Positions 1 through 64,000 of a stretch of 64,000 nt of DNA are shown here, in pieces (the stretch's first letter is position 1; every line of letters begins with the position of its first letter). The translations under genes were made by a program, and so were the position numbers. Under the pieces are notes generated by a model. It saw only the letters and a list, made by a program, of their open reading frames with translations, was not told where the DNA came from and searched no databases. The stretch comes from Thermodesulfobacteriota bacterium (GTDB taxonomy: Bacteria > Desulfobacterota > BSN033 > UBA1163): assembly GCA_041947025.1 (NCBI GenBank), contig JBHGBJ010000004.1, forward strand, positions 15,837 through 79,836. The letters run 5' to 3'.

Positions 1-150
1 CGAAGAAAACTCGTAGGTTGGATCCTTCTCAAAAACGGCTACTGTGCCATCAAACCCGTCGTTCATGAGGTTATAGGCAATCGCGGACCCCATGATCCCG
101 CCACCGACGATCAAGACGTCAAAATAAGGGTGCATCGTTGACCTCTTCAT
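1..150 (-). CDS. FAD-dependent oxidoreductase (DAO/sarcosine-oxidase-like), 5' part only; runs off the window start
   Basis: Manual translation MKRSTMHPYFDVLIVGGGIMGSAIAYNL...VAVFEKDPTY contains a Rossmann GxGxxG FAD motif. Not in the ORF track. Alternative start at 135. Confidence 0.8.
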   Translation of the reverse strand, partial: MKRSTMHPYFDVLIVGGGIMGSAIAYNLMNDGFDGTVAVFEKDPTYEFSS

Positions 151-157
151 GCCCACT

Positions 158-272
158 TCCAAGCTCTGATGAAGGGCATAGGAGATGTCCCTCAGGGACT
201 ACCCTTTAGGGGTGAGGGAATGAGGAAAAAATTTTTTCTTCCCTGCCTCCTCAGCTTCTTATCTCCTCATCG
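158..272. repeat. REP-like palindromic element, copy A (inverted relative to 1211-1322)
   Basis: Core GAGATGTCCCTCAGGGACTACCCTTTAGGGGTGAGG matches the reverse complement of about 1261-1296. Internal palindrome GTCCC-TCA-GGGAC. Confidence 0.8.
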
Positions 273-275
273 ATT

Positions 276-1115
276 TCAGTCCCCGGCAAAGTTATTCTTC
301 ATCATCTCCCCCAGAACCCTGGCCCGCTGAGTGGCCACCTCCACCGCATTAATCAGCGTGGTTCTCAACCCGCCTTCTTCTAACGTATGAAGGCCTGCAA
401 TGGCCGTTCCTCCGGGAGAGGTCACCAAATCTTTCAACTTTCCCGGGTGTTCCCCTGTTTCGATCAGCATCTTGGCCGCACCGAGTACCGTTTGAGAGGC
501 CAGAATCAATGCATCGTTCCTCGCGAGTCCCACCTTGACCCCTGCATCCGCTAAGGCATCAATGATCAGGAAGATATAGGCAGGCCCGCTTCCACTCAAT
601 CCTGTAACCGCATCGAGAAGACCCTCCTCGATGAACAGGGATTTCCCCACGGAGTCAAAGATCGTTTTTGCGATCATTAAATCTTCCTTGTGGACGTGTT
701 TCCCTCCGGCAATGGCGGAGACCCCCTCACGGACTGAAACGCAGATATTGGGCATGACCCGGATCAATTTCAGCTCCTTCTTTGCGCAGGCTTCGAGGGA
801 ATTCAATGGGACGCCGGCTGCGATGGAGATGATCAATTTTGAAAGATCGAGATGCTTTGAGACCTCGGATACGACCTCTTTCATGATCTGAGGCTTTACA
901 GCCAGGATGAGGATCTCGGCTTGTTTGACGACCTCTATGTTGTGAGAGGTTCCCTTGACCCCGTATGTCTCCCGTATGGCCTTCAGCCTTTCCGGCCGGG
1001 TATCTGAACAAAGAATCTGCTCCGGCTTACAAACATGCCCATGCAAAAGTCCCTTGATCAGAGCCTCTCCCATATTCCCTGTCCCAACGAAACCAACCTC
1101 TTTATTCTTTAACAT
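276..1115 (-). CDS. proC: pyrroline-5-carboxylate reductase
   Basis: GFVGTGNMG NADP motif; IRVMPN, GLSGSGPAY and VTSPGGTAIAGL signatures. Confidence 0.97.
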   Translation of the reverse strand: MLKNKEVGFVGTGNMGEALIKGLLHGHVCKPEQILCSDTRPERLKAIRETYGVKGTSHNIEVVKQAEILILAVKPQIMKEVVSEVSKHLDLSKLIISIAAGVPLNSLEACAKKELKLIRVMPNICVSVREGVSAIAGGKHVHKEDLMIAKTIFDSVGKSLFIEEGLLDAVTGLSGSGPAYIFLIIDALADAGVKVGLARNDALILASQTVLGAAKMLIETGEHPGKLKDLVTSPGGTAIAGLHTLEEGGLRTTLINAVEVATQRARVLGEMMKNNFAGD

Positions 1116-1210
1116 GCCAATCCCTCCCGATATTCTGATCTTTTGATTGAATGCGAATTCAGAAACTTGGGGCTTCGTCCAATAGCAAGGATACCCGTTC
1201 CGTCCGGGGG

Positions 1211-1322
1211 CCGATGGGAAGATAAGGGACCGAGGAAGAATAAGATTTTTCTCCTCATCACCTCACCCCTAAGGGGTAGTCCCTGAGGGACATCTCCCAG
1301 GCCCCTCGTCGAAGCTTAGGAC
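1211..1322. repeat. REP-like palindromic element, copy B
   Basis: CCTCACCCCTAAGGGGTAGTCCCTGAGGGACATCTCC is the near-exact reverse complement of copy A. Confidence 0.8.
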
Positions 1323-1560
1323 CCGACTTCATCACCCTCACCTAGTCCAGGGTGCCCTTCCGCTATATAACCTATCTAAGGGACATTTATCCCGATATTC
1401 TATCAAAAGTCAACCCTTTTGAACGTATGAAATTCCCGCATTATTCAGGGGTCTCCCGATAACAGGCTGACCCATCAAAAATTTCTATAGAAATTTCTGA
1501 AGCGATATGTTAATGCTTGACATAAATCAATCGGAAGCAAGCACCGCAGAGGTTCCGGCT

Positions 1561-1660
1561 ATCAGATAATGCCTGCCGGCAGGCAGAGACATCAGGACAC
1601 CAGGTGATCAGGTCGACGGATTTCTTCCTTCCGGGAGCCTGATATGCTGATTGCCTGCTA
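1561..1660. repeat. inverted 8-mer array (ATCAGGnn / CCTGATnn) containing a TGCCTGCCGGCAGGCA palindrome
   Basis: Units atcaggac accaggtg atcaggtc are mirrored by cctgatat gctgattg cctgctat. A 16-bp perfect palindrome lies at 1570-1585. Confidence 0.6.
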
Positions 1661-1677
1661 TCCACAGGAAAGGGACG

Positions 1678-2313
1678 ATGTTTCGATATCTCGTGATAGA
1701 GGGTCCCGTCGGCGTTGGCAAAACCAGTCTGACAACGCTTCTGGCTAAGGAGTTCAACGCCCGATGTATCTTAGAAAAATCTGAAGAGAACCCTTTTCTT
1801 TCCCAATTCTACCAAGATCGCAAAAAATATGCTTTTCAAACCCAGGTCTTTTTTTTACTGAACCGCTTCCAACAGCAGAGGGAAATTGCCCAGCTCGATC
1901 TGTTCAACCAGGTGACCCTTTGCGACTACCTCTTTGCCAGAGACAGGATATTCGCCTCCCTGAATTTAAATGACGATGAGCTTGCCCTTTACGAACAGAT
2001 CTTCCATCTTCTAACCGGACAAATCCCCTCTCCGGACCTGGTGGTCTTCTTGCAGGCAAAGCCGGAGGTGCTGCTTCATCGGATCAGGTCAAGAAATGTT
2101 CCTTATGAGAAGGGGATTGATTTCGACTATCTCAAGACCTTGACAGAGGCCTACAATTACTATTTCTTCCACTACGACCAAACTCCTCTTCTCGTGGTCA
2201 ATACCAGTGAAATCGATTTCGTGAATCGAGAAGAAGATTTCGCCCGGTTGGTCCGAGAGATTAAACAGATGAGAAAGGGGACGTGGCACTTCATCCCCAT
2301 GAGATCCAAATAA
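1678..2313 (+). CDS. deoxynucleoside kinase (dGK/dCK family)
   Basis: IEGPVGVGKTS P-loop; ENPFL..FY.D, FQTQVFFLLNR, PDLVVFLQA. ATG 1678 follows an AAGGGA RBS. Confidence 0.93.
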   Translation: MFRYLVIEGPVGVGKTSLTTLLAKEFNARCILEKSEENPFLSQFYQDRKKYAFQTQVFFLLNRFQQQREIAQLDLFNQVTLCDYLFARDRIFASLNLNDDELALYEQIFHLLTGQIPSPDLVVFLQAKPEVLLHRIRSRNVPYEKGIDFDYLKTLTEAYNYYFFHYDQTPLLVVNTSEIDFVNREEDFARLVREIKQMRKGTWHFIPMRSK

Positions 2314-2480
2314 CCGAAATCCCCTGCCTGCCGGCAGGCAGGCAAATTCCAAATCCCAAGCACCAGATTCCAAATAAATCCCAATAACCAAATCCTAATT
2401 CTCAAACCAAACCGTTTTGATCATTGGATATTGGAAATTCGGGTTCATTTGGTACTTGAAGTTTGGAAATTGAAATTTAA
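2311..2480. repeat. inverted heptamer array (AAATCCC-like / TGGAAAT-like) with a 20-bp palindrome at 2323-2342
   Basis: aaattcc aaatccc aagcacc agattcc ... mirrored by tggatat tggaaat ... tggtact tgaagtt tggaaat. Lies between convergent genes. Confidence 0.8.
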
Positions 2481-2729
2481 TTAACCTTCTGGAGTTGAAG
2501 AAGCTCCTCCTTCTTTGGCTCCTTCTGGCCTAGGGGCCTCTGGAGTCACCACAGGAGGCTTTTCCTTGACCGGAGGCTTCTCGGGCTTCTTCTTACTCAC
2601 CTCTTTGGCCGCCTCTGTCTTCACGGTCGATGTGGAAGGTGGCAAGAGCCCCTTGGCTCGAAGCTTCTTCCTCTCCTTTTTCCTTTTTCTCCTCCTGGCA
2701 ATTTCCCGGTCCCTTTCACGTCTTGGCAT
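2481..2729 (-). CDS. small basic hypothetical protein (Arg/Lys-rich N-terminus, Pro/Lys/Glu-rich tail)
   Basis: 82-aa ORF with a good RBS (GGGAGG) upstream of the ATG. Function unknown. Confidence 0.7.
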   Translation of the reverse strand: MPRRERDREIARRRKRKKERKKLRAKGLLPPSTSTVKTEAAKEVSKKKPEKPPVKEKPPVVTPEAPRPEGAKEGGASSTPEG

Positions 2730-2747
2730 AGAAACCTCCCTTTCTTC

Positions 2748-2878
2748 AAATTCGGAATTCGCCTGCCTGCCCTGCCTACCACAGGCTGGCGCAGGCAGGG
2801 AGTGCGGGATTCGAAGTAAGGATTTTCATTCCGCATTCTCCATTCCCTGCCCGTCCGCCAGGCGGGCGCAATCCGCAT
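2748..2878. repeat. inverted heptamer array (AATTCGG / CATTCCG) carrying three CCTGCC-type palindrome inserts, two of them nested
   Basis: aattcgg aattcg[..]g agtgcgg gattcga ... cattccg cattctc cattc[..]cg caatccg. Confidence 0.8.
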
Positions 2879-3488
2879 GAGACTTCGGTAAGCGGCACAG
2901 ACGGCTGATCTCTTCCATCACGCGGCGGGTAAGGGAGACCGCATCCGATTCCTTCTCTGCAAAAAGGGGGGGGCCCATGCGTACCTCTACCCGTCTTCTC
3001 CATCCCAACCTCTCCCCATATCGTATGCCCACGGGGACAAAAGGAATCTCGTGCTGCAACTCCTCCTGAAAACCCAAGATCATCCGAAGGAGTCGGCTCT
3101 TGCCCGATCCCACGCCATCTCGGAAATAGGTTCCTTCCGGAAAGATGACGATCTTCTGACCGTCCTTCAATAAAGAGAGAAGAGACCTGAAAGAGTTCAA
3201 GGTGCGGATCGTCTGTTGACGATCGACCGGAATGCCTCCCAGAAGGATCAGGTAATTTCGAATCAGCGGATATTTAAAAAGCTCCCTCTTCGCTACAAAG
3301 TGAAGCAGAGGTTTGACGGCTAAGCTGACGACAGGGATATCCGTCCAGTATTGGTGCTTGGGGAGGATGATCACGGGTCCCTGATCGGGAAGAACCTCCT
3401 CTTTCTCCGTCTCAATCCGATAAACGCTCTTAAAGACGACCCGGGCAATCCATCGCGTAGCCAAGTAGACAAAAGGATTTCTTTCCAT
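2826..3488 (-). CDS. lysophospholipid acyltransferase (PlsC family)
   Basis: HQYWTD (HxxxxD), AKRELF, GGIPVDR and IFPEGT motifs. Confidence 0.92.
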   Translation of the reverse strand: MERNPFVYLATRWIARVVFKSVYRIETEKEEVLPDQGPVIILPKHQYWTDIPVVSLAVKPLLHFVAKRELFKYPLIRNYLILLGGIPVDRQQTIRTLNSFRSLLSLLKDGQKIVIFPEGTYFRDGVGSGKSRLLRMILGFQEELQHEIPFVPVGIRYGERLGWRRRVEVRMGPPLFAEKESDAVSLTRRVMEEISRLCRLPKSHADCARLADGQGMENAE

Positions 3489-3494
3489 TGAAAA

Positions 3495-3678
3495 ATCGTT
3501 GGGTCGTTGAGTTCGTTATGTCCCTGCCTACTGCCTGCCGGCAGAGGAGGCGCTTGGACCGTTCGTATCGTTACTCGTTCAGTACCAGTAAGAAAGATCG
3601 GAACGAGATGAAATGATCTCAACGATCTTTGAACTTAAACGATCTTAACCATCTTAACGTTCCAAACGATCATAACGT
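3495..3678. repeat. inverted 9-mer array (TCGTTnnnn / nnnnAACGA) with a CCTGCC-type insert at 3523-3550
   Basis: tcgttgagt tcgttatgt c[..]cgcttgga ccgttcgta ... aacgatctt aaccatctt aacgttcca aacgatcat. Confidence 0.7.
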
Positions 3679-4281
3679 TTAATAGGAATCGGAACTGTCC
3701 TCTTTGGGAATCATGGAAGGCGCTTCCGTGCCCATCCATTCCTTCTTGGCTCGTTTGGCTGCAGCGATCCCCGCTTTGAGTGCATCTCGATTCAATTTCT
3801 CTGTGCCTTTGGGCACCCGGCCAAGCACGGCGGATTCCACCGCTTTTGGGGAAACAATGGGCGTTAATTGGGTCAGGGCGCCCAAGGCAATGATGTTGGC
3901 GACCATCTCTCTCTTGAACTTTTCCCGAGCAATTCGGGTAAACGGAATCTGGAAGGCCTTCGCAATGGGGAGCTGGGTGACGAAGGTCGAATCGACAATG
4001 AGGACGCCCTCGGGCTTGAGGTCGGAATAAAAGTCGTCGCACGATTTTTGGTTCATCGCGAGAAGGAGATCGAGTTTCATCGCCTCCGGATAATCGATCT
4101 CCTCATCGCTCACGATCACCTCTGCTTTGCTCGACCCCCCTCTGGCCTCTGGCCCATAACTCTGGGTCTGTGCCACATATTTACCGTCATAAATTCCAAT
4201 CGCTTCCGCCAAGATAATCCCCATCAGGATCAATCCCTGTCCTCCTGAACCGCTCAACCGAATTTCGTACCGAGAACCCAT
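3679..4281 (-). CDS. korC: 2-oxoacid:ferredoxin oxidoreductase gamma subunit
   Basis: GSGGQG, QSYGPEARGG and NIIALGAL motifs; operon position. Confidence 0.9.
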   Translation of the reverse strand: MGSRYEIRLSGSGGQGLILMGIILAEAIGIYDGKYVAQTQSYGPEARGGSSKAEVIVSDEEIDYPEAMKLDLLLAMNQKSCDDFYSDLKPEGVLIVDSTFVTQLPIAKAFQIPFTRIAREKFKREMVANIIALGALTQLTPIVSPKAVESAVLGRVPKGTEKLNRDALKAGIAAAKRAKKEWMGTEAPSMIPKEDSSDSY

Positions 4282-4373
4282 TCTTTCTGCTCCTCACATC
4301 CAAAGATCCTTTTCAGATCTGGTACGCCTGAAACTTCGCTGATCTTCGAAATCATCTGCCGAATGCACGACAC

Positions 4374-5219
4374 TCAAGTTTTTAGACTCCCGGTGGCAGC
4401 TTTGGCCCGCTCCCGGACCTTTTCGTATTCATCCTGATACACCGGAAGCTCTTTATCCACCAATACTCCGATAACGATCTTATCCTTCAATTCCTCTGGC
4501 TTCATCTTGGCAGCCTTCTCCACAGGCACGGCATAATCCCGTTGCCACTCCATCATCTCAACCGCCGAACCCAAACGGTTCTGTCTTCCATACTGGGTGT
4601 GGCAGTGGGCGATCACCTCCACCACGGAAAAACCCGGCTTCAAAAAAGCCTTCTCCATCAGGCTATCCAGAAGTTTGGCGTGATAGACGGTTCCCCTTCC
4701 GACAAAGACCGCCCCTGCCGTGACGGCCAATTCAGAGATCCTGAAATCCTGCTCGATATTGGAATAGACAGTGGTCGCCGACCTCATTCCATAAGGGGTT
4801 GTCGGGGAGTATTGTCCGCCGGTCATTCCGTAGATGCTGTTATTGACAATGATGGCCGTGACATCGATATTTCTTCGGGCTGCATGAATGAAGTGATTTC
4901 CTCCGATCGCCACGGCATCGCCATCGCCCATCACCACGATCACCTTGAGGCTGGGCTTGGCCAGCTTTACACCGGTGGCAAAGGCGAGGGCGCGGCCATG
5001 AGTCGTATGCAGGGTGTTAAAATCCACATAGACCGGAAGTCTTCCCGAACATCCGATTCCGGATACGAGAACGATCTCGTCCTTTTGATAACCGATCCGA
5101 TCGATCGCCCGGATCAGTGCACCCAGCATAATTCCGATCCCGCAGCCCGGACACCAGACGTGCGGAAATTTCTTGTCATGGCGAAGATATTCATGGATCA
5201 ACTTGGTAATCTCCGGCAT
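4374..5219 (-). CDS. korB: 2-oxoacid:ferredoxin oxidoreductase beta subunit (TPP-binding)
   Basis: WCPGCG, SGIGCSG, HTTHGRA and GDGD..IGGNH TPP motifs. Start reassigned to ATG 5219, overlapping the korA stop, with a GGAGG RBS. Confidence 0.93.
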   Translation of the reverse strand: MPEITKLIHEYLRHDKKFPHVWCPGCGIGIMLGALIRAIDRIGYQKDEIVLVSGIGCSGRLPVYVDFNTLHTTHGRALAFATGVKLAKPSLKVIVVMGDGDAVAIGGNHFIHAARRNIDVTAIIVNNSIYGMTGGQYSPTTPYGMRSATTVYSNIEQDFRISELAVTAGAVFVGRGTVYHAKLLDSLMEKAFLKPGFSVVEVIAHCHTQYGRQNRLGSAVEMMEWQRDYAVPVEKAAKMKPEELKDKIVIGVLVDKELPVYQDEYEKVRERAKAATGSLKT

Positions 5220-6361
5220 CAGGATACCTCCCTGATTCGATTCAGGATCTCCTGGGGAGTGATGATCGTCCCGTCCACTTTGTTGAGGGTGAACACCTTT
5301 GCAATATTTCGGTTCACCCGTTTCACTTCCCTTGAGATCTGACCCATATTCATCTCGGGGACCAGAAGGATTTTCGATGTTTGAAGGACCTTCTCCACGG
5401 CGCCTCTCGCAAAGGGCCACAGGGTGATCAGCTTAAGAAGCCCCACCTTTATTCCCTTTTCCCTCGCCTCCACGACGGCCCTCTTCGCCGATCGGGCCAC
5501 ACAGCCGTAGGCAATGATCGTCATCTCGGAGTCCTCCGTTTGAAAATATTCAACCATCTGAATTTCCAAATAATGCTGACTGATTTTACGATGAAGCCTG
5601 TCGATAAAAGGCCCGATCTCATCGGGTCTTAACGTGGGAAACCCTCGTATGTCGTGGGTCAGGCCGGTCACGTGATATCGATAACCCTCCCCGAAGCTGG
5701 CCATGGCCGGGACTCCGCTTGGGGTATCCTCGTAGGGAATATACCATTCCGGCGGCACCGTGGGTTTGATCCGATCGACAATCTCCACCTCCTCTTTTTC
5801 TGACAGAACCATCTTCTCCCGCATATGGGCAACGACTTCGTCGATTAACAGGACGACTGGGTTTCTAAATTTCTCGGACAGATTGAAGGCCTTGATGGTC
5901 ATGTCATAACATTCGCGGATGGTCGAAGCGGAAAGGCCGATGATGGGATGATCCCCATGGGTTCCCCACCGGGCTTGCATCACATCGCTTTGAGAGGGAA
6001 GAGTGGGAAGGCCTGTGCTGGGCCCTCCTCTCATCACATTGACGATGACACAGGGAACCTCGGCAATCGCTGCAAATCCCAAGTTCTCCTGCATCAGCGA
6101 AAATCCCGGCCCGCTGGTCGCTGTCATCGACTTCACCCCTGCCAGGGAAGCGCCGATCACGGCACCGAGGCTTGCGATTTCATCCTCCATCTGGATGAAG
6201 GTTCCGTCCACTTGGGGAAGCTTGACCGATAGTTTTTCGGAGATCTCCGTGGCCGGGGTAATGGGGTATCCAGCAAAGAAACGGCATCCGGCCCGAAGCG
6301 CCCCCTCTACCACCGCCTCATTACCCTGTAGTAAAACTTCTTTCAGATTCCGTTTCCTCAC
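5219..6361 (-). CDS. korA: 2-oxoacid:ferredoxin oxidoreductase alpha subunit
   Basis: GNEA, AGYPITP, QMEDE, TATSGPG and RGGPSTG motifs. Start placed at GTG 6361 (uncertain). Confidence 0.92.
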   Translation of the reverse strand: MRKRNLKEVLLQGNEAVVEGALRAGCRFFAGYPITPATEISEKLSVKLPQVDGTFIQMEDEIASLGAVIGASLAGVKSMTATSGPGFSLMQENLGFAAIAEVPCVIVNVMRGGPSTGLPTLPSQSDVMQARWGTHGDHPIIGLSASTIRECYDMTIKAFNLSEKFRNPVVLLIDEVVAHMREKMVLSEKEEVEIVDRIKPTVPPEWYIPYEDTPSGVPAMASFGEGYRYHVTGLTHDIRGFPTLRPDEIGPFIDRLHRKISQHYLEIQMVEYFQTEDSEMTIIAYGCVARSAKRAVVEAREKGIKVGLLKLITLWPFARGAVEKVLQTSKILLVPEMNMGQISREVKRVNRNIAKVFTLNKVDGTIITPQEILNRIREVS

Positions 6362-6605
6362 TCTTTTCCTCTTCTTTCTTCTTCTCCTTCGTCTTTTTTT
6401 CGACCGTGATGGCGAAATCCGGACACCGGATTTCGCACCATCCGCAATTGATGCATTTCTCAATCTCCCTTACATAAGGATACCCTGCTTCATCTTTGGC
6501 CAGAACGCCGGTTGGACAAAATGCAACGCAGATACCGCATCCCTTACACCAAGCCTTATAGATGTCAATCCTCGATTCTTCCTTTTTCTTCCTGATCTCT
6601 GCCAT
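6321..6605 (-). CDS. korD: 2x[4Fe-4S] ferredoxin, delta subunit
   Basis: CKGCGICVAFCP and CINCGWCEIRCP. Confidence 0.9.
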   Translation of the reverse strand: MAEIRKKKEESRIDIYKAWCKGCGICVAFCPTGVLAKDEAGYPYVREIEKCINCGWCEIRCPDFAITVEKKTKEKKKEEEKSEETESERSFTTG

Positions 6606-6820
6606 AAGACATCACCTGACTTTGTGAAACTTCTCTCACCTATCTTGTCTCACCTATTTATATATGAAAGTTACAGGGGTTGTCAACATAACCCAAGCCC
6701 CCTTGACAAAAAATTTTCTGTTAGTTAAACAGACTCAAGCTCGAACCTGTTCATTCGTAATGATTTTCAGGGGAGCAATCCTTAGAGATTGTTTTCATCA
6801 ATATGGATTGGAGGATTTGC

Positions 6821-8605
6821 ATGGAGATTTCAGCGCGTTATGTATTTCGGTGTACCAATTGCGGCAAGAAGATTCCGTGGCCCCTTTCCAAGAGCGATCT
6901 GGGCATTTCGGACTGGGAGGAGCCCGGGGGCGGGAGCCTCTATCCCTACGAGAAGTGCTGGTGCGGCTGGGGTAAATTCATCCGGTGCGAAGACCTCGAA
7001 GCGGCCCGGGGCCAGGAGAAGCCGAGGCTGGAGGCCCAGATCAAGGTCAAGACAGATCATGCGAGGTACGAGAAGCTGCCGGTTGGGCAGATTCACCCCA
7101 ATCCCAAGCAGCCCCGGAAGTTCTTCGATAAGGTGGCCTTGCAATCGTTGGCCAATTCGATCGGGACGATTGGGTTATTGGAAGATATCCTGGTTCGGCC
7201 GGATAAGGGCAACGGGGGCTATGAGATTGTGTTGGGCGAGAGGCGGTGGCGAGCGAGTCAGCTTTCGGAGTCAGGGACGATCAGCAGCAAGATTGTGGAT
7301 TTGACGGATGAGGAGGCGCGGTTGATTTCGTTGGTGGAGAACTTGCAGCGGGAGAATCTGACGGAGGTGGAGGAGGCCTTCTCCTTCAAGAGCTACATTG
7401 ATGGGGGGATGTCGGTGGAGGAGGTGGGGCAGGCTCTGGGGAAGATGGATGACCGGGTGGCGGGCAAGCTCAAGACGTTAAGCACGCATTATTATGTGCG
7501 GTTTCAGGAGAATCGGATCGAGGAGTTGACGAAAGACAATGAGAATTTGAAGTCGGAGTTAAGGGCCTTGCAGAGTCAGCATCGGGTACAATATGCCACG
7601 CAGATCCTTTCGTCGAAGGAGGGTTTGGTGGAGGCGATGAATGAGGGATGGGAGTTTGTGGCTGAGCTTTCGGGCGGAGCGTTCGTCAAGGCCGCAGAGA
7701 AAGAAGGCCAGGTGAACTGGACGAGCACGTTCAAGGACGATGAGGTGGCTCCCTTTCTTAAAGCCTTTAGCAAAGATTATCCCAACATCAAGATCTTTCA
7801 TGAGAGGGAGCACGGCGCAGAGGCCATGGAGAGGCTCTTACGGGAGATCGTCAGCGGAGCGGTGGTAAACGATGTGGTGCAGATTCATCTGGAGTATGAA
7901 CGTGACTTTATAGGAATAGACGCATTGGAGCGTGCGAATTGGGCGGATTGGAAGGTCCTTCCGCAGCTGGTTTCCGAGGACGGCCGTCTGGTCAATATGG
8001 CCGCCTTCCCGTACTGCATCGGTTTTAACACCAAATTGCTGAAGAAGGAAGACGCTCCTGCGACCTGGGAGGCATTGCTTGATCCCAAATGGAAGGGAAA
8101 GGTTGTCATCGATTCACGGCCCCAGTGTTTTCTCAGTCTGGCCGGGGTATGGGGCCCTCAGAAGGTTCTCGACTATCTGAAGAAGCTCGGGCAGAATTCG
8201 CCCGTTTTTACGAGGGGGCAGACCGAGCTTGCAAACATGATGTCCGCCGGGCAATATATGCTTTCAGGCTCGTCGATGCTCCAGGCCCTTGTTTACGTGG
8301 CCCAGAAAGGCGGACCTGTCGCCTGGAATCTCGCAGACCCAATTCCCATCAACACGGTTGACTTTGCCGTTCTGAAAAAAGCGCAGCACCCGAACGCAGG
8401 CAAGGTGCTGCTCGCATGGCTCGGAAGCAAGGGATACAAAATGTGGGACGACATCAACTGGGGGAGAAGCGTCCCTTATGGCGGCACTCTTTTGGAAAAG
8501 GCCGCCCACGGGAAAAAGCTATCTTTCGATCCTCCCTATGAAGTGATACCTGACCGCCAGAAATACGAAGGAGAGATGATCAAGGCCCTCGGGATTAAGA
8601 AGTAA
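6821..8605 (+). CDS. chimeric ORF: Zn-ribbon + ParB/Srx domain + coiled coil, fused to an ABC-type extracellular solute-binding domain
   Basis: CTNC...CWC; PNPKQPRK, GERRWRA and ENLQRENL are ParB motifs. From about nt 7685: KAAEKEGQV, FNTKLLKKEDAPATWEALLDPKWKGK, KKAQHPNAGK (Fe3+/polyamine/thiamine-type binding protein). GGAGG RBS before ATG 6821. Confidence 0.75.
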   Translation: MEISARYVFRCTNCGKKIPWPLSKSDLGISDWEEPGGGSLYPYEKCWCGWGKFIRCEDLEAARGQEKPRLEAQIKVKTDHARYEKLPVGQIHPNPKQPRKFFDKVALQSLANSIGTIGLLEDILVRPDKGNGGYEIVLGERRWRASQLSESGTISSKIVDLTDEEARLISLVENLQRENLTEVEEAFSFKSYIDGGMSVEEVGQALGKMDDRVAGKLKTLSTHYYVRFQENRIEELTKDNENLKSELRALQSQHRVQYATQILSSKEGLVEAMNEGWEFVAELSGGAFVKAAEKEGQVNWTSTFKDDEVAPFLKAFSKDYPNIKIFHEREHGAEAMERLLREIVSGAVVNDVVQIHLEYERDFIGIDALERANWADWKVLPQLVSEDGRLVNMAAFPYCIGFNTKLLKKEDAPATWEALLDPKWKGKVVIDSRPQCFLSLAGVWGPQKVLDYLKKLGQNSPVFTRGQTELANMMSAGQYMLSGSSMLQALVYVAQKGGPVAWNLADPIPINTVDFAVLKKAQHPNAGKVLLAWLGSKGYKMWDDINWGRSVPYGGTLLEKAAHGKKLSFDPPYEVIPDRQKYEGEMIKALGIKK

Positions 8606-8668
8606 GGAGATTCCAGAGAAAATAGAAACAAGTATCACGAATGTAGCCACGCCAGCCTTGCCTTAACT

Positions 8669-8741
8669 CCCCCTTCCCCCTCTTAACCTAAGAGGGGGAG
8701 AGCGGAGGGGGCGTTAGGAAGAGGAGGTAAGGAGGGGTTAT
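8669..8741. repeat. REP-like hairpin element (CCCCCTCTTA-acc-TAAGAGGGGG family)
   Basis: Perfect stem; a homologous direct copy lies at 31611-31682. Confidence 0.75.
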
Positions 8742-8785
8742 CATTCGTGTCATTCGTCTTTAAACTATCGCAGGAGGGGATGACG

Positions 8786-10165
8786 ATGAGTAAAGATCTG
8801 CAGAGTTTTATCGCACAGGAAGAAAAGAAACGGCCGGGGTCAATCATCCGTGTCAAGGACCGGATCGATCCGAATAAATTTGAGACCACCGCTTTCCTGA
8901 AACATCTCGATATGAAAGGATTGCGCAAGATGGTTCTCTTCGAAAACGTTCTGACGCTGGGGGGCCAACCCTCTCCTTTCTCGCTTTTTTATAACCCTTT
9001 CATCACCCGCCAGCTCTGCGCCGACGCACTGGGCATGGCTGAGCTCAAATCGGATATGGATCTGAGCCTGGAGTTTGCCAGGCGGGAGCTCCAAAAGGGA
9101 AAACTGAAGACCGTCGCCCCGGAAAAGGCGCCGTGCAAAGAAACGGTGGTCAAAGGCAAGAAGGTGGATCTCAGAACCCTTCCCATGCCCATGCACCACA
9201 AGGATGATGTGGGCCCTTATTTTACGATGACCTGCATCATCAAGAGCTTCGACAGTCAATTCTACGACATCACCTTTACGAAGAATAAGTACATCGATCC
9301 GCAAAAGATGGCGATTTCAGCTCATCCTCACCACCACCTTGAGGCCATGATCCAGGAATACGAAAAAGTGAACCGGCGGACCCCTGTCATTGTCGTCCTC
9401 GGTCAGCACCCTGCCTTTTACCTCTCGAGTTGCTGCATGACCTCTTTTGGCAACAACGATTACGAGACTGCCTCCGCCTTCCTCCAGGAGCCTCTGAGGC
9501 TCGTTCCTTCCGAGACCTGGGGAGAAAAATTTCTCGTCCCTGCAGATTCCGAGGTCGTGATCGAAGGAGAAATACCGCCCCATGTCAGGGAATCACAGAA
9601 CCCCTTTGGAGAAATCCTGGGCTATTACCAGCGGGAGATGAAGGTGCCGGTGATTGAGGTGACGGCGATCACCTCCCGGAAAAATGGCGTCATGCAGGAT
9701 ATCTGGCCAGGCCAGATGGATCACTGGAATCTGGGCGGAATACCCAAAGAAGGAAGCATCTTTAATGTGATCAAAAAGAACATTCCCGGAATTCAAGCGG
9801 TTCACCTTTCTCATTCGGGCTGCGGCAGAGTGATCGCTTACATCGCCATCAAGAAAGAGTTTGATAACGACCCCCGAAAGGCGGCCATGCAGGCCTTTGT
9901 GGAGATGCCCAACCTCAAATTGGCCGTGGTTGTGGACGAGGATATCGATGTCTTCAATGAGCGCGAAGTGATGTGGGCAGTGGGAACCCGGACCTACTGG
10001 GATAAGAATCTGGAGGTGATCCGTAAAGTCCAGAGCGTCCGGCCCTACCTGGGAGACGCGGTCGCCATCATCGATGCGACGATACCTCTGAAAGGCGATT
10101 TTCCCAAGAAGAACGAAGTGCCCCAGGAGGCCATGGACCGCGTCGACATCAGTAAATACATCTAA
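8786..10165 (+). CDS. UbiD-family (prFMN-dependent) decarboxylase, divergent
   Basis: DLRTLP...H.DD.GPYFT, VPADSEVVIEG, PFGE..GYY, VVDEDIDV, IIDAT. AGGAGG RBS. Confidence 0.9.
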   Translation: MSKDLQSFIAQEEKKRPGSIIRVKDRIDPNKFETTAFLKHLDMKGLRKMVLFENVLTLGGQPSPFSLFYNPFITRQLCADALGMAELKSDMDLSLEFARRELQKGKLKTVAPEKAPCKETVVKGKKVDLRTLPMPMHHKDDVGPYFTMTCIIKSFDSQFYDITFTKNKYIDPQKMAISAHPHHHLEAMIQEYEKVNRRTPVIVVLGQHPAFYLSSCCMTSFGNNDYETASAFLQEPLRLVPSETWGEKFLVPADSEVVIEGEIPPHVRESQNPFGEILGYYQREMKVPVIEVTAITSRKNGVMQDIWPGQMDHWNLGGIPKEGSIFNVIKKNIPGIQAVHLSHSGCGRVIAYIAIKKEFDNDPRKAAMQAFVEMPNLKLAVVVDEDIDVFNEREVMWAVGTRTYWDKNLEVIRKVQSVRPYLGDAVAIIDATIPLKGDFPKKNEVPQEAMDRVDISKYI

Positions 10166-10878
10166 CCCTTCTTTTCGGCGCTGCTTCGTCTGATCTTAAA
10201 CCGTTTGGAAAGGGGACGTCTTCTGAGGAGGACATAGGTTGCCCCTGCGCCGCCGTCGCAGCGCCTTGCGCTCGAATAGGCGACCACCCATTTTCGCCAC
10301 GGGCCGTGGGTCAACCACTCGATCACCTTTTTCTTTAGGACCGGCTCTGAAGGCGAGGATAGCCCGCGACCATGGACGATGAGAACACCCCTCTTGCCGG
10401 CAGTCACCGCCCATTTTAAAAACTTCTCAAAGACTTCCCTGGCATCCTCCGCATATAAGCCGTGAAGGTCCACATAGGCTTGAATCGAGAAATCTCCCTG
10501 ATGAAGCCGCTTTGCAATCGATGGATGGACATGATACCCCGTGCCTTCGATATATTCAGGTGTATCGGAAACATTAAAGCCCTCTCCAAATCTCACAAGA
10601 TTCTTAAGCTTCTTCAAAATCTCAAGATCTTCGCTGTCTCGGGTACCTTCCGGCAGCTCGATCTGGAAGACCCTCTCAACCGTCTTATCCCTTGAGATCG
10701 GTTTCACCCCGTCCATCGCCTCCTTAAAAAGCTCTTCCTCCGATTTGGTAGGGGGCTTGGGATCACGATCGGGCATATCCGCATGGCGACGCTCAGGAAT
10801 AGAGAAGGACTCGTCTTTGAGCAGGGCTTTCAGGTCTTGGAAGGACTTGGTGGTAATTGAAGATTTTTTGGACTTCAT
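10162..10878 (-). CDS. Smr/MutS2 domain protein
   Basis: VDLHG, LIVHGRG.SS, PVLKKKV and DGGAGATYVLL. Confidence 0.92.
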   Translation of the reverse strand: MKSKKSSITTKSFQDLKALLKDESFSIPERRHADMPDRDPKPPTKSEEELFKEAMDGVKPISRDKTVERVFQIELPEGTRDSEDLEILKKLKNLVRFGEGFNVSDTPEYIEGTGYHVHPSIAKRLHQGDFSIQAYVDLHGLYAEDAREVFEKFLKWAVTAGKRGVLIVHGRGLSSPSEPVLKKKVIEWLTHGPWRKWVVAYSSARRCDGGAGATYVLLRRRPLSKRFKIRRSSAEKKG

Positions 10879-11293
10879 AAAAAACCTTCATCCGTCGAAG
10901 AGGCAAAGAACAGAGCTAAATAATTCTAAACAAAAATAGACCGAATATCAAACTTTCTCCCCTTTAGGTCCTAATCCCTCGCTCTCCGGTGGTATCTTGA
11001 GGAGATCTGGCAGGGATGTTAGAGAAAATCTTATAGTGGTAACCTTGGCTTGTCCCAAAACTGACAAACCCGAACCAACGACGCAAGGAAAGTCCTATCG
11101 ATGGAGAACATTACCCATCCCCTTGAAATTTGAACTGTCCGCTTGATAAGATTTTCGGAAACAATCCTGCCGGATCGATGGACCTCATCCAAGCTTGAGT
11201 GAATTATTCTTTCATTGAAATTTTTGGAACTTTTTTCTCTCTCCTGTGTCTATTGACTCAACTGCAGAAACTCAAAAAAAGGAGGAAGCCCAC

Positions 11294-13639
11294 ATGTCTA
11301 TCAAAAGGAAGACCATTGTTCTTTTCGTCCTTTTATTGCTCATGCTCAGCGCGGCAGAGGGTATAGGAAACCCGATGGAGGAGGCTGACAAAACACTCTC
11401 TCCCTATTTCCTCGTCAAGAGTGATGATCCGAGCCTGGATCAACTGCCCCTGAAATCGACATCGGCAGATGTGAAAGTGGCAGGAGTGATCGCGGATGTC
11501 ACGGTGACACAGGTCTATAAGAACGAAGGGAAAAAGCCTTTGGAAGCGATCTATGTCTTTCCTGCATCGACACGGGCAGCCGTCTATGGAATGAAAATGG
11601 TCATCGGAAAGAGGACGATCGTTGCCAAGATTGAGGAAAGAGAGGAAGCGCGCCGCCAATACGAGCAGGCAAAAAAGGAGGGGAAGAGTGCCTCTCTCCT
11701 GGAGCAGCAGCGGCCCAATGTCTTCCAGATGAATGTTGCCAATGTCCTGCCCGGGGACGTCATCCAGGTGGAGCTGAAATATACCGAGTTCCTTGTCCCA
11801 ACCCATGGCCTTTATGAATTCGCTTACCCGACCGTGGTAGGCCCCCGTTATTCGAACCAGCCCGAAGCAACCGCTCCCTCTTCTGCCAAATGGGTGGAAA
11901 ACCCTTACCTTCATCAGGGAGAATCTCCTTCTTACACCTTTGGGATCTCAATCAACCTTGCTGCCGGTCTCCCCATCCAGAGCATCACCTCTTCTTCACA
12001 CAAGGTGGATGTCCGATATGACGGAACATCCCATGCCCTGATCAACCTTGATCCGTCCGAAAAAAATAGCGGGAATCGGGATTTTATCCTGAAGTACCAG
12101 CTCGCAGGAAAAAAGATCGAATCCGGGGTCCTTCTCTTCGAAGGGAAGAAAGAGAATTTCTTCCTCCTCCTGTTTCAGCCTCCGAAAAGGGTCTCACTCA
12201 GCCAGATTCCACCCCGTGAGTATATCTTCATCGTCGATGTTTCCGGCTCCATGTACGGATTTCCTCTGGACACGTCCAAAAAGCTGCTCAAAGATCTTAT
12301 CGGCAACCTCCGTCCGAAAGATAAATTCAACGTGCTCCTTTTTTCAGGCGGCTCCTCCCTCATGGCAGAAGAGTCTCTGTCTGCCACTCCCGAGAACATT
12401 CATCATGCAATCAATCTGATTGATCGGCAGAAGGGCGGAGGCGGGACAGAACTCCTTCCGGCCCTGAGACGGGCCCTATCGATCCCTCGACCCGAAGGAT
12501 ACTCCCGAACATTCATCATCGCCACGGACGGTTACGTAACGGTTGAAGAAAAGGTCTTCGATCTCATCCGCAAAAATCTCGGCAATGCCAATCTGTTCAC
12601 ATTCGGGATCGGCTCGGCTGTGAATCGTCATCTGATCGAAGGGATGGCCCGGGTTGGAATGGGAGACCCCTTTGTCGTCACCAAACCCCAGGAGGCTCGA
12701 GAGAAGGCTGAAGAATTAAGAAAGGCGATTGAGTCCCCGGTGCTGACAAACATCAAGATAGACTTCGGAAAGTTCGATGCTTACGATGTGGAGCCCCTCA
12801 GCATCCCTGACCTGTTTGCTGAAAGACCTGTCATCGTCTTCGGGAAATGGCGTGGCAAGCCTGCCGGCGAAATCACTCTCCGGGGGACGACGAGCAACGG
12901 TCCCTATCTTCATACGATTGAGATCGGGAGAGAAAAACCTCTTGAAACCAACTCTGCACTTCAATATCTCTGGGCACGACATCGCATTGCTCTTCTCTCC
13001 GACTACAACATCCTCCGACAAGACGCCGAACGTGTCAAGAAAGTGACGCAGTTGGGTCTCACTTATAATCTGCTGACCGCTTACACGTCCTTTGCCGCCA
13101 TTGATTCGGAGGTTCGAGTGGCCGACGGTCAACCGGTCACAGTGAAACAACCCCTGCCGCTGCCCCAAGGCGTCTCAGATTATGCGGTCGGAAATCAATT
13201 CTTTGCCAAGAGTGCTAAGACTGCGGCGCCTCCCGTGGCCTACCTCGGTGACTTCTCCGTGGCCGAAATGTCTCTTCCGAAGAAGGAGTCCAGGTCTGCA
13301 AATCTCACACGGGCTACGATTGACCTGAGGGACGTCTCCACGACTGGTCGTTTGTCAAAGGAATCTGTCCTGAAAGTGGTGCGAGCTGAGATCCCATCGA
13401 TGGAGTCGTGCTATCAATCCGCATTGAAATCGAAATCGGACATCGAAGGTGAGGTGGTCCTCCAAATCAACATCGACTCAAATGGCCGGGTTTCAAGGGT
13501 CAGTTTGATTTCAAGTAAAATAAATGATAAGCTTCTTGAGCGATCAATCATTCAAAAGATTAAGGAGTTGGCCTTTCCTCCATCGGGAGGCTCCGAGAAG
13601 GTGACCCTCTCTCTTTTGTTGAAGTTGAAAGCATCCTGA
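11294..13639 (+). CDS. secreted VIT + vWA domain protein with a C-terminal TonB_C-like (AgmX/PglI-type) domain
   Basis: Signal peptide; VIT (VTQVYKN..LEAIYVFP); MIDAS DVSGSM, GGGTEL, TDG; C-terminal CYQSAL...GEVVLQINIDSNGRV...FP. Confidence 0.88.
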   Translation: MSIKRKTIVLFVLLLLMLSAAEGIGNPMEEADKTLSPYFLVKSDDPSLDQLPLKSTSADVKVAGVIADVTVTQVYKNEGKKPLEAIYVFPASTRAAVYGMKMVIGKRTIVAKIEEREEARRQYEQAKKEGKSASLLEQQRPNVFQMNVANVLPGDVIQVELKYTEFLVPTHGLYEFAYPTVVGPRYSNQPEATAPSSAKWVENPYLHQGESPSYTFGISINLAAGLPIQSITSSSHKVDVRYDGTSHALINLDPSEKNSGNRDFILKYQLAGKKIESGVLLFEGKKENFFLLLFQPPKRVSLSQIPPREYIFIVDVSGSMYGFPLDTSKKLLKDLIGNLRPKDKFNVLLFSGGSSLMAEESLSATPENIHHAINLIDRQKGGGGTELLPALRRALSIPRPEGYSRTFIIATDGYVTVEEKVFDLIRKNLGNANLFTFGIGSAVNRHLIEGMARVGMGDPFVVTKPQEAREKAEELRKAIESPVLTNIKIDFGKFDAYDVEPLSIPDLFAERPVIVFGKWRGKPAGEITLRGTTSNGPYLHTIEIGREKPLETNSALQYLWARHRIALLSDYNILRQDAERVKKVTQLGLTYNLLTAYTSFAAIDSEVRVADGQPVTVKQPLPLPQGVSDYAVGNQFFAKSAKTAAPPVAYLGDFSVAEMSLPKKESRSANLTRATIDLRDVSTTGRLSKESVLKVVRAEIPSMESCYQSALKSKSDIEGEVVLQINIDSNGRVSRVSLISSKINDKLLERSIIQKIKELAFPPSGGSEKVTLSLLLKLKAS

Positions 13640-13823
13640 TTCAAACGCCTGCGGGACAAAAAATATGACGGTCGGGTGACAATTAATGGCTTAGATTGAT
13701 TCTCTAATTGAACACTTGTCCAAAAACATATTAGATTTCAAAGGATTGGATGCCCTTGGTTAAAAGGCACAATCTTTGCTTTCAATGTCGGGAATGGAAA
13801 AAGCTTTAAGGAGAGAGGCCCTC

Positions 13824-14189
13824 ATGGATGAGTCCGAAAGTAATAAAGAAAAGAGAAAAGCTCCAAGGGTTTATATGGACTTTCCTCTCGAATATCGAAT
13901 CTTAAATGCCACTGACGCCTATGGGGGTGTGGTTGTCGATGGCAGCGAGATCGGCCTCCGTATTCATTCCGTCAAGAACCTGCCTGTCGGCACCAAACTG
14001 AATATCGCAGTCATTTTCCCCGAGGATTTCCAGATGACCAATTTCGAAGTCGTTGCTGAAGTCATGTGGAAAGACGTCTACTTGACCGAGGACTGGAACG
14101 GGTATCAGTATGGACTGAAATTTCTTGCCATCAAAGAGGATGATCTTCAGAAACTAAAACAACTCCTGAGCGAACAGTTTCAGACGTAA
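13824..14189 (+). CDS. PilZ domain protein (c-di-GMP receptor)
   Basis: RKAPR (RxxxR), DGSEIG (DxSxxG) and YGLKF. Confidence 0.88.
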   Translation: MDESESNKEKRKAPRVYMDFPLEYRILNATDAYGGVVVDGSEIGLRIHSVKNLPVGTKLNIAVIFPEDFQMTNFEVVAEVMWKDVYLTEDWNGYQYGLKFLAIKEDDLQKLKQLLSEQFQT

Positions 14190-14429
14190 GCCCCGTTAGA
14201 AAAGCCACTATTCTCCAACCTCCCCTCTCTCAGAATTCACTCCGACCGCTCCTCTTTATTCACTTGAAGGAATTCCATATCTTGCGAAGATGAGCAATAT
14301 CCCACTATTGAGGGATTGATTTATTCCTAAAATAAGGATTAAATTGGTACGCAATTATAAATTTCAAATCGTTGAGATAGGGACCGGTAAGGAGATCAGA
14401 GACGTAGAAAGAGGAGAAGAGGGAATTCC

Positions 14430-14448
14430 CAATAATTGTCAATTATTG
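14430..14448. promoter_or_regulatory. 19-bp palindrome, candidate enhancer (UAS) for a sigma-54 activator
   Basis: CAATAATTG-T-CAATTATTG, about 135 bp upstream of the -24/-12 box. Confidence 0.5.
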
Positions 14449-14581
14449 TACAAAAACCAAATTCTTTCCTCTCCTTTCGAAATAGGTCACGACTTCAAGA
14501 TCTTCTGGCCATGTCCGATGAAAATAAATGATTCTAAATAATTACAATATCTTACTCGGGCATAGACCCTTTCTGCACAAG

Positions 14582-14598
14582 TTGGTACAATTTATGCT
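14582..14598 (+). promoter_or_regulatory. sigma-54 (-24/-12) promoter
   Basis: TTGGTACAATTTATGCT has GG-N10-GC spacing and lies upstream of the pilin-like gene. Confidence 0.65.
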
Positions 14599-14721
14599 CA
14601 TGATAAATTATTTGTCAGAAGGAGGGACAGAAGCGTTCTTAGAAAATCCACTTAGAAGTCACTAAGACTTTCCCAATACGGAAAAAATTCGACCTAACCA
14701 GTTATCAGATTCGGTATCTTT

Positions 14722-15225
14722 ATGTTATCCTGGGTTTTCAGATACCTTCCATTCAATCACGGGAGTCAAAAAGGTTCTCAAGCCTGGACCCTCGTGGAAC
14801 TCCTTCTCATGCTGTCAATATTGGGGACCCTCGCCGCAATCGCGGTCCCTACGTATACCGGTTATATCGATAAGGCAAATAATACCAAAGGCCTCGCTGA
14901 TATCCGGGAGATCGAATCGAAGCTGGTCGCCTATCAGGTGGAACACGGATTTCCGCCCGACACCCTTGACCAGGTTGGACTGAGCAATACTTCGGACCCC
15001 TGGAGAAGACCATACCAGTATTTAAGGATCTTGGGAGTCGACCAAAAAGAGGTCAAAGGCAAGTGGAGAAAGGACCGGTTCATGGTTCCGATAAATTCAG
15101 ATTTCGACCTTTACAGCATGGGCAAAGACGGAAAAAGTCGACCTCCTCTTACAGCCAGGGCCAGCCATGATGACATCGTGCGGGCAAATAACGGGGGCTA
15201 TGTTGGCTTGGCATCGGAATTCTGA
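14722..15225 (+). CDS. type IV pilin / GspG-like prepilin protein
   Basis: A|WTLVELLLMLSILGTLAAIAVP methylation-site helix with E5; DPW.RPYQY and FDLYSMGKDG. Confidence 0.88.
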   Translation: MLSWVFRYLPFNHGSQKGSQAWTLVELLLMLSILGTLAAIAVPTYTGYIDKANNTKGLADIREIESKLVAYQVEHGFPPDTLDQVGLSNTSDPWRRPYQYLRILGVDQKEVKGKWRKDRFMVPINSDFDLYSMGKDGKSRPPLTARASHDDIVRANNGGYVGLASEF

Positions 15226-15240
15226 CAGAGGCAGCCACTG

Positions 15241-17361
15241 ATGAAGTTCGATCCGACCTTTCTTCGCAGCAAGGTAGCCCAAAGAATTTTCATCCTCTTC
15301 ATCCTCTGCGCCCTCATTCCTATCACGGCTCTTGCCATCCTTTCCTTCAGCCAAGTGACACAACAGCTCAACGAGCAAAGCAGGGACCAGCTTCGTCATG
15401 CGACCAAAGGTCTGGGTCTGGCCGTCTATGAGCGGTTGCTCACTCTTGAAGACCAGATGAAACTCGTTGCATCCAATATGGCTCTGGGGTCCGGCGCTCC
15501 CCCCCCTGCCTTGCCCTACGACCTGAGCGAGAACCTGAGCGAGCGCTTCAAAGGCTTAGTCCTGATTAAGGGAAACGAAAAACCGTTCCCCTGCTTCGGT
15601 CATATTCAGGACGCACCCGCACTGTCTCCTTCAGAGAAGGACTACCTCCGGGCCGGAAAGACTCTCGTGACGACTCAGTCGAATTCAGGTCTTCCGGCAT
15701 GCATCTTCATGAGTCGGGTCCTCGATCCAAAGGACCCAAAGGCCGGACGTCTGCTCGGACAGATCAATCTCCTCTACTTGTTGGATTTAGATGAGGAGAC
15801 CAGCATACCCCTTATGGCTAAGTTGTCTGTCCTGGATCAGTCAAACAATCCCCTCTATTCTTCACCGGAGGTTGGATCATCAATCCTTCAGCAGGTTGCA
15901 TCGACCCTGCACCGATCCAGTGTTGGACAACTCGAGCTGGAAAAGGATGGAAGCGAATACATCGTGAGCTATTGGACGGTCTTCCTTCAACCAAGGTTTT
16001 TCGTTCCGAAGTGGACAGTGGTTCTAACCGAATCAAAATCAGATGTCCTTGCACCCATGACCCGGTTCACCCGAATCTTCCCTCTGGTTATCCTCTTGTC
16101 TCTGTTGGTGGTGGTCTATCTCAGCGTGATACAGATTCGAAGGAGTCTGATCCCACTGGAGAAACTTCAGGAAGGAACCAAGCAGATCGCAAAGAGTGAT
16201 TTCGAAAGTCCGGTGACGATCCAAAGCGGTGATGAGTTTGAAGACCTCGCCGCATCCTTCAACGCGATGGCGAGCCGATTGGGCAAACAATTTAAGGCAT
16301 TGACCGCGATGTCTGAGATCGACCGGGCAATTCTTTCAACATTGGACACTCGGAAAATTGTGAACACATTGCTCACCCGCATACCCGATGTTTTTCCTTG
16401 CGACTGTGTCAGCGTCACCCTCATTGAACCCGATAACCCCTCTTCAGGACGAATCCATCTTCGAGCGAATAAGCCTTGGAGCGAAATCCGGGTGAAGACG
16501 GTCCGGTTTCAACCGGAGGAGATCAGAAAGATCCATGACTGCGCGGAGAGTTTCTTTGTCACCTATGAAGACCTTCCGGAACACCTCGCCCCCCTGACCG
16601 AATTCGGGACCAAGTCATTCTTAGTCCTGCCCATCTTCATCAAAGATAAAATGGCAGGGATCATCCATCTGGGGTACCTCATCCCACCCGTACTCATTCA
16701 GGACGATCTGGACCAGGTCCGTCGGTTAGCCGACCAAATGGCTGTCGCTTTGTCGAATGCCAGCTTGATCAAGGAATTGAATCAACTCAACCTGGGTACG
16801 CTCATCGCCTTCGCACGCACGATCGATGCCAAGTCTCCCTGGACAGCTGGCCATTCCGAACGGGTGACCAACTTGGCTCTCGAAATCGGTAAGACCCTCG
16901 GGCTTAGCCCGAAGCAACTCGATGTCCTTCATCGAGGCGGACTCCTCCACGATGCGGGCAAGATCGGTATCCCTGCAGAAATCCTCGACAAACCGACAAG
17001 GCTGACGGATGAGGAAAGCCGGATCATGCGCGAACACGTTCGCATCGGTGCCCGTATCCTGGAACCGATTGCCGCCTATGCGGATGTAATGCCAATCGTA
17101 CTGCAACATCATGAATGGTTTGATGGGGGAGGTTACCCTTCCGGCATCTCCGGAGAGACCATCCATTTAAATGCCCGTATCTTTGCAGTGGCTGATTACT
17201 TCGATGCCATGACCTCCGATCGGCCCTACCGGATCGGTATCGACGATAAGGAAACCATTCACACGATCCAGCAAAAGGCGGGCAGCCATTTTGACCCGAA
17301 GGTAGTCGAGGCATTCTTAGAAGTCATGGCACAGCGAGATCGGGAAGGAGGTCGGTCATGA
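15241..17361 (+). CDS. membrane-bound HAMP-GAF-HD-GYP c-di-GMP phosphodiesterase
   Basis: Two TM helices with a periplasmic sensor; HAMP (DEFEDLAASFNAMA); GAF; HSERV, LLHDAGK, HHEWFDGGGYP, DAMTSDRPYR. Confidence 0.93.
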   Translation: MKFDPTFLRSKVAQRIFILFILCALIPITALAILSFSQVTQQLNEQSRDQLRHATKGLGLAVYERLLTLEDQMKLVASNMALGSGAPPPALPYDLSENLSERFKGLVLIKGNEKPFPCFGHIQDAPALSPSEKDYLRAGKTLVTTQSNSGLPACIFMSRVLDPKDPKAGRLLGQINLLYLLDLDEETSIPLMAKLSVLDQSNNPLYSSPEVGSSILQQVASTLHRSSVGQLELEKDGSEYIVSYWTVFLQPRFFVPKWTVVLTESKSDVLAPMTRFTRIFPLVILLSLLVVVYLSVIQIRRSLIPLEKLQEGTKQIAKSDFESPVTIQSGDEFEDLAASFNAMASRLGKQFKALTAMSEIDRAILSTLDTRKIVNTLLTRIPDVFPCDCVSVTLIEPDNPSSGRIHLRANKPWSEIRVKTVRFQPEEIRKIHDCAESFFVTYEDLPEHLAPLTEFGTKSFLVLPIFIKDKMAGIIHLGYLIPPVLIQDDLDQVRRLADQMAVALSNASLIKELNQLNLGTLIAFARTIDAKSPWTAGHSERVTNLALEIGKTLGLSPKQLDVLHRGGLLHDAGKIGIPAEILDKPTRLTDEESRIMREHVRIGARILEPIAAYADVMPIVLQHHEWFDGGGYPSGISGETIHLNARIFAVADYFDAMTSDRPYRIGIDDKETIHTIQQKAGSHFDPKVVEAFLEVMAQRDREGGRS

Positions 17362-17723
17362 GAATGAAGAAAGTTTCAATCTTATTCCTCTCTCTCATGC
17401 TCCTATGCTTCGGACCGCAATGCGGGAAGAACAAGAATGTGCCAGATCATTTGCTCGGCGAGTGGACGACCTCCGACCCCAAATATGAGGACCGTTTTTT
17501 TGAGATCGATCGCGCCACCATTACCTTTGGAGTCGGGGAGGGCCAATCCGATACGCACTCCATTACGAGCATCGAAATCGAAAAAGAATCTTTATATACG
17601 ATCTATTACAAGAATGGAGAGGGACTGGAATCCAAGTTTTCCTTCACCTATCAGCCCACAGGTCAGGGTGAAATCAAATTGAAGAATCAGGATCAGTTCG
17701 TGTGGACGAAAACAAAAAAATAA
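17358..17723 (+). CDS. small exported/lipoprotein-like hypothetical protein
   Basis: ATGA overlap with the upstream stop, GGAGG RBS, hydrophobic signal with Cys, beta-rich body. Confidence 0.75.
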   Translation: MRMKKVSILFLSLMLLCFGPQCGKNKNVPDHLLGEWTTSDPKYEDRFFEIDRATITFGVGEGQSDTHSITSIEIEKESLYTIYYKNGEGLESKFSFTYQPTGQGEIKLKNQDQFVWTKTKK

Positions 17724-17738
17724 TGATATAAATAGATC

Positions 17739-20700
17739 ATGCCGTCGCAAGGGAAAAGGGGCCGCAAGATCGCCCTTTCAATCTTTCTCTTCCTCTTCGC
17801 CCTCTCTCTCTTCATCGTCTATATCCGCTACCTCGATCTCAAGAAGGCACTGATCGAGAAGGGTTCTGAAAAAGTCTCCTCCGTCATTGGACAGAGGATT
17901 CGTATCGAAGACCTTTCTCTGAGCCTCCCTGGAGCCATCAATCTTTATGGCATCACCATCGAGAACCCGGAAGGGTTTCCCCCTGGGCCCCTTCTCCGAA
18001 TCGGGAAACTTCACCTGGATCTTCGGCTCAGGGAACTGATCGGAGGAAGACTCTCCCTTCGTAATGTGATTCTCTATTCACCGGAGCTGACATTAAGGAG
18101 GGATGAGCAAGGCAGATATAATATTTCGGACAGGCTCATGGCCCTTTTTCCCGGAAAATCGACAACCCAATACCAGTTGGAGGAATTCAGAATAGACTCG
18201 GGCACCTTTGATTTGAACCGGGGTGAACGGAGCCGGATCAATTCCATCAATATTCGTCTGAAGAACATCTCCTCCGAGCCGAGCACAAGAACCGAGATCC
18301 GTGGAACCGTTCTTTATGCGGGAAACAGGGTTCGGACGGAGGGATGGGTCACCCTCAATGATCCTGCAAAGAGGGCTCACCTCACAATCTCCTGCAAGGA
18401 CCTTCGGCTCTCTCCGTTCAGAAGAAGCCTTAGACTCTACAAGGTCGATACTGAAAAGACAAGGATAAGCGTCGATTTACAGATCGATGGCGACACCGAA
18501 AAGGGTTTTCGTATCATCCCAAGCCTTCAGGTCGAACGGGTAGGAGTTCCCCTGCTGACCAGAGAAGTCAGTGCCCTTCGCCTCCAGGGAGATCTCCTCC
18601 TCGCCCTCCGCGACGACTCCCTGATTGTCCAGAATATGTCTCTGCTTGTGAAGGACCTCTCAAAAGCTACGTTGAAGGGCGCCGTGACCGATTTGAGGAA
18701 AAACCCTTCCTACAATGTCGATATCAAGATCGACAGACTCGATCTTTCCAAACTCGGCTTCATGAAGGGCTTGAGGGTCAGGGGCATACTGAGTTCGACG
18801 GCCCTCCGCGTCAAAGGGAGATTTGAATCGGGGGCTCCGGAACTTTCCGGTTCTTTTCAACTCAAAGAGGCCGGCATCGAATCGCCTGACGGAGTCATCG
18901 AAAAGATAGACGCCGATTTCATTCTTTCATGGAGCAAGGGGATATCGATCAAAGGAGAAGGTCTCGCAAGGGTCGTGAAGGCGGGGCCCTATTCCCTTCT
19001 CAAGCCTCTTGATGTGAGGTTGTCAGCAACCCTGAATGGGGTTCAAGGAGGTATGGACATCCTTTCTTCCCTCACCCTCTCCTCCGCCGAAATCACGTTT
19101 AAGAACGAGAAGACTCTTTCCATAGGAAGCGGAAGTGTGAGGATCGATGGCACCCTCAAAGACCTTGATTTCTCAGGCAAAAGCTCTTTTGAATTAACCC
19201 AGATTCAGTTTCCCGGCGGCACGATTCCCTGGTTCAAGAGCCGGTTCACGGTGGACTCCCAAAAGGGTGAAATTATCCTCAGAGACCCGGTGGCCGAAAC
19301 CGAAGACCTGAAGACATCTGCCAATCATATCTGGATCAGGACGACTGAATCGAAGAGCGGCTATCGCATCGAAGCAGGGAGTCTCAATGCGGCCTATCGA
19401 GCCACAGAGGCTCTGATCAAAGAAGGCGATTTTGAGCTGACTTTCTTGCCGAATCAGGAACCCGTTACGGGTGATCTCCGTTTTTCAGCTAAGAATATCC
19501 TCTTCCATGGAATACCTTTGGCTCAGGTATCCGGAATGGGAAGGTTTGACGACAAAACTTTCTCCGTCGATATCGGCGGTGTCGAGTTCGCCGGCGGACG
19601 GGTGAAGGCTGCGGTTCAGGGAGGGATCTCAGAAGGTTTTTTCCCGTTGAGGGTGACCTTGGGGGGAGAAGGCATCGATTTCGGGACCCTATGGAACTTA
19701 GCACCGAAATCGATGAAACCTCCCTACCATGTCGCCGGCGAAATCAAGAGGGTCTCCTTTGAGGGAATCGTCCATTCTCAGGAATCCCTGAGTGGGCACG
19801 CTGCTCTGGAGGCAAGAAAGCTTTCCGTCTTCAATCCGGCAGCCGGCCGAACTCTTTTTAAGGACGCTTCCTTCACTGGGAATGGGGAATTTAAGGGGAG
19901 TGATCTCTCTTTTACGGGAGAGGCAAGCGCGGGCAACGTGGTCGCCCGGCTCTCCGGTGTCGCAAAAGGTTTGATGGCAAAGGCCCTTCAATTGCAGGCC
20001 AAAGCCGCCCTTACCGAGGTCCCGATATCCGACATCCGAAATACGTTCTGGGATATCTTTCCGGATAGTCTTCTTTATGTTGGGCTGCAAGGTTCTGTCT
20101 CTTCAGAGGCCTCTGTCACTTATGGCCGGGAGGGCTTGGAAGTCAACGGAAGTCTACTCTTAAAAGACTTTACCCTCGAAGGAGAGAACCGCGAGTATTC
20201 CATCGGGCCGATCCGGGGTACGGTTCCCATTCAATATGGAAAAGACCGGGCCGCCAAAGAAGGGATGACTCTCCCTTCTTTCGAGAAACCTCAGTTCGAG
20301 CAACTGAGCCGTACCTATGCTCAGGAAACCTCAACAGAAGGTCTCTACAGGTTGACCGTTGGCTCCTTGAGGTATGGTTTCCCTTTGTTAGAAAATATCA
20401 CGCTCTCCTTCAAACCCGGACGGAACCTTTGGAATATCGAGCGTCTCAGTGCAGATGTCTTTGGCGGGAAACTGAACGGTTCTGCTATAATAGACCTCTC
20501 CGCTGGATTTCGGTGTCGGGGGGGGCTCTTACTCAAGGCCGTAAGCCTGAGAGCGCTTTGCGACGGCATTGAACCGATTAGGGGATTCATGTCCGGCAAG
20601 GCGGATGGTATTGCAAATTTCAGGGCTTCTGAATTCGGTCTCTCTCAACTGATGGGGATAGCAGATTTCTGGACATACTCCACCGGGACTGAAAAGACCA

Positions 20701-20960
20701 TGATCAGCAAGGAATTTCTTCAGAGGGTGGGAGGGCCTTCCATGAAGGTCTCTCTCAGGAACCGGGATTTCGATAAGGGAATCTTGAGTCTCTACATGAA
20801 GGATGGAGATCTTATCTTTAAGGATCTCGAAATATCCAACAGAAACTTTTTCGGTGTGACGGATCTCTCCGTTAAGGTTGCGCCTTTAAGCAACAGGATT
20901 TCCATTGACCATCTTATGGGGACGATCGCTGAGGCGGCAGAAAGGGCCAAAAAGAAGTAA
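17739..20960 (+). CDS. AsmA-like (YdbH/TamB-type) intermembrane bridge protein
   Basis: N-terminal TM anchor, AsmA-like start (GITIENPEGF...LYSPELTLRRDEQGRYN), 1073 aa of repeating beta-strand pattern. Confidence 0.78.
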   Translation: MPSQGKRGRKIALSIFLFLFALSLFIVYIRYLDLKKALIEKGSEKVSSVIGQRIRIEDLSLSLPGAINLYGITIENPEGFPPGPLLRIGKLHLDLRLRELIGGRLSLRNVILYSPELTLRRDEQGRYNISDRLMALFPGKSTTQYQLEEFRIDSGTFDLNRGERSRINSINIRLKNISSEPSTRTEIRGTVLYAGNRVRTEGWVTLNDPAKRAHLTISCKDLRLSPFRRSLRLYKVDTEKTRISVDLQIDGDTEKGFRIIPSLQVERVGVPLLTREVSALRLQGDLLLALRDDSLIVQNMSLLVKDLSKATLKGAVTDLRKNPSYNVDIKIDRLDLSKLGFMKGLRVRGILSSTALRVKGRFESGAPELSGSFQLKEAGIESPDGVIEKIDADFILSWSKGISIKGEGLARVVKAGPYSLLKPLDVRLSATLNGVQGGMDILSSLTLSSAEITFKNEKTLSIGSGSVRIDGTLKDLDFSGKSSFELTQIQFPGGTIPWFKSRFTVDSQKGEIILRDPVAETEDLKTSANHIWIRTTESKSGYRIEAGSLNAAYRATEALIKEGDFELTFLPNQEPVTGDLRFSAKNILFHGIPLAQVSGMGRFDDKTFSVDIGGVEFAGGRVKAAVQGGISEGFFPLRVTLGGEGIDFGTLWNLAPKSMKPPYHVAGEIKRVSFEGIVHSQESLSGHAALEARKLSVFNPAAGRTLFKDASFTGNGEFKGSDLSFTGEASAGNVVARLSGVAKGLMAKALQLQAKAALTEVPISDIRNTFWDIFPDSLLYVGLQGSVSSEASVTYGREGLEVNGSLLLKDFTLEGENREYSIGPIRGTVPIQYGKDRAAKEGMTLPSFEKPQFEQLSRTYAQETSTEGLYRLTVGSLRYGFPLLENITLSFKPGRNLWNIERLSADVFGGKLNGSAIIDLSAGFRCRGGLLLKAVSLRALCDGIEPIRGFMSGKADGIANFRASEFGLSQLMGIADFWTYSTGTEKTMISKEFLQRVGGPSMKVSLRNRDFDKGILSLYMKDGDLIFKDLEISNRNFFGVTDLSVKVAPLSNRISIDHLMGTIAEAAERAKKK

Positions 20961-20998
20961 TGTGATTCAGAGAGTAAGACGATCGAACGTAGATATTA

Positions 20999-21057
20999 GA
21001 TGGTTGACTGATGATTGTTGATTGTCTAAGACGTTCAATCATCAATTATCAATCCTA
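20999..21057. repeat. short inverted heptamer array
   Basis: gatggtt gactgat gattgtt gattgtc ... aatcatc aattatc aatc. Confidence 0.6.
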
Positions 21058-21073
21058 AGAGGAGGTATCGGAT

Positions 21074-21694
21074 ATGAGAAAGAGAATGGTGATCTTCGCA
21101 GGCATCCTGTTTTTCACGATGGCTTCATGTATGGTTATAACGGTCAACATCTACTTTCCCGAGAAAGAAGTGAAAGAGGCGTTCAAGGCCCTGGAAAAGG
21201 AATTGATGACCCCTGAAAAAGAAAAATCAGAACCCAAGCCGGATGTGAAGCCAGGAAGCTCCCGAAGGTTTGAGTGGGTGACTTCCGCCCATGCTCAGGA
21301 GCCCGGCCTTTCAGACAAGATCGCCGAAATGGTCAAAAAGATGCCCGATGTGGTCAATGCCTATAAGGAGATGGGCGCCCGAATTACAGATATCGACAGG
21401 CTGAGAGACAGCGGGGCCGTCGGAGAAGGGAACAACGGCATGCTTGTGATCCGCGATGAAAAAGGATTGCTCCCCGATCACAGGAGCCTCATTGCTTCGG
21501 AAAACGAGAACCGAAGAACGGTCATCAACGGCATGGCAAGGGCCATCATCAGAATAAACCGCGTGCCTGAAAATGACCAGAACTTCAAGCAGGTGCTGCC
21601 GCAGGCCGTGCAGCAGTTTGCTTCCATTCGGCGGGAGGCTGCAAAAAGAGGCTGGTGGATTCAGTCTCCTGACGGCAACTGGAACAGGAAGTAA
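21074..21694 (+). CDS. lipoprotein with YdbL/DUF1318 domain
   Basis: Lipobox-like MASC; C-terminal GAVGEGNNG...ENENRR...GWWIQ..DGNW.RK. AGGAGG RBS. Confidence 0.82.
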   Translation: MRKRMVIFAGILFFTMASCMVITVNIYFPEKEVKEAFKALEKELMTPEKEKSEPKPDVKPGSSRRFEWVTSAHAQEPGLSDKIAEMVKKMPDVVNAYKEMGARITDIDRLRDSGAVGEGNNGMLVIRDEKGLLPDHRSLIASENENRRTVINGMARAIIRINRVPENDQNFKQVLPQAVQQFASIRREAAKRGWWIQSPDGNWNRK

Positions 21695-21740
21695 TTCCTT
21701 TATGGAGACTTGAATCGACGACAGCCTAACGAAGCTTGAA

Positions 21741-21871
21741 CCGCTGGGTCTTGCCCGTAGCGCTTTTTGGCAGGTCCGAAATGAATTCGATCCACCGCGG
21801 ATATTTATATTTTGCCAACCGGTGAAGCTCCCCGCCCACAGGGCGGGGATTGCGGGGCACTTGCCGGTCAA
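21741..21871. repeat. GC-rich hairpins resembling IS200/IS605-type ends or REPs
   Basis: CCCCGCCC-aca-GGGCGGGG perfect stem at 21830-21848 and a GGGTCTTGCCCG motif at 21746-21757. No transposase nearby. Confidence 0.45.
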
Positions 21872-22065
21872 GACCCCATCGTTTACATCAGCGGTCCGCA
21901 AAATAGTCGGCCGCATTGAAAAGTTCTTCGGGTTCTTCGCGAGCCATTTTCTCCTCCTCAGGCCTCAGAATACCAATTTTTTTCAAAAAATGATATGTCC
22001 CATTAACTGGAATATCAACCAAACCCCCAACCCTCATCCCGTTGCCGGTTCCCTTAGAGGCAGTA

Positions 22066-22082
22066 TTGGTATACTTTTTGCT
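22066..22082 (+). promoter_or_regulatory. sigma-54 (-24/-12) promoter
   Basis: TTGGTATACTTTTTGCT has GG-N10-GC spacing, about 200 bp upstream of the DUF2339 gene. Confidence 0.62.
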
Positions 22083-22277
22083 CATACCCCTATTTATTGA
22101 ATCAGCCAACGGCTTGCCTGATATAAGAATTACTAATCGGATGGTACCCCGATTTGAGAATTCACACGGGACGTTTTGGCTTTTTTCTCAATAAAATAGA
22201 GAAGTTAAATAATTTTGATATCGGTATCCGGATGGTTTGATCGCTGGTTCTAATAGAGGGAAAGGGGTGAATACGTT

Positions 22278-24566
22278 ATGTACGCTTTCGGATCTCTTTG
22301 GATATTTATAGTATTATTCATACTTGCAGGGTCTATCTGCGGTATCGTCGCCCTTAAGAAGGTTAAACGGCTTTTTAGGGATCTGGAGGGTTTAAAAAAG
22401 CAGTTGAGATCTCTGGAATCCCGGTTGAAAGAACCGGAAGTCCCCACTCCTACCGTCAAAAAAGAAATTCTTACTGAAGAACCACTTCCCTCCGTAGGTC
22501 TCTCTGCGGGTGCCACCGATTCCTTGGATCTACCTCCCTCTCAACCGGCTCCTGAAGCCCATCAGGTTCCACCTCTGCTTGAACGGGAAAGCATTCCATC
22601 CCCACCTTCCACACCTGGGGCATCACCTCTATCTCTCGAAATGAAACTCGGCACCAAATGGCTGAACTGGGTTGGCATCGTAATGCTGTTAGTGGGGATC
22701 GGCTTCTTTCTCAAATATGCCTATGACAATGCCTGGATCGGTCCGAAAGGACGTTTGGCGATAGGGATTCTTTTTGGCCTGGTCGCTTTGGGACTTGGAG
22801 AGCGATTCAAGAGAAGAGATTGGTCCGTATTGTTTCAGGTGTTGACAGGGGGAGGACTGGCCACCTTCTATCTTTGCATCTACTTCTCTTTTCAAGTTTA
22901 CCGGATATCCGACCAGACCATCTCGATGATTCTGGCGATTCTGGTGACTGCTCTGGCAGTGGTGATAGCCGTGGCAAACAATGCTGTCCCCATTGCGATT
23001 ATGGCTCTTATCGGAGGCTTTCTAAGCCCGGTGCTTCTCTCAACCGGGGTCAATCGGCCCTACGCCTTTTTTACCTATATAGCCATTCTCGATATGGTGG
23101 CCATGGGAGCAGCATACTTCCGAAGATGGCGCATTCTCGACCTGTTATGCTTCGCGGGTACGGCCGTCATGTACTTCGGTTGGCATGAGAAGTTTTATCG
23201 ATCCGACCAGATGGCGCCGGCGCTGATCTATACGTCCCTCTTCTATCTCATGTTTCTACTCATCCCCACCCTTCATAGCCTGGTGCGTCGCCTTCCCGAA
23301 ACTCCGGAAGGCCTGGCAATTGTTCTGCTCAATGCCGGATTGTCACTCTTGTCATACTATGATGTGCTGTTTCCGGATAATCGATATGTCCTTGGTTTTG
23401 TGATTCTTGAACAGGCGGCCCTCGTCTTCCTGCTTTTCCACGTGTGGACAAAGCGGGTTGGAATCGATAGCCGCATATCCGTGAGCTTCCTCGCCATCAC
23501 CCTGGGCCTTGTGACCCTTGCCATTCCGATCCAGATGAAACTCTACGGTATCCCCATCGCTTGGGCCATGGAAGGTGCGGTTTTCATATATCTCGGCATT
23601 CGGTTCCGGCAAATTCTATGCGAGATCGCAGGAGGCGTTGCCTTTATTCTCGCTGTGGTGGGTTTACTTTGTCGGCTTCCTCTTCATAAAGTTCTTTTCA
23701 CCCCCGTGTTTAATGTGCCCTTTGGCTCCTGGTCATGTGTCGTTGCCGCGACAGCCATTTCCGCCTATCTATTGCATCGAGACAAGGAGAGCGAAGATCC
23801 TTGGCGCAACTTTCTCACCGTTTCATCCTTTCTGCTCTCTTTATCTCTGGCATGTTCACTTCTCAGCATGGAGCTAGCCCAGCTTTGGAAGGTGAACTAT
23901 CGAATCGCACACTATCGCACTTATGAGTCAAGTTCACTGGTAATCCTGTGGTCATTAATCCCGACAGCCATCGCATGCGTGCTTGTCAATAAGAAATCGA
24001 AAGCATGGGTACCCCTTCCGGGGATTTGTTTTGTCATTGGTGTGATCATTTTATTCACCGGCCTGACAAACGATCGATACCCCTCGCCCTGGCTTTTCTT
24101 GAATGCGGCCTTCTTACCGAGGCTCGTTCTTGTAATCTCTCTCTGGTATACTGCAAGACTATACCGGAGGCTCGACCTTAAGATAGAACCCGATGTACAT
24201 AGCTTAGCGGGTCACGGGATCTTAGCACTTCTGGTGGCCTTTGAGTTCGCCCGTTGGGGCGGGCACAGCCACCTCATTACCCCTAAGATGAGCATCAGCT
24301 TGATTTCGGCAGCCTGGGCCGTGCACGCCTTTGTCGTCATCTGGATTGGGTTGGCAAAACGAAACCAGCTCCTTCGGTATCTTGGGTTTGTCTTGTTCTT
24401 CCTGACGATCGGCAAAACACTCATCATCGATATGAGCGAGCTGGAGAAGGTCTACCGAATCGTTTCATTTGCGGCAAGTGGCATACTCCTCGTATCTGCC
24501 GGGTACTTTTATCAGCGTTACAGTTCAAGGCTCTTGGAGCGACCAGAGCCGGGGACATCATCATGA
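22278..24566 (+). CDS. DUF2339-family polytopic membrane protein
   Basis: LEMKLGTKWLNWVG...FFLKYAYDNAWIGP; C-terminal K.LIIDMSEL..YRIVSF...G.LL. Confidence 0.87.
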   Translation: MYAFGSLWIFIVLFILAGSICGIVALKKVKRLFRDLEGLKKQLRSLESRLKEPEVPTPTVKKEILTEEPLPSVGLSAGATDSLDLPPSQPAPEAHQVPPLLERESIPSPPSTPGASPLSLEMKLGTKWLNWVGIVMLLVGIGFFLKYAYDNAWIGPKGRLAIGILFGLVALGLGERFKRRDWSVLFQVLTGGGLATFYLCIYFSFQVYRISDQTISMILAILVTALAVVIAVANNAVPIAIMALIGGFLSPVLLSTGVNRPYAFFTYIAILDMVAMGAAYFRRWRILDLLCFAGTAVMYFGWHEKFYRSDQMAPALIYTSLFYLMFLLIPTLHSLVRRLPETPEGLAIVLLNAGLSLLSYYDVLFPDNRYVLGFVILEQAALVFLLFHVWTKRVGIDSRISVSFLAITLGLVTLAIPIQMKLYGIPIAWAMEGAVFIYLGIRFRQILCEIAGGVAFILAVVGLLCRLPLHKVLFTPVFNVPFGSWSCVVAATAISAYLLHRDKESEDPWRNFLTVSSFLLSLSLACSLLSMELAQLWKVNYRIAHYRTYESSSLVILWSLIPTAIACVLVNKKSKAWVPLPGICFVIGVIILFTGLTNDRYPSPWLFLNAAFLPRLVLVISLWYTARLYRRLDLKIEPDVHSLAGHGILALLVAFEFARWGGHSHLITPKMSISLISAAWAVHAFVVIWIGLAKRNQLLRYLGFVLFFLTIGKTLIIDMSELEKVYRIVSFAASGILLVSAGYFYQRYSSRLLERPEPGTSS

Positions 24567-25882
24567 AAAAGCTTGCGGTCATCTTCCTCCTTCTGGGTGT
24601 TGCCACGGCGCTTCACGCAGGTTTTGACTTTACCGGGTGGACATGGCAGCGACCGATCGACGCACAGAATTTCTCAGGATTCGTCCGACTACCCATTCCT
24701 TCTGACGTTTTCAATGAAAGTCAACCGTCACTGAATGACCTCCGAGTGCTTGATGAGAGCAGTTCCCTCGTCCCCCACATCATTCATTGGGGCAGAATCC
24801 AAGAAGTTCGACAACTGGAGTGGAAACCGGCTCGATTGCTGAATGCAACATTCGTTCCTGGGAAATATTCAAGAATGACCGTAGATTTCGGAGAGAGGGT
24901 TGAAAAGAACCTTTTGCAAGTAAACCTTTCCGGCCGCAATTATCGGCGCCGAGCGCTTCTTGAAGGAAGCGATGACACCAGGAACTGGGAGGTCATTGCG
25001 GAAGATTTGTGGCTTTTTGATGTGAGTGTGGAAGGCCAGAACTTCAAGGTTGACACCCTCAAGTTTCCTGCCAGCAATCTCCGATATCTTCGGTTAACCG
25101 TCTATAACATGTCCGACGACCCGAGGCGGATTACGATTGAGACGGTCAGAGGTGCTTTCCAACGGATCGAATTAGAAAAAGAACTCGTCTCCGTCCCTGT
25201 GAGGCAGATGGTCCCGTCTCATCAGGAGGATAAGAAAGAGTCGGTCTTTGATCTGGACCTCGGATTCCGTAACCTCCCGTTGGTCGGTTTGCAGTTCGAA
25301 GTTACAGATCCCTACTTCTATCGCGGCTACGAACTTTGCGGACGTAATGAATTAAGAGAAAAAGTTCGACGGAAAACCGAAACAGGCGCAGACTCTATCG
25401 AACGTGATGCGCCCTGGAGATATGTGCAGCGGGGAGTGCTCTACCGAATCCAAGACAAAACGAAGATCAACGAGTCCCTTAAGGTAGAGGGGATCCATGC
25501 CCCTTACCGTTACTTACGCCTTCGTATTTTCAACGGGGACAATCCGCCCCTCCAGATCAACGGAGTATCGGTGCGTCGGCGGGAAACCAGCCTGATGTTT
25601 CAGGCTCAAACAGGTAAACGTTACGTATTGATTGGAGGAAAGCTTAATGTAGGCAAGGCCGACTACGACTTAGCCAAAGCCGTTCAAGGCCTGGATGAGT
25701 TGAAATTGCCGGGTATCCGTCTCGGTTCTCCAACCATCCTAACTCATAAGGAACAACTACCCCCTTGGACAGAGCGATACGGGATTATCCTCTGGATCGT
25801 TTTAGTCCTTGCGGTCAGCGTGATGGTTTGGCTCATTGCGAAGAATTTGAAGAAACTTCACACCTCTCAAAGCCAACGATAA
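24563..25882 (+). CDS. DUF3999-like exported protein with C-terminal TM anchor
   Basis: Signal peptide; DLRVLD, YLRLRIFNGDNPPL, YDL; C-terminal LWIVLVLAV. ATGA overlap with DUF2339. Confidence 0.75.
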   Translation: MKKLAVIFLLLGVATALHAGFDFTGWTWQRPIDAQNFSGFVRLPIPSDVFNESQPSLNDLRVLDESSSLVPHIIHWGRIQEVRQLEWKPARLLNATFVPGKYSRMTVDFGERVEKNLLQVNLSGRNYRRRALLEGSDDTRNWEVIAEDLWLFDVSVEGQNFKVDTLKFPASNLRYLRLTVYNMSDDPRRITIETVRGAFQRIELEKELVSVPVRQMVPSHQEDKKESVFDLDLGFRNLPLVGLQFEVTDPYFYRGYELCGRNELREKVRRKTETGADSIERDAPWRYVQRGVLYRIQDKTKINESLKVEGIHAPYRYLRLRIFNGDNPPLQINGVSVRRRETSLMFQAQTGKRYVLIGGKLNVGKADYDLAKAVQGLDELKLPGIRLGSPTILTHKEQLPPWTERYGIILWIVLVLAVSVMVWLIAKNLKKLHTSQSQR

Positions 25883-26061
25883 AGATTTGCCTCTCTTCGT
25901 TTAAGACAATAATCGATTCCTCTATCTGCGTATTCATCATGATCTTCCCAGTTTCTGCCTCTGCAAAACCGTTCTCTTTCTCCATGCTTGAAGTTACTAC
26001 GATAAGCTGTTAAGAAAGGGAAAAATGAAGGGGAGAAGGCGGATTCATGAAAGGAGATACG

Positions 26062-26826
26062 ATGGAGACCATAAAGATCATGCCATGCCTCGATATGAAA
26101 GAGGGCCGTGTCGTCAAAGGGGTCCATTTTGTAGATTTAAGAGACGTAGGTAATCCTGTGGAGAATGCCGCCTTTTATGAAAAAGAAGGGGCTGATGAGC
26201 TAGCCATGCTCGATATCGCTGCCACGCTGGAAAACCGAAAGACTAGGCTCGAATGGGTCAAGAACGTTTCATCGGCCATCCACATCCCTTTGACGGTGGG
26301 TGGTGGCATCTCCACGCTCGAAGACATCGATCTGGTCTTAGAGGCAGGGGCTGATAAGGTCTCGATGAATAGCGCTGCTGTCAGGGATCCAAATCTCGTG
26401 AAACAAGCCTCTAAGAAATTCGGTAAAGACAAGATCACCATAGCCGTCGATGCAAGAAGAAACAAGAAGATGCCATCCGGATTCGAGCTGGTCGTCTCAG
26501 GCGGAACCAAGGCGATCGGCAAAGACGCTGTGGCCTGGGCCAGACAGTGCCAGGAATTGGGTGCCGGCGTGATCCTGCCGACGAGTATGGATGGCGATGG
26601 AACCCAGGACGGCTATGATCTCGAATTTACGAAAGCCATTTCGGATGCCGTCGATCTGCCGGTGGTTGCCTCAGGAGGAGCAGGAAAGTTGGAGCATTTC
26701 TATGAGGCTGTGGTTCAGGGAGGTGCCCGGGTTCTTTTGGCGGCTTCAGTCTTCCACTACCGGATCCTGAGTATTAAAGAGGTTAAAGAATATTTGCGAA
26801 AAAAAGGACTACCCGTCAATCCGTAA
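26062..26826 (+). CDS. hisF: imidazole glycerol phosphate synthase cyclase subunit
   Basis: IMPCLD..GRVVKG, GADEL, TVGGGI, TSMDGDGT..GYD, ASGGAG, LAASVFH. Confidence 0.95.
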   Translation: METIKIMPCLDMKEGRVVKGVHFVDLRDVGNPVENAAFYEKEGADELAMLDIAATLENRKTRLEWVKNVSSAIHIPLTVGGGISTLEDIDLVLEAGADKVSMNSAAVRDPNLVKQASKKFGKDKITIAVDARRNKKMPSGFELVVSGGTKAIGKDAVAWARQCQELGAGVILPTSMDGDGTQDGYDLEFTKAISDAVDLPVVASGGAGKLEHFYEAVVQGGARVLLAASVFHYRILSIKEVKEYLRKKGLPVNP

Positions 26827-28416
26827 AATGGGTTGGTGCCCTGGTCTGAGCAGATCATTGATCGTCTTCACCGGATTGAAGGTCATCCTCGGCACTTCAA
26901 TAAAGAGAGTGATCCAATCGAACATCGCCCCGTTCCATAAACCGGGCCATTCCAGAGACTTTAGCGCTTGACCGTCCTTCGATTTCTGTGAGATAAAAAC
27001 CGCTTCCGGATCTCCATAGCGATGAAGATCAAAAGGTCTTCCCTCAAAGTCTTTCAAGCCACAGACTAAGTCAACGGGATTAAAGTGGGTGGATGCGTTC
27101 CAAATTTTTTGTTGCTTGGAGGAGGTCGAATCCACCTGGGCACTTTCAACGATCTGAAGGGATAATCTCCCATCCCTTCCCTTTACCCAGAAGGGTGCTC
27201 CCCCGGGTTCTCCAGCGTTTTCAACCATACCGCAAACCCGGATGGGGCGGTTCAATCGGTTCAAAAGAAAGTCCCGCTGTCTTTTCGGCGTCCACCTCTT
27301 GAAACCCTGAGGTTCGGGTATAAGAAGTTTCTCCCGGACAAAGGTCTTCGCCTCTTCGATCAGTCCGTGGTCATCCCCGCTTTCCGTTAACTCTTTCACG
27401 TACCGATGGACGATTCCCTGAATCTTCACCAGGATGCCACCCAAGGCCTTCTTCCAGGCGATGATGGCCTCATTCAGTCGATCGCCCGCAACATTATCAA
27501 TATTCCTGACGTAGACAAGGTCTCCCTGAAGGTCGTTGAGATTGACCAGAAGGGCTCCGTGGCCGCCTGGCCGGAAAAGGAGCCTCCCATCTTTCTCCCG
27601 GAAAGGGCGATTCTCCAAATCCACTGCAATCGCATCGGTTGAGTGTTTCTGGATCGAGAAGGCAACCTCGAAGCGGGCCTGGCAGAGCTGCTCATATTGG
27701 GGTTTTATTCTTTCAAAAAATCGACGAAAGGCGTCTTCGTGTTCTGGCGAAACGGTAAAACAGAGATGGCAAATCCCTTCCCGATCTCGAACCGTGTGGC
27801 CCGCTTCGATCAGGTGTTCTTCAAAAGCTGTTCGGCTGCCGGATGGGCATCGATGAAACTTCAACAGGCCTTTGGGAAGTGCTCCGTAGTTTAATCCCTC
27901 CTCGGTGAGCAGATATCTAAGAATCTCGTGCCATTGACCTTGGGCGATCAATTCTTCCACCTGGAGCCCGTGATCGGCCATCAGGTGTTTGAGATCGTCG
28001 AAAAAAGCGAACCGTTTGATCCCTTCCTGAAAAGAAATAAAGCCTCTTGCCTCGGGAACCTCCCGGTCAGCCGGACCAGGGAGTGGGTCCTTTGAGGAGC
28101 GTGGAGGCTGATAATAGACCTTGAATAGAAGCTGGAACATGCGACTGGCCACACCCGAGGCGGGAACAAACTTCATAAACCGGCCTTCCCCGGCAGCCCT
28201 TTCCTGCAATGCAATGTAGGTTTTCAGATCCTCTGCGTTGATTTGTTGAATCCCATCTCCAACCGTACAGGGGCGATGAAGCCGGATCCGTGGCGGAGAC
28301 AGTTCAAGGATCTGGATCTGCCGGCGAACCTCTTCTTCGGATAGGCCAAGAGACTTTATTTGCAGCCGATCTTTCGCACCAAAAGTCTGGTTTTTTTCCA
28401 GGGAGGAGGAATTCAT
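26809..28416 (-). CDS. DUF4301-family protein (nucleotidyltransferase-like motifs)
   Basis: KFVPASGVASRMF, LPKGLLKFH, FRPGGHGALL, NIDNV, GEPGGAPFWV, WNGAM..W, FNPVKT. Confidence 0.85.
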   Translation of the reverse strand: MNSSSLEKNQTFGAKDRLQIKSLGLSEEEVRRQIQILELSPPRIRLHRPCTVGDGIQQINAEDLKTYIALQERAAGEGRFMKFVPASGVASRMFQLLFKVYYQPPRSSKDPLPGPADREVPEARGFISFQEGIKRFAFFDDLKHLMADHGLQVEELIAQGQWHEILRYLLTEEGLNYGALPKGLLKFHRCPSGSRTAFEEHLIEAGHTVRDREGICHLCFTVSPEHEDAFRRFFERIKPQYEQLCQARFEVAFSIQKHSTDAIAVDLENRPFREKDGRLLFRPGGHGALLVNLNDLQGDLVYVRNIDNVAGDRLNEAIIAWKKALGGILVKIQGIVHRYVKELTESGDDHGLIEEAKTFVREKLLIPEPQGFKRWTPKRQRDFLLNRLNRPIRVCGMVENAGEPGGAPFWVKGRDGRLSLQIVESAQVDSTSSKQQKIWNASTHFNPVDLVCGLKDFEGRPFDLHRYGDPEAVFISQKSKDGQALKSLEWPGLWNGAMFDWITLFIEVPRMTFNPVKTINDLLRPGHQPILRIDG

Positions 28417-29601
28417 CTAACCGCTCATCTCCCCGTCTGTGATCCCCAGAATATAGAGAATGTTCTTCAGGCGGGCCCTGCCCAGACTCATATGGGCCGC
28501 GCGCTCAAGCGACTTCTTCGCATTATACGCAATGCCTAGGCCGGCCTGGCCAAGCATTAAGATGTCATTGGCCCCATCCCCGATGGCCACGGTCTGATCA
28601 AGAAAAACGCCTTCTTCATCGGCAACGAGGTTGACAATTCTTGCCTTGTAGGTGTTATCCACGATCTTTCCCAAGATTCTGCCCGTAAGGGTTGAGTTCT
28701 TCATTTCGAGTTGATTGGCGAAGGCGCGATCCAGTCCCAGCTTCTCTTTGAGAAAGTCAGCAAAGTAGTGGAATCCTCCGCTGACCAGGACCAATTTGTA
28801 GCCCAACTTCTTGAGGGTCGTCACTAATTCTTCGGCCCCTTCAGAGAGTCTCATCTCGTTCCGGATCTTCTCCATCTCCTTCACCTTCAGTCCTTTGAGA
28901 AAGGCCACTCGCTGCAGTAGCCCTTCTTCAAAATCGAGGTCCCCTCTTCCCACCTTCTCGGTGATTCTCGAAACCTCCTTGAATACGCCTGCCCTTTGGG
29001 CCATCTCATCGATCATCTCCATATCGATCAGGGTGCTATCCATATCGAAGAAGATTAAGCGCTTGTTCTTGCGATAGGCCTCCATGTTCTGGAGGGCGAG
29101 ATCGATATTGAGCTCGTGGCTTTTGGCAATCACTCTCTCTTTCAAACGGCTCAGGCTTTCAACCTTGTTCACATCGATGGTCAGCTCCACGCAACTGGCA
29201 CGGTGGCGGGTGAGATTGCTGATCATCTCGATGTTGGCGTTCTCTTCTCCCAGGATGCTCGTCAGCTCAGCCAAAGCCCGGGTATCCCCGAAGTATGTGA
29301 GGACGAAGAGATTCTTATTATTCCTGGCCTTCACCTCTTTTTCAGAGAAGACTTGAAAATTGAGCGTCAGATGGAGCCGGTTGGCTTCAAAGAGAAGGTC
29401 CTTGAGAACGCCGTCTTTCGATTGTTTGGCTTCGCTCATGTCTAAGAGAAAGGAAAGACCAAGGAAATCCTGAAGGGAGGCCTGCTCGATATCCACAATC
29501 TCCACATGATTTTCCACGAGGATCTTGCTGAAGGCAGCGGTGATTCCAGGGTGATCCGGACCGGAAGCGGTCACCATCACAAAATCTTTTTCTTCATCCA
29601 T
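28417..29601 (-). CDS. serB: phosphoserine phosphatase with two ACT domains
   Basis: ACT (SGPDHPGITA); HAD motifs FDMDSTL, VSGGF and GDGAND. Confidence 0.94.
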   Translation of the reverse strand: MDEEKDFVMVTASGPDHPGITAAFSKILVENHVEIVDIEQASLQDFLGLSFLLDMSEAKQSKDGVLKDLLFEANRLHLTLNFQVFSEKEVKARNNKNLFVLTYFGDTRALAELTSILGEENANIEMISNLTRHRASCVELTIDVNKVESLSRLKERVIAKSHELNIDLALQNMEAYRKNKRLIFFDMDSTLIDMEMIDEMAQRAGVFKEVSRITEKVGRGDLDFEEGLLQRVAFLKGLKVKEMEKIRNEMRLSEGAEELVTTLKKLGYKLVLVSGGFHYFADFLKEKLGLDRAFANQLEMKNSTLTGRILGKIVDNTYKARIVNLVADEEGVFLDQTVAIGDGANDILMLGQAGLGIAYNAKKSLERAAHMSLGRARLKNILYILGITDGEMSG

Positions 29602-29941
29602 TCTCTGATCCTTCTCATCGATTCCGTATGAGGAATTGCACCGAAAACCCAACCGTGCTCAAAACTTATCCAAATATGACGGCGTTGTCAAGGTCATTAG
29701 TAGCCGATGTAAGCATCTCTTTTCCGTGACGATGCTCACCTTCGATGAGGAAGACAGTCCGGCTGAGAAAGTTTTGGAGCGAAACCTTTAACAGATTCAG
29801 TATAAGCGTTGCAAAAACTCATGAAAACCCTACATTTAAACCAACAAGAAAGTTATCCATTCCACGATAAGAAGATCGCAATTCCAAAACTTTGGAAGTC
29901 TGGACTGTCTTCTTCGGCATTCTCACGAATTTGGAGAAGCT

Positions 29942-31567
29942 TCAGTAGCCGATCGCACAGCCATCCTTTCTTCTGTCAGACGCTCCCAGGAGAACATTCT
30001 GGTCCCGGTCGAAGTAGATCGCCTGTCCGCCGCCAACCTGATTGACCTCGGGAAGGTCTGTCAAGATCTTGTGGCCTTTCCTGGAAAGGGCGGCGATCGT
30101 CTTCTCGGAAATCCCGTCTTCGATATAAACTTCTCTCTCTTTAAAATGCCTCACCCGCGGAGCATCCACAGCTTCCTGAAGATTCATTCCGAAGTCGATC
30201 AGGTTCGCAAGAAACTGGACATGGCCCTGTGGCTGCATATCCCCGCCCATCACGCCAAAACTGATCAAGAATTGATTGTCTTTAAAGACCATGCCCGGAA
30301 TAATCGTATGCATCGGGCGTTTGTGGGGCTCAAGCCTGTTGAAATGTTTAGGGTCCAAAGAGAATGACTTGCCCCGGTTTTGCAAAACAATCCCCGTGCC
30401 ATCGACGACGATACCCGATCCAAAGGGCATAAAGATGCTGCTGATAAAGGAAACCGCATTTCTCTCTTTGTCAACGCAAGTCACATAGACCGTTTCAGAG
30501 GCTTCCCTGTTGAAAGAGAAGGAAGAAGGAGGGGAAGCCTTGCGGATATCAATCTTTTCTCTGATTTTTCTGGCGTAATCCTTCGAAAGGAACCGCTCGA
30601 CAGGAATCGTTTCGAATTCGGGATCGGTGATAAAACGATCCCTGTCTCCGAAGGCTGCCTTCTTGGCCTCGATCAGCAGATGGAGATATTCAGGGCTGTT
30701 CTGTCCCAGGCTTCCGATATCATACCCCTCCAGGATGTTGAGCATTTCCAGGGCCGTTATCCCCTGACCGTTAGGGGGCAATTCAAAAATGGTATATCCG
30801 CGATACTCCGTCGACACCGGCTCCACCCAGGTTGTCGAATGGTCTTTAAAATCCTGACGGGAGAGAAATCCTCGATACCGGTCAGAAGCCTTGACGATCG
30901 CATCACAAATCTCTCCTCCATAAAAAGTCTCGATTCCATCTCGGACGATCTTCTGATAAGTGCGCGCAAGATCCTTATTCAGAAATATCTGCCCGGGCCG
31001 GGGGGCTTTCCTGTCGATGAGAAACGTCGTGGCCGAGCTTTCAGAAGAAAGGAGAAGGGGTTCAGCCTCTTTCCACTCTCCGGCGATAACCTGAGTCACG
31101 GGAAAACCATTTTCCGCGTGGTCAATGGCATCCTCAAATACCTCACCGAGGCTGAGGGTCCCGTGGCGCTCCAATGCCTGAGCCCATCCATGGAGGGCGC
31201 CCGGGACGGTTACCGTTAAAATACCTCTTTCGGGAATTTGTTGAACGCCTCTCTCTTTGAAGCATTGAACCGTTGCCCGATAAGGGGCGCGACCACTTGC
31301 GTTCATGCCGACCAGGCGTTTCTCTCTTGCCAAATAGATCAGGGCAAAGGCATCGCCTCCCAGTCCCACAGAATAAGGCTCGACCACACTCAGGACACTG
31401 ACCATGGCGATGGCCGCATCGATGGCGTTTCCGCCCTTCAACAGCTTTTTATACCCCGCAAGAGTCGCAAGAGGCTGACTCGCTGCCACCATCCCATGTT
31501 TTCCCATGAGTACCGATCGCTGCGAAGCGTGCTTCCATTCTCTCCTTTGCGGATAGGTAAATCTCAC
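29942..31567 (-). CDS. ggt: gamma-glutamyltransferase
   Basis: GGNAIDAA, TVPGAL, ELPPNGQG, catalytic Thr in ETVY, KRPMHT, GGDMQPQGH, SDRRKDG. Confidence 0.95.
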   Translation of the reverse strand: MRFTYPQRREWKHASQRSVLMGKHGMVAASQPLATLAGYKKLLKGGNAIDAAIAMVSVLSVVEPYSVGLGGDAFALIYLAREKRLVGMNASGRAPYRATVQCFKERGVQQIPERGILTVTVPGALHGWAQALERHGTLSLGEVFEDAIDHAENGFPVTQVIAGEWKEAEPLLLSSESSATTFLIDRKAPRPGQIFLNKDLARTYQKIVRDGIETFYGGEICDAIVKASDRYRGFLSRQDFKDHSTTWVEPVSTEYRGYTIFELPPNGQGITALEMLNILEGYDIGSLGQNSPEYLHLLIEAKKAAFGDRDRFITDPEFETIPVERFLSKDYARKIREKIDIRKASPPSSFSFNREASETVYVTCVDKERNAVSFISSIFMPFGSGIVVDGTGIVLQNRGKSFSLDPKHFNRLEPHKRPMHTIIPGMVFKDNQFLISFGVMGGDMQPQGHVQFLANLIDFGMNLQEAVDAPRVRHFKEREVYIEDGISEKTIAALSRKGHKILTDLPEVNQVGGGQAIYFDRDQNVLLGASDRRKDGCAIGY

Positions 31568-31610
31568 TCTATGTTCTCCTTTCCCCTTCCCCCCTCCTCC
31601 CTAACCTTCC

Positions 31611-31682
31611 CCCCCTTCCCCCTTTTATCCTAAGAGGGGGAGAACGAAGGGACCGTTGGAAGGAAGGGGCAGGAAGGGTTAT
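31611..31682. repeat. REP-like hairpin element, homolog of 8669-8741
   Basis: CCCCTTCCCCCTTTTATCCTAAGAGGGGGAG...GGGTTAT aligns by eye with the 8.7-kb copy. Confidence 0.75.
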
Positions 31683-31755
31683 GAAATTGATCAGTTGACT
31701 GCGGCTCCCTTTTTTTGATATCAAATAATATAACATAAAACAGGGGGATCGTAAG

Positions 31756-33429
31756 ATGGCGGAGTTAACGAAAGAAGATTTTATATCCGTGTCCAAGGTC
31801 TTTGGTCTCAATATCAATGATCCGCATATGGAAGAACTATACGTCTATGTCCGGAAGATCTTGCCCACTCTTAAGAGGATTGAAGAGCTCCATTTGACCG
31901 ATATGGAGCCTACGATACCCCGCGACTGTTTCTCCCCCTCCGGAGACGATGCCACAACGTCATCGCGGGGGAGTAAAATGACGAAGTCTTCTGTCAGGAA
32001 GAAGAGAGTGGTGGAGAGGGATTCGGCAGGGCTTTGCTTTCTCACCGCAGGAGAGCTTTCGAGGCTCATTCAAAATAAGGAATTATCCCCGGTGGAGGTG
32101 GTCAGGGCCCATCTCTCCCGTATCGAAGCCTTGGAGCCCAAATTAAACTCTTTTATCACCCTGTTAGCCGACCAGGCGCTCTCTGCCGCTAAAAAGGCAG
32201 AAAAGGAGATTCAGGCAGGCAGATCCCTCGGCCCTCTTCATGGGATCCCTTTCGGGCTGAAAGATCTTTTTTATGTCAAAGGAATTCGAAATACCTCTGG
32301 CTCTAAGATATTCGATCGATTCATCCCTGATTTCGATAGCACGATGGCTCGAAGGCTGAAAGAAGCGGGGGCGATTCTCATCGGAAAGCTGAACCTGCAT
32401 CCTCTTGCTTACGGTCCCACAGGAGAGAATGAGGACTATGGCCACATGCACAATCCCTGGAACCCGGCGCGGATTGCCGGAGGTTCTAGTGGAGGTTCGG
32501 GATCCTCTGTGGCTTCCGGCCAGTGCACTTTTGCCATGGGCAGCGATACGGGCGGCTCCGTTCGAATCCCGGCTGCTCTATGCGGCATTGTGGGTTTTAA
32601 ACCCACCTACGGCCGCCTCAGCCGCTACGGGATCACTCCTCTTGCCTGGAGTCAGGACCATGCGGGTCCCATGGCTCGCACCGTTGAAGATTGCGCCTTG
32701 GTCATGAATGCGGTTTCAGGGTATGATCCCAATGACCCCGCCTCTGCTCATCTCCCGGTTCCCGATTACACCAGGGCTCTCACGGGCCGACTGAAAGGTT
32801 TGCATGTCGCCATGATTAAAGAATTTCTTGAAGGGCCCCTTGAACCCGAGGTGGCGAAATGCGTTGAAAAGGCGGCGGAGAAATTAGGTGAACTCGGCGC
32901 AATCCTCTCTGAAGTCTCCTGGCCGATCTACGATTATGCGATGCCGATTGCAAGCGTCATCCAGATGGCTGAAGCAACCGCTTACCATAGCAGACTCCTC
33001 CGAGAAAAAGCCTCCCAGATAGATCTCTCTGCCCGACTCCGCCTGGAAGCAGGTATTTTCATTTCTGCCACGGATTATGTTCAAGCCCAAAGGGCACGCA
33101 CCCTCTTTTGTCGCCGAAGCCTCGAACTCTTCAAGGAGACCGATCTGCTTGCAGTCCCGACCGTGCCTGTAACTGCATTTCCAATCGGTACGACCAAATC
33201 AGAGGTGAATGGCCAAAAAGTGAATATTATCTCTTTGCTTACCGGGTATACCCGTCCCTTTAATCTCAATGGCTTTCCCGCGATCACCGTGCCCTGTGGG
33301 TATTCAAAGGAAGGCCTTCCCGTTGGCCTCCAGCTTGTGGGCCGCCCCTTCGACGAGGAGACGGTGTTACGAGCCGCCCATGCTTACGAGCAGGCCACAG
33401 ATTGGCACATGAGAAGGCCACCCCTTTAG
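31756..33429 (+). CDS. amidase-signature enzyme (GatA/AtzE-like) with a fused N-terminal GatC/AtzG-like segment
   Basis: LHGIPFGLKD, GGSSGGS and GSDTGGSVRIPA triad motifs. Internal RBS+ATG at 31978. Confidence 0.9.
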   Translation: MAELTKEDFISVSKVFGLNINDPHMEELYVYVRKILPTLKRIEELHLTDMEPTIPRDCFSPSGDDATTSSRGSKMTKSSVRKKRVVERDSAGLCFLTAGELSRLIQNKELSPVEVVRAHLSRIEALEPKLNSFITLLADQALSAAKKAEKEIQAGRSLGPLHGIPFGLKDLFYVKGIRNTSGSKIFDRFIPDFDSTMARRLKEAGAILIGKLNLHPLAYGPTGENEDYGHMHNPWNPARIAGGSSGGSGSSVASGQCTFAMGSDTGGSVRIPAALCGIVGFKPTYGRLSRYGITPLAWSQDHAGPMARTVEDCALVMNAVSGYDPNDPASAHLPVPDYTRALTGRLKGLHVAMIKEFLEGPLEPEVAKCVEKAAEKLGELGAILSEVSWPIYDYAMPIASVIQMAEATAYHSRLLREKASQIDLSARLRLEAGIFISATDYVQAQRARTLFCRRSLELFKETDLLAVPTVPVTAFPIGTTKSEVNGQKVNIISLLTGYTRPFNLNGFPAITVPCGYSKEGLPVGLQLVGRPFDEETVLRAAHAYEQATDWHMRRPPL

Positions 33430-33431
33430 GT

Positions 33432-34886
33432 CTATTTGCCGAAGCCCTTCAGGAGATAGGAAAATTTCTCCCGGGATTTACGGGCCACCTCCGGACTCGG
33501 CATGTTGACCACAGGAAAGCGATCGCGCCATTCATAGGGACGAGTCGCATCGATAATGGCCCTCGAGTTGGTCAATTTACCCTTCGCCTTGTCCTCGGGA
33601 TGGATACGCGGATCAAGGGCGGTTGACCAGGCATGATGGATGATATCGATCGAATTCGCCGGATCGGATCGAGTCAACATGGCCCACATCAGCTCTTCAA
33701 GGTTGGACACGTCGATGTCATCGTCCACCACGATCACATATTTCCCCGCATAGGCCCCTACGTGACACTGGGAGGCAACATGTCCCACCTGGGTGGAGTG
33801 ACCTCCGTACCGCTGCTCAATGGCAATGGCGAGGAGCATTCTCGAATTCCCGACTTCGTGGGCCCAAACCGCTTTAACCCCTGAGAGGCCTGCCTTCTCC
33901 AGCTCCTGTTTAAGAAGGGAGGATCGGACAATGGCCCGGAACCGTGCATGCTCGTCCGGAGGACGCTGGGGAGAAACCCCAAGGAGGATGGGATTGTTCC
34001 TGTGATAGATCGCTTTGACCTCCAGGAAGGGCTCATCGCGGACGTCGCTGGCATAATAGCCTGTCCACTCGCCGAAAGGGCCTTCTTTCCATCGCTTCTT
34101 AGGATCAACATAGCCTTCAAGAACAATCTCCGCATGGGCGGGAAAGGGAAGACCGGTCACTTTGCCCTGGATGACAGGATAAGGTTTTCCTCTCAAGGCT
34201 CCTGCAATCTCGTACTCGCTGATTCCGTAGGGAGCTTCATTGCTGGCCATGAGGAAGAGGAGCGGGTCGCCGCCCAGGACGATCGCCGCCGGCATGGGCT
34301 GATTGCGGGCGATATACTTGTCACGGTGGACACGGCCGTGTTTCCCAGGCGATATGTAAAAACCGACGTTCTTTGCGTCATGGGCCATCACTCGATAAGT
34401 CCCCACGTTTATCCACTTATCATCCGGATCCACGGTGACGGTAAAGCATCCGGTCCCTATGTAGCGTCCTCCGTCCTTTTCGTGCCATTTGGGTGCAGGA
34501 AAAGAAAGAACATTGACTTGATCACCTGTCTGAATATTCTCCAGCACAGGGCCGCTCTTGACGACCTCGTAGGGAACGGGCTTCCCCTCTTGAAAAGCCT
34601 TGTGAACTTCGTCGGAAAGCTCAAGCTTGGATAGCTCGGACGGGAACCCGAAGGTCATATTCTTTCTCTGCCCTCCGAAGAAGTTAACCAGAACCCTGTA
34701 CCCCTCGGGGTATCCCGGAATCTGATCGAAGAGGGCGGCTGGGGCAGGATCCGCATGTTGAAGAACCTCAGACGCCATACCAATATCCTCTTGCCATGTG
34801 GCTCCTTTCACATCCCGCACTTCGTCCAGCTTTCTGGCCTGATCGAGCCATCCCCTCAGGTCATCATAAAGAAATTTGGGTTTCAT
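33432..34886 (-). CDS. UbiD-family decarboxylase
   Basis: DGGRYIGT, NVGTYR, KHG, AEIVLEG, EGPFGEWTGYY and IIDATRP all canonical. Confidence 0.94.
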   Translation of the reverse strand: MKPKFLYDDLRGWLDQARKLDEVRDVKGATWQEDIGMASEVLQHADPAPAALFDQIPGYPEGYRVLVNFFGGQRKNMTFGFPSELSKLELSDEVHKAFQEGKPVPYEVVKSGPVLENIQTGDQVNVLSFPAPKWHEKDGGRYIGTGCFTVTVDPDDKWINVGTYRVMAHDAKNVGFYISPGKHGRVHRDKYIARNQPMPAAIVLGGDPLLFLMASNEAPYGISEYEIAGALRGKPYPVIQGKVTGLPFPAHAEIVLEGYVDPKKRWKEGPFGEWTGYYASDVRDEPFLEVKAIYHRNNPILLGVSPQRPPDEHARFRAIVRSSLLKQELEKAGLSGVKAVWAHEVGNSRMLLAIAIEQRYGGHSTQVGHVASQCHVGAYAGKYVIVVDDDIDVSNLEELMWAMLTRSDPANSIDIIHHAWSTALDPRIHPEDKAKGKLTNSRAIIDATRPYEWRDRFPVVNMPSPEVARKSREKFSYLLKGFGK

Positions 34887-34911
34887 CTGTCATTCTCCTT
34901 TCTATTTCATG

Positions 34912-35661
34912 CTATTGAGATGCCATTAAATACTTTTCAAACCATGCAAATATCTTTTGCCAACCATCGACGGCAGCCTCAACGCGGTAGTTTGGCCTGT
35001 CTACGGAGAAAAAGGCATGACCGGCATTCTCGTAGGTATGAAACTCGTATGTTTTGTTGAAGCGTTTGAGCTCTCCTTCTATACGAGCCACATCCTGAGG
35101 TGACGGTGATTTGTCTTCCGCGCCGAACAAACCCAATACAGGACAGGCGAGATCCTTTGTCATGTCAATGGGAGCGACCGGCTGACGCTCTGTAAGATCC
35201 TCGGGTTTGGCAACGATCTTCCCTCCGTAGCAAACGACTGCGGCATTGATGCGCTTGATATTACAGGCCACGAGGTAGGCCTGTCGCCCACCCGAACAAA
35301 ACCCGATGACGCCGACTTTACCGTTGTGACAAGGCTGCGTCTCCAAGTAGTGAATAGCTCCTTCGATGTCGCCGATACATCGTTTGTCGGGCACCAGGCC
35401 AGCAGCCCGGACCTTTGCGGAGATTTCTTCAGGACTTCCCGGTCCCTCCCGATGATGGAGGTGAGGCGACAATGCCCCATATCCGTGATAGGCCAGCTTC
35501 CTTGTCATTTCTTTCGTGGCCTCATCCCAGCCCGGCATGTGATGAATCACAATAACCCCCGGGTAAGGTCCGCTTCCAAGGGGCCGCGCCAAGTACCCTT
35601 CAATCGGATCGCCGTTATGGCCACAAAAACCAATTTTCTCGGCTATCATCCCTTCGTACAT
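34912..35661 (-). CDS. dienelactone hydrolase family protein
   Basis: GFCSGG nucleophile motif; catalytic His in AGHAF. Confidence 0.92.
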   Translation of the reverse strand: MYEGMIAEKIGFCGHNGDPIEGYLARPLGSGPYPGVIVIHHMPGWDEATKEMTRKLAYHGYGALSPHLHHREGPGSPEEISAKVRAAGLVPDKRCIGDIEGAIHYLETQPCHNGKVGVIGFCSGGRQAYLVACNIKRINAAVVCYGGKIVAKPEDLTERQPVAPIDMTKDLACPVLGLFGAEDKSPSPQDVARIEGELKRFNKTYEFHTYENAGHAFFSVDRPNYRVEAAVDGWQKIFAWFEKYLMASQ

Positions 35662-35710
35662 CGCTCCTCCTTAATGAACGTCCTCCTCCATCTTCCCCGC
35701 CCATAATAAT

Positions 35711-35787
35711 CCCACCCACCCTCCCCTTGCATTAAGGCATGCCTGCCGCCTGCCTCCGGCAGGGGCAGGGGAGGCAAGGAGGGGTTA
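35711..35787. repeat. REP-like hairpin interrupted by a CCTGCC-type insert (35738-35769)
   Basis: CCTCCCCTT-gcatt-AAGG[insert]GGAGG. Confidence 0.75.
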
Positions 35788-35903
35788 GGAGAGTTGAGTA
35801 TAAGAAAAAGGGCGGTTGTGTGTCAAGGCAAAAGAACGCGCGCCCCGATCCTTGATTACTATGGTTGTCAAGCTCCGGAAAGGATGAAGGGCAAAAAATC
35901 CGG

Positions 35904-35932
35904 TTGACCTTGGCTCTTTTTTTCAGTATAGT
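35904..35932 (+). promoter_or_regulatory. sigma-70 promoter
   Basis: TTGACC-N17-TATAGT upstream of the 36007 gene. Confidence 0.55.
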
Positions 35933-36006
35933 TGTTTCTATTATCCATCTAATTACTCACCCTTGGAATCTAAAGATAAACCGATCTAAAAGAAAGGAGA
36001 AGAACT

Positions 36007-36864
36007 ATGGATCAGAAAATCATCGACCTCTACAATGAATACGCTGGTGGATTGTTAGATCGTCGGGAATTCCTTAAGAAATTGTCTGTTCTTGCCGGTA
36101 GCACTGCTGCCGCCATGGCGCTGTTGCCTCTGCTTGAAAACAATCCTGCCAGAGCCCAGATCGTCCCAAAAGATGATCCCCGCCTTTTTACGGAATATAT
36201 TAAGTATCCCGGCGCGACAGGGGAGGTTCGGGCCTATTTAGCAAAGCCGAAGGCAGATGGCAAACTTCCCGGAGTGGTCGTCATCCATGAAAACGTCGGT
36301 CTCCAACCCCACATCGAAGATGTTACCAGACGGCTTGCTTTGGAGGGATTCTTAGCTATAGGTGTTGACGCTTTAACACCCCTCGGAGGCACTCCGGAGG
36401 ATTCGAAGAAGGCTACAGAGCTGATCGGCAAGCTGGACCGCAAATCGACGATAGAAAATTATGTTGCCGCGGTAAACTACCTGAAGACAAACCCTCTATC
36501 GACCGGAAAAGTCGGGGTCGTGGGCTTCTGCTGGGGAGGAGAATTCGCAAACCAGGTTGCAGTCAGCTCGCCCGATGTCGTAGCGGTTGTTCCCTACTAC
36601 GGAAGGCAGCCCGCGGATGCGGATGTTCCCAAAATCAAGGCTTCCCTCCTTCTCCACTATGCGGGCGATGACGCCGGAATTGACAAAGGAATTCCCGCAT
36701 ACGAAGCAGCCCTGAAGAAGGCAGGTGTGGATTATAAGATCTATATGTACGAGGGTGCCAAGCATGCATTTAACAACGATACAAGGGCTGACCGATATAA
36801 CAAGGAAGCAGCCCAGCTTGCGTGGCAGCGCACGATCTCGTTCTTAAAAGAGAAACTAAAGTAA
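36007..36864 (+). CDS. Tat-exported dienelactone hydrolase family protein (YghX-like)
   Basis: DRREFLK Tat motif; IHEN.GL, GFCWGG and HAFNND. Confidence 0.92.
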   Translation: MDQKIIDLYNEYAGGLLDRREFLKKLSVLAGSTAAAMALLPLLENNPARAQIVPKDDPRLFTEYIKYPGATGEVRAYLAKPKADGKLPGVVVIHENVGLQPHIEDVTRRLALEGFLAIGVDALTPLGGTPEDSKKATELIGKLDRKSTIENYVAAVNYLKTNPLSTGKVGVVGFCWGGEFANQVAVSSPDVVAVVPYYGRQPADADVPKIKASLLLHYAGDDAGIDKGIPAYEAALKKAGVDYKIYMYEGAKHAFNNDTRADRYNKEAAQLAWQRTISFLKEKLK

Positions 36865-37026
36865 AGCTCGCCGCAAGGGCCGGGCTCCACAGATAGATCG
36901 CCGGGGCTTTCCAGCCTTGGCGAAAATGTCGGCGGGGCAGGAATGTCCCGCCCATCTATCAAAACCGAGTTTCCGTTGCCTGACTCCGAACCGTGCCTCT
37001 TAGGATGGCGACCATTTTACGTCCGA

Positions 37027-38286
37027 TCATTTGCCCAGGCAGCATCTCTTGTACTTTCGACCGCTGCCGCACGGGCATGGGTCATTGCGGCCCGGATTGG
37101 GAATTGCCGAAGCCTTCCTGTTTTGTGCCAGCGTCACTGGTTCCCCAGAGGATCTCCGCTGCCATAGAGCGGATAACTCTTGAACGAAGGGTTTGCAGCG
37201 GCTGAAGAAACTTTTGTAGCCGGCGCAGAGGTAGTTCAGGCCTGCCTCCCCGTCCGGCGTATGAAGAATGCGATCCTTCGGACACCCGCCATGACACATA
37301 TCCAGGACCTCGCATGTCTGACAATAGCGAGGTAACGTATCGAGCTTCGCTTGCCCGAACGCTCTCTGCTTCGGGCTTTCAAGAAGATCGACCAGCCGAG
37401 TCTCCAGAACGTTTCCCAGATGATATTCCGGATTGACGAAGTGATCACACGAGAAGAAGTCTCCATTATGTTCGATGACGGGGACATCACCGCACGTCTT
37501 CCGGAAGATACAGAGGGAATGCTCCTGGCCGAAGGCGGTTCTCGTAGCCTCCTCGAAGATCTGGACTTTGATACGCCCGATATCCTGTCGCATCCATTCC
37601 TCAAAGATCGTGCACAGGAAGTTGCCCAAAGCCTCAGCAGGCACACTGCGGTCGCTGACGCCGCCGTCCTCCCCCGGTTTCGGTTCGACTAGGGGCAGAA
37701 ACTCGATGTAAGGAGCCTTGATCTCTTTGAAGAATCGGTAAACCTGGGTGGGATACGGGGCATTCTTTGCATGGACCACACACAGGATATCGCAAGGGAC
37801 GTGGTGCTTCCGCAAAAGCCTGTATCCACGCATCGCTTGCTTGTGGGTGGGACTACCGCCCTTGGTGACGCGGTATCGGTCGTGCATCTCCTGTGGTCCG
37901 TCCAGGCTAAGCCCCACGGTAAAGCCTTCCTCGGCAAAAAAGCGGCACCAGTCCTCATCGAGGAGCGTACCATTGGTCTGTATCCCGTTGGTGATACGCT
38001 GGTTTGAGGATTGATGCTTGCGCTCGAGCTCTACGATCTTTCGAAAGTATTCTATCCCCAGGAGAGTCGGCTCTCCACCGTGCCATGAAAAATTGATCAC
38101 CGGACCGGGCGAGGCGTCGATGTGCTGCCTGATATACTCCTCGAGGATGTCGTCGGACATGCGAAACGACTCACCCTTCGGATAGAGATCTTCCTTCTTC
38201 AGGTAATAACAGTAGTGGCACCCCAGGTTACAGATGGAGCCGCCGGGCTTGGCAAAGACCTGAAACTCGCGAGAAGATTTGGCCAT
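37027..38286 (-). CDS. anaerobic sulfatase maturase-like radical SAM/SPASM enzyme with C-terminal SEC-C motif
   Basis: CNLGCHYC, HGGEPT, SPASM cysteines (SCDHF, CQTC..C.GGC) and PGRNDPCPCGSGRKYKRCC. Confidence 0.92.
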   Translation of the reverse strand: MAKSSREFQVFAKPGGSICNLGCHYCYYLKKEDLYPKGESFRMSDDILEEYIRQHIDASPGPVINFSWHGGEPTLLGIEYFRKIVELERKHQSSNQRITNGIQTNGTLLDEDWCRFFAEEGFTVGLSLDGPQEMHDRYRVTKGGSPTHKQAMRGYRLLRKHHVPCDILCVVHAKNAPYPTQVYRFFKEIKAPYIEFLPLVEPKPGEDGGVSDRSVPAEALGNFLCTIFEEWMRQDIGRIKVQIFEEATRTAFGQEHSLCIFRKTCGDVPVIEHNGDFFSCDHFVNPEYHLGNVLETRLVDLLESPKQRAFGQAKLDTLPRYCQTCEVLDMCHGGCPKDRILHTPDGEAGLNYLCAGYKSFFSRCKPFVQELSALWQRRSSGEPVTLAQNRKASAIPNPGRNDPCPCGSGRKYKRCCLGK

Positions 38287-38385
38287 GGGGTAATTATAGG
38301 CGGATTGACCTCTTCATTCAAGGCAGGAAGACCACCGAGAAAGAACGATTGTTTGAAGATTGCGAATGTGCTAAATTACCTTTTA

Positions 38386-39720
38386 ATGAAAAAGGTCTTT
38401 CCTGCCCATGGGATCTTGGGAATCTCTCTTTTGATTCTTTCGGAGCTTTTCCTCTTTAAGAAAATTGAACCCTTTTACAGCTGGTTTTACTGCTTTGCCT
38501 GGTGGTCGTATATCCTCACCATCGATGCGATCATCTACCACTTGAAAGGAAACTCTCTCATCCTCAGCCGAACCAAAGAATTCTTTCTGATGATCCCTTG
38601 GTCGATCTTCATCTGGCTGATCTTTGAGGCAGCCAATCTCTCCCTTAAAAATTGGTACTATATCAACCTGCCGAACTCCACGGTCGAGCGGTGGATGGGG
38701 TATGCGGTTGCTTATGGAACCGTCCTCCCGGGAATATTTGAGACGACTGAATTATTAGAAACGATCGGACTATTTAAAGAATCAAGAGTGAAAAAGGCGC
38801 GATTCTCCTCAGGGGATCGAGCATTCTTCGTTCCGTTAGGAGTGCTCTGCCTTATCTCCTCTGTGGCGATTCCGAAGTACTTCTTTCCTTTGATATGGGT
38901 CGGCTTCATCTTTCTCCTGGAGCCTGTCAACGATCGATTCGGAGGAAGATCTCTTCTGAAGGATTTGGAGGAAGGAAACCCAAGAAAGATCTACCTTCTC
39001 CTCACCGCCGGATTGATCTGTGGTCTTCTTTGGGAGTTCTGGAATTTTTGGTCTCTTTCAAAATGGATTTACACCGTTCCCTTTTTCGAAGAGATCAAAG
39101 GATTTGAAATGCCCGCTCTCGGCTTCCTGGGGTTCCTCCCTTTTGCAGTTCAAGTCTATGTCATGTATAACTTCGTATCCTTATTCCGTTCCGGAAGGGG
39201 ATGGGAGGAACCGACTTATTCTCTCCATCCCGAGAAGAAGACCAGGGTTTTTACTGGCATTCTAATTGCAATCTTCCTGATCAGTTTCTGTATTCTCATC
39301 TTCAAGTCAATCGATCTTAGGACTGTTGATTCTTACGAGGTCCGCCTGAGGGATGCCTATTGGATCGAACCCCAATATCGAAAGGAGCTGCCGCGAGTGG
39401 GGATCGCCACCTTGGGCGATCTTATTGCGAAGACTCGTGATAGAGAGGAAAGAGACGAGCTGGCTCTCCGCCTCCTCATCCCCAGAGAGAAGCTGATCCA
39501 TTGGGTTGAAAAAGCCCGGCTCGTCCGGTTAAAAGGATTGGGGACTGAAAATCTTTCGTTTTTGGAAAGGGTGGGGATCCATTCGGTCCCGGCCCTCGCC
39601 TCCGAAGATCCGGAAAGGCTCTATGCAAGAATAGAACGGACTTTTCAAAGAGGACCTATTCCAAGAAAGTCGAAGATTCGGATCTGGATTAAAGAGGCCA
39701 GAAAGAAAGTTCGGAGTTAA
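38386..39720 (+). CDS. polytopic membrane protein with a C-terminal helix-hairpin-helix (DUF4332-like) domain
   Basis: Multiple TM helices, WEFWN..KWIY..EMP.LG motif, C-terminal RLKGLG....L...GI. Start placed at ATG 38386. Confidence 0.72.
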   Translation: MKKVFPAHGILGISLLILSELFLFKKIEPFYSWFYCFAWWSYILTIDAIIYHLKGNSLILSRTKEFFLMIPWSIFIWLIFEAANLSLKNWYYINLPNSTVERWMGYAVAYGTVLPGIFETTELLETIGLFKESRVKKARFSSGDRAFFVPLGVLCLISSVAIPKYFFPLIWVGFIFLLEPVNDRFGGRSLLKDLEEGNPRKIYLLLTAGLICGLLWEFWNFWSLSKWIYTVPFFEEIKGFEMPALGFLGFLPFAVQVYVMYNFVSLFRSGRGWEEPTYSLHPEKKTRVFTGILIAIFLISFCILIFKSIDLRTVDSYEVRLRDAYWIEPQYRKELPRVGIATLGDLIAKTRDREERDELALRLLIPREKLIHWVEKARLVRLKGLGTENLSFLERVGIHSVPALASEDPERLYARIERTFQRGPIPRKSKIRIWIKEARKKVRS

Positions 39721-39813
39721 AAGCTAAAAGCTGAAAGCTCAAAGTGAGAAGTTTGGAGTAATGAGTCAGAAGAACAAGATTTGAGTTCACAGTTCATGGT
39801 TCGTAGTCCACAG
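39715..39813. repeat. heptamer tandem arrays
   Basis: aaagcta aaagctg aaagctc, then agttcac agttcat ggttcgt agtccac. Confidence 0.6.
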
Positions 39814-39828
39814 TCTGCGGAGCAAATT

Positions 39829-40623
39829 ATGAAATACGGTGCGATGAACTTCCCGGTTAAGCCTCTCCTCGAAGAAATCGAAGAAATCGGGGAGATGGGG
39901 TTCGATTACGTAGAGCTCACCATGGATCCACCGGAAGCCACTCCACAAAAAGCCCTGGCACAAAAAAAGCCGATTCTGGATCTCCTTCATCGATACGGCA
40001 TGGGAATCGTAGGACACCTCCCCACTTTTGTCTGGACGTCAGACCTTTATGAAAGTTTGAGAACGGCCTCGATTCAGGAAACTCTCGATGCTCTGGAGGC
40101 AGGAGCAGAATTGGGCGCAAAGAAATTTGTGCTCCATCCGGGATATATCACCGGACTGGCAAGATTCGTTTTGGATAAGGCAAAAGGATACGGAATGGAA
40201 TCGATTGAGACCATCCTGAATCGGGCGACAGGTCTGGGCACGACTCTTTGCCTTGAAAACATGTTCCCTCAAGCCCATTTTCTTTCCAAGCCTCACGAAT
40301 TTCAAAACATTTTCGAATCCTTTCCAGACCTCCGCCTCGCCTTGGACGTCGGCCATGCTAACCTGGGAGGCGGGAAGAATAAATCTTCTGAGTTCATCCA
40401 TCAGTATGGATACCGAATCGCTCATATCCACGTCAATGACAACTTCGGGAAAGAGGACAATCATCTTCCGATCGGCGCAGGGATCATCGATTTCGAAAAG
40501 ATACTCCGAGAACTCAGCGAGACTCAATACGACGAAACCCTGACCCTCGAGGTCTTCTCGAGGGACAGGGATTATCTCAAGATCAGCAAGGACAAGATCA
40601 AACGAATTTGGGAGACCCTGTGA
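39829..40623 (+). CDS. sugar phosphate isomerase/epimerase (AP-endonuclease-2 TIM barrel)
   Basis: FDYVEL, VLHPG, LEN, LDVGHA, HIHVNDN.G.ED.HLPIG.G, TLE. Confidence 0.88.
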   Translation: MKYGAMNFPVKPLLEEIEEIGEMGFDYVELTMDPPEATPQKALAQKKPILDLLHRYGMGIVGHLPTFVWTSDLYESLRTASIQETLDALEAGAELGAKKFVLHPGYITGLARFVLDKAKGYGMESIETILNRATGLGTTLCLENMFPQAHFLSKPHEFQNIFESFPDLRLALDVGHANLGGGKNKSSEFIHQYGYRIAHIHVNDNFGKEDNHLPIGAGIIDFEKILRELSETQYDETLTLEVFSRDRDYLKISKDKIKRIWETL

Positions 40624-41414
40624 TTCTTGCCCTCATCTTCTCTCTTCTGGTTGCGCTCTTCTGGCTCAAGAAGTTTCGAAAGATGGATAAATACGAACAG
40701 GAACCCGAGCGCGCCATCTACAAGGCTTTCTTTGCCGGGGTCCTGGCCACGGTCCCGGCGGTCATCTTGGAGACCCCCCTTCAAGGGGATACGTTTTCCC
40801 ATCCTTCGTTCTTTTTCTCCTTCTTGTGGGTCGCCATGGTGGAGGAGTTCTTCAAATATCTGGCGGTGAGGGTCACGGTTTACCGGTCGAAGGAATTTAA
40901 CGAAGTGATGGACGGAATGATCTATATGATCTCCGCTGCCTTGGGATTCGCGGCGGCTGAGAACGTGGGATACATGATGGGATTTGGCTTCTCCGTAGGG
41001 CTTCTTCGGGCCGTCCTCTCCTACTTAAGCCATGTCTCCTTTTCGGCTATTTTAGGCTATTATCTGGCCAAGTCAAAGCTTGAGAGACGCGGCAACTGGC
41101 TCTGGAAGGGCTTTGCCATCGCCATCTCCCTGCACTGGCTTTACAACTTATTTCTTCTGGCCGGATCAAACATGGCATCCGGAGGGTTTCTTCTCCTCGG
41201 CCTCATGGTCTGGGCCTTCGGGTTGATTCTCACCCTCACCCTCTTGAAAAAAGCACAGGCGGTCTCCCCATTCCGGACCGCTCATATTCTTCCAAACAAA
41301 TTAACCCGGCCCTGTCATGCCTGCGGGAAGACAACCTCGGCCAGGGCCCTGGTCTGCCACCATTGCGGAAAATCACTGATTCTTGACGAAGAGGAGATCA
41401 CTCTGAGAGCTTAA
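40620..41414 (+). CDS. PrsW-family intramembrane glutamic protease with C-terminal Zn ribbon
   Basis: VEEFFK, DGMIY..ALGFAAAEN, H..FS, LH..YN; CHAC...CHHC. GTGA overlap with the upstream stop. Confidence 0.9.
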   Translation: MILALIFSLLVALFWLKKFRKMDKYEQEPERAIYKAFFAGVLATVPAVILETPLQGDTFSHPSFFFSFLWVAMVEEFFKYLAVRVTVYRSKEFNEVMDGMIYMISAALGFAAAENVGYMMGFGFSVGLLRAVLSYLSHVSFSAILGYYLAKSKLERRGNWLWKGFAIAISLHWLYNLFLLAGSNMASGGFLLLGLMVWAFGLILTLTLLKKAQAVSPFRTAHILPNKLTRPCHACGKTTSARALVCHHCGKSLILDEEEITLRA

Positions 41415-42201
41415 TGAGAGCCCCGGTCCTCCTTGCCCGCTGAAGCACAACCCTAAGAAGGAAGAGCTCCACGACGACGTAGAAGCCTGCCAGGCCGAAT
41501 CCCCACCCTAAGACGTTTCTAAATCCCTCGTCGAACCCATAAAAGGAGCGAAAGTATGCCAGAAAATAGGTCAGGGGAATGGCCTGTGCGATTTGCGGCA
41601 GGGGAAAAGGAAGGATGAAAACCGGATAGTATATCCCGCAAACCAGGGCCATCAGGCTGCTCAATGACCACGCTGCCACATCAGCCATATATCCGAAAAG
41701 GAGAACCAGGATACAGACGCTCATCCCCACGGATGCCGCAGTGAGGAAGAGGCCCAGGAGGAAGAGCGAAAGAGGGCCGACCCCGGGTCGAAAGAAATCT
41801 AACCCGAAGGCAAGGCTGCTGAAAATCGCAAGGATTAGGAAGACGCAGAAGGAACGGATCACGCCGATCAACCAAGACCCGAAAATCAGGTGAAAGGATT
41901 GGACAGGGGCAATGAAAGTATGTTTGAGCGATTTCGACCAGAGGTCATAGAGGAGGACATAGGCCACATCGATCTGACAGACCTGTATCACACTCATGGA
42001 GATGATGCCCAGGAGAATGAAACCGGTCTTGTTCGGATCCAGTTCCAGAAAACTGGTCAGGAGCCCTACGGAAAAGAACCCGACCACCGGCCAGAAGAGG
42101 ATCTCGAAGAGGCTGAAGATATTCCGCTTCGCAATGATCCAGTTCTTAAAGACGAAGGCCCATATCTGAATCAGTCCCTTTTGCGAATTCGACGAAGACA
42201 T
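41398..42201 (-). CDS. ABC-2 type transporter permease
   Basis: Six TM helices and CGIYYP..LP; follows an ABC ATPase. Confidence 0.88.
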   Translation of the reverse strand: MSSSNSQKGLIQIWAFVFKNWIIAKRNIFSLFEILFWPVVGFFSVGLLTSFLELDPNKTGFILLGIISMSVIQVCQIDVAYVLLYDLWSKSLKHTFIAPVQSFHLIFGSWLIGVIRSFCVFLILAIFSSLAFGLDFFRPGVGPLSLFLLGLFLTAASVGMSVCILVLLFGYMADVAAWSLSSLMALVCGIYYPVFILPFPLPQIAQAIPLTYFLAYFRSFYGFDEGFRNVLGWGFGLAGFYVVVELFLLRVVLQRARRTGALIKLSE

Positions 42202-43117
42202 CTTCCAAGTCCGTCTGTCCAAGCGTGACCTTTCTGATCTGGATGCCACCCTGGGAGAGCAAGCCGATTAGGCTTCCCAATCTCTTCTCCCCGCTGTCCA
42301 CGAGGATCTCACATCGATTACCGGAAACCGTCAGATTGATCACGCCATCGGCCCGGAGTATTTCATCCTCCGAAATCATACCCGTGAACTCAATCTTGAT
42401 CAGATCCCCTATCCGGACCATGCGCTTTAAGGTCTCTGCCGTTCCGATCGTCAGGATCTTCCCTTCTTTCAAGAAGGCGATGCGTCCACAGAGAGACTCG
42501 GCCTCTTTCATGTTATGGGTGGTGAGAAGGATGGTCACCCCCCTTTCCTTATGAATCGAGAGGATCTCTTCACGAATTCGGATGGAGATGTCCGGATCGA
42601 GGCCGACCGTGGGCTCGTCCAGAAAAAGAACCTCCGGGTCGTTGATCAGGGATTTTGCGAGAGAGAGCCGCTGCTTCATCCCGGTGGAGAGTTCATCGAA
42701 GGGGATCGCTTGATACTCTCCAAGGTTGAAAAGATCGATTAAAGCCTTGACCTTCTTGTCCCGCTCGTTGCCTCTCAATCCGTAGAGCATGCCGTAGTAG
42801 CGGAGGTTTTCCTTGACCGTCAGGCTCCAGAGGAAGTTGGCATTCCCGCTGACGACGTTCACCCTCTTCCGGATCTCCTGGCCGTCGCGGACGCCATCCA
42901 AGCCCAGAACCCGAACACTCCCGCGGTCAGGAAGAAGCAACGTGCAGAGAATCGATAGGAGCGTGGTCTTTCCTGCCCCATTGGGGCCCAAGATTCCAAA
43001 GACCTCTCCTTCTTCGATCTGAAGATCGATGCCTCGAAGGGCTTCCTTATGCCTCTTCCAGCACCAGCCCGACCGAAAGGTCTTGAAAACTCCCTCTGTT
43101 CTGATTGCCAGTGCCAT
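42146..43117 (-). CDS. ABC transporter ATP-binding protein
   Basis: GPNGAGKT, LSTGMKQR, FLDEPT and TTHNM. Confidence 0.95.
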   Translation of the reverse strand: MALAIRTEGVFKTFRSGWCWKRHKEALRGIDLQIEEGEVFGILGPNGAGKTTLLSILCTLLLPDRGSVRVLGLDGVRDGQEIRKRVNVVSGNANFLWSLTVKENLRYYGMLYGLRGNERDKKVKALIDLFNLGEYQAIPFDELSTGMKQRLSLAKSLINDPEVLFLDEPTVGLDPDISIRIREEILSIHKERGVTILLTTHNMKEAESLCGRIAFLKEGKILTIGTAETLKRMVRIGDLIKIEFTGMISEDEILRADGVINLTVSGNRCEILVDSGEKRLGSLIGLLSQGGIQIRKVTLGQTDLEDVFVEFAKGTDSDMGLRL

Positions 43118-43135
43118 TGAAAACCCGATGCCCTC

Positions 43136-43738
43136 TCACAAGATGTTCATAATCACCGAGCGAACAGCACAATACCGGTTGCCGCTGAGCCGACCGAGGA
43201 CATCCAGACCAAGCCAATCCACCTCTCTTCCGTTCTTCAATAAATCGTCTCTCACATGAACGAGCTGGATCCGGCCCAGAATCAGATTTCCCGCATCAGC
43301 GCCTTCCCCTACGGTAATGATACGTACCAGAGCACATTCAAAGGCAACCTTCGCTTCCTGAACCCGGCGAGGCTTTATCGTTTTAGAAGATAGCCAGTGA
43401 ATACCGGTGATTGCAGTCTCGTCGGCCCCATAAGCGATAGGCTTTGAGGAATATTCCATGGGGGAAAGGAGATCGACCGACACAATGTGGACAACAAACT
43501 CCGGAACTTCTCGAATATTCATCACCGTGTGCTTCATCGTCCCGTCTGATCGGTTGACCACTGAAAATGCAAGAATGGGAGGCGACCAAGATACGCCGGT
43601 GAAAAAACTGAAGGGGGCCAGGTTGGTCTGCCCATCTTTGTTCACAGAGGATACCCAGGCAATCGGTCGGGGTATGATGGCACTTGTAAGGAGATCATGC
43701 GCCCATTTGGGGTCCAACTCCATCAAGTTAATTTCCAT
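43136..43738 (-). CDS. flavin reductase-like FMN-binding protein
   Basis: PRPIAWVSS, NLAPFSFF and GRLSGNRY. Confidence 0.9.
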   Translation of the reverse strand: MEINLMELDPKWAHDLLTSAIIPRPIAWVSSVNKDGQTNLAPFSFFTGVSWSPPILAFSVVNRSDGTMKHTVMNIREVPEFVVHIVSVDLLSPMEYSSKPIAYGADETAITGIHWLSSKTIKPRRVQEAKVAFECALVRIITVGEGADAGNLILGRIQLVHVRDDLLKNGREVDWLGLDVLGRLSGNRYCAVRSVIMNIL

Positions 43739-43816
43739 AGCACCTCATTTCTTCCACAATTTATCGGGATTGCCGAGTTCACCAGAGCGATATTGATCCC
43801 TCCTTCAAAAATACGC

Positions 43817-44155
43817 TCATTTCGGAAACCCCGCTAAATACTCCTTCAGCAATAACTCATTCCTATTTTGAACTTTCTGCATCTCGCTGAGAGTCACATT
43901 TTCAAAAGGCATCTTCATCCGTTTGCTCCGGAGCCTTGCGATCTCAGCGTCCAGGTATTGAATGGTATTGACCATCATCTCTGCCATGCTGGCGATCGAG
44001 GCCTGAGCATTTTCAAAAGCCTCCTTATCCAAATAATTTCGATTCAGGAGATGGAATCGTTCAAAGAGTTTCTTGAGCTTTTCTAACTCCTCTTCCTTTC
44101 CCTTCTTCCTCTTATCCAACTTTTTTGTCAACTCCAGGAATGTTTCGGTATCCAT
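43817..44155 (-). CDS. hypothetical coiled-coil protein
   Basis: ATG 44155 with an AAGGAG RBS; helical 112-aa ORF. The longer track ORF runs into a repeat. Confidence 0.65.
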   Translation of the reverse strand: MDTETFLELTKKLDKRKKGKEEELEKLKKLFERFHLLNRNYLDKEAFENAQASIASMAEMMVNTIQYLDAEIARLRSKRMKMPFENVTLSEMQKVQNRNELLLKEYLAGFPK

Positions 44156-44279
44156 AAGATCTCTCCTTGCCCCGGGGGCAGTCCCTTTCAGATTTTCATC
44201 AACCATAAATTTATGAAAATGGGGATGATTTGTCAACCTTTTGATCAACTTCGGCATGAATGCCGGCGCTTGCTCAAGG

Positions 44280-44371
44280 TTGACCCTGAGCGGCGCTTCC
44301 CTTCGCCGCCCTAAAAGGTAAGGACTTCGGCGTGAGCTCCGCCCAAAGTTTAGCGCCGTCGAAAGGGTCAA
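44280..44371. repeat. composite palindromic element
   Basis: Outer arms TTGACCCT..CGGCGCT / AGCGCCG..AGGGTCAA with an inner CGCCG/CGGCG stem. Confidence 0.6.
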
Positions 44372-44543
44372 TTTTTTTGTGGCAGGCAGTTGATCTCCGC
44401 TCCTTTTTAACCAGCCTGACTAAATTTCAGCAGCAAACCGCTTTCAGATGAGAATCTTCGCCTTGCCATATCTTTAAAACAGATTCTCAACAAGTGTCCG
44501 ACACCCTTAACAAAACTCGACCGGAGAGCGTTGACCAACCAAA

Positions 44544-44559
44544 TGGCATACGGATTGCT
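44544..44559 (+). promoter_or_regulatory. sigma-54 (-24/-12) promoter of amtB-glnK-glnD
   Basis: TGGCATACGGATTGCT closely matches the TGGCAC-N5-TTGC consensus. Confidence 0.82.
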
Positions 44560-44637
44560 AATTCCCTTTTCACAGAAGGGATGACGAAATAGGGGGCTCT
44601 TTAAAAAAATTTTCTTTCTCGAGAGGAGTGGTGAAAG

Positions 44638-45940
44638 ATGAAAAAAGTTCCGATTCTGTTGCTGAACATATTCTTTTTATCCGCAGGAACTGCCTTTGCA
44701 GAAATGTCATCTCCGGCCAAAGTCGATTCAGGAGATACATCCTGGATTCTGATCTCTTCTGCTTTGGTCATGTTGATGACCCCCGGGCTGGCGCTCTTTT
44801 ATGGCGGTATGGTCCGGAGCAAGAACGTGCTCGGAACCATCATGCAGAGCTTTATCGCCCTGGGAGTGATCACGATCCAATGGGTCCTCTACGGGTACAG
44901 CCTAGCCTTCGGTCCTGATATCGGACATGTGATCGGGAGCCTCGATTGGATCGGACTCCGGGGAGTGGGATTGGAACCTTTCCCGGACTACTCCGCAACG
45001 GTCCCTCACCAGGCCTTTATGATCTTTCAGATGATGTTTGCCGTGATCACACCGGCTCTGATCACAGGCGCTTTCGCGGAAAGGGTTAAGTTTAAGGCCT
45101 ACCTCATCTTTCTGATTCTCTGGGCAACATTTGTGTATGACCCCCTTGCCCACTGGGTCTGGGGTGTGGGCGGATGGATCAGAAATCTCGGCGCCCTCGA
45201 TTTCGCAGGAGGATTGGTCGTTCACATCAGCTCCGGAATGGCTGCACTGACGGCTGCCCTTGTTGTAGGGAAGAGAAAGGGCTACGGCGATGAGCCCATG
45301 CCTCCTCACAACCTGACCATGACCCTCCTGGGAGCGGCGCTTCTCTGGTTCGGTTGGTTTGGTTTCAACGGAGGCAGCGCTGTGGCATCCGGATCTCTTG
45401 CAACCTCTGCCTTTGTCGTCACACATATTTCAACCGCTGCTGCGGCCCTTTCATGGATGATGGCGGAATGGGCATACAGGGGCAATCCGACCGTTCTCGG
45501 GGCTGCATCGGGTGCAGTGGCGGGTCTCGTCGCCATCACACCTGCATCGGGTTTTGTCGGACCGGTATCGGCCATTCTCATCGGCCTGGCTGCTGGGGTG
45601 ATATGCTATTTTGCCATCAATCTGAAGAGTAGACTCGGGTACGATGATTCCCTCGACGTCGTTGGTGTCCATGGGGTTGGCGGCACATGGGGCGCTCTGG
45701 CCACCGGGCTGTTCGCCTCCAAGGCGATCAATCCGGCCGGAAACAACGGGCTGTTTTTTGGAAACCCGTCTTTGGTCGGTATTCAGGCATTGAGTGTTGT
45801 TTCCGCATGGGTATATTCATTCGTGGTCACCCTGATCCTGCTGAAGATCATTGACAAGACCATGGGATTGAGGGTAAGCGAAGAACATGAAGTGAACGGT
45901 CTTGATTTAAGCGAACATGGCGAAGCAGGATATAGTTTTT

Positions 45941-45942
<2 letters not shown>
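44638..45942 (+). CDS. amtB: ammonium transporter
   Basis: MTPGLALFYGG, FQMMFA, DFAGG.VVH, WFGWFGFNGGS and DDSLDV.GVHG. Confidence 0.98.
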
Positions 45943-46403
<461 letters not shown>

Positions 46404-46406
46404 GAA

Positions 46407-46488
46407 ATGGGGACACATACCATTTTCTTTGAACCGTTACTGGACACCAGAAACACATTATCATCTCAAAAATGGAATGTATCCCCAT
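46407..46488. repeat. 20-bp inverted repeat pair (REP-like) overlapping the glnD 5' end
   Basis: ATGGGGACACATACCATTTT ... AAAATGGAATGTATCCCCAT, 18/20 complementary. Confidence 0.75.
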
Positions 46489-48950
46489 CTTTTCGCCAAA
46501 ATACCGAGAGGATGGACAGCCTTGTGAGAAAAGCCTTCCAGGAGGCCCACTCACAGATCCCATCCCCATCGGTGTGCCTTGTGGCCGTGGGTGGATATGG
46601 CAGGCTTGAACTGGCGCCTTCTTCGGATATCGATCTTCTTCTCCTCTACTCCTCGTCCCAAAAAGAAAAACTTCCCCCTCTGGTTGAAAAGATCCTCTAT
46701 CCACTCTGGGATTTAGGACTGGATGTCAGCTGCAGTTCCAGGTCCATCAACGAATGTCTGAAAATAGCAGAAGCGGACCTGAATGTGAAGACAAGCCTGA
46801 TCGATGCACGCTACCTGGACGGTGAATACGAGTTCTTCCGAAGGCTATACGGCCTCTTCACCAGAAAGGTCCTCCATCGGAAGGTTCGAAAATTTGCCTG
46901 CGCCTTGGCGAAAGACCTTTCTGGTCGCCACCACAAATATGAAGATCCGATCTATACCTTAGAGCCCAATACCAAGGAGGGAAGAGGGGGACTAAGGGAC
47001 TTTCAGGTCGGCCGCTGGATCATTCGGGCCAAATACAAGACAGACCGCTGGGACTCCATCCTCTTCCCCGACCGCTCCCGGATGCTGGAGAGAAGCCTTG
47101 AGTTTCTTTGGACCATTCGAAACCAACTTCATACTCTGAGCGGAAGAAAACAAGAAGACCTTTCTTTCGAATTTCAGGAAAAGATCGCCCCGCTGCTCGG
47201 TTTCTCAGCGGGGGCCAAAGGGATCGAAGAGATGATGAGGCAGTATCATCTCTCCACACAAAAGGTCTCAAACTTTGTCGATGATATCCTCGACCACGTC
47301 CTCCAGGAACCTTCGGCTTTGAAAAAATTCTTCCTCTCCTTCCGACGAAGAAAGATCGATCACATTTTCAGGATGGCTTACGGCGAAATCTATCTCCATG
47401 ACCCCGTGATCTTCAAAAAAGATCCAACGCAGTTGATGACCCTCTTTCAATACTGCCAGACTTACCGAGTCAAGATGGATTTTCGGATGGAGGAGGCGGT
47501 GTTGGAGGCACTTCCTTTCATGGATGATCGCTTCAGGCTTTCGGAGAAAGTCAATCAGACTTTTCTCTCCATTCTTGGGAAAGGAGAACGGGTTGAAGCG
47601 ATCTTGAGCAAAATGCATGAACTGGGACTCCTTTCTCGCTATATACCTGAATTCTCGGAGGTCGAGGGGAGAGTCCATTATGATCTCTATCATGTCCATC
47701 CGGTCGACATCCATTCTATTCTAACTGTGGGAGAGCTCCAAAAGCTAAGAGACGGCTGTTACCAAACCGACTGCGCCCTGCTCACTTCTCTGATCAGGGA
47801 GATCGAGAAACGTGAGATCCTCTTTCTGACGGCTCTTCTCCACGACATCGGAAAAGGAAGAGAAGGAGATCATTCCACGGTCGGAGCGGAAATCGCCAAA
47901 GACATTGGACATCGAATCGGACTTTCCAGTGAAGAAAAAGAGCTGATCGATTTCCTGATCACTCACCACCTCCTGATGATCGAAACCGCTTTCCGAAGAG
48001 ACCTTCATGATGAGCAGGCGATTCTCCTTTTTGCCAATCAGGTAAAGACACCCGATCGATTGAAGTTGCTCTACCTCTTAAGCTTTGCAGATATTAAGGC
48101 CGTAGGACCCGGGGCCTGGACGTCATGGAAACACACTCTTCTCCTGGAGCTCTTCTTGAAGACCTCTCACCTTTTGGAAAGAAAAGGGAATGGGGTGATG
48201 AGCCTTCAAAGAGATGAGATAACCGGAAGGTTGAAGGAAACCTTGGGCGAAAGGATTGCCTCTGAATACGCTGAGCACCTTCCGGATCGATACCTATCCT
48301 CCTATTCTTTGAAAGAAATTGCACATCACGTTGAGTTGGCCTCCCGTATTGAAAGAGAACTTCTGGTTGTAGAGTGGGAGATGGAGAAAGAGACTCAGGC
48401 CAAGGTGACCGTCTGTACAAAAGACCGTTACGGTCTTTTCTCCAAGATTGCGGGTTCGATGTTTGGGAACCGTCTGAATATCATGGAGGCACAAATTCAT
48501 ACGTGGGAAAATGGGATTGCCCTGGATACCTTTTGGGTGGAAGATTCAACAACGGATTTGGAACGGCACCTAAACCAATTTGAAAAGGATTTCATGGAAA
48601 TCCTGAGTGAAACGGTCTTATTCAAAGATCTTCTCTCGAGAGCAAAAGAATCCGACTCCGTTCATAAGAAAGTCGTGCCGAAGGTCCCGGCGGAGATCAG
48701 AGTCAACAATCAGGATTCCGACTTTTATACGATTGTTGAAATTGCCGGGGAGGATCGACTCGGCATCCTCTATGAACTAACACAGGCATTGACGGACCAT
48801 GGGTGTGATATTCATTTTGCAAGGATATCGACGTTAGGGAATCGTATTGTGGATGTCTTCTACATTCAGGATGCATGGGGCGAAAAGATAGAAGAGAAAC
48901 AGAAAGTTGAAAAGTTGAAAGAGACTCTGCTTCACCGATTAACGTCCTAA
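46407..48950 (+). CDS. glnD: [protein-PII] uridylyltransferase
   Basis: AVGGYGR.EL.P.SDIDL, KEGRGGLRD, HD domain LLHDIGKG and two ACT domains. Start uncertain. Confidence 0.95.
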   Translation: MGTHTIFFEPLLDTRNTLSSQKWNVSPSFRQNTERMDSLVRKAFQEAHSQIPSPSVCLVAVGGYGRLELAPSSDIDLLLLYSSSQKEKLPPLVEKILYPLWDLGLDVSCSSRSINECLKIAEADLNVKTSLIDARYLDGEYEFFRRLYGLFTRKVLHRKVRKFACALAKDLSGRHHKYEDPIYTLEPNTKEGRGGLRDFQVGRWIIRAKYKTDRWDSILFPDRSRMLERSLEFLWTIRNQLHTLSGRKQEDLSFEFQEKIAPLLGFSAGAKGIEEMMRQYHLSTQKVSNFVDDILDHVLQEPSALKKFFLSFRRRKIDHIFRMAYGEIYLHDPVIFKKDPTQLMTLFQYCQTYRVKMDFRMEEAVLEALPFMDDRFRLSEKVNQTFLSILGKGERVEAILSKMHELGLLSRYIPEFSEVEGRVHYDLYHVHPVDIHSILTVGELQKLRDGCYQTDCALLTSLIREIEKREILFLTALLHDIGKGREGDHSTVGAEIAKDIGHRIGLSSEEKELIDFLITHHLLMIETAFRRDLHDEQAILLFANQVKTPDRLKLLYLLSFADIKAVGPGAWTSWKHTLLLELFLKTSHLLERKGNGVMSLQRDEITGRLKETLGERIASEYAEHLPDRYLSSYSLKEIAHHVELASRIERELLVVEWEMEKETQAKVTVCTKDRYGLFSKIAGSMFGNRLNIMEAQIHTWENGIALDTFWVEDSTTDLERHLNQFEKDFMEILSETVLFKDLLSRAKESDSVHKKVVPKVPAEIRVNNQDSDFYTIVEIAGEDRLGILYELTQALTDHGCDIHFARISTLGNRIVDVFYIQDAWGEKIEEKQKVEKLKETLLHRLTS

Positions 48951-48983
48951 AGCGCCCCCTTTCAAGAGTCTCACGGATGATCG

Positions 48984-49012
48984 TTGACAGAACCTCCTGA
49001 AGGATGTACATT
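48984..49012 (+). promoter_or_regulatory. sigma-70 promoter upstream of gcvPB
   Basis: TTGACA-N17-TACATT. Confidence 0.5.
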
Positions 49013-49025
49013 TGATTGGTAAATA

Positions 49026-49062
49026 TCACCCTGACCCTGCTCTCTCCCCTGAAGGGAGAGGG
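49026..49062. repeat. REP-like hairpin
   Basis: TCACCCTGACCCTG-CTCTCTCCC-ctgaa-GGGAGAGGG. Confidence 0.55.
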
Positions 49063-49087
49063 TAAGGGGGAGACATGAGGAGAAATC

Positions 49088-50563
49088 GTGGACAAAATCA
49101 GAGATACCGGCCTTATTCAGGATGAACCTCTCCTATTCGAGCGAGGAAGGAAAGGGAGAAAAGCCTATTCCCTTCCTCGATGGGATGTTGAAGAGGCAGC
49201 GCCAAAGGAGCTCATCCCTTCTCATCTCCTGAGAGACGGGCTCAAAGGTTTTCCCGAGCTGAGCGAGGCGGAGGTGGTCCGCCACTTCACTCGACTCTCC
49301 CAGTGGAACTATGGTGTGGACAGCGGGCTTTACCCTTTGGGCTCGTGCACCATGAAATATAATCCCAAAGTAAACGAAGAGATCGCGAGGATGTTTTCCC
49401 GCATCCATCCCTATTCTCCTCAGAACCTCAGTCAGGGAATTCTCAAGCTGATGTTCGAATTGGAAGGTTTTCTTACAGAGATCACGGGGATGGATCGGAC
49501 CTCTCTTCAGCCAGCAGCAGGCGCCCACGGGGAATTGACCGGAATGCTGATGATCAAAGCCTGTCTCCGGAATCGGGGAGAAAGACGGACCAAGGTTCTG
49601 ATTCCAGACACAGCCCATGGCACGAACCCCTCCTCTTTGTCCATGGCTTCCTTTCAGGCGGTGGGAGTTCATTCGAATGAGAAAGGCGTGATCGATCCAA
49701 GAGAGGTGGCTTCGAAAATGGATGAAGAGGTTTCGGCCATCATGGTGACCAACCCGAACACCTTGGGCCTCTTCGAGGAACATCTTAAGGAGATCGCAGA
49801 AATCGTCCATGAAAAGGGAGGGTTCGTCTATTGCGACGGAGCCAATCTCAATGCCCTGATGGGGATTGTGAAATTAGGGGAACTGGGAGTGGATCTGGTC
49901 CACATCAACCTCCATAAGACCTTTTCCACCCCCCACGGAGGAGGCGGACCCGGTGCGGGCCCTCTCGCGGTCAAGAAGGAGCTTTCCCCTTTTCTCCCTG
50001 TCCCTGTTATCGAAAAGGAGGGAGCGACTTACCGGCTCAAAGAGGACCGTCCCCTCAGCATCGGCAAAATCAGGGCCTTCTATGGAAATGTCGGGGTTCT
50101 GATCAGGGCCTACGCCTATATTCTTTCCATGGGCGGAGAAGGATTGAAGAAGGCGTCCGAGATGGCCGTGCTCAATGCGAACTACCTGATGCAGCATTTG
50201 AAGGGATCCTATGACCTTCCTTATGACCGGCCTTGTCTGCATGAATGCGTCTTCACGGACAAGCTTCAAGAACGGTATCATATCGCAACCCTCGACATTG
50301 CCAAGAGGCTCATTGATTACGGTTTCCATCCGCCCACCATCTACTTTCCTCTCGTGGTCAAGGGAGCTTTGATGATCGAACCGACGGAATCGGAGAGCAA
50401 GGAAGGGCTCGACCGGTTCATTGAGACGATGGTCACCATCGCGGAAGAAGCGAAAGAAAATCCGGACCTTCTCCGGCAGGCGCCTCAGAGAGTGAAGATG
50501 AGAAGACTGGATGAGGTCTTAGCCGCCAGAAGGCCAAACTTGAGATGGAAGCCAAAGGAGTAA
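49088..50563 (+). CDS. gcvPB: glycine dehydrogenase (decarboxylating) subunit 2
   Basis: YPLGSCTMKYNP, QPAAGAHGE, HGTNP, PLP-lysine motif NLHKTFSTPHGGGGPG. Confidence 0.96.
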   Translation: MDKIRDTGLIQDEPLLFERGRKGRKAYSLPRWDVEEAAPKELIPSHLLRDGLKGFPELSEAEVVRHFTRLSQWNYGVDSGLYPLGSCTMKYNPKVNEEIARMFSRIHPYSPQNLSQGILKLMFELEGFLTEITGMDRTSLQPAAGAHGELTGMLMIKACLRNRGERRTKVLIPDTAHGTNPSSLSMASFQAVGVHSNEKGVIDPREVASKMDEEVSAIMVTNPNTLGLFEEHLKEIAEIVHEKGGFVYCDGANLNALMGIVKLGELGVDLVHINLHKTFSTPHGGGGPGAGPLAVKKELSPFLPVPVIEKEGATYRLKEDRPLSIGKIRAFYGNVGVLIRAYAYILSMGGEGLKKASEMAVLNANYLMQHLKGSYDLPYDRPCLHECVFTDKLQERYHIATLDIAKRLIDYGFHPPTIYFPLVVKGALMIEPTESESKEGLDRFIETMVTIAEEAKENPDLLRQAPQRVKMRRLDEVLAARRPNLRWKPKE

Positions 50564-50723
50564 TACCTTCCCGCAAACTGAGTCGAAAATACCGTTTTTT
50601 CCCTCTTAGAATACAGTCCTTCCCCTATTAATCGGCAATACCATTTGCGGTAGTTTAATTTTGTAGGGTCGCCGATTGCCCTCCCACGGGATAATACCGG
50701 TACGAATAGGTGATGCAACCGTT

Positions 50724-52313
50724 ATGAAAGATTGCCATCAAAGAAGCCTCAAGAAGATCATCCTCTTGGGTTCCCTGATCGTTATTCTATCGGGGTGCTT
50801 TAAAGGGGGACCGGATTTCACTCGACCCCGGGTGAGCGTTTCGCAAACCTGGCTGGACGCGGGTGACCAGCGAGTGAGAGCAGAGGCAGCGGACGATCGC
50901 GCCTGGTGGAAGGCCTTTCATGATCCTGTCCTCGACGGGCTCATCGACCGGGCCTACCGGGAGAATCTCTCTCTCAGGATTGCCGGCGTGCGGGTGCTGC
51001 AGGCCCGGGCACAGCTCGGAATCACTGCCGGCGAAATCTATCCTCAGACCCAGCGGGCCTTTGGTTCCGTGGAGTACAACCGGATAAGCCAGAGGGCACC
51101 TCAGGAGGTCTCCGGACAGAACCCGAAGTATTGGCAATCCGAGATCGGCCTTCAGGCCAGCTGGGAACTCGACTTCTGGGGGAAGTTCAGGAGGGCGATC
51201 GAGTCGGACAGCGCAGCCTGGCTTGCGACGGTTGCAGACTACGATAATGCCCTGGTGAGCCTTACGGCTGACGTTGCCCGCTCGTATATCGGGATCAGGA
51301 CCCTTGAGAGGCGCCTCTCCATCGCGCGCCAGAACGTACTCATTCAGCAGCAAAGCCTCGAAATCGCGGAGGCCAAGCTTCGGTTCGGCGCCACGTCGCA
51401 ACTGGACGTGGACCAGGCAAAGACGGTACTCCATAACACCCTGGCTTCCATTCCCGCCTTTGAGGCGGGGCTGCGGCAGGCAAAGAATACCCTGAGCGTC
51501 TTGTTGGGCGAACCGCCGTCCGATCTGAAGGACCTCCTGCCGGAGGCCATTGAAATTCCTGTCTCTCCCCCCTACGTGGTCGTGGGAATCCCTGCGGATC
51601 TCCTCCGCAGGAGGCCGGATATCCGGAGCGCCGAGCTCCAGGCAGAGACCCAGTGCAGTCTGATCGGAGTCGCTAAAGCCGCTCTCTATCCGGCCTTTTC
51701 CCTCAGCGGGATCTTCGGATTTCTTTCGAGTGATGTGGGAAATTTCAAACTCAGCGACATGTTCAAATGGAAGAGTCGCACGATCCAGACCGGCCCCTCT
51801 GTCCAATGGAATCTCTTCAACTACGGCCGGATCACGAACGATGTTCGGCTCCAGGATGCCCGGCTCCAGGAGTTGCTCATCGCGTATCAGAACACTGTCC
51901 TCACAGCTCAGCGCGAGGTAGAAGACAATCTAATCGCCTTTCTAAAAACACAAGACCGTGCCGAGTCTTTGGCTCAAAGCACGTCGGCTGCTCAGAGTTC
52001 TTTCGATCTTGCCCTCCTGCAATATCGGGAAGGCATCAAGGATTTTACCACTGTCTTGCTGGCCCAACAGACTCTTTTGACCCAGCAGGACAATCTGGCC
52101 ATCACCCTTGGCGACGTCTCGACCAACCTCGTGGGAGTCTATAAGGCATTGGGAGGCGGATGGGAGATACGGGAGGGGGAAGATCTGGTTCCTTCCGAGG
52201 TCAAGGGAGAGATGGCAAAAAGGACGAACTGGGGGAATCTGCTTGCGCCGGCAGCGTACAATCCGCCCGCTTCAGAGCAGCCCAGGTCCCTGATCCGGTC
52301 TCCCGACTGGTAA
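50724..52313 (+). CDS. RND efflux outer-membrane factor lipoprotein (NodT/OprM family)
   Basis: Lipobox LSGC, WELDFWG, PADLLRRRPDI and YKALGGGW. Confidence 0.93.
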   Translation: MKDCHQRSLKKIILLGSLIVILSGCFKGGPDFTRPRVSVSQTWLDAGDQRVRAEAADDRAWWKAFHDPVLDGLIDRAYRENLSLRIAGVRVLQARAQLGITAGEIYPQTQRAFGSVEYNRISQRAPQEVSGQNPKYWQSEIGLQASWELDFWGKFRRAIESDSAAWLATVADYDNALVSLTADVARSYIGIRTLERRLSIARQNVLIQQQSLEIAEAKLRFGATSQLDVDQAKTVLHNTLASIPAFEAGLRQAKNTLSVLLGEPPSDLKDLLPEAIEIPVSPPYVVVGIPADLLRRRPDIRSAELQAETQCSLIGVAKAALYPAFSLSGIFGFLSSDVGNFKLSDMFKWKSRTIQTGPSVQWNLFNYGRITNDVRLQDARLQELLIAYQNTVLTAQREVEDNLIAFLKTQDRAESLAQSTSAAQSSFDLALLQYREGIKDFTTVLLAQQTLLTQQDNLAITLGDVSTNLVGVYKALGGGWEIREGEDLVPSEVKGEMAKRTNWGNLLAPAAYNPPASEQPRSLIRSPDW

Positions 52314-52329
52314 CCTCCGGAGATAAATT

Positions 52330-53556
52330 ATGTCTTTTGAAGAAAGATGGATCCTCTGGCAGAAGTCGCTCCGAACTGGAATAGGAAAATATACGAAACG
52401 GACCTTGTCCTGTATGGTGTTCTGCCTCGTTCTTCTCGCCGCATGCAAAGAAAACCTCCCACCGCCTCCGCCTCCTCCAAAAGTAACCGTGGCCCAGCCC
52501 GTGCAGAAAGTCGTGACCGATTATCTGGAACTGAGCGGCAATACCCAGGCGGTCAAGACGGTGCAACTGGTCGCCCGTGTATCGGGGTATCTGGAAAAAG
52601 TCTTCTTTCAGGACGGGCAATTCGTCAAAGAGGGCCAATTGCTTTTTCTCATCCAGCAGAATACATACCGGGACAACCTGCGCCAGGCCGAGGCCTCCAT
52701 CCTGCAGCAGAAGGCCCTGCTCGATTATGCTGAAGTTCAATTGACCCGTTATTCCAATCTGCTGGATCAGAAGGCTGCCTCCCAGGCCGACGTTGACAAC
52801 TGGAGATATCAGAAGAATTCCGCCCAGGCCAGCCTGCAGTCGGCGGAAGCGCAGCGCGACCTGGCCAGACTCAATCTGAGTTATACCGAGCTCAGGGCCC
52901 CCTTCGACGGCAGGATCGATCGAAGGCTGAAAGACCCGGGGAATCTGGTCGGCTCAGGCGAGAACACGGTCCTCGCCCAGTTGAACCAGATCGATCCGAT
53001 CTATGTCTATTTCAACATCAGCGATCTCGATCTGGCCCGCCTGATGGAGGTCGCAGGGGCCGTTCCAGTTCAGGGAGCCGACAAGAGGCGGCCCGTTTCT
53101 ATCGGGCTGCCGAATGAGAAGGGCTACCCCCATCAGGGCCAACTCGACTTTGCCTCGATCAGCCTCACTTCCACGACCGGCACCCTCCTGATGCGGGGGA
53201 TCTTTCCGAACCCATCCGGAAAAATCCTGCCGGGTTTGTACGCTAGGATCCGCGTCCCTATCCAGAGGAAGACCGCTCTCCTCGTACCGGAGGTAGCCAT
53301 CGCGAACGACCAGCAGGGCGCCTACGTCCTGGTCGTCAACGACGGCAATCTTGTTGAACACCGCGGCGTCAAGACCGGCTCCCTGGTCGATCATCTGCGT
53401 GTGATCGAAGAAGGCCTTCAAGGTGCGGAGCGGGTCATCGTCAATGGTCTGCTCAGGGCTGTCCCCGGACGCCAGGTTACCCCCGAGCAGGAAAGGACCG
53501 CGCCCGCCAGCCCAGGCTCTCCTCAACCTACCCGAGAGGAGAAGGTGAAACCGTGA
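52330..53556 (+). CDS. RND efflux periplasmic adaptor subunit
   Basis: LAAC lipobox, ARVSGYL, APFDGRI and TTGT...R..FPN. Confidence 0.93.
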   Translation: MSFEERWILWQKSLRTGIGKYTKRTLSCMVFCLVLLAACKENLPPPPPPPKVTVAQPVQKVVTDYLELSGNTQAVKTVQLVARVSGYLEKVFFQDGQFVKEGQLLFLIQQNTYRDNLRQAEASILQQKALLDYAEVQLTRYSNLLDQKAASQADVDNWRYQKNSAQASLQSAEAQRDLARLNLSYTELRAPFDGRIDRRLKDPGNLVGSGENTVLAQLNQIDPIYVYFNISDLDLARLMEVAGAVPVQGADKRRPVSIGLPNEKGYPHQGQLDFASISLTSTTGTLLMRGIFPNPSGKILPGLYARIRVPIQRKTALLVPEVAIANDQQGAYVLVVNDGNLVEHRGVKTGSLVDHLRVIEEGLQGAERVIVNGLLRAVPGRQVTPEQERTAPASPGSPQPTREEKVKP

Positions 53557-56500
53557 TTTCCCGATTCTTCATCGAACGGCCCATCTTTGCCAACGTGATC
53601 GCCCTGGTCACAATCATCATCGGGCTGGTGTTCCTCTATCAATTGCCGGTGGCCCAGTATCCCCAGATCGTGCCACCGACCATCCAGGTGAGCTCCCGTT
53701 ACCCCGGGGCAAGCGCCGAAGTGGTGGCCGCAACGATCGGGGTGCCCATCGAGCAGGCGGTAAACGGCGTCGAAGGCTCTATCTACATGTCGTCCACGAG
53801 TGGAAGCGACGGTTCCTACGGCTTAACGATCACCTTCAACGTTGGCACCGACCTCAATACCTCTATGGCCCTCGTCCAGAACCTCGTCAACGGCGCCCTG
53901 GCGCAGCTTCCGGGCGGTGTCCAGCAGCAGGGCGTCACGGTCAGAAAGGTCTCTCCCAACATCTTGCTTGTGGTCAGCCTCTATTCCGACGATGAGCGAT
54001 TTGAAGAGATCTTTCTTTCCAATTATGCCGTGATCAACCTGCAGAACAGCCTGGCCCGCCTCCCCGGCGTCGGCCAGGTGAGGGTCTTCGGCGCGGGTCC
54101 TTACAGCATGAGGATCTGGCTCGATCCGAACAGGCTCCAGACCTTTGGCCTGACGACGACGGATGTCCTCAGCGCCATCCAAGCCCAGAATGTCCAGGTC
54201 GTGGCCGGACAGCTGGGGGCCCCGCCGGTGCCACAAAATCAACCCTCCCAGTTCACGATCAACACCCTGGGCCGGCTATCCGATGTGAGCCAGTTCCAAG
54301 ACATCATCATCAAGACCGCACCCGGCGAGGCCTCGCAGATCGTGCGATTGCGCGATGTTGCAAGAGTCGATTTAAGCCAGCAGAGCTTCAGCAATTTTTC
54401 GCGCTTCACCGGCCACCGGTCGGCTCAGATCGTCGTCTTTGCCTTACCGGATGCCAATGCCATCGCGGTTGCCGACCGGGTCTATCAGGCCATGGCTGAC
54501 ATGAGCAAGCAGTTCCCGGAGGGTCTGCAATATGCGATCCGCTACGATACGACGAAATTTGTCCGGGAGGCCATCTCCAGCGTCTATGAGACCCTGATCA
54601 TCGCAGCCATCCTCGTGCTCATTGTGATTCTCCTCTTCCTCCAAAACTTCCGGGCGATGCTCGTGCCGGCCACGACCGTCCCGGTCACCATCATCGGTGC
54701 TTTCATTGCGATGGCAGCCCTCGGTTTCACTGTAAACCTGATGACCTTGTTCGGATTGATCCTGGCGGTCGGCATTGTAGTGGACGACGCGATCATCATC
54801 GTAGAGAACAGCTCCTACTACATCGAGAGAGGACTGCCCCCCAAGGAGGCCACCATCAAAGCGATGCAGGAAATGACAGGGCCTGTGATGGGTATTACTC
54901 TGGCCCTGGTTTCTGTCTTTTTGCCAGCCGCTTTCTTGCCCGGCATCACCGGACAGATCTTCCGCCAATTCGCCCTTGTCATTGCTTCGACTACGGTGAT
55001 CAGCGCCATCAACGCCCTCACCCTGAAGCCGGTCCAGTGTGCTTTCTGGCTGAGGCCCCGCAAGGAAAAACCGCCCAACTGGTTTAACCGGGGATTCACC
55101 AGGATCTTTCAGGCCGTGACCGAAGGTTACCTAGGAATCGTCACCTGGATGGTGCAACGGCCGGTCCTCATGATTATCGTATTTGGATGCATCATCACTC
55201 CGTGCTTTTTGATGTTCTTGAACCGACCCACCGGCTTTCTCCCAACCGAAGACCAGGGATACGCCGTTCTGGTTTACCGCTTGCCGGAAGGCGCGTCACA
55301 GCCCCGGTCAGAAGAGGTGGCGAACAAGATCAATACCATCCTTAAAAAGACCGCCGGAGTCGAGTTCTGGGTCGTCATCGGTGGGCTTTCGATCCTGGAT
55401 GGGGCCAACGTCTCCAACATCTCAACGACCTTTGTCGTTTACAGACCCTGGAAGGAACGGGGCTCGGCTCTGAACCAGGACAGGATCGTCTCAAGCATCA
55501 ACCGCGAGCTTGCCGGTGTCCAGGAGGCGCAAGCTTTTGTGGTGATCCCACCGCCCATTCGGGGTCTGGGCCAGACAGGCGGCTTCCAGTTGATGGTGGA
55601 AGACCGAAGAAGGCTCGGTCTTGCCGAGCTTCAGCGGGCCGTAATGGAACTCGTCCAGGAGGGAAATTCTCAAACTGGTCTTCAGAACCTTGCCACCACA
55701 TTCAGCGTCTCCAGCCCCCAGCTCTACCTCGATATCGACAGGACCAAGGCGGAGTCGCTCCAGGTTCCACTGTCAAATGTATTCAACACCCTGCAGGCCT
55801 ACCTCGGCTCCTCCTTTGTCAACCTCTTTAACAAGTTCAACCAGGTGTTCCAGGTCTACATCCAGGCAGACAACCGCTACCGTTTGCAACCCAAAGACAT
55901 CAAGAATCTGTATGTCCGAAACCTGAAAGGGGAGATGGTTCCCCTGGGGTCCCTCCTCGATGTGAGGCAGATTCAGGGACCCGAACTGATCACCCGCTAC
56001 AACCTCTATCCGGCGGCAGCGATTTTCGGGTCCGCCGCTCCCGGATTCAGCTCAGGTCAGGCCATCCATCTGATGGAGCAGATGGCCAACCAGACCCTGC
56101 CCGAGGGCATCGGTTACGACTGGACATCCACGAGCTACCAGGAAAAGCAGGTGGGCAACCAGGCTTACTTCATCTACGCCCTTGCCATCTTTCTGGTTTA
56201 TATGGTGCTGGCCGCTCTCTATGAGAGCTGGACTTCTCCCGGGGCCGTGATGCTGGTTGTCCCTGTGGCTTTGGTAGGGGTCCTTCTCTCCCTGATCATC
56301 CGCGACTACGAGAACGATCTCTACACTCAGGTGGGTTTGATTCTGATGATTGCGCTGGCGAGCAAGAACGCCATTCTTATCGTGGAGTTTGCACGGGACC
56401 TGCACCGGGAAGGTATGCCCATAAAGGATGCGGCCATCGAGGCGACCCGTCGCCGATTCCGGCCTATCGTGATGACCTCTTTTGCCTTCATCATGGGAGT

Positions 56501-56669
56501 CGTTCCCCTTCTGATCGCCTTTGGTCCGGGGGCGTCCAGCCAGCGCGCCATCGGGACGGTCGTCTTTGGAGGAATGCTCTCTTCAACGCTCCTCGCCATC
56601 CCCTTTGTGGCGGTTTTCTACGTGGCCTTGCAGCGTATGAGTGAAAGGCTGAGGAAGGGCAAAACCTAA
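53553..56669 (+). CDS. RND efflux permease (HAE1, AcrB/MexF-like)
   Basis: FFIERPIFA, GIVVDDAI, KNAILIVEFA and RFRPIVMTS. Confidence 0.96.
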   Translation: MISRFFIERPIFANVIALVTIIIGLVFLYQLPVAQYPQIVPPTIQVSSRYPGASAEVVAATIGVPIEQAVNGVEGSIYMSSTSGSDGSYGLTITFNVGTDLNTSMALVQNLVNGALAQLPGGVQQQGVTVRKVSPNILLVVSLYSDDERFEEIFLSNYAVINLQNSLARLPGVGQVRVFGAGPYSMRIWLDPNRLQTFGLTTTDVLSAIQAQNVQVVAGQLGAPPVPQNQPSQFTINTLGRLSDVSQFQDIIIKTAPGEASQIVRLRDVARVDLSQQSFSNFSRFTGHRSAQIVVFALPDANAIAVADRVYQAMADMSKQFPEGLQYAIRYDTTKFVREAISSVYETLIIAAILVLIVILLFLQNFRAMLVPATTVPVTIIGAFIAMAALGFTVNLMTLFGLILAVGIVVDDAIIIVENSSYYIERGLPPKEATIKAMQEMTGPVMGITLALVSVFLPAAFLPGITGQIFRQFALVIASTTVISAINALTLKPVQCAFWLRPRKEKPPNWFNRGFTRIFQAVTEGYLGIVTWMVQRPVLMIIVFGCIITPCFLMFLNRPTGFLPTEDQGYAVLVYRLPEGASQPRSEEVANKINTILKKTAGVEFWVVIGGLSILDGANVSNISTTFVVYRPWKERGSALNQDRIVSSINRELAGVQEAQAFVVIPPPIRGLGQTGGFQLMVEDRRRLGLAELQRAVMELVQEGNSQTGLQNLATTFSVSSPQLYLDIDRTKAESLQVPLSNVFNTLQAYLGSSFVNLFNKFNQVFQVYIQADNRYRLQPKDIKNLYVRNLKGEMVPLGSLLDVRQIQGPELITRYNLYPAAAIFGSAAPGFSSGQAIHLMEQMANQTLPEGIGYDWTSTSYQEKQVGNQAYFIYALAIFLVYMVLAALYESWTSPGAVMLVVPVALVGVLLSLIIRDYENDLYTQVGLILMIALASKNAILIVEFARDLHREGMPIKDAAIEATRRRFRPIVMTSFAFIMGVVPLLIAFGPGASSQRAIGTVVFGGMLSSTLLAIPFVAVFYVALQRMSERLRKGKT

Positions 56670-57239
56670 GACGATACGTACTAAGAACTCCAAGAATACA
56701 GCCTCTCCCCCTCTTCAAATACGCGTTCCACCCTATTTATTTTCGGACTACTTTTGAGTCACAATGATAATAAAGGCAAGACCTCTGGCAAGAGAAACCA
56801 AAGGAAACCCGGATGAGAAGTGAGTTAATCAATAAGAACCTATCCTTTTATTACTGGCTCAGAGGACGGATCGGGAAAAGGACAGCCCTCAGGGTAGCAA
56901 GCACCGTTGAGAAGATGATCCTTTTCTTTGGAAGAGAACAGAGATGCACCGGGCGATGAAGACCCAACGGCTTGATGAGGTCTTAACCCTCAAAAAAAGA
57001 ATATTAAAGTGGAAACCAAAAGAATAACTTCCGTTCTTCCAATTCGACCTCTTCCTCCCTCCTGAAAATCCCGCTTCAATGCAATACGGATACGTCTTCG
57101 TTGCTCCAGAGGCTGATTTCCAACGCTTGCTACGCAAGTGATGCGGGATCAATTTCTCCTTCATTCCAATCGATTCCTTCACTGGCCTGCGTATCCTCCC
57201 GGTTCCTGTAGATCAACCGTCTCCTTCCAAGAAACTCTC

Positions 57240-57275
57240 TTGACAATATTAATTCTTATATTATAATGGTTCTAA
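57240..57275 (+). promoter_or_regulatory. consensus sigma-70 promoter with overlapping PerR/Fur-type box
   Basis: TTGACA-N16-TATAAT. TTATAATGGTTCTAA (57261-57275) differs at 2 positions from the Per box TTATAATNATTATAA. Confidence 0.78.
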
Positions 57276-57278
57276 TAT

Positions 57279-57698
57279 ATGAAACTAGCCGCCATAAAGC
57301 TCAAACAGATAGGGCTCAGAGTTACCCCGCAGCGTCAGGCTGTTCTAAAACTCCTGAAAGGAAACCCGACTCATCCTTCGGCAGAAGACGTCTATCATGA
57401 GGTTTTGAAAGAATATCCCCGGATATCATTTGCCACGGTCTACAATACATTGTCGAAGCTTGCAGAGGCAGGAGAGATTCAAGAACTGGATATCGACCCG
57501 AGCAAGAAGAGGTTTGATCCATCTCTATCGCACCACTCGCATTTCTATTGCAGGGTTTGCACAAAGGTTTATGACGTGGAGGAAGAACTTCCCATTCCAA
57601 AAGCGATTCGGCGGATAGCCGGACATGAGATTGAAGCCATACAAGTCAATCTGAAGGGAGTGTGTGATGCCTGTGCCGGCAAAAGAAAAGGCAAATGA
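57279..57698 (+). CDS. perR: Fur-family peroxide-sensing regulator
   Basis: TPQR, HPSAE, ATVYNTL, HSHFYCRVC and GVCDAC; heads an oxidative-stress cluster. Confidence 0.85.
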   Translation: MKLAAIKLKQIGLRVTPQRQAVLKLLKGNPTHPSAEDVYHEVLKEYPRISFATVYNTLSKLAEAGEIQELDIDPSKKRFDPSLSHHSHFYCRVCTKVYDVEEELPIPKAIRRIAGHEIEAIQVNLKGVCDACAGKRKGK

Positions 57699-57812
57699 AA
57701 GAGTTCAAGGCCGCAAATCAACTGCGAGAAAGGAGGGATTGGGAATTTTTGGAACGATTCTTCTTTGGGTAGCCTGATATCTTTTTGAGAATGACAGAAA
57801 AGGAGGGGAAAT

Positions 57813-58403
57813 ATGACCTATCAAGCTAAAGATTTCAATCGAATATTGGGGATGGAGGGATTCAGCGATACGCTTTTAAAGAACCATTTTACTCTCTATC
57901 AAGGTTATGTAACCAATGCGAACAAGCTGATGGATGGACTCAGCCAACTCTTAAAAGAGGGAAAAACCGGGGCTCCGGAATATGTCGAACTGAAGAGGAG
58001 GCTGGGCTGGGAATTTAACGGAATGAGACTTCATGAATACTATTTTGAAAACTTGGGAGGGAAAGACGGTATTCGTAAGGGTGGAAAACTCTATCAAAAG
58101 CTCGTGGAGTCCTTCGGGAGCTACGAGGCATGGGAAAAAGATTTCAAAGCCACAGGGGCCATGAGGGGAATCGGATGGACGATCCTCTATCAAGATATTC
58201 TGGGTGGGAATTTGATCAACTTCTGGATCAACGAGCACGATGTGGGGCATCCCGCCGGCGGAATGCCAATCCTAATTCTTGATGTTTTTGAACATGCCTT
58301 TATGATCGATTATGGCCTTAAGAGAGCCGACTATATCGAGGCCTTCTTTAAGAACATCCACTGGGAAGCCACGGAAAAAAGACTCTTACTTCACAAAGGA
58401 TAA
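57813..58403 (+). CDS. Fe/Mn superoxide dismutase family protein
   Basis: NHF.LY.GYV, NG..LHEYYF and LDVFEHAF. Confidence 0.9.
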   Translation: MTYQAKDFNRILGMEGFSDTLLKNHFTLYQGYVTNANKLMDGLSQLLKEGKTGAPEYVELKRRLGWEFNGMRLHEYYFENLGGKDGIRKGGKLYQKLVESFGSYEAWEKDFKATGAMRGIGWTILYQDILGGNLINFWINEHDVGHPAGGMPILILDVFEHAFMIDYGLKRADYIEAFFKNIHWEATEKRLLLHKG

Positions 58404-58455
58404 GAATCATCAACGGCAATTCTCAAAATATAGAAAATGAATAGGGGGAACATTG

Positions 58456-58953
58456 ATGGCCAAGACAGAACAATTCTTAAAGGAAGCTTTTGCAGGAGAA
58501 TCTCAGGCAAACCGTAAGTACCTGGCCTTTGCGGCCAAGGCGGACCAGGAAGGATTTCCGCAGGTCGCCCGTCTCTTTAGGGCAGCTGCCGAGGCGGAAA
58601 CGGTACACGCCCACAGTCATCTGAGAGCCCTTCATGAGATACGCTCCACGAAGGAAAATCTCCAGGAAGCCATTAACGGTGAAACACACGAGTTTAGAAA
58701 GATGTACCCTGAGATGATCGAGGCAGCAAAAGCCGAGGGGCAGAAGTTGGCGGAGAAGAGTTTTGACTATGCCAATTCGGTAGAGAAGATTCACGCCCAG
58801 CTTTATCAGAAACTCCTGGATGAGTTCGGGAAGACGAAGGAGAACTATCCCTACTATGTTTGTCCTGTGTGCGGGTTTACTGTCGGCAAAGAGGCTCCCG
58901 GAACGTGTCCTGTATGCGGGACGAAGGGATCCCTGTTTAAAAAAATAGATTAA
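58456..58953 (+). CDS. rbr: rubrerythrin
   Basis: [19 protein letters not shown] and CPVCG...CPVCG. Confidence 0.95.
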
Positions 58954-58990
58954 AGCGAAAAGCACTTTTCTCATAAGGGAGATGAATACG

Positions 58991-59152
58991 ATGGATAAGG
59001 TTGCCTGTAAAGTTTGTGGATATATTTACGATCCTGCAAGGGGAGACCCTGATAACGGGATAAACGCTGGAACCAGGTTCGAAGATCTCCCCAGCGATTG
59101 GGTTTGTCCGGTGTGCGGCGCACCAAAGGAGATGTTCGAAAAAACAGTTTAA
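58991..59152 (+). CDS. rub: rubredoxin (53 aa, absent from the ORF track)
   Basis: Manual translation [53 protein letters not shown]. Confidence 0.96.
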
Positions 59153-59183
59153 ACGGGATGAGTCATCAACATGGAGGGATTAC

Positions 59184-59705
59184 ATGTCTGCCGATTTGAA
59201 TCGCAAGGCGTTTGAGAATCTGAGCTATGGCCTTTATATTGTGACTTCTCGGAATGAAAATCGGCTAAATGGCCAGATTGTGAACACGGTTATTCAGGTG
59301 ACCTCTGAGCCCGCTCGATTAGCCGTGATCATCAACAAGAGAAATTTAACCCATGAATATGTTTCTGAAAGCCGGCTGTTTGGCGTGTCTGTACTCGAAG
59401 AAGCGGCTCCCCTGGCCTTCTTTGGACCGTTCGGTTTCAGGTCGGGTAGGGAGTATGATAAACTCTCCAAAGTTCAGTCCAAGGAGGGAGTAACCGGCTG
59501 TCCTCTTGTAACGCAATACGCGCTTTCTTTATTAGAGGCCAGAGTCATTGAACGGATCGACCTTGGTACCCATACCGTTTTCATCGGCGATGTCGTAAGC
59601 TCCGAAGTCTTGAAGGAAGGAAAACCCCTGACTTACCTCTATTACCGTGAGAACCTGAAAGGAAAACCTTCCCAGAACAGCCCGACTTACGTACCACCAA
59701 AATAG
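59184..59705 (+). CDS. flavin reductase-like protein (high-molecular-weight rubredoxin N-domain type)
   Basis: LSYGLYIVTS, NGQIVNT, NLTHE, FGFRSGR..DK and GTHTVFIG. Confidence 0.88.
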   Translation: MSADLNRKAFENLSYGLYIVTSRNENRLNGQIVNTVIQVTSEPARLAVIINKRNLTHEYVSESRLFGVSVLEEAAPLAFFGPFGFRSGREYDKLSKVQSKEGVTGCPLVTQYALSLLEARVIERIDLGTHTVFIGDVVSSEVLKEGKPLTYLYYRENLKGKPSQNSPTYVPPK

Positions 59706-59782
59706 GCACGGCAAAAGACGTAACCTGTTCTTGACTGGTCAAGGGAAAATTTAAGGTGACTGAAACGTAGAAGGAGGTATCC

Positions 59783-60439
59783 GTGCTAAAACTTGGTGAA
59801 AAAGGAACCATTTTGCAGAGGGACAACCAAACGTATGCGGTTGCGCCTCATATTCCGTGCGGTATGCTGACTCCCCAACTGTTGAGGCAATTGGCGGATG
59901 TGGCAGAAAAATACGGCGCGAAGGCCATGAAGATAACGGGGGCCACCCGCATCGCGATCGTTGGCCTCAAGGAGGAGGATATCGATGCGGTTTGGAGCGA
60001 TCTGGGAATGGCCGCCGGGGCTGCCGTTGGCCTCTGTGTTCGGAGTATACGGGCATGCCCTGGGACCACATTTTGCAGGCTCGGAAAGCAAGATGCCATG
60101 GAAGTGGGCTTGACCTTGGACAAGCGGTATCACGGATTCCAGCTTCCCGGCAAGCTTAAGATGTCGGTTTCAGGGTGCATCTTGAATTGTGCCGAATCGT
60201 GGGTGAGAGACATCGGATTAATCGGCCACGAAGAGGGATGGATGCTCACGGTGGGAGGAAATGTGGGCGCGAAGCCGAGGATCGGACAAGAACTGACCAA
60301 GGGATTGAGCAACGACCAGGCGCTTGCAATGGTTGAAAACATTCTTCAGTACTACAAAGCAAATGCCAAAAAGGGAGAACGATTGGGCATGCTGATTGAC
60401 CGGCTTGGCCCTGATGGTCTAAAGAGCCTTGTCCATTGA
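59783..60439 (+). CDS. small siroheme-[4Fe-4S] nitrite/sulfite reductase-like protein
   Basis: ILQRD..TYAVAPHIP.G, ACPGTTFC, SGCILNC and GERLG..IDRLG. Confidence 0.85.
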   Translation: MLKLGEKGTILQRDNQTYAVAPHIPCGMLTPQLLRQLADVAEKYGAKAMKITGATRIAIVGLKEEDIDAVWSDLGMAAGAAVGLCVRSIRACPGTTFCRLGKQDAMEVGLTLDKRYHGFQLPGKLKMSVSGCILNCAESWVRDIGLIGHEEGWMLTVGGNVGAKPRIGQELTKGLSNDQALAMVENILQYYKANAKKGERLGMLIDRLGPDGLKSLVH

Positions 60440-60495
60440 TGCAGGGTCTTTGAGGCACAGCTCGAAACGAATATTTTTTCAGAAAGGAGGAAGTC

Positions 60496-60669
60496 ATGGT
60501 TCAAAAGAAGGCGGCAAGAAAGGTGGCGAAGAAGTCTGTCAAGAAGGGCGATGTCTATCAATGCGGCGTCTGTGGTCTTGCTGTAACGGTGGATGAGGTG
60601 TGTGGCTGCGTGGATGCGTGCGACATCATCTGCTGTGAAAAAGAGATGAAGCCCAAGAAGAAAGTGTAA
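60496..60669 (+). CDS. desulforedoxin-like Cys-rich miniprotein (57 aa, absent from the ORF track)
   Basis: AGGAGG RBS; MVQKKAARKVAKKSVKKGDVYQCGVCGLAVTVDEVCGCVDACDIICCEKEMKPKKKV. Confidence 0.85.
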   Translation: MVQKKAARKVAKKSVKKGDVYQCGVCGLAVTVDEVCGCVDACDIICCEKEMKPKKKV

Positions 60670-60833
60670 TCGAACAATTTTGTCCATGTCTCTGTTGGGA
60701 ACAGGTTATCGACGGAAAGCTTCACGATTTGTTGAAGCTGAGAAGCGGTAGGGGTGTTTGGACGGTTTGGACGAGCAGAAGGTTTGTCAACGATGGTTTG
60801 TTGCAAGAATGCTAACTTTAAAAGCTTCCCAAT

Positions 60834-60923
60834 CATGTCACGACAGCTTTCATCTTCAAAGAGATTCTTGAAGACGGGGAGGAGCATCACGACGTCTTTA
60901 CCACCATGCTCGAAGAGGTGTGA
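60834..60923 (+). pseudogene. 3' remnant of a ferritin-like (bacterioferritin/Dps-like) gene
   Basis: Frame reads HVTTAFIFKEILEDGEEHHDVFTTMLEEV*, with an in-frame stop at 60819-60821 just upstream and no start codon. Confidence 0.7.
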
Positions 60924-61017
60924 GGCAGATTGTTTTCAGGTGCGAGGAGGGTTAATGGGTTGGAGATCATTTTGGCCCTCCACGGATATAAACTAAATCT
61001 GAAGGAGGAATACAAGG

Positions 61018-61512
61018 ATGGAGAAAATTACTTTGTCAGGAGTCAGCCGTCTGTTACCGTGTTCGGTGACACTCTTAAGTGTCGGATCAAAGGGAAAGCA
61101 GGACGCTATGACTGCCTCCGCTATGTTCGTCTCTGAGAATCCCCCTCTGCTAACAGTGAGTGTGGCCAAACACATCGTTTCCCATGATTTGATTGAAGAG
61201 GCGGGAGAATTTGTATTGAACATAGCCTCGACCAATCAGGTAAAATTAGCGAAGCAGCTCGGTTTTACGCACGGAGAACAAGTAGATAAGTTTAAAAGGT
61301 TTAACATTCCTAAGGCAAAGGCAAGCAAAGCCAAGTCCCCCCTGATTAGAGGATCTTTTGCAAACATCGAATGTAGGGTGATAACGTCTCTTTCAGCAGC
61401 CAACTATATTGTCTATCTGGCTGAAGTGGCGGCCTGTAAGGTGGATGAAAAGCAAATCCCTGTCGCCTGGTTCAGGAACAAATATTTTGCTTTGAATGAA
61501 GAGATACGTTGA
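61018..61512 (+). CDS. flavin reductase-like protein
   Basis: VTLLSV, S.NPPLL.VSV, GEFVLNI, G..HG..VDKF and IECRV. AAGGAGG RBS. Confidence 0.87.
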   Translation: MEKITLSGVSRLLPCSVTLLSVGSKGKQDAMTASAMFVSENPPLLTVSVAKHIVSHDLIEEAGEFVLNIASTNQVKLAKQLGFTHGEQVDKFKRFNIPKAKASKAKSPLIRGSFANIECRVITSLSAANYIVYLAEVAACKVDEKQIPVAWFRNKYFALNEEIR

Positions 61513-61579
61513 CGTTGCGCAAATGCAATCGCTCGGCTTTTCTAGATCGGGGTGAGAAATATCAAGCGGGTCGGTGGGC

Positions 61580-61630
61580 CGTGGATGCGTGCGACATGAT
61601 CTGCTTTCAAAAAAAGAGGAAGCCCAAAAA
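61580..61630 (+). pseudogene. degenerate partial duplicate of the desulforedoxin-like gene 3' end
   Basis: CGTGGATGCGTGCGACATGATCTGC...GAAGCCCAA matches about 60608-60657. Confidence 0.7.
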
Positions 61631-61702
61631 CGAGCCTGATTAGAATGCCCTGCGGAGAGAAAAGGCGCGCTGAAAATTCTTTGACGCAAGGAGGTGAGAT
61701 GA

Positions 61703-61888
61703 ATGACCCAGTGGAAATGTTCGAATTGTGGCTATCTATTGGGAGCCGACACCTTGCCCGATCAATGTCCTTCATGCAAACAGGCCTGCACTTTTAGCGA
61801 TGTGACTTGTTACATCCCTGACTGCGGAGGGCCCGAGAACATTGACCCGAGGCTGGCAAGTAAAAAGGAGAGGCTCGATAATACGTAA
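61703..61888 (+). CDS. rubredoxin-like small protein with an extra Cys pair
   Basis: WKCSNCGY...PDQCPSC...CYIPDC; AAGGAGG RBS. Confidence 0.85.
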   Translation: MTQWKCSNCGYLLGADTLPDQCPSCKQACTFSDVTCYIPDCGGPENIDPRLASKKERLDNT

Positions 61889-61954
61889 TACAACGGGGGG
61901 CTCCAACCGAAAACTTGCCGATTTCAATTCTCCACGAATTTTGGAGTACGGCGT

Positions 61955-64000
61955 TTAGCATGACCGAAGGGCTCCCCAGAGCTTCTCGATCAAGGGGGCC
62001 GACTCTTCCAGAGGCAGACAATATTTCATCTCCGTGAATCCTTTCCTGTACCGGGAAATTTCCGGGGCCAATGACTGGCCATGGAGTACCACCCGGCTGA
62101 TGAAATCCGCCAACTCACCAAAATCATCTTCCTTCATTCCGAAGCGCGTCATCTCCTGCACCCCCATTCTCAGGCAACTGGCAGCCGTAAATCCTTCGTC
62201 ATCCGGTGCACCCTGATAGTTGACGATGATATTATTCTCTTCGAGCCGGCTGGCCATAGCCGGACCCTTCCCGTATCCTACCCTCACAATCACCTGATGC
62301 GTCCCCGTATATCCGAGAGCAGGGTTTCCTTCCACGGCGATGCCCCGCTCTTTCAGGGCCCGGGCAAAGGCCTTGGCATTGGAGATAACGGCCTTCTGGA
62401 ATTCCGATTTGAAGGCATTCATTTCATAGGCCGCCATGAGAAGGCCCAGGAGCGTTCCCAGGTGATGGTTGCTCACGCTCCCGGGAAAGACCCTCCGCAA
62501 TATGGTTTCCCAGAGATCTTCACACTCCGTTCCCTTTGACATATTGCTCGCAATCACACCCCTCTGGGACCCGAAAAAAGTCTTATGGGTGGAGCTCGTC
62601 ACGATATCCGCACCCTCCTTGAAGGGTTCCTGATAGTACGGACCTGCCAGACCCAGAACGTGGGCCATGTCGTAGAGGATGATCGGTTTCGGGTGCATTC
62701 CCGAGACCATCCGGCTAAGCTCCTTCAGAGGCTCCCGATAGATCATCATGCTTTTCCCGAGAACGATCAGCTCCGGCTTGTGGAGGTCCAGAAGCTCTCT
62801 GGTCTTTTGGAGATCGATCTGATAAGGGTCCCCCTCAAGAACCGGAAACTCAATCACAGCCGGCCTTTCCATCAAGGGGTCGATGGCAACAAAGTCCCTT
62901 AAGGCACCCATGGGCTGGGCGCTGAGATGACCTCCTCTGGTCAGATGATGGTTCATCACCTTCCTGATTCTACGAGGGTCACCCTTCCGATACATGCGAT
63001 TGAGATAGTCTATCAAACCGCTGAAAACGGCCATATTCGCCATCTGACCGCTGATCACCCTCGTCTCCACTTCTGAGCAGCCGAGGAAGTCTTGAAACTC
63101 CTCCATAACCAGTGTCTCTACTTCCTCGATCAATCTTGTCCCCTGATAGTAGAAGACCTCTTTCTCCTCAAAGGCCTCGAATTTTCGGTGCTCGGCATAC
63201 CTGCCGGAAGGATCGAGTATGGAAAAAAGCTTGACCAGAAGAGAAGGAGTCTGTTCCGAAGGAATGAGATTGAAGGAATCTTTCTGTCTCCAATCGTTGT
63301 TTTGAACGGCCTTGAGCATCAATTGAGTGGCCAGGTTCATTAGCCTTCGTTCTTCGCGTTTCTTCACCGGTTTCTCCACGACAAAGACCGGATGGGCATA
63401 AGGCGGTGCCTCGGGCGAAAGGTTCTTCTCAACGATCAATCCTTCAATCCTCTTTCCCCTGTAGGGAATTTCGATCTTCTGGCCCTCTTCAAGATCCGAA
63501 TCGATGTAAGCAAGCCCGATCGGTCTCATCCTCTTTTCCCCGGTGGGTCTTCCACGGATTCCCGCCTCGTTAAAGACCCAGTAGGGAACCATGGTCCCGC
63601 TGGTCACATGTCCGACCATCCTTCCGTTTGCGAAGACTTCGTATCCTCTCCTTGCAATCCCCTGCCCCTCGATCAGAAAGGGCATAATGCTCTTTGGGAC
63701 GAGGCGTTCCTCCCCGGCCTGGAGAGGATAGTCATTCTCTCTTTTGTTTACCTCTTCGAACTGGGCTCTCAGGGCCTCTTTCCCGATGAAATTTCCTTTC
63801 AAAGGAGCGAAACTGACCGTCACCCTGGCAGCAGGCAGCATGGCATAAATGGGAATTTCCTTCCCCTCCACGTCGAGGCCCAGCTCGTTTCCGTATAGAA
63901 CAAGGCCCGCCTCCAACCGGAGGCTATCCCTTGCGCCAAGGCCTGCTGGAGCAATCCCCTCTTTCCCTCCCTTTGAAAGAATCGTTTCCCACAGATATTC
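61955..64000 (-). CDS. aminomethyltransferase (GcvT) - serine hydroxymethyltransferase-like fusion; 5' end beyond the window
   Basis: Frame is open to 64000 (GLGARDSLRLEAGL.LYGNEL, GcvT). C-terminal SHMT motifs NLIPSE, SGQMAN, GGHLS, DMAH..GL, STHKT, THQV and LRMG. Confidence 0.92.
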   Translation of the reverse strand, partial: EYLWETILSKGGKEGIAPAGLGARDSLRLEAGLVLYGNELGLDVEGKEIPIYAMLPAARVTVSFAPLKGNFIGKEALRAQFEEVNKRENDYPLQAGEERLVPKSIMPFLIEGQGIARRGYEVFANGRMVGHVTSGTMVPYWVFNEAGIRGRPTGEKRMRPIGLAYIDSDLEEGQKIEIPYRGKRIEGLIVEKNLSPEAPPYAHPVFVVEKPVKKREERRLMNLATQLMLKAVQNNDWRQKDSFNLIPSEQTPSLLVKLFSILDPSGRYAEHRKFEAFEEKEVFYYQGTRLIEEVETLVMEEFQDFLGCSEVETRVISGQMANMAVFSGLIDYLNRMYRKGDPRRIRKVMNHHLTRGGHLSAQPMGALRDFVAIDPLMERPAVIEFPVLEGDPYQIDLQKTRELLDLHKPELIVLGKSMMIYREPLKELSRMVSGMHPKPIILYDMAHVLGLAGPYYQEPFKEGADIVTSSTHKTFFGSQRGVIASNMSKGTECEDLWETILRRVFPGSVSNHHLGTLLGLLMAAYEMNAFKSEFQKAVISNAKAFARALKERGIAVEGNPALGYTGTHQVIVRVGYGKGPAMASRLEENNIIVNYQGAPDDEGFTAASCLRMGVQEMTRFGMKEDDFGELADFISRVVLHGQSLAPEISRYRKGFTEMKYCLPLEESAPLIEKLWGALRSC

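Follow-up and report, generated by a model that had tools for sequence, protein, structure and literature searches.

Introduction

Ssn nucleases (CDD domain family cd10448) are encoded by small, single-domain, GIY-YIG genes, which adjoin a hairpin repeat of 20-50 nt known as NTS or SRM (Chenal et al. 2025, PMC11893778). They cut single-stranded DNA at specific sites beside this hairpin. The repeats also occur as tens to hundreds of scattered solo copies, mostly between genes, and the portion of PMC11893778 available to us does not show how they spread. REPs are a further group of palindromes. According to the available part of PMC3733652, these are defined by a GTAG (or CGTC) tag at one palindrome end, and some are reported to be inserted within other small palindromes. 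The same text cites Rickettsia palindromic elements, palindromic repeats that can lie in frame inside genes.

Here, we analyse a much shorter palindrome. It was noticed in a 64,000-nt stretch of bacterial DNA (the window, meaning the whole stretch analysed) belonging to a 4.65 Mb source genome that is 94.5% complete. A preliminary description, made from the window, proposed a tiny, non-autonomous, element that targets other repeats and may be moved by a HUH enzyme. Our literature searches found no paper on the palindrome.

Results

Copies of the palindrome in the window

The window contains six matches to CCTGCC-N(0-20)-GGCAGG, where 0.10 are expected. This expectation is the mean of 100 dinucleotide shuffles of the window; the maximum was 1, and none of the 100 reached six. 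All copies listed in the preliminary description were found again, with coordinates either exact or off by a few bases. Note that its entries at 2762 and 2771 are a single composite, imperfect, hairpin (2762-2799). The copies, and the host repeats that bear on them, are as follows.

1570..1585, no strand: short palindrome copy, 16-nt perfect, core CCTGCCGGCAGG; flanked by ATCAGG-like short repeats, upstream of the gene at 1651-2313
2323..2342, no strand: exact 20-mer CCTGCCTGCCGGCAGGCAGG, 10 nt past a stop codon
2343..2478, no strand: host structure, a long imperfect hairpin, AT-rich and made of heptamer-like units, with convergent genes on either side
2762..2799, no strand: composite or degenerate palindrome insert inside TTCGGAA/TGCGGAG-type heptamers
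2846..2866, no strand: variant insert of the CCTGCCCG...CGGGC type inside CGCAATC-type heptamers
3523..3550, no strand: nested or degenerate copy that breaks a 9-nt CGTT-phased repeat
21822..21876, no strand: palindrome-free host repeat gtgaagctccccgcc..ggcggggcttgcggggcacttgccggtc, equal to C96:37658-37712 (coordinates computed)
35738..35769, no strand: nested double copy, CCTGCC-GCCTGCC-TCC-GGCAGG-GGCAGG, inside a C-rich/G-rich host hairpin

As single-stranded DNA, the 20-mer is predicted to fold into an 8-bp stem with a 4-nt loop (-8 kcal/mol). The copy at 2323..2342 lies at the 5' base of the long, heptamer-built, hairpin beside it. Spacers orthologous to 2343..2478, in relatives G001 and G011, hold other heptamer hairpins and no palindrome. 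A search of the whole window against Rfam 15, at the gathering score, gave no matches.

The palindrome is a discrete insert

Scanning the source genome with the same motif identified 191 loci. Copies start with CCTG and end with CAGG, their flanking sequences are diverse, and one common variant has GTAG inside the 3' arm. Palindrome-free paralogues exist for 32 of the 191 loci, and for 24 of the 32 the paralogue runs through the junction without a gap. The insert in these 24 cases is 20 nt (13 loci), 19 nt (10 loci) or 16 nt (one locus) long. For example, C48:4323 and its empty counterpart C110:29848 are 100% identical over 79 nt. Similarly, the repeat at 21822..21876 in the window is an empty-site counterpart of the filled copies C122:25778 and C74:58712. 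The ungapped paralogues confirm, genome-wide, the earlier impression that there is no target-site duplication. The displaced and intact halves of tRNA-Asn in loci L179 and L195 agree with this.

Empty sites were also found in relatives. Thus, G001 (of the same genus), G008 and G011 have alignable spacers orthologous to those around 2762-2799 and 2846-2866, and none of these spacers contains the insert. The claim that deletion of the insert restores the host repeat therefore stands for these two copies; for those at 2323 and 3523, where the spacers of relatives are not alignable, it is a reading of heptamer or 9-mer phase from the sequence. Taken with the paralogues, these sites support the proposed behaviour as a tiny non-autonomous element. 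Copy number is patchy, ranging from 0 to 83 within one genus.

Two palindromic host families are informative. The source genome has 46 NTS-like repeats, seven of which hold the palindrome, always at one position and with differing palindrome and host variants. Likewise, at least four of the 19 copies of a 28-nt GTAG palindrome are filled, at AACG^CAT or the mirror site. Hence, the palindrome inserts at a constant position in both families. We conclude that it is a discrete insert of 16-20 nt without target duplication.

Surroundings of the palindrome are structured and repeated

The palindrome is intergenic at 148 of the 191 loci, although intergenic DNA is 13% of the genome (both figures rest on crude gene calls). 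Flanks with at least three genomic matches occur at 35% of the 148 intergenic sites, compared with 11% of 1000 random intergenic sites. The flanking DNA is thus repeated about three times as often as random intergenic DNA. The folding energy of the flanks is also lower (-22.5 versus -18.4 kcal/mol in controls, p 2.6e-10). We conclude that, relative to random intergenic DNA, the surroundings are richer in both structure and repeats. The enrichment bears out part of the initial view that every copy lies inside another repeat but, as a genome-wide statement, this was too strong. In the source genome, junctions were not enriched at predicted stem/loop boundaries (41 of 148, against 91 of 400 controls). 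Gene 3' ends are at a median distance of 70 nt, the strand relative to genes is unbiased (15 versus 12), and classes of intergenic region are occupied roughly in proportion to their length. Only five of the 191 loci are within 500 nt of a tRNA gene.

The 20-mer occurs across bacteria and viruses

Among contigs representing one genome per species, at least 123 stretches contain the exact 20-mer. The 80 titles among the matches listed include CPR groups, Bacteroidota (with cultured isolates), Omnitrophota, Planctomycetes, Gammaproteobacteria, Bdellovibrionales, Thermodesulfovibrionales and Chloroflexi. The 20-mer is also present in 40 stretches on 31 viral contigs. By simple arithmetic, about 0.5 copies of any 20-mer are expected in 596 Gb, far below what is observed. 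As a control, the reversed motif had no matches in 55 genomes and none in 301 genomes.

The palindrome accompanies GIY-YIG genes at tRNA genes

We examined 80 metagenomic GIY-YIG genes of the SLX1/UPF0213-like type. The palindrome is no more than 100 nt from 40 of these, mostly 16-58 nt upstream; most of the nucleases in the query alignment were ones already known to neighbour the palindrome. Reversed-motif controls at the same 80 loci gave 0 and 1 matches. A tRNA gene is within 150 nt of 70 of the 80. In such cassettes, the nuclease ORF is closely preceded by a displaced 5' tRNA fragment that contains the palindrome. The layout is alike in G001, G010 and G105, and in Arg, Leu, Asn, Thr, Met and Lys cassettes; L179, L195 and L201 are examples of a small, single-domain, GIY-YIG gene with an adjoining palindrome. 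The nearest solved structures to the nucleases are UPF0213 proteins 1ywl and 1zg2, followed by the structure-specific nuclease SLX1.

The 20-mer is letter-perfect at 17 of the 80 loci, and eight more have a G.T variant, whereas nuclease identity to the query is only 44-61%. At those eight loci, the G.T variant reads in the same sense as the nuclease gene, and the opposite variant occurs at one. Note that these counts are not independent, because many of the loci are related tRNA-Asn cassettes. Cassettes lacking the palindrome have other GC-rich palindromes at the same D-loop position. These cassettes are associated with several GC-rich mini-palindromes, of which the one studied here is the most frequent. 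In genome G289, a GIY-YIG domain and the palindrome are in frame inside a NOV_C domain; this copy, 37 nt from the GIY-YIG domain, is the only one in that genome. Across relatives and metagenomes, the small GIY-YIG nuclease at tRNA genes is the only gene found physically linked to the palindrome.

Most copies are solo. Among the matches listed, a GIY-YIG start is near the exact 20-mer at one of 123 genomic loci, and solo copies exceed 98%; for viral contigs, the figure is one of 31. Among the 123 genomic matches listed and the 40 viral stretches, tRNA-like hosts are fragments, and removing the palindrome restored no intact tRNA gene. At CPR loci L028 and L043, the fragment bearing the palindrome is only 30-60 nt from an intact tRNA. 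Hence, there is no room for a nuclease gene.

Copies in the source genome are orphans

A specific GIY-YIG profile search of the source genome found no cassette nuclease. The genome has a single small GIY-YIG gene, with no palindrome copy within 1.5 kb. No displaced tRNA fragment was found, and at the tRNA-Asn locus the cassette's site is empty. Without a cassette nuclease gene, the genome's approximately 190 palindrome loci are therefore orphans. Using the same profile across the family, the nuclease was detected in 35 of 44 palindrome-bearing, and seven of 11 palindrome-free, genomes. Co-occurrence at the genome level is thus weak. Genomes G000, G011 (75 copies) and G068 (47 copies) are rich in palindromes and nuclease-free by this profile. 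With a looser query, the numbers are 40 of 44 and three of 11 (p 5e-5), and nuclease counts show a rank correlation with the palindrome (rho 0.51) that Y1 transposases match (rho 0.56).

Discussion

The explanation that we favour, and consider about evenly poised between right and wrong, is an ultra-short hairpin insertion element, tied to GIY-YIG cassettes and orphaned in the source genome. The palindrome (16-20 nt, consensus as at 2323..2342) would be a non-coding, hairpin-forming, element that enters DNA precisely and without target duplication. Its preferred targets would be structured or repeated intergenic DNA: heptamer arrays, NTS-like CGTC repeats, the 28-nt GTAG palindrome, MITE-like hairpins and its own copies. 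A cassette-type nuclease might recognise the hairpin in single-stranded DNA and cut at helix boundaries; hairpin copies could then be pasted, or copied, into other exposed hairpin DNA. Such a route would be analogous to that of an Ssn nuclease and its NTS/SRM repeats. The enzyme moving solo copies may be this cassette-type nuclease. Copies in the source genome may have been left by an earlier or transient source, such as a phage. Note that GIY-YIG enzymes are not known to form a covalent DNA intermediate, and no paste mechanism is known. A bolder proposal, which we put forward tentatively and think rather doubtful, is that the 20-mer is among the smallest mobile DNAs. An SLX1-like, single-domain, GIY-YIG enzyme would excise or copy the bare hairpin and paste it, in single-stranded form, at the helix boundaries of other hairpins. 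Enzyme and hairpin would be carried jointly, in more than nine bacterial phyla and in phages, by cassettes that interrupt tRNA genes and reconstitute them, and different nuclease clades would pair with different mini-palindromes.

Alternatively, the element may be mobile and its link to the nuclease passive. Displaced tRNA fragments, tolerating insertions that intact tRNA genes cannot, would be neutral, hairpin-rich, landing pads, and the mobiliser would be another enzyme or a host process of replication or repair. This would fit the weak co-occurrence across the family, the palindrome-rich genomes without nuclease (G000, G011 and G068), the restriction of tRNA-like hosts to fragments with none made intact by palindrome removal (123 genomic matches listed, 40 viral), and the other GC-rich palindromes at the same D-loop position. 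We nevertheless think it unlikely. The 20-mer is kept amid diverged nucleases (17 perfect and eight variant loci), suggesting that the palindrome is under selection as part of the cassette. The sense of the G.T variant (eight versus one, many in related tRNA-Asn cassettes), and the single copy in G289, also speak against it. A separate proposal, raised as a possibility in the preliminary description, is a Y1 HUH transposase (RAYT or IS200/IS605 TnpA), moving a REP-like hairpin in trans through single-stranded intermediates. The hairpin substrate, and insertion without target duplication, are as expected. Furthermore, the source genome has five Y1_Tnp genes, one scoring 79.5 against the 80-bit cut-off of the REP-associated tyrosine transposase (RAYT) model, genomes of the family with more Y1 genes tend to hold more palindromes (rho 0.56), and the common variant has its GTAG. 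However, none of the five genes has the palindrome within flanks of about 1.5 kb, and nine of the 11 palindrome-free genomes of the family have Y1 genes. The suggestion is thus unsupported. In addition, the 20-mer is identical across phyla, whereas REPs are lineage-specific. Outside the palindrome stem, no GTAG or CGTC tag was found, GTAG being present only inside the 3' arm of the one variant, and this tag defines REPs in the available text of PMC3733652. We regard a Y1 mobiliser as improbable.

Could solo copies be remnants of whole GIY-YIG cassettes, after deletion of the cargo, rather than insertions of a 20-mer? Cassettes do carry the palindrome, and the fragments at L028 and L043, 30-60 nt from an intact tRNA, would fit such remnants. 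Conversely, the flanks of solo copies are contiguous in empty paralogues, with no tRNA- or cassette-derived residue, only five of 191 loci are within 500 nt of a tRNA gene, and the source genome yielded no displaced tRNA fragment. We consider this origin quite improbable. Least probable is an immobile palindrome, either a selected structural motif (a terminator clamp or protein-binding site) or the product of recurrent, in-place, (CCTG)n slippage. The mostly intergenic placement (148 of 191), proximity to gene 3' ends (median 70 nt) and predicted stable hairpin (-8 kcal/mol) would suit such a motif. Against this, presence or absence is all-or-none, with ungapped empty sites, and identical letters occur across phyla and viral contigs where about 0.5 copies are expected in 596 Gb. 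Nor is there strand bias (15 versus 12), intergenic classes are occupied approximately by length, and the palindrome is in frame inside a protein elsewhere (NOV_C, G289).

For the hairpin insertion element, 20-nt identity between CPR, Bacteroidota and this soil lineage, together with insertion that leaves no target duplication, does not match the repeat-enzyme pairs described so far (REP-RAYT and SRM-Ssn), and points to a route of mobility that has escaped study. The palindrome also illustrates how the nesting of one repeat in another can give rise to mosaic repeat clusters. With the cassettes comes a second class of small GIY-YIG nucleases, linked to tRNA genes and paired with a candidate cognate hairpin; this class is relevant to tools for single-stranded DNA such as those suggested for Ssn. 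For annotation, the palindrome accounts for odd, GC-rich, blocks of 16-20 nt in spacers, in tRNA-gene fragments and, elsewhere, in proteins. If the hairpin-pasting proposal is true, these would be a natural set of hairpin-addressed systems for cutting, and inserting into, single-stranded DNA.

Comparison with known systems

Free-standing GIY-YIG homing endonuclease genes are nuclease ORFs that occupy a conserved gene without loss of its function. Homing delivers new copies to the homologous site only, and does not explain dispersal of the 20-mer to unrelated sites. Another comparison is with mitochondrial GC clusters, which are mini-palindromes, rich in GC, spreading through AT-rich spacers. 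The small dispersed repeats (SDR) of Nostocaceae, described by Elhai et al. in 2008, are reportedly about 20 nt long, proposed to be mobile, and nested in other repeats. SDRs were described for cyanobacteria and are not known to have an associated enzyme. The palindrome would be like them in size and nesting. MITEs combine terminal inverted repeats with a target-site duplication, and the latter is absent from the palindrome.

The likeness to Rickettsia palindromic elements is seen only in the NOV_C protein of a relative, where the palindrome is in frame. According to the available part of PMC3733652, those elements are much longer, partly CGTC-tagged and lineage-restricted. REPs and REPINs are short, intergenic, high-copy palindromes, thought to move as single-stranded hairpins (PMC3116915 and PMC3733652, in the portions available). 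Our palindrome is likewise a high-copy, mainly intergenic, hairpin. It differs in having no GTAG/CGTC tag, no flanking RAYT gene, and an identity across phyla that is not lineage-specific.

With Ssn and its SRM repeats, the palindrome shares many scattered, mostly intergenic, solo copies and, in relatives and metagenomes but not in the source genome, a place beside a small GIY-YIG gene. Differences can be drawn from the accessible text of PMC11893778. The palindrome lacks an oriented, GTC-tagged, flank, unlike the SRM search motif HGTCWY...RNCYNB, which has 40 matches in the genome and 37 in the reversed genome. It is perfect, and identical across phyla. Its nuclease is nearest to UPF0213/SLX1 among solved structures, and is tied to split tRNA genes, whereas "tRNA" occurs 0 times in that text. 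Finally, one of the NTS-like repeats in the source genome fits the published NTS consensus and, here, it is such repeats that themselves host the inserted palindrome.

A short palindrome is abundant in intergenic DNA

The palindromic sequences in the preliminary description are all where it placed them in the window. Here, the pattern CCTGCC-N(0-20)-GGCAGG matches six times, compared with a mean of 0.10 in 100 dinucleotide shuffles, none of which reached six. The copies are as follows:

1570, 16-nt palindrome
2323-2342, exact 20-mer, CCTGCCTGCCGGCAGGCAGG, predicted to fold, as single-stranded DNA, into an 8-bp stem with a 4-nt loop (-8 kcal/mol)
2762 and 2771, a single composite
2846, 3523 and 35738, variant or nested forms

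Rfam has no matches in the whole window. The source genome (G000) is an assembly of 4.65 Mb, in 161 contigs, with 50% GC, in which the window corresponds to C96:15837-79836; the run containing the window is labelled soil metagenome. Genome-wide, 253 overlapping pattern matches merge into 191 loci, where approximately 7 are expected by chance (extrapolated from the window shuffles). Some of the loose matches within coding DNA resemble chance occurrences. There are 11 copies of the exact 20-mer, 10 of a variant that differs by one letter and has a G.T pair, and 11 of the reverse complement of this variant. According to crude gene calls (greedy, non-overlapping open reading frames of at least 100 aa; 87% coding), 148 of the 191 loci are intergenic. 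Across classes of intergenic region, loci are roughly proportional to class length; divergent spacers have somewhat fewer than this would predict (17 of 139 loci versus 21.5% of intergenic bases). On this basis, we rejected the reading of the palindrome as a terminator. Relative to genes in the source genome, the asymmetric G.T variant shows no strand bias (15 versus 12).

The palindrome is a discrete insert

Each palindrome was deleted by script and the joined flanks, 45 nt from either side, were searched against the source genome. Palindrome-free paralogues spanned the junction at 32 of the 191 loci, and the alignment was ungapped at 24. The missing piece in these 24 cases is 20 nt (13 loci), 19 nt (10 loci) or 16 nt (1 locus). 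For example, the filled site C48:4323 and the empty site C110:29848 are 100% identical over 79 nt, while C122:25778 and C108:1088 have 21 and 18 empty paralogues, respectively. Because the alignments are ungapped across the junction, there is no target-site duplication; the preliminary description had likewise seen no clear one.

The spacer containing window positions 2762-2799 and 2846-2866 can be aligned to G001 (same genus), G008 and G011. Both inserts are missing in all three. The claim that removing the insert restores the host therefore holds at these two sites. At 2323 and 3523, the spacers could not be aligned to those of relatives; G001 and G011 carry different heptamer-built hairpins there, and the G008 counterpart has its own palindrome copy within an unrelated hairpin. 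The hairpins of G001 and G011 orthologous to that at window position 2343-2478 (spacers L006/L011 and L007/L013) are the same in style and unrelated in sequence. Hence, turnover is fast. We conclude that the palindrome is a discrete insert, entering without duplication, that is gained and lost between close relatives.

Structured and repeated spacers are favoured

As controls for the reconstructed insertion sites, 1000 intergenic 90-mers were drawn at random. The sites fold more stably (mean of -22.5 versus -18.4 kcal/mol, p 2.6e-10) and have a GC content of 47.7%, versus 45.3%. At least three genomic matches, of 24 nt or more, were found for 35% of sites and 11% of the random sequences. Hence, the majority of copies are outside any detectable repeat. 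The earlier observation that every copy noticed lies inside another repeat does not extend in that form to the whole genome; what stands is the enrichment. Junctions show no enrichment for predicted stem/loop boundaries (41 of 148 versus 91 of 400 controls).

Two host families provide sharper, if partial, evidence for targeting of repeats or hairpins than this general comparison. The first comprises NTS-like (CGTC-type) repeats, GTCATTCC...GGAATCCWG, with 46 copies in the source genome, of which 30 are 26-28 nt long. In seven of the 46, the palindrome is found directly before GGAATCC, and both palindrome and host variants differ. The second is a 28-nt perfect palindrome, GTAGGGAACGCATATATGCGTTCCCTAC, that starts GTAG and has 19 copies (e.g. 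C69:257, C74:232092 and C76:32155). Twelve are empty and at least four have palindrome-type inserts, at AACG^CAT or the mirror position. Some filled hosts (for example on C91 and C102) have flank and insert in common, so not all copies are independent events. Since nested copies exist, for instance at window position 35738, the palindrome also inserts into its own copies. We conclude that structured and repeated spacers are favoured.

Several further features of these spacers were apparent. Among the 46 NTS-like repeats (e.g. C139:10282-10310, C102:8481 and C146:15501), 16 have inserts of about 20 nt or more. A second insert family, CTCGCCTCGGCGAAGCCTGGG, is 21 nt long and has five copies in NTS-like repeats, at the same position as the palindrome. 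One NTS-like copy in the source genome matches the published Neisseria NTS consensus. Separately, a MITE-like family, gtgaagctccccgcc..ggcggggcttgcggggcacttgccggtc, is present in this genome in more than 20 copies, including one at window position 21822-21876; a few have the palindrome at the stem/loop junction. Between 2343 and 2478 of the window, long and imperfect hairpins, AT-rich and composed of heptamer-like units, lie between convergent genes.

The same sequence recurs across phyla and on viral contigs

Within the taxonomic family, the 20-mer, with at most one mismatch, occurs in 44 of 55 genomes at between 1 and 83 copies. A single genus spans the range from 0 copies (three genomes, 96-98% complete) to 83. 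The reversed motif is absent from all 55. In a phylum sample of 301 genomes, 24 have the palindrome; 19 of the 24 come from the 291 genomes that are not in the family, and mostly have 1-4 copies. The exact 20-mer is found in at least 123 stretches across one-genome-per-species contigs. By our own arithmetic, the chance expectation for a 20-mer is approximately 0.5 in 596 Gb. Among the matches listed are many CPR groups, Bacteroidota (including the cultured Winogradskyella, Flagellimonas, Longitalea and Flavivirga), Omnitrophota, Planctomycetes, Gammaproteobacteria, Bdellovibrionales, Thermodesulfovibrionales and Chloroflexi. Heptamer-like repeats and tRNA-like sequence are again split by the 20-mer in these genomes. 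The palindrome is also present on 31 viral contigs. Thus, identical copies are found in different phyla and on viral contigs.

When the palindrome was removed from 123 genomic stretches (among the matches listed) and 40 viral stretches, ARAGORN called no restored tRNA gene in any of them. Therefore, we dropped the idea that the palindrome interrupts working tRNA genes; the tRNA-like hosts are fragments. One locus, L167, resembles a full tRNA-Met by eye, yet ARAGORN makes no call. Of the 191 palindrome loci in the source genome, 5 have one of its 41 tRNA genes within 500 nt, where about 1.8 would be expected; no displaced tRNA fragment was found.

tRNA-associated GIY-YIG cassettes regularly include the palindrome

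In genomes G001 and G010, two palindromes interrupt the displaced 5' half of a tRNA-Asn, at AGCT^CAACC and GTAGCG^GGTGG. The open reading frame of a small GIY-YIG nuclease begins directly after the anticodon loop of the displaced half, and the intact tRNA-Asn is next. In the same-genus relative, this reading frame encodes 82 aa (L179:2107-2352). We refer to such a nuclease gene and displaced tRNA fragment as a cassette. The same layout, with one palindrome, occurs in G105, from another family of the phylum. The tRNA-Asn locus of the source genome has upstream sequence in common with G001 and no cassette. Among regions with small GIY-YIG genes in relatives, 9 of 20 contain a tRNA gene. The solved structures nearest to the cassette nucleases are UPF0213 proteins, then the structure-specific nuclease SLX1; NCBIfam has no name for these small nucleases.

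For a reciprocal test, an alignment of five nucleases was searched against metagenome contigs. This identified 561 relatives and we kept 80, with 44-61% identity in the best matching segment. The palindrome pattern is within 100 nt of the nuclease gene in 40 of the 80 loci, usually 16-58 nt upstream, noting that four of the five query sequences were picked after the palindrome had been seen beside them. In two controls with reversed motifs, the counts were 0 and 1 of 80. The perfect 20-mer is present in 17 loci. A tRNA gene is within 150 nt of the nuclease in 70 of 80 cases (Arg 21, Leu 15, Asn 10, Lys 7, and others). In the 20 loci printed, the palindrome is usually within the displaced 5' tRNA copy. 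In the majority of Arg, Leu, Thr and Met cassettes, it is where the D-loop ends, immediately ahead of the 3' D-stem; for Asn cassettes it precedes the anticodon stem. The G.T variant is in the same sense as the nuclease gene in eight loci, and the opposite variant in one, many being related Asn cassettes. Palindrome-negative cassettes often have other GC-rich palindromes at the same place (9 of 38 under a strict definition of a hairpin, with further cases recognised by eye). We conclude that the palindrome is a regular part of these cassettes.

A second hairpin of 20-21 nt, CCTGTCTACCGACAGGTAGAG, and its variants were seen in the D-loop of displaced tRNA-Arg or tRNA-Asn fragments, beside the main palindrome. 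Examples are at L179 (2410-2430) and, upstream of the nuclease open reading frame, at L224, L253, L254 and L205. In two other loci, L199 (G289:C112, 1030-1330) and L200 (G162:C37), the GIY-YIG nuclease domain is in frame within a larger protein. At L199, Pfam places this domain inside NOV_C (former DUF3883). The only palindrome in that genome, G289, follows the GIY-YIG domain 37 nt on, is read as PACRQAG in frame within NOV_C, and has a short direct repeat, ccaaaccgc, on either side.

GIY-YIG matches in the source genome comprise only a UvrC-sized frame and one small gene:

G000:C78:7785-8111 (L137, 1450-1779), minus strand, UPF0213-like GIY-YIG gene of 109 aa, with 78-90% protein identity across 26 family genomes

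No palindrome is found within 1.5 kb of this gene and Rfam has no match beside it. About 230 nt away is an apparent tRNA-Leu(CAA) 3' fragment, recognised by eye and called by neither ARAGORN nor Rfam.

Candidate agents of palindrome movement

An HUH enzyme, of the RAYT/TnpA type, had been suggested to mobilise the palindrome. The source genome has five Y1_Tnp matches, of which one is IS200-sized and the other four are in open frames of 274-316 aa. With the model for REP-associated tyrosine transposases, which has a cut-off of 80, one Y1 gene reaches 79.5. Both the palindrome and the 28-nt GTAG palindrome, half sites included, are absent from the 1.5-kb flanks of all five. Furthermore, Y1 genes occur in 43 of 44 palindrome-bearing and 9 of 11 palindrome-free family genomes (p 0.10). 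Hence, the suggestion was not borne out. The four RAYT-like genes are at L002-L005 (G000:C96:117187, C130:1550, C96:96744 and C121:25723; the L002 open reading frame is 249 aa), and no flanking REP of their own was recognised.

The reading we favour, by analogy with SsnA and its NTS/SRM repeats, is that the cassette nuclease would recognise the hairpin and drive its spread in trans. The main rival is that cassettes are simply tolerant landing sites, with another agent moving the hairpin. Co-occurrence in the family is weak and speaks against the nuclease as the agent: a specific profile detects the nuclease in 35 of 44 palindrome-bearing and 7 of 11 palindrome-free genomes, and does not detect it in the palindrome-rich G000 (46 copies), G011 (75) and G068 (47). 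With a looser query, the figures are 40 of 44 versus 3 of 11 (p 5e-5, with related genomes not independent). Rank correlation with palindrome number is 0.51 for this looser query, no better than 0.56 for Y1 genes. A broader alignment, A1, was dropped as a nuclease probe, since it matched 162 of 301 genomes at 1e-5; at an E value of 1e-20, judged by eye outside the family, it matches 3 of 19 palindrome-bearing and 20 of 272 palindrome-free genomes. Starting instead from the exact 20-mer, a GIY-YIG start is nearby in 1 of 123 genomic stretches among the matches listed (reversed control, 0) and 1 of 31 viral contigs. A single nuclease protein, searched in viral contigs, matched only itself. If the cassette nuclease does drive spread in trans, the copies in the source genome would be orphans.

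Comparison with known systems

Searching the literature for strings of the palindrome sequence returned only zebrafish matches, to a 12-mer, and nothing in a bacterial context. Small dispersed repeats of Nostocaceae are reportedly similar, and may be closest to the palindrome in size and nesting. Among the matches listed, no title or opening of an abstract describes the element or cassette; the motif and homologue lists that supplement PMC11893778 could bear on prior cataloguing of the palindrome. The palindrome differs from REPs, whose tag is defined in PMC3733652, in both tag and flanking gene. Similarly, it lacks the motif that defines an SRM in PMC11893778, where the SsnA-associated NTS/SRM repeats do not have their own mode of spread established. 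Of described systems, Ssn/SRM (PMC11893778) and REP/RAYT (PMC3116915, PMC3733652) are the nearest to the palindrome.
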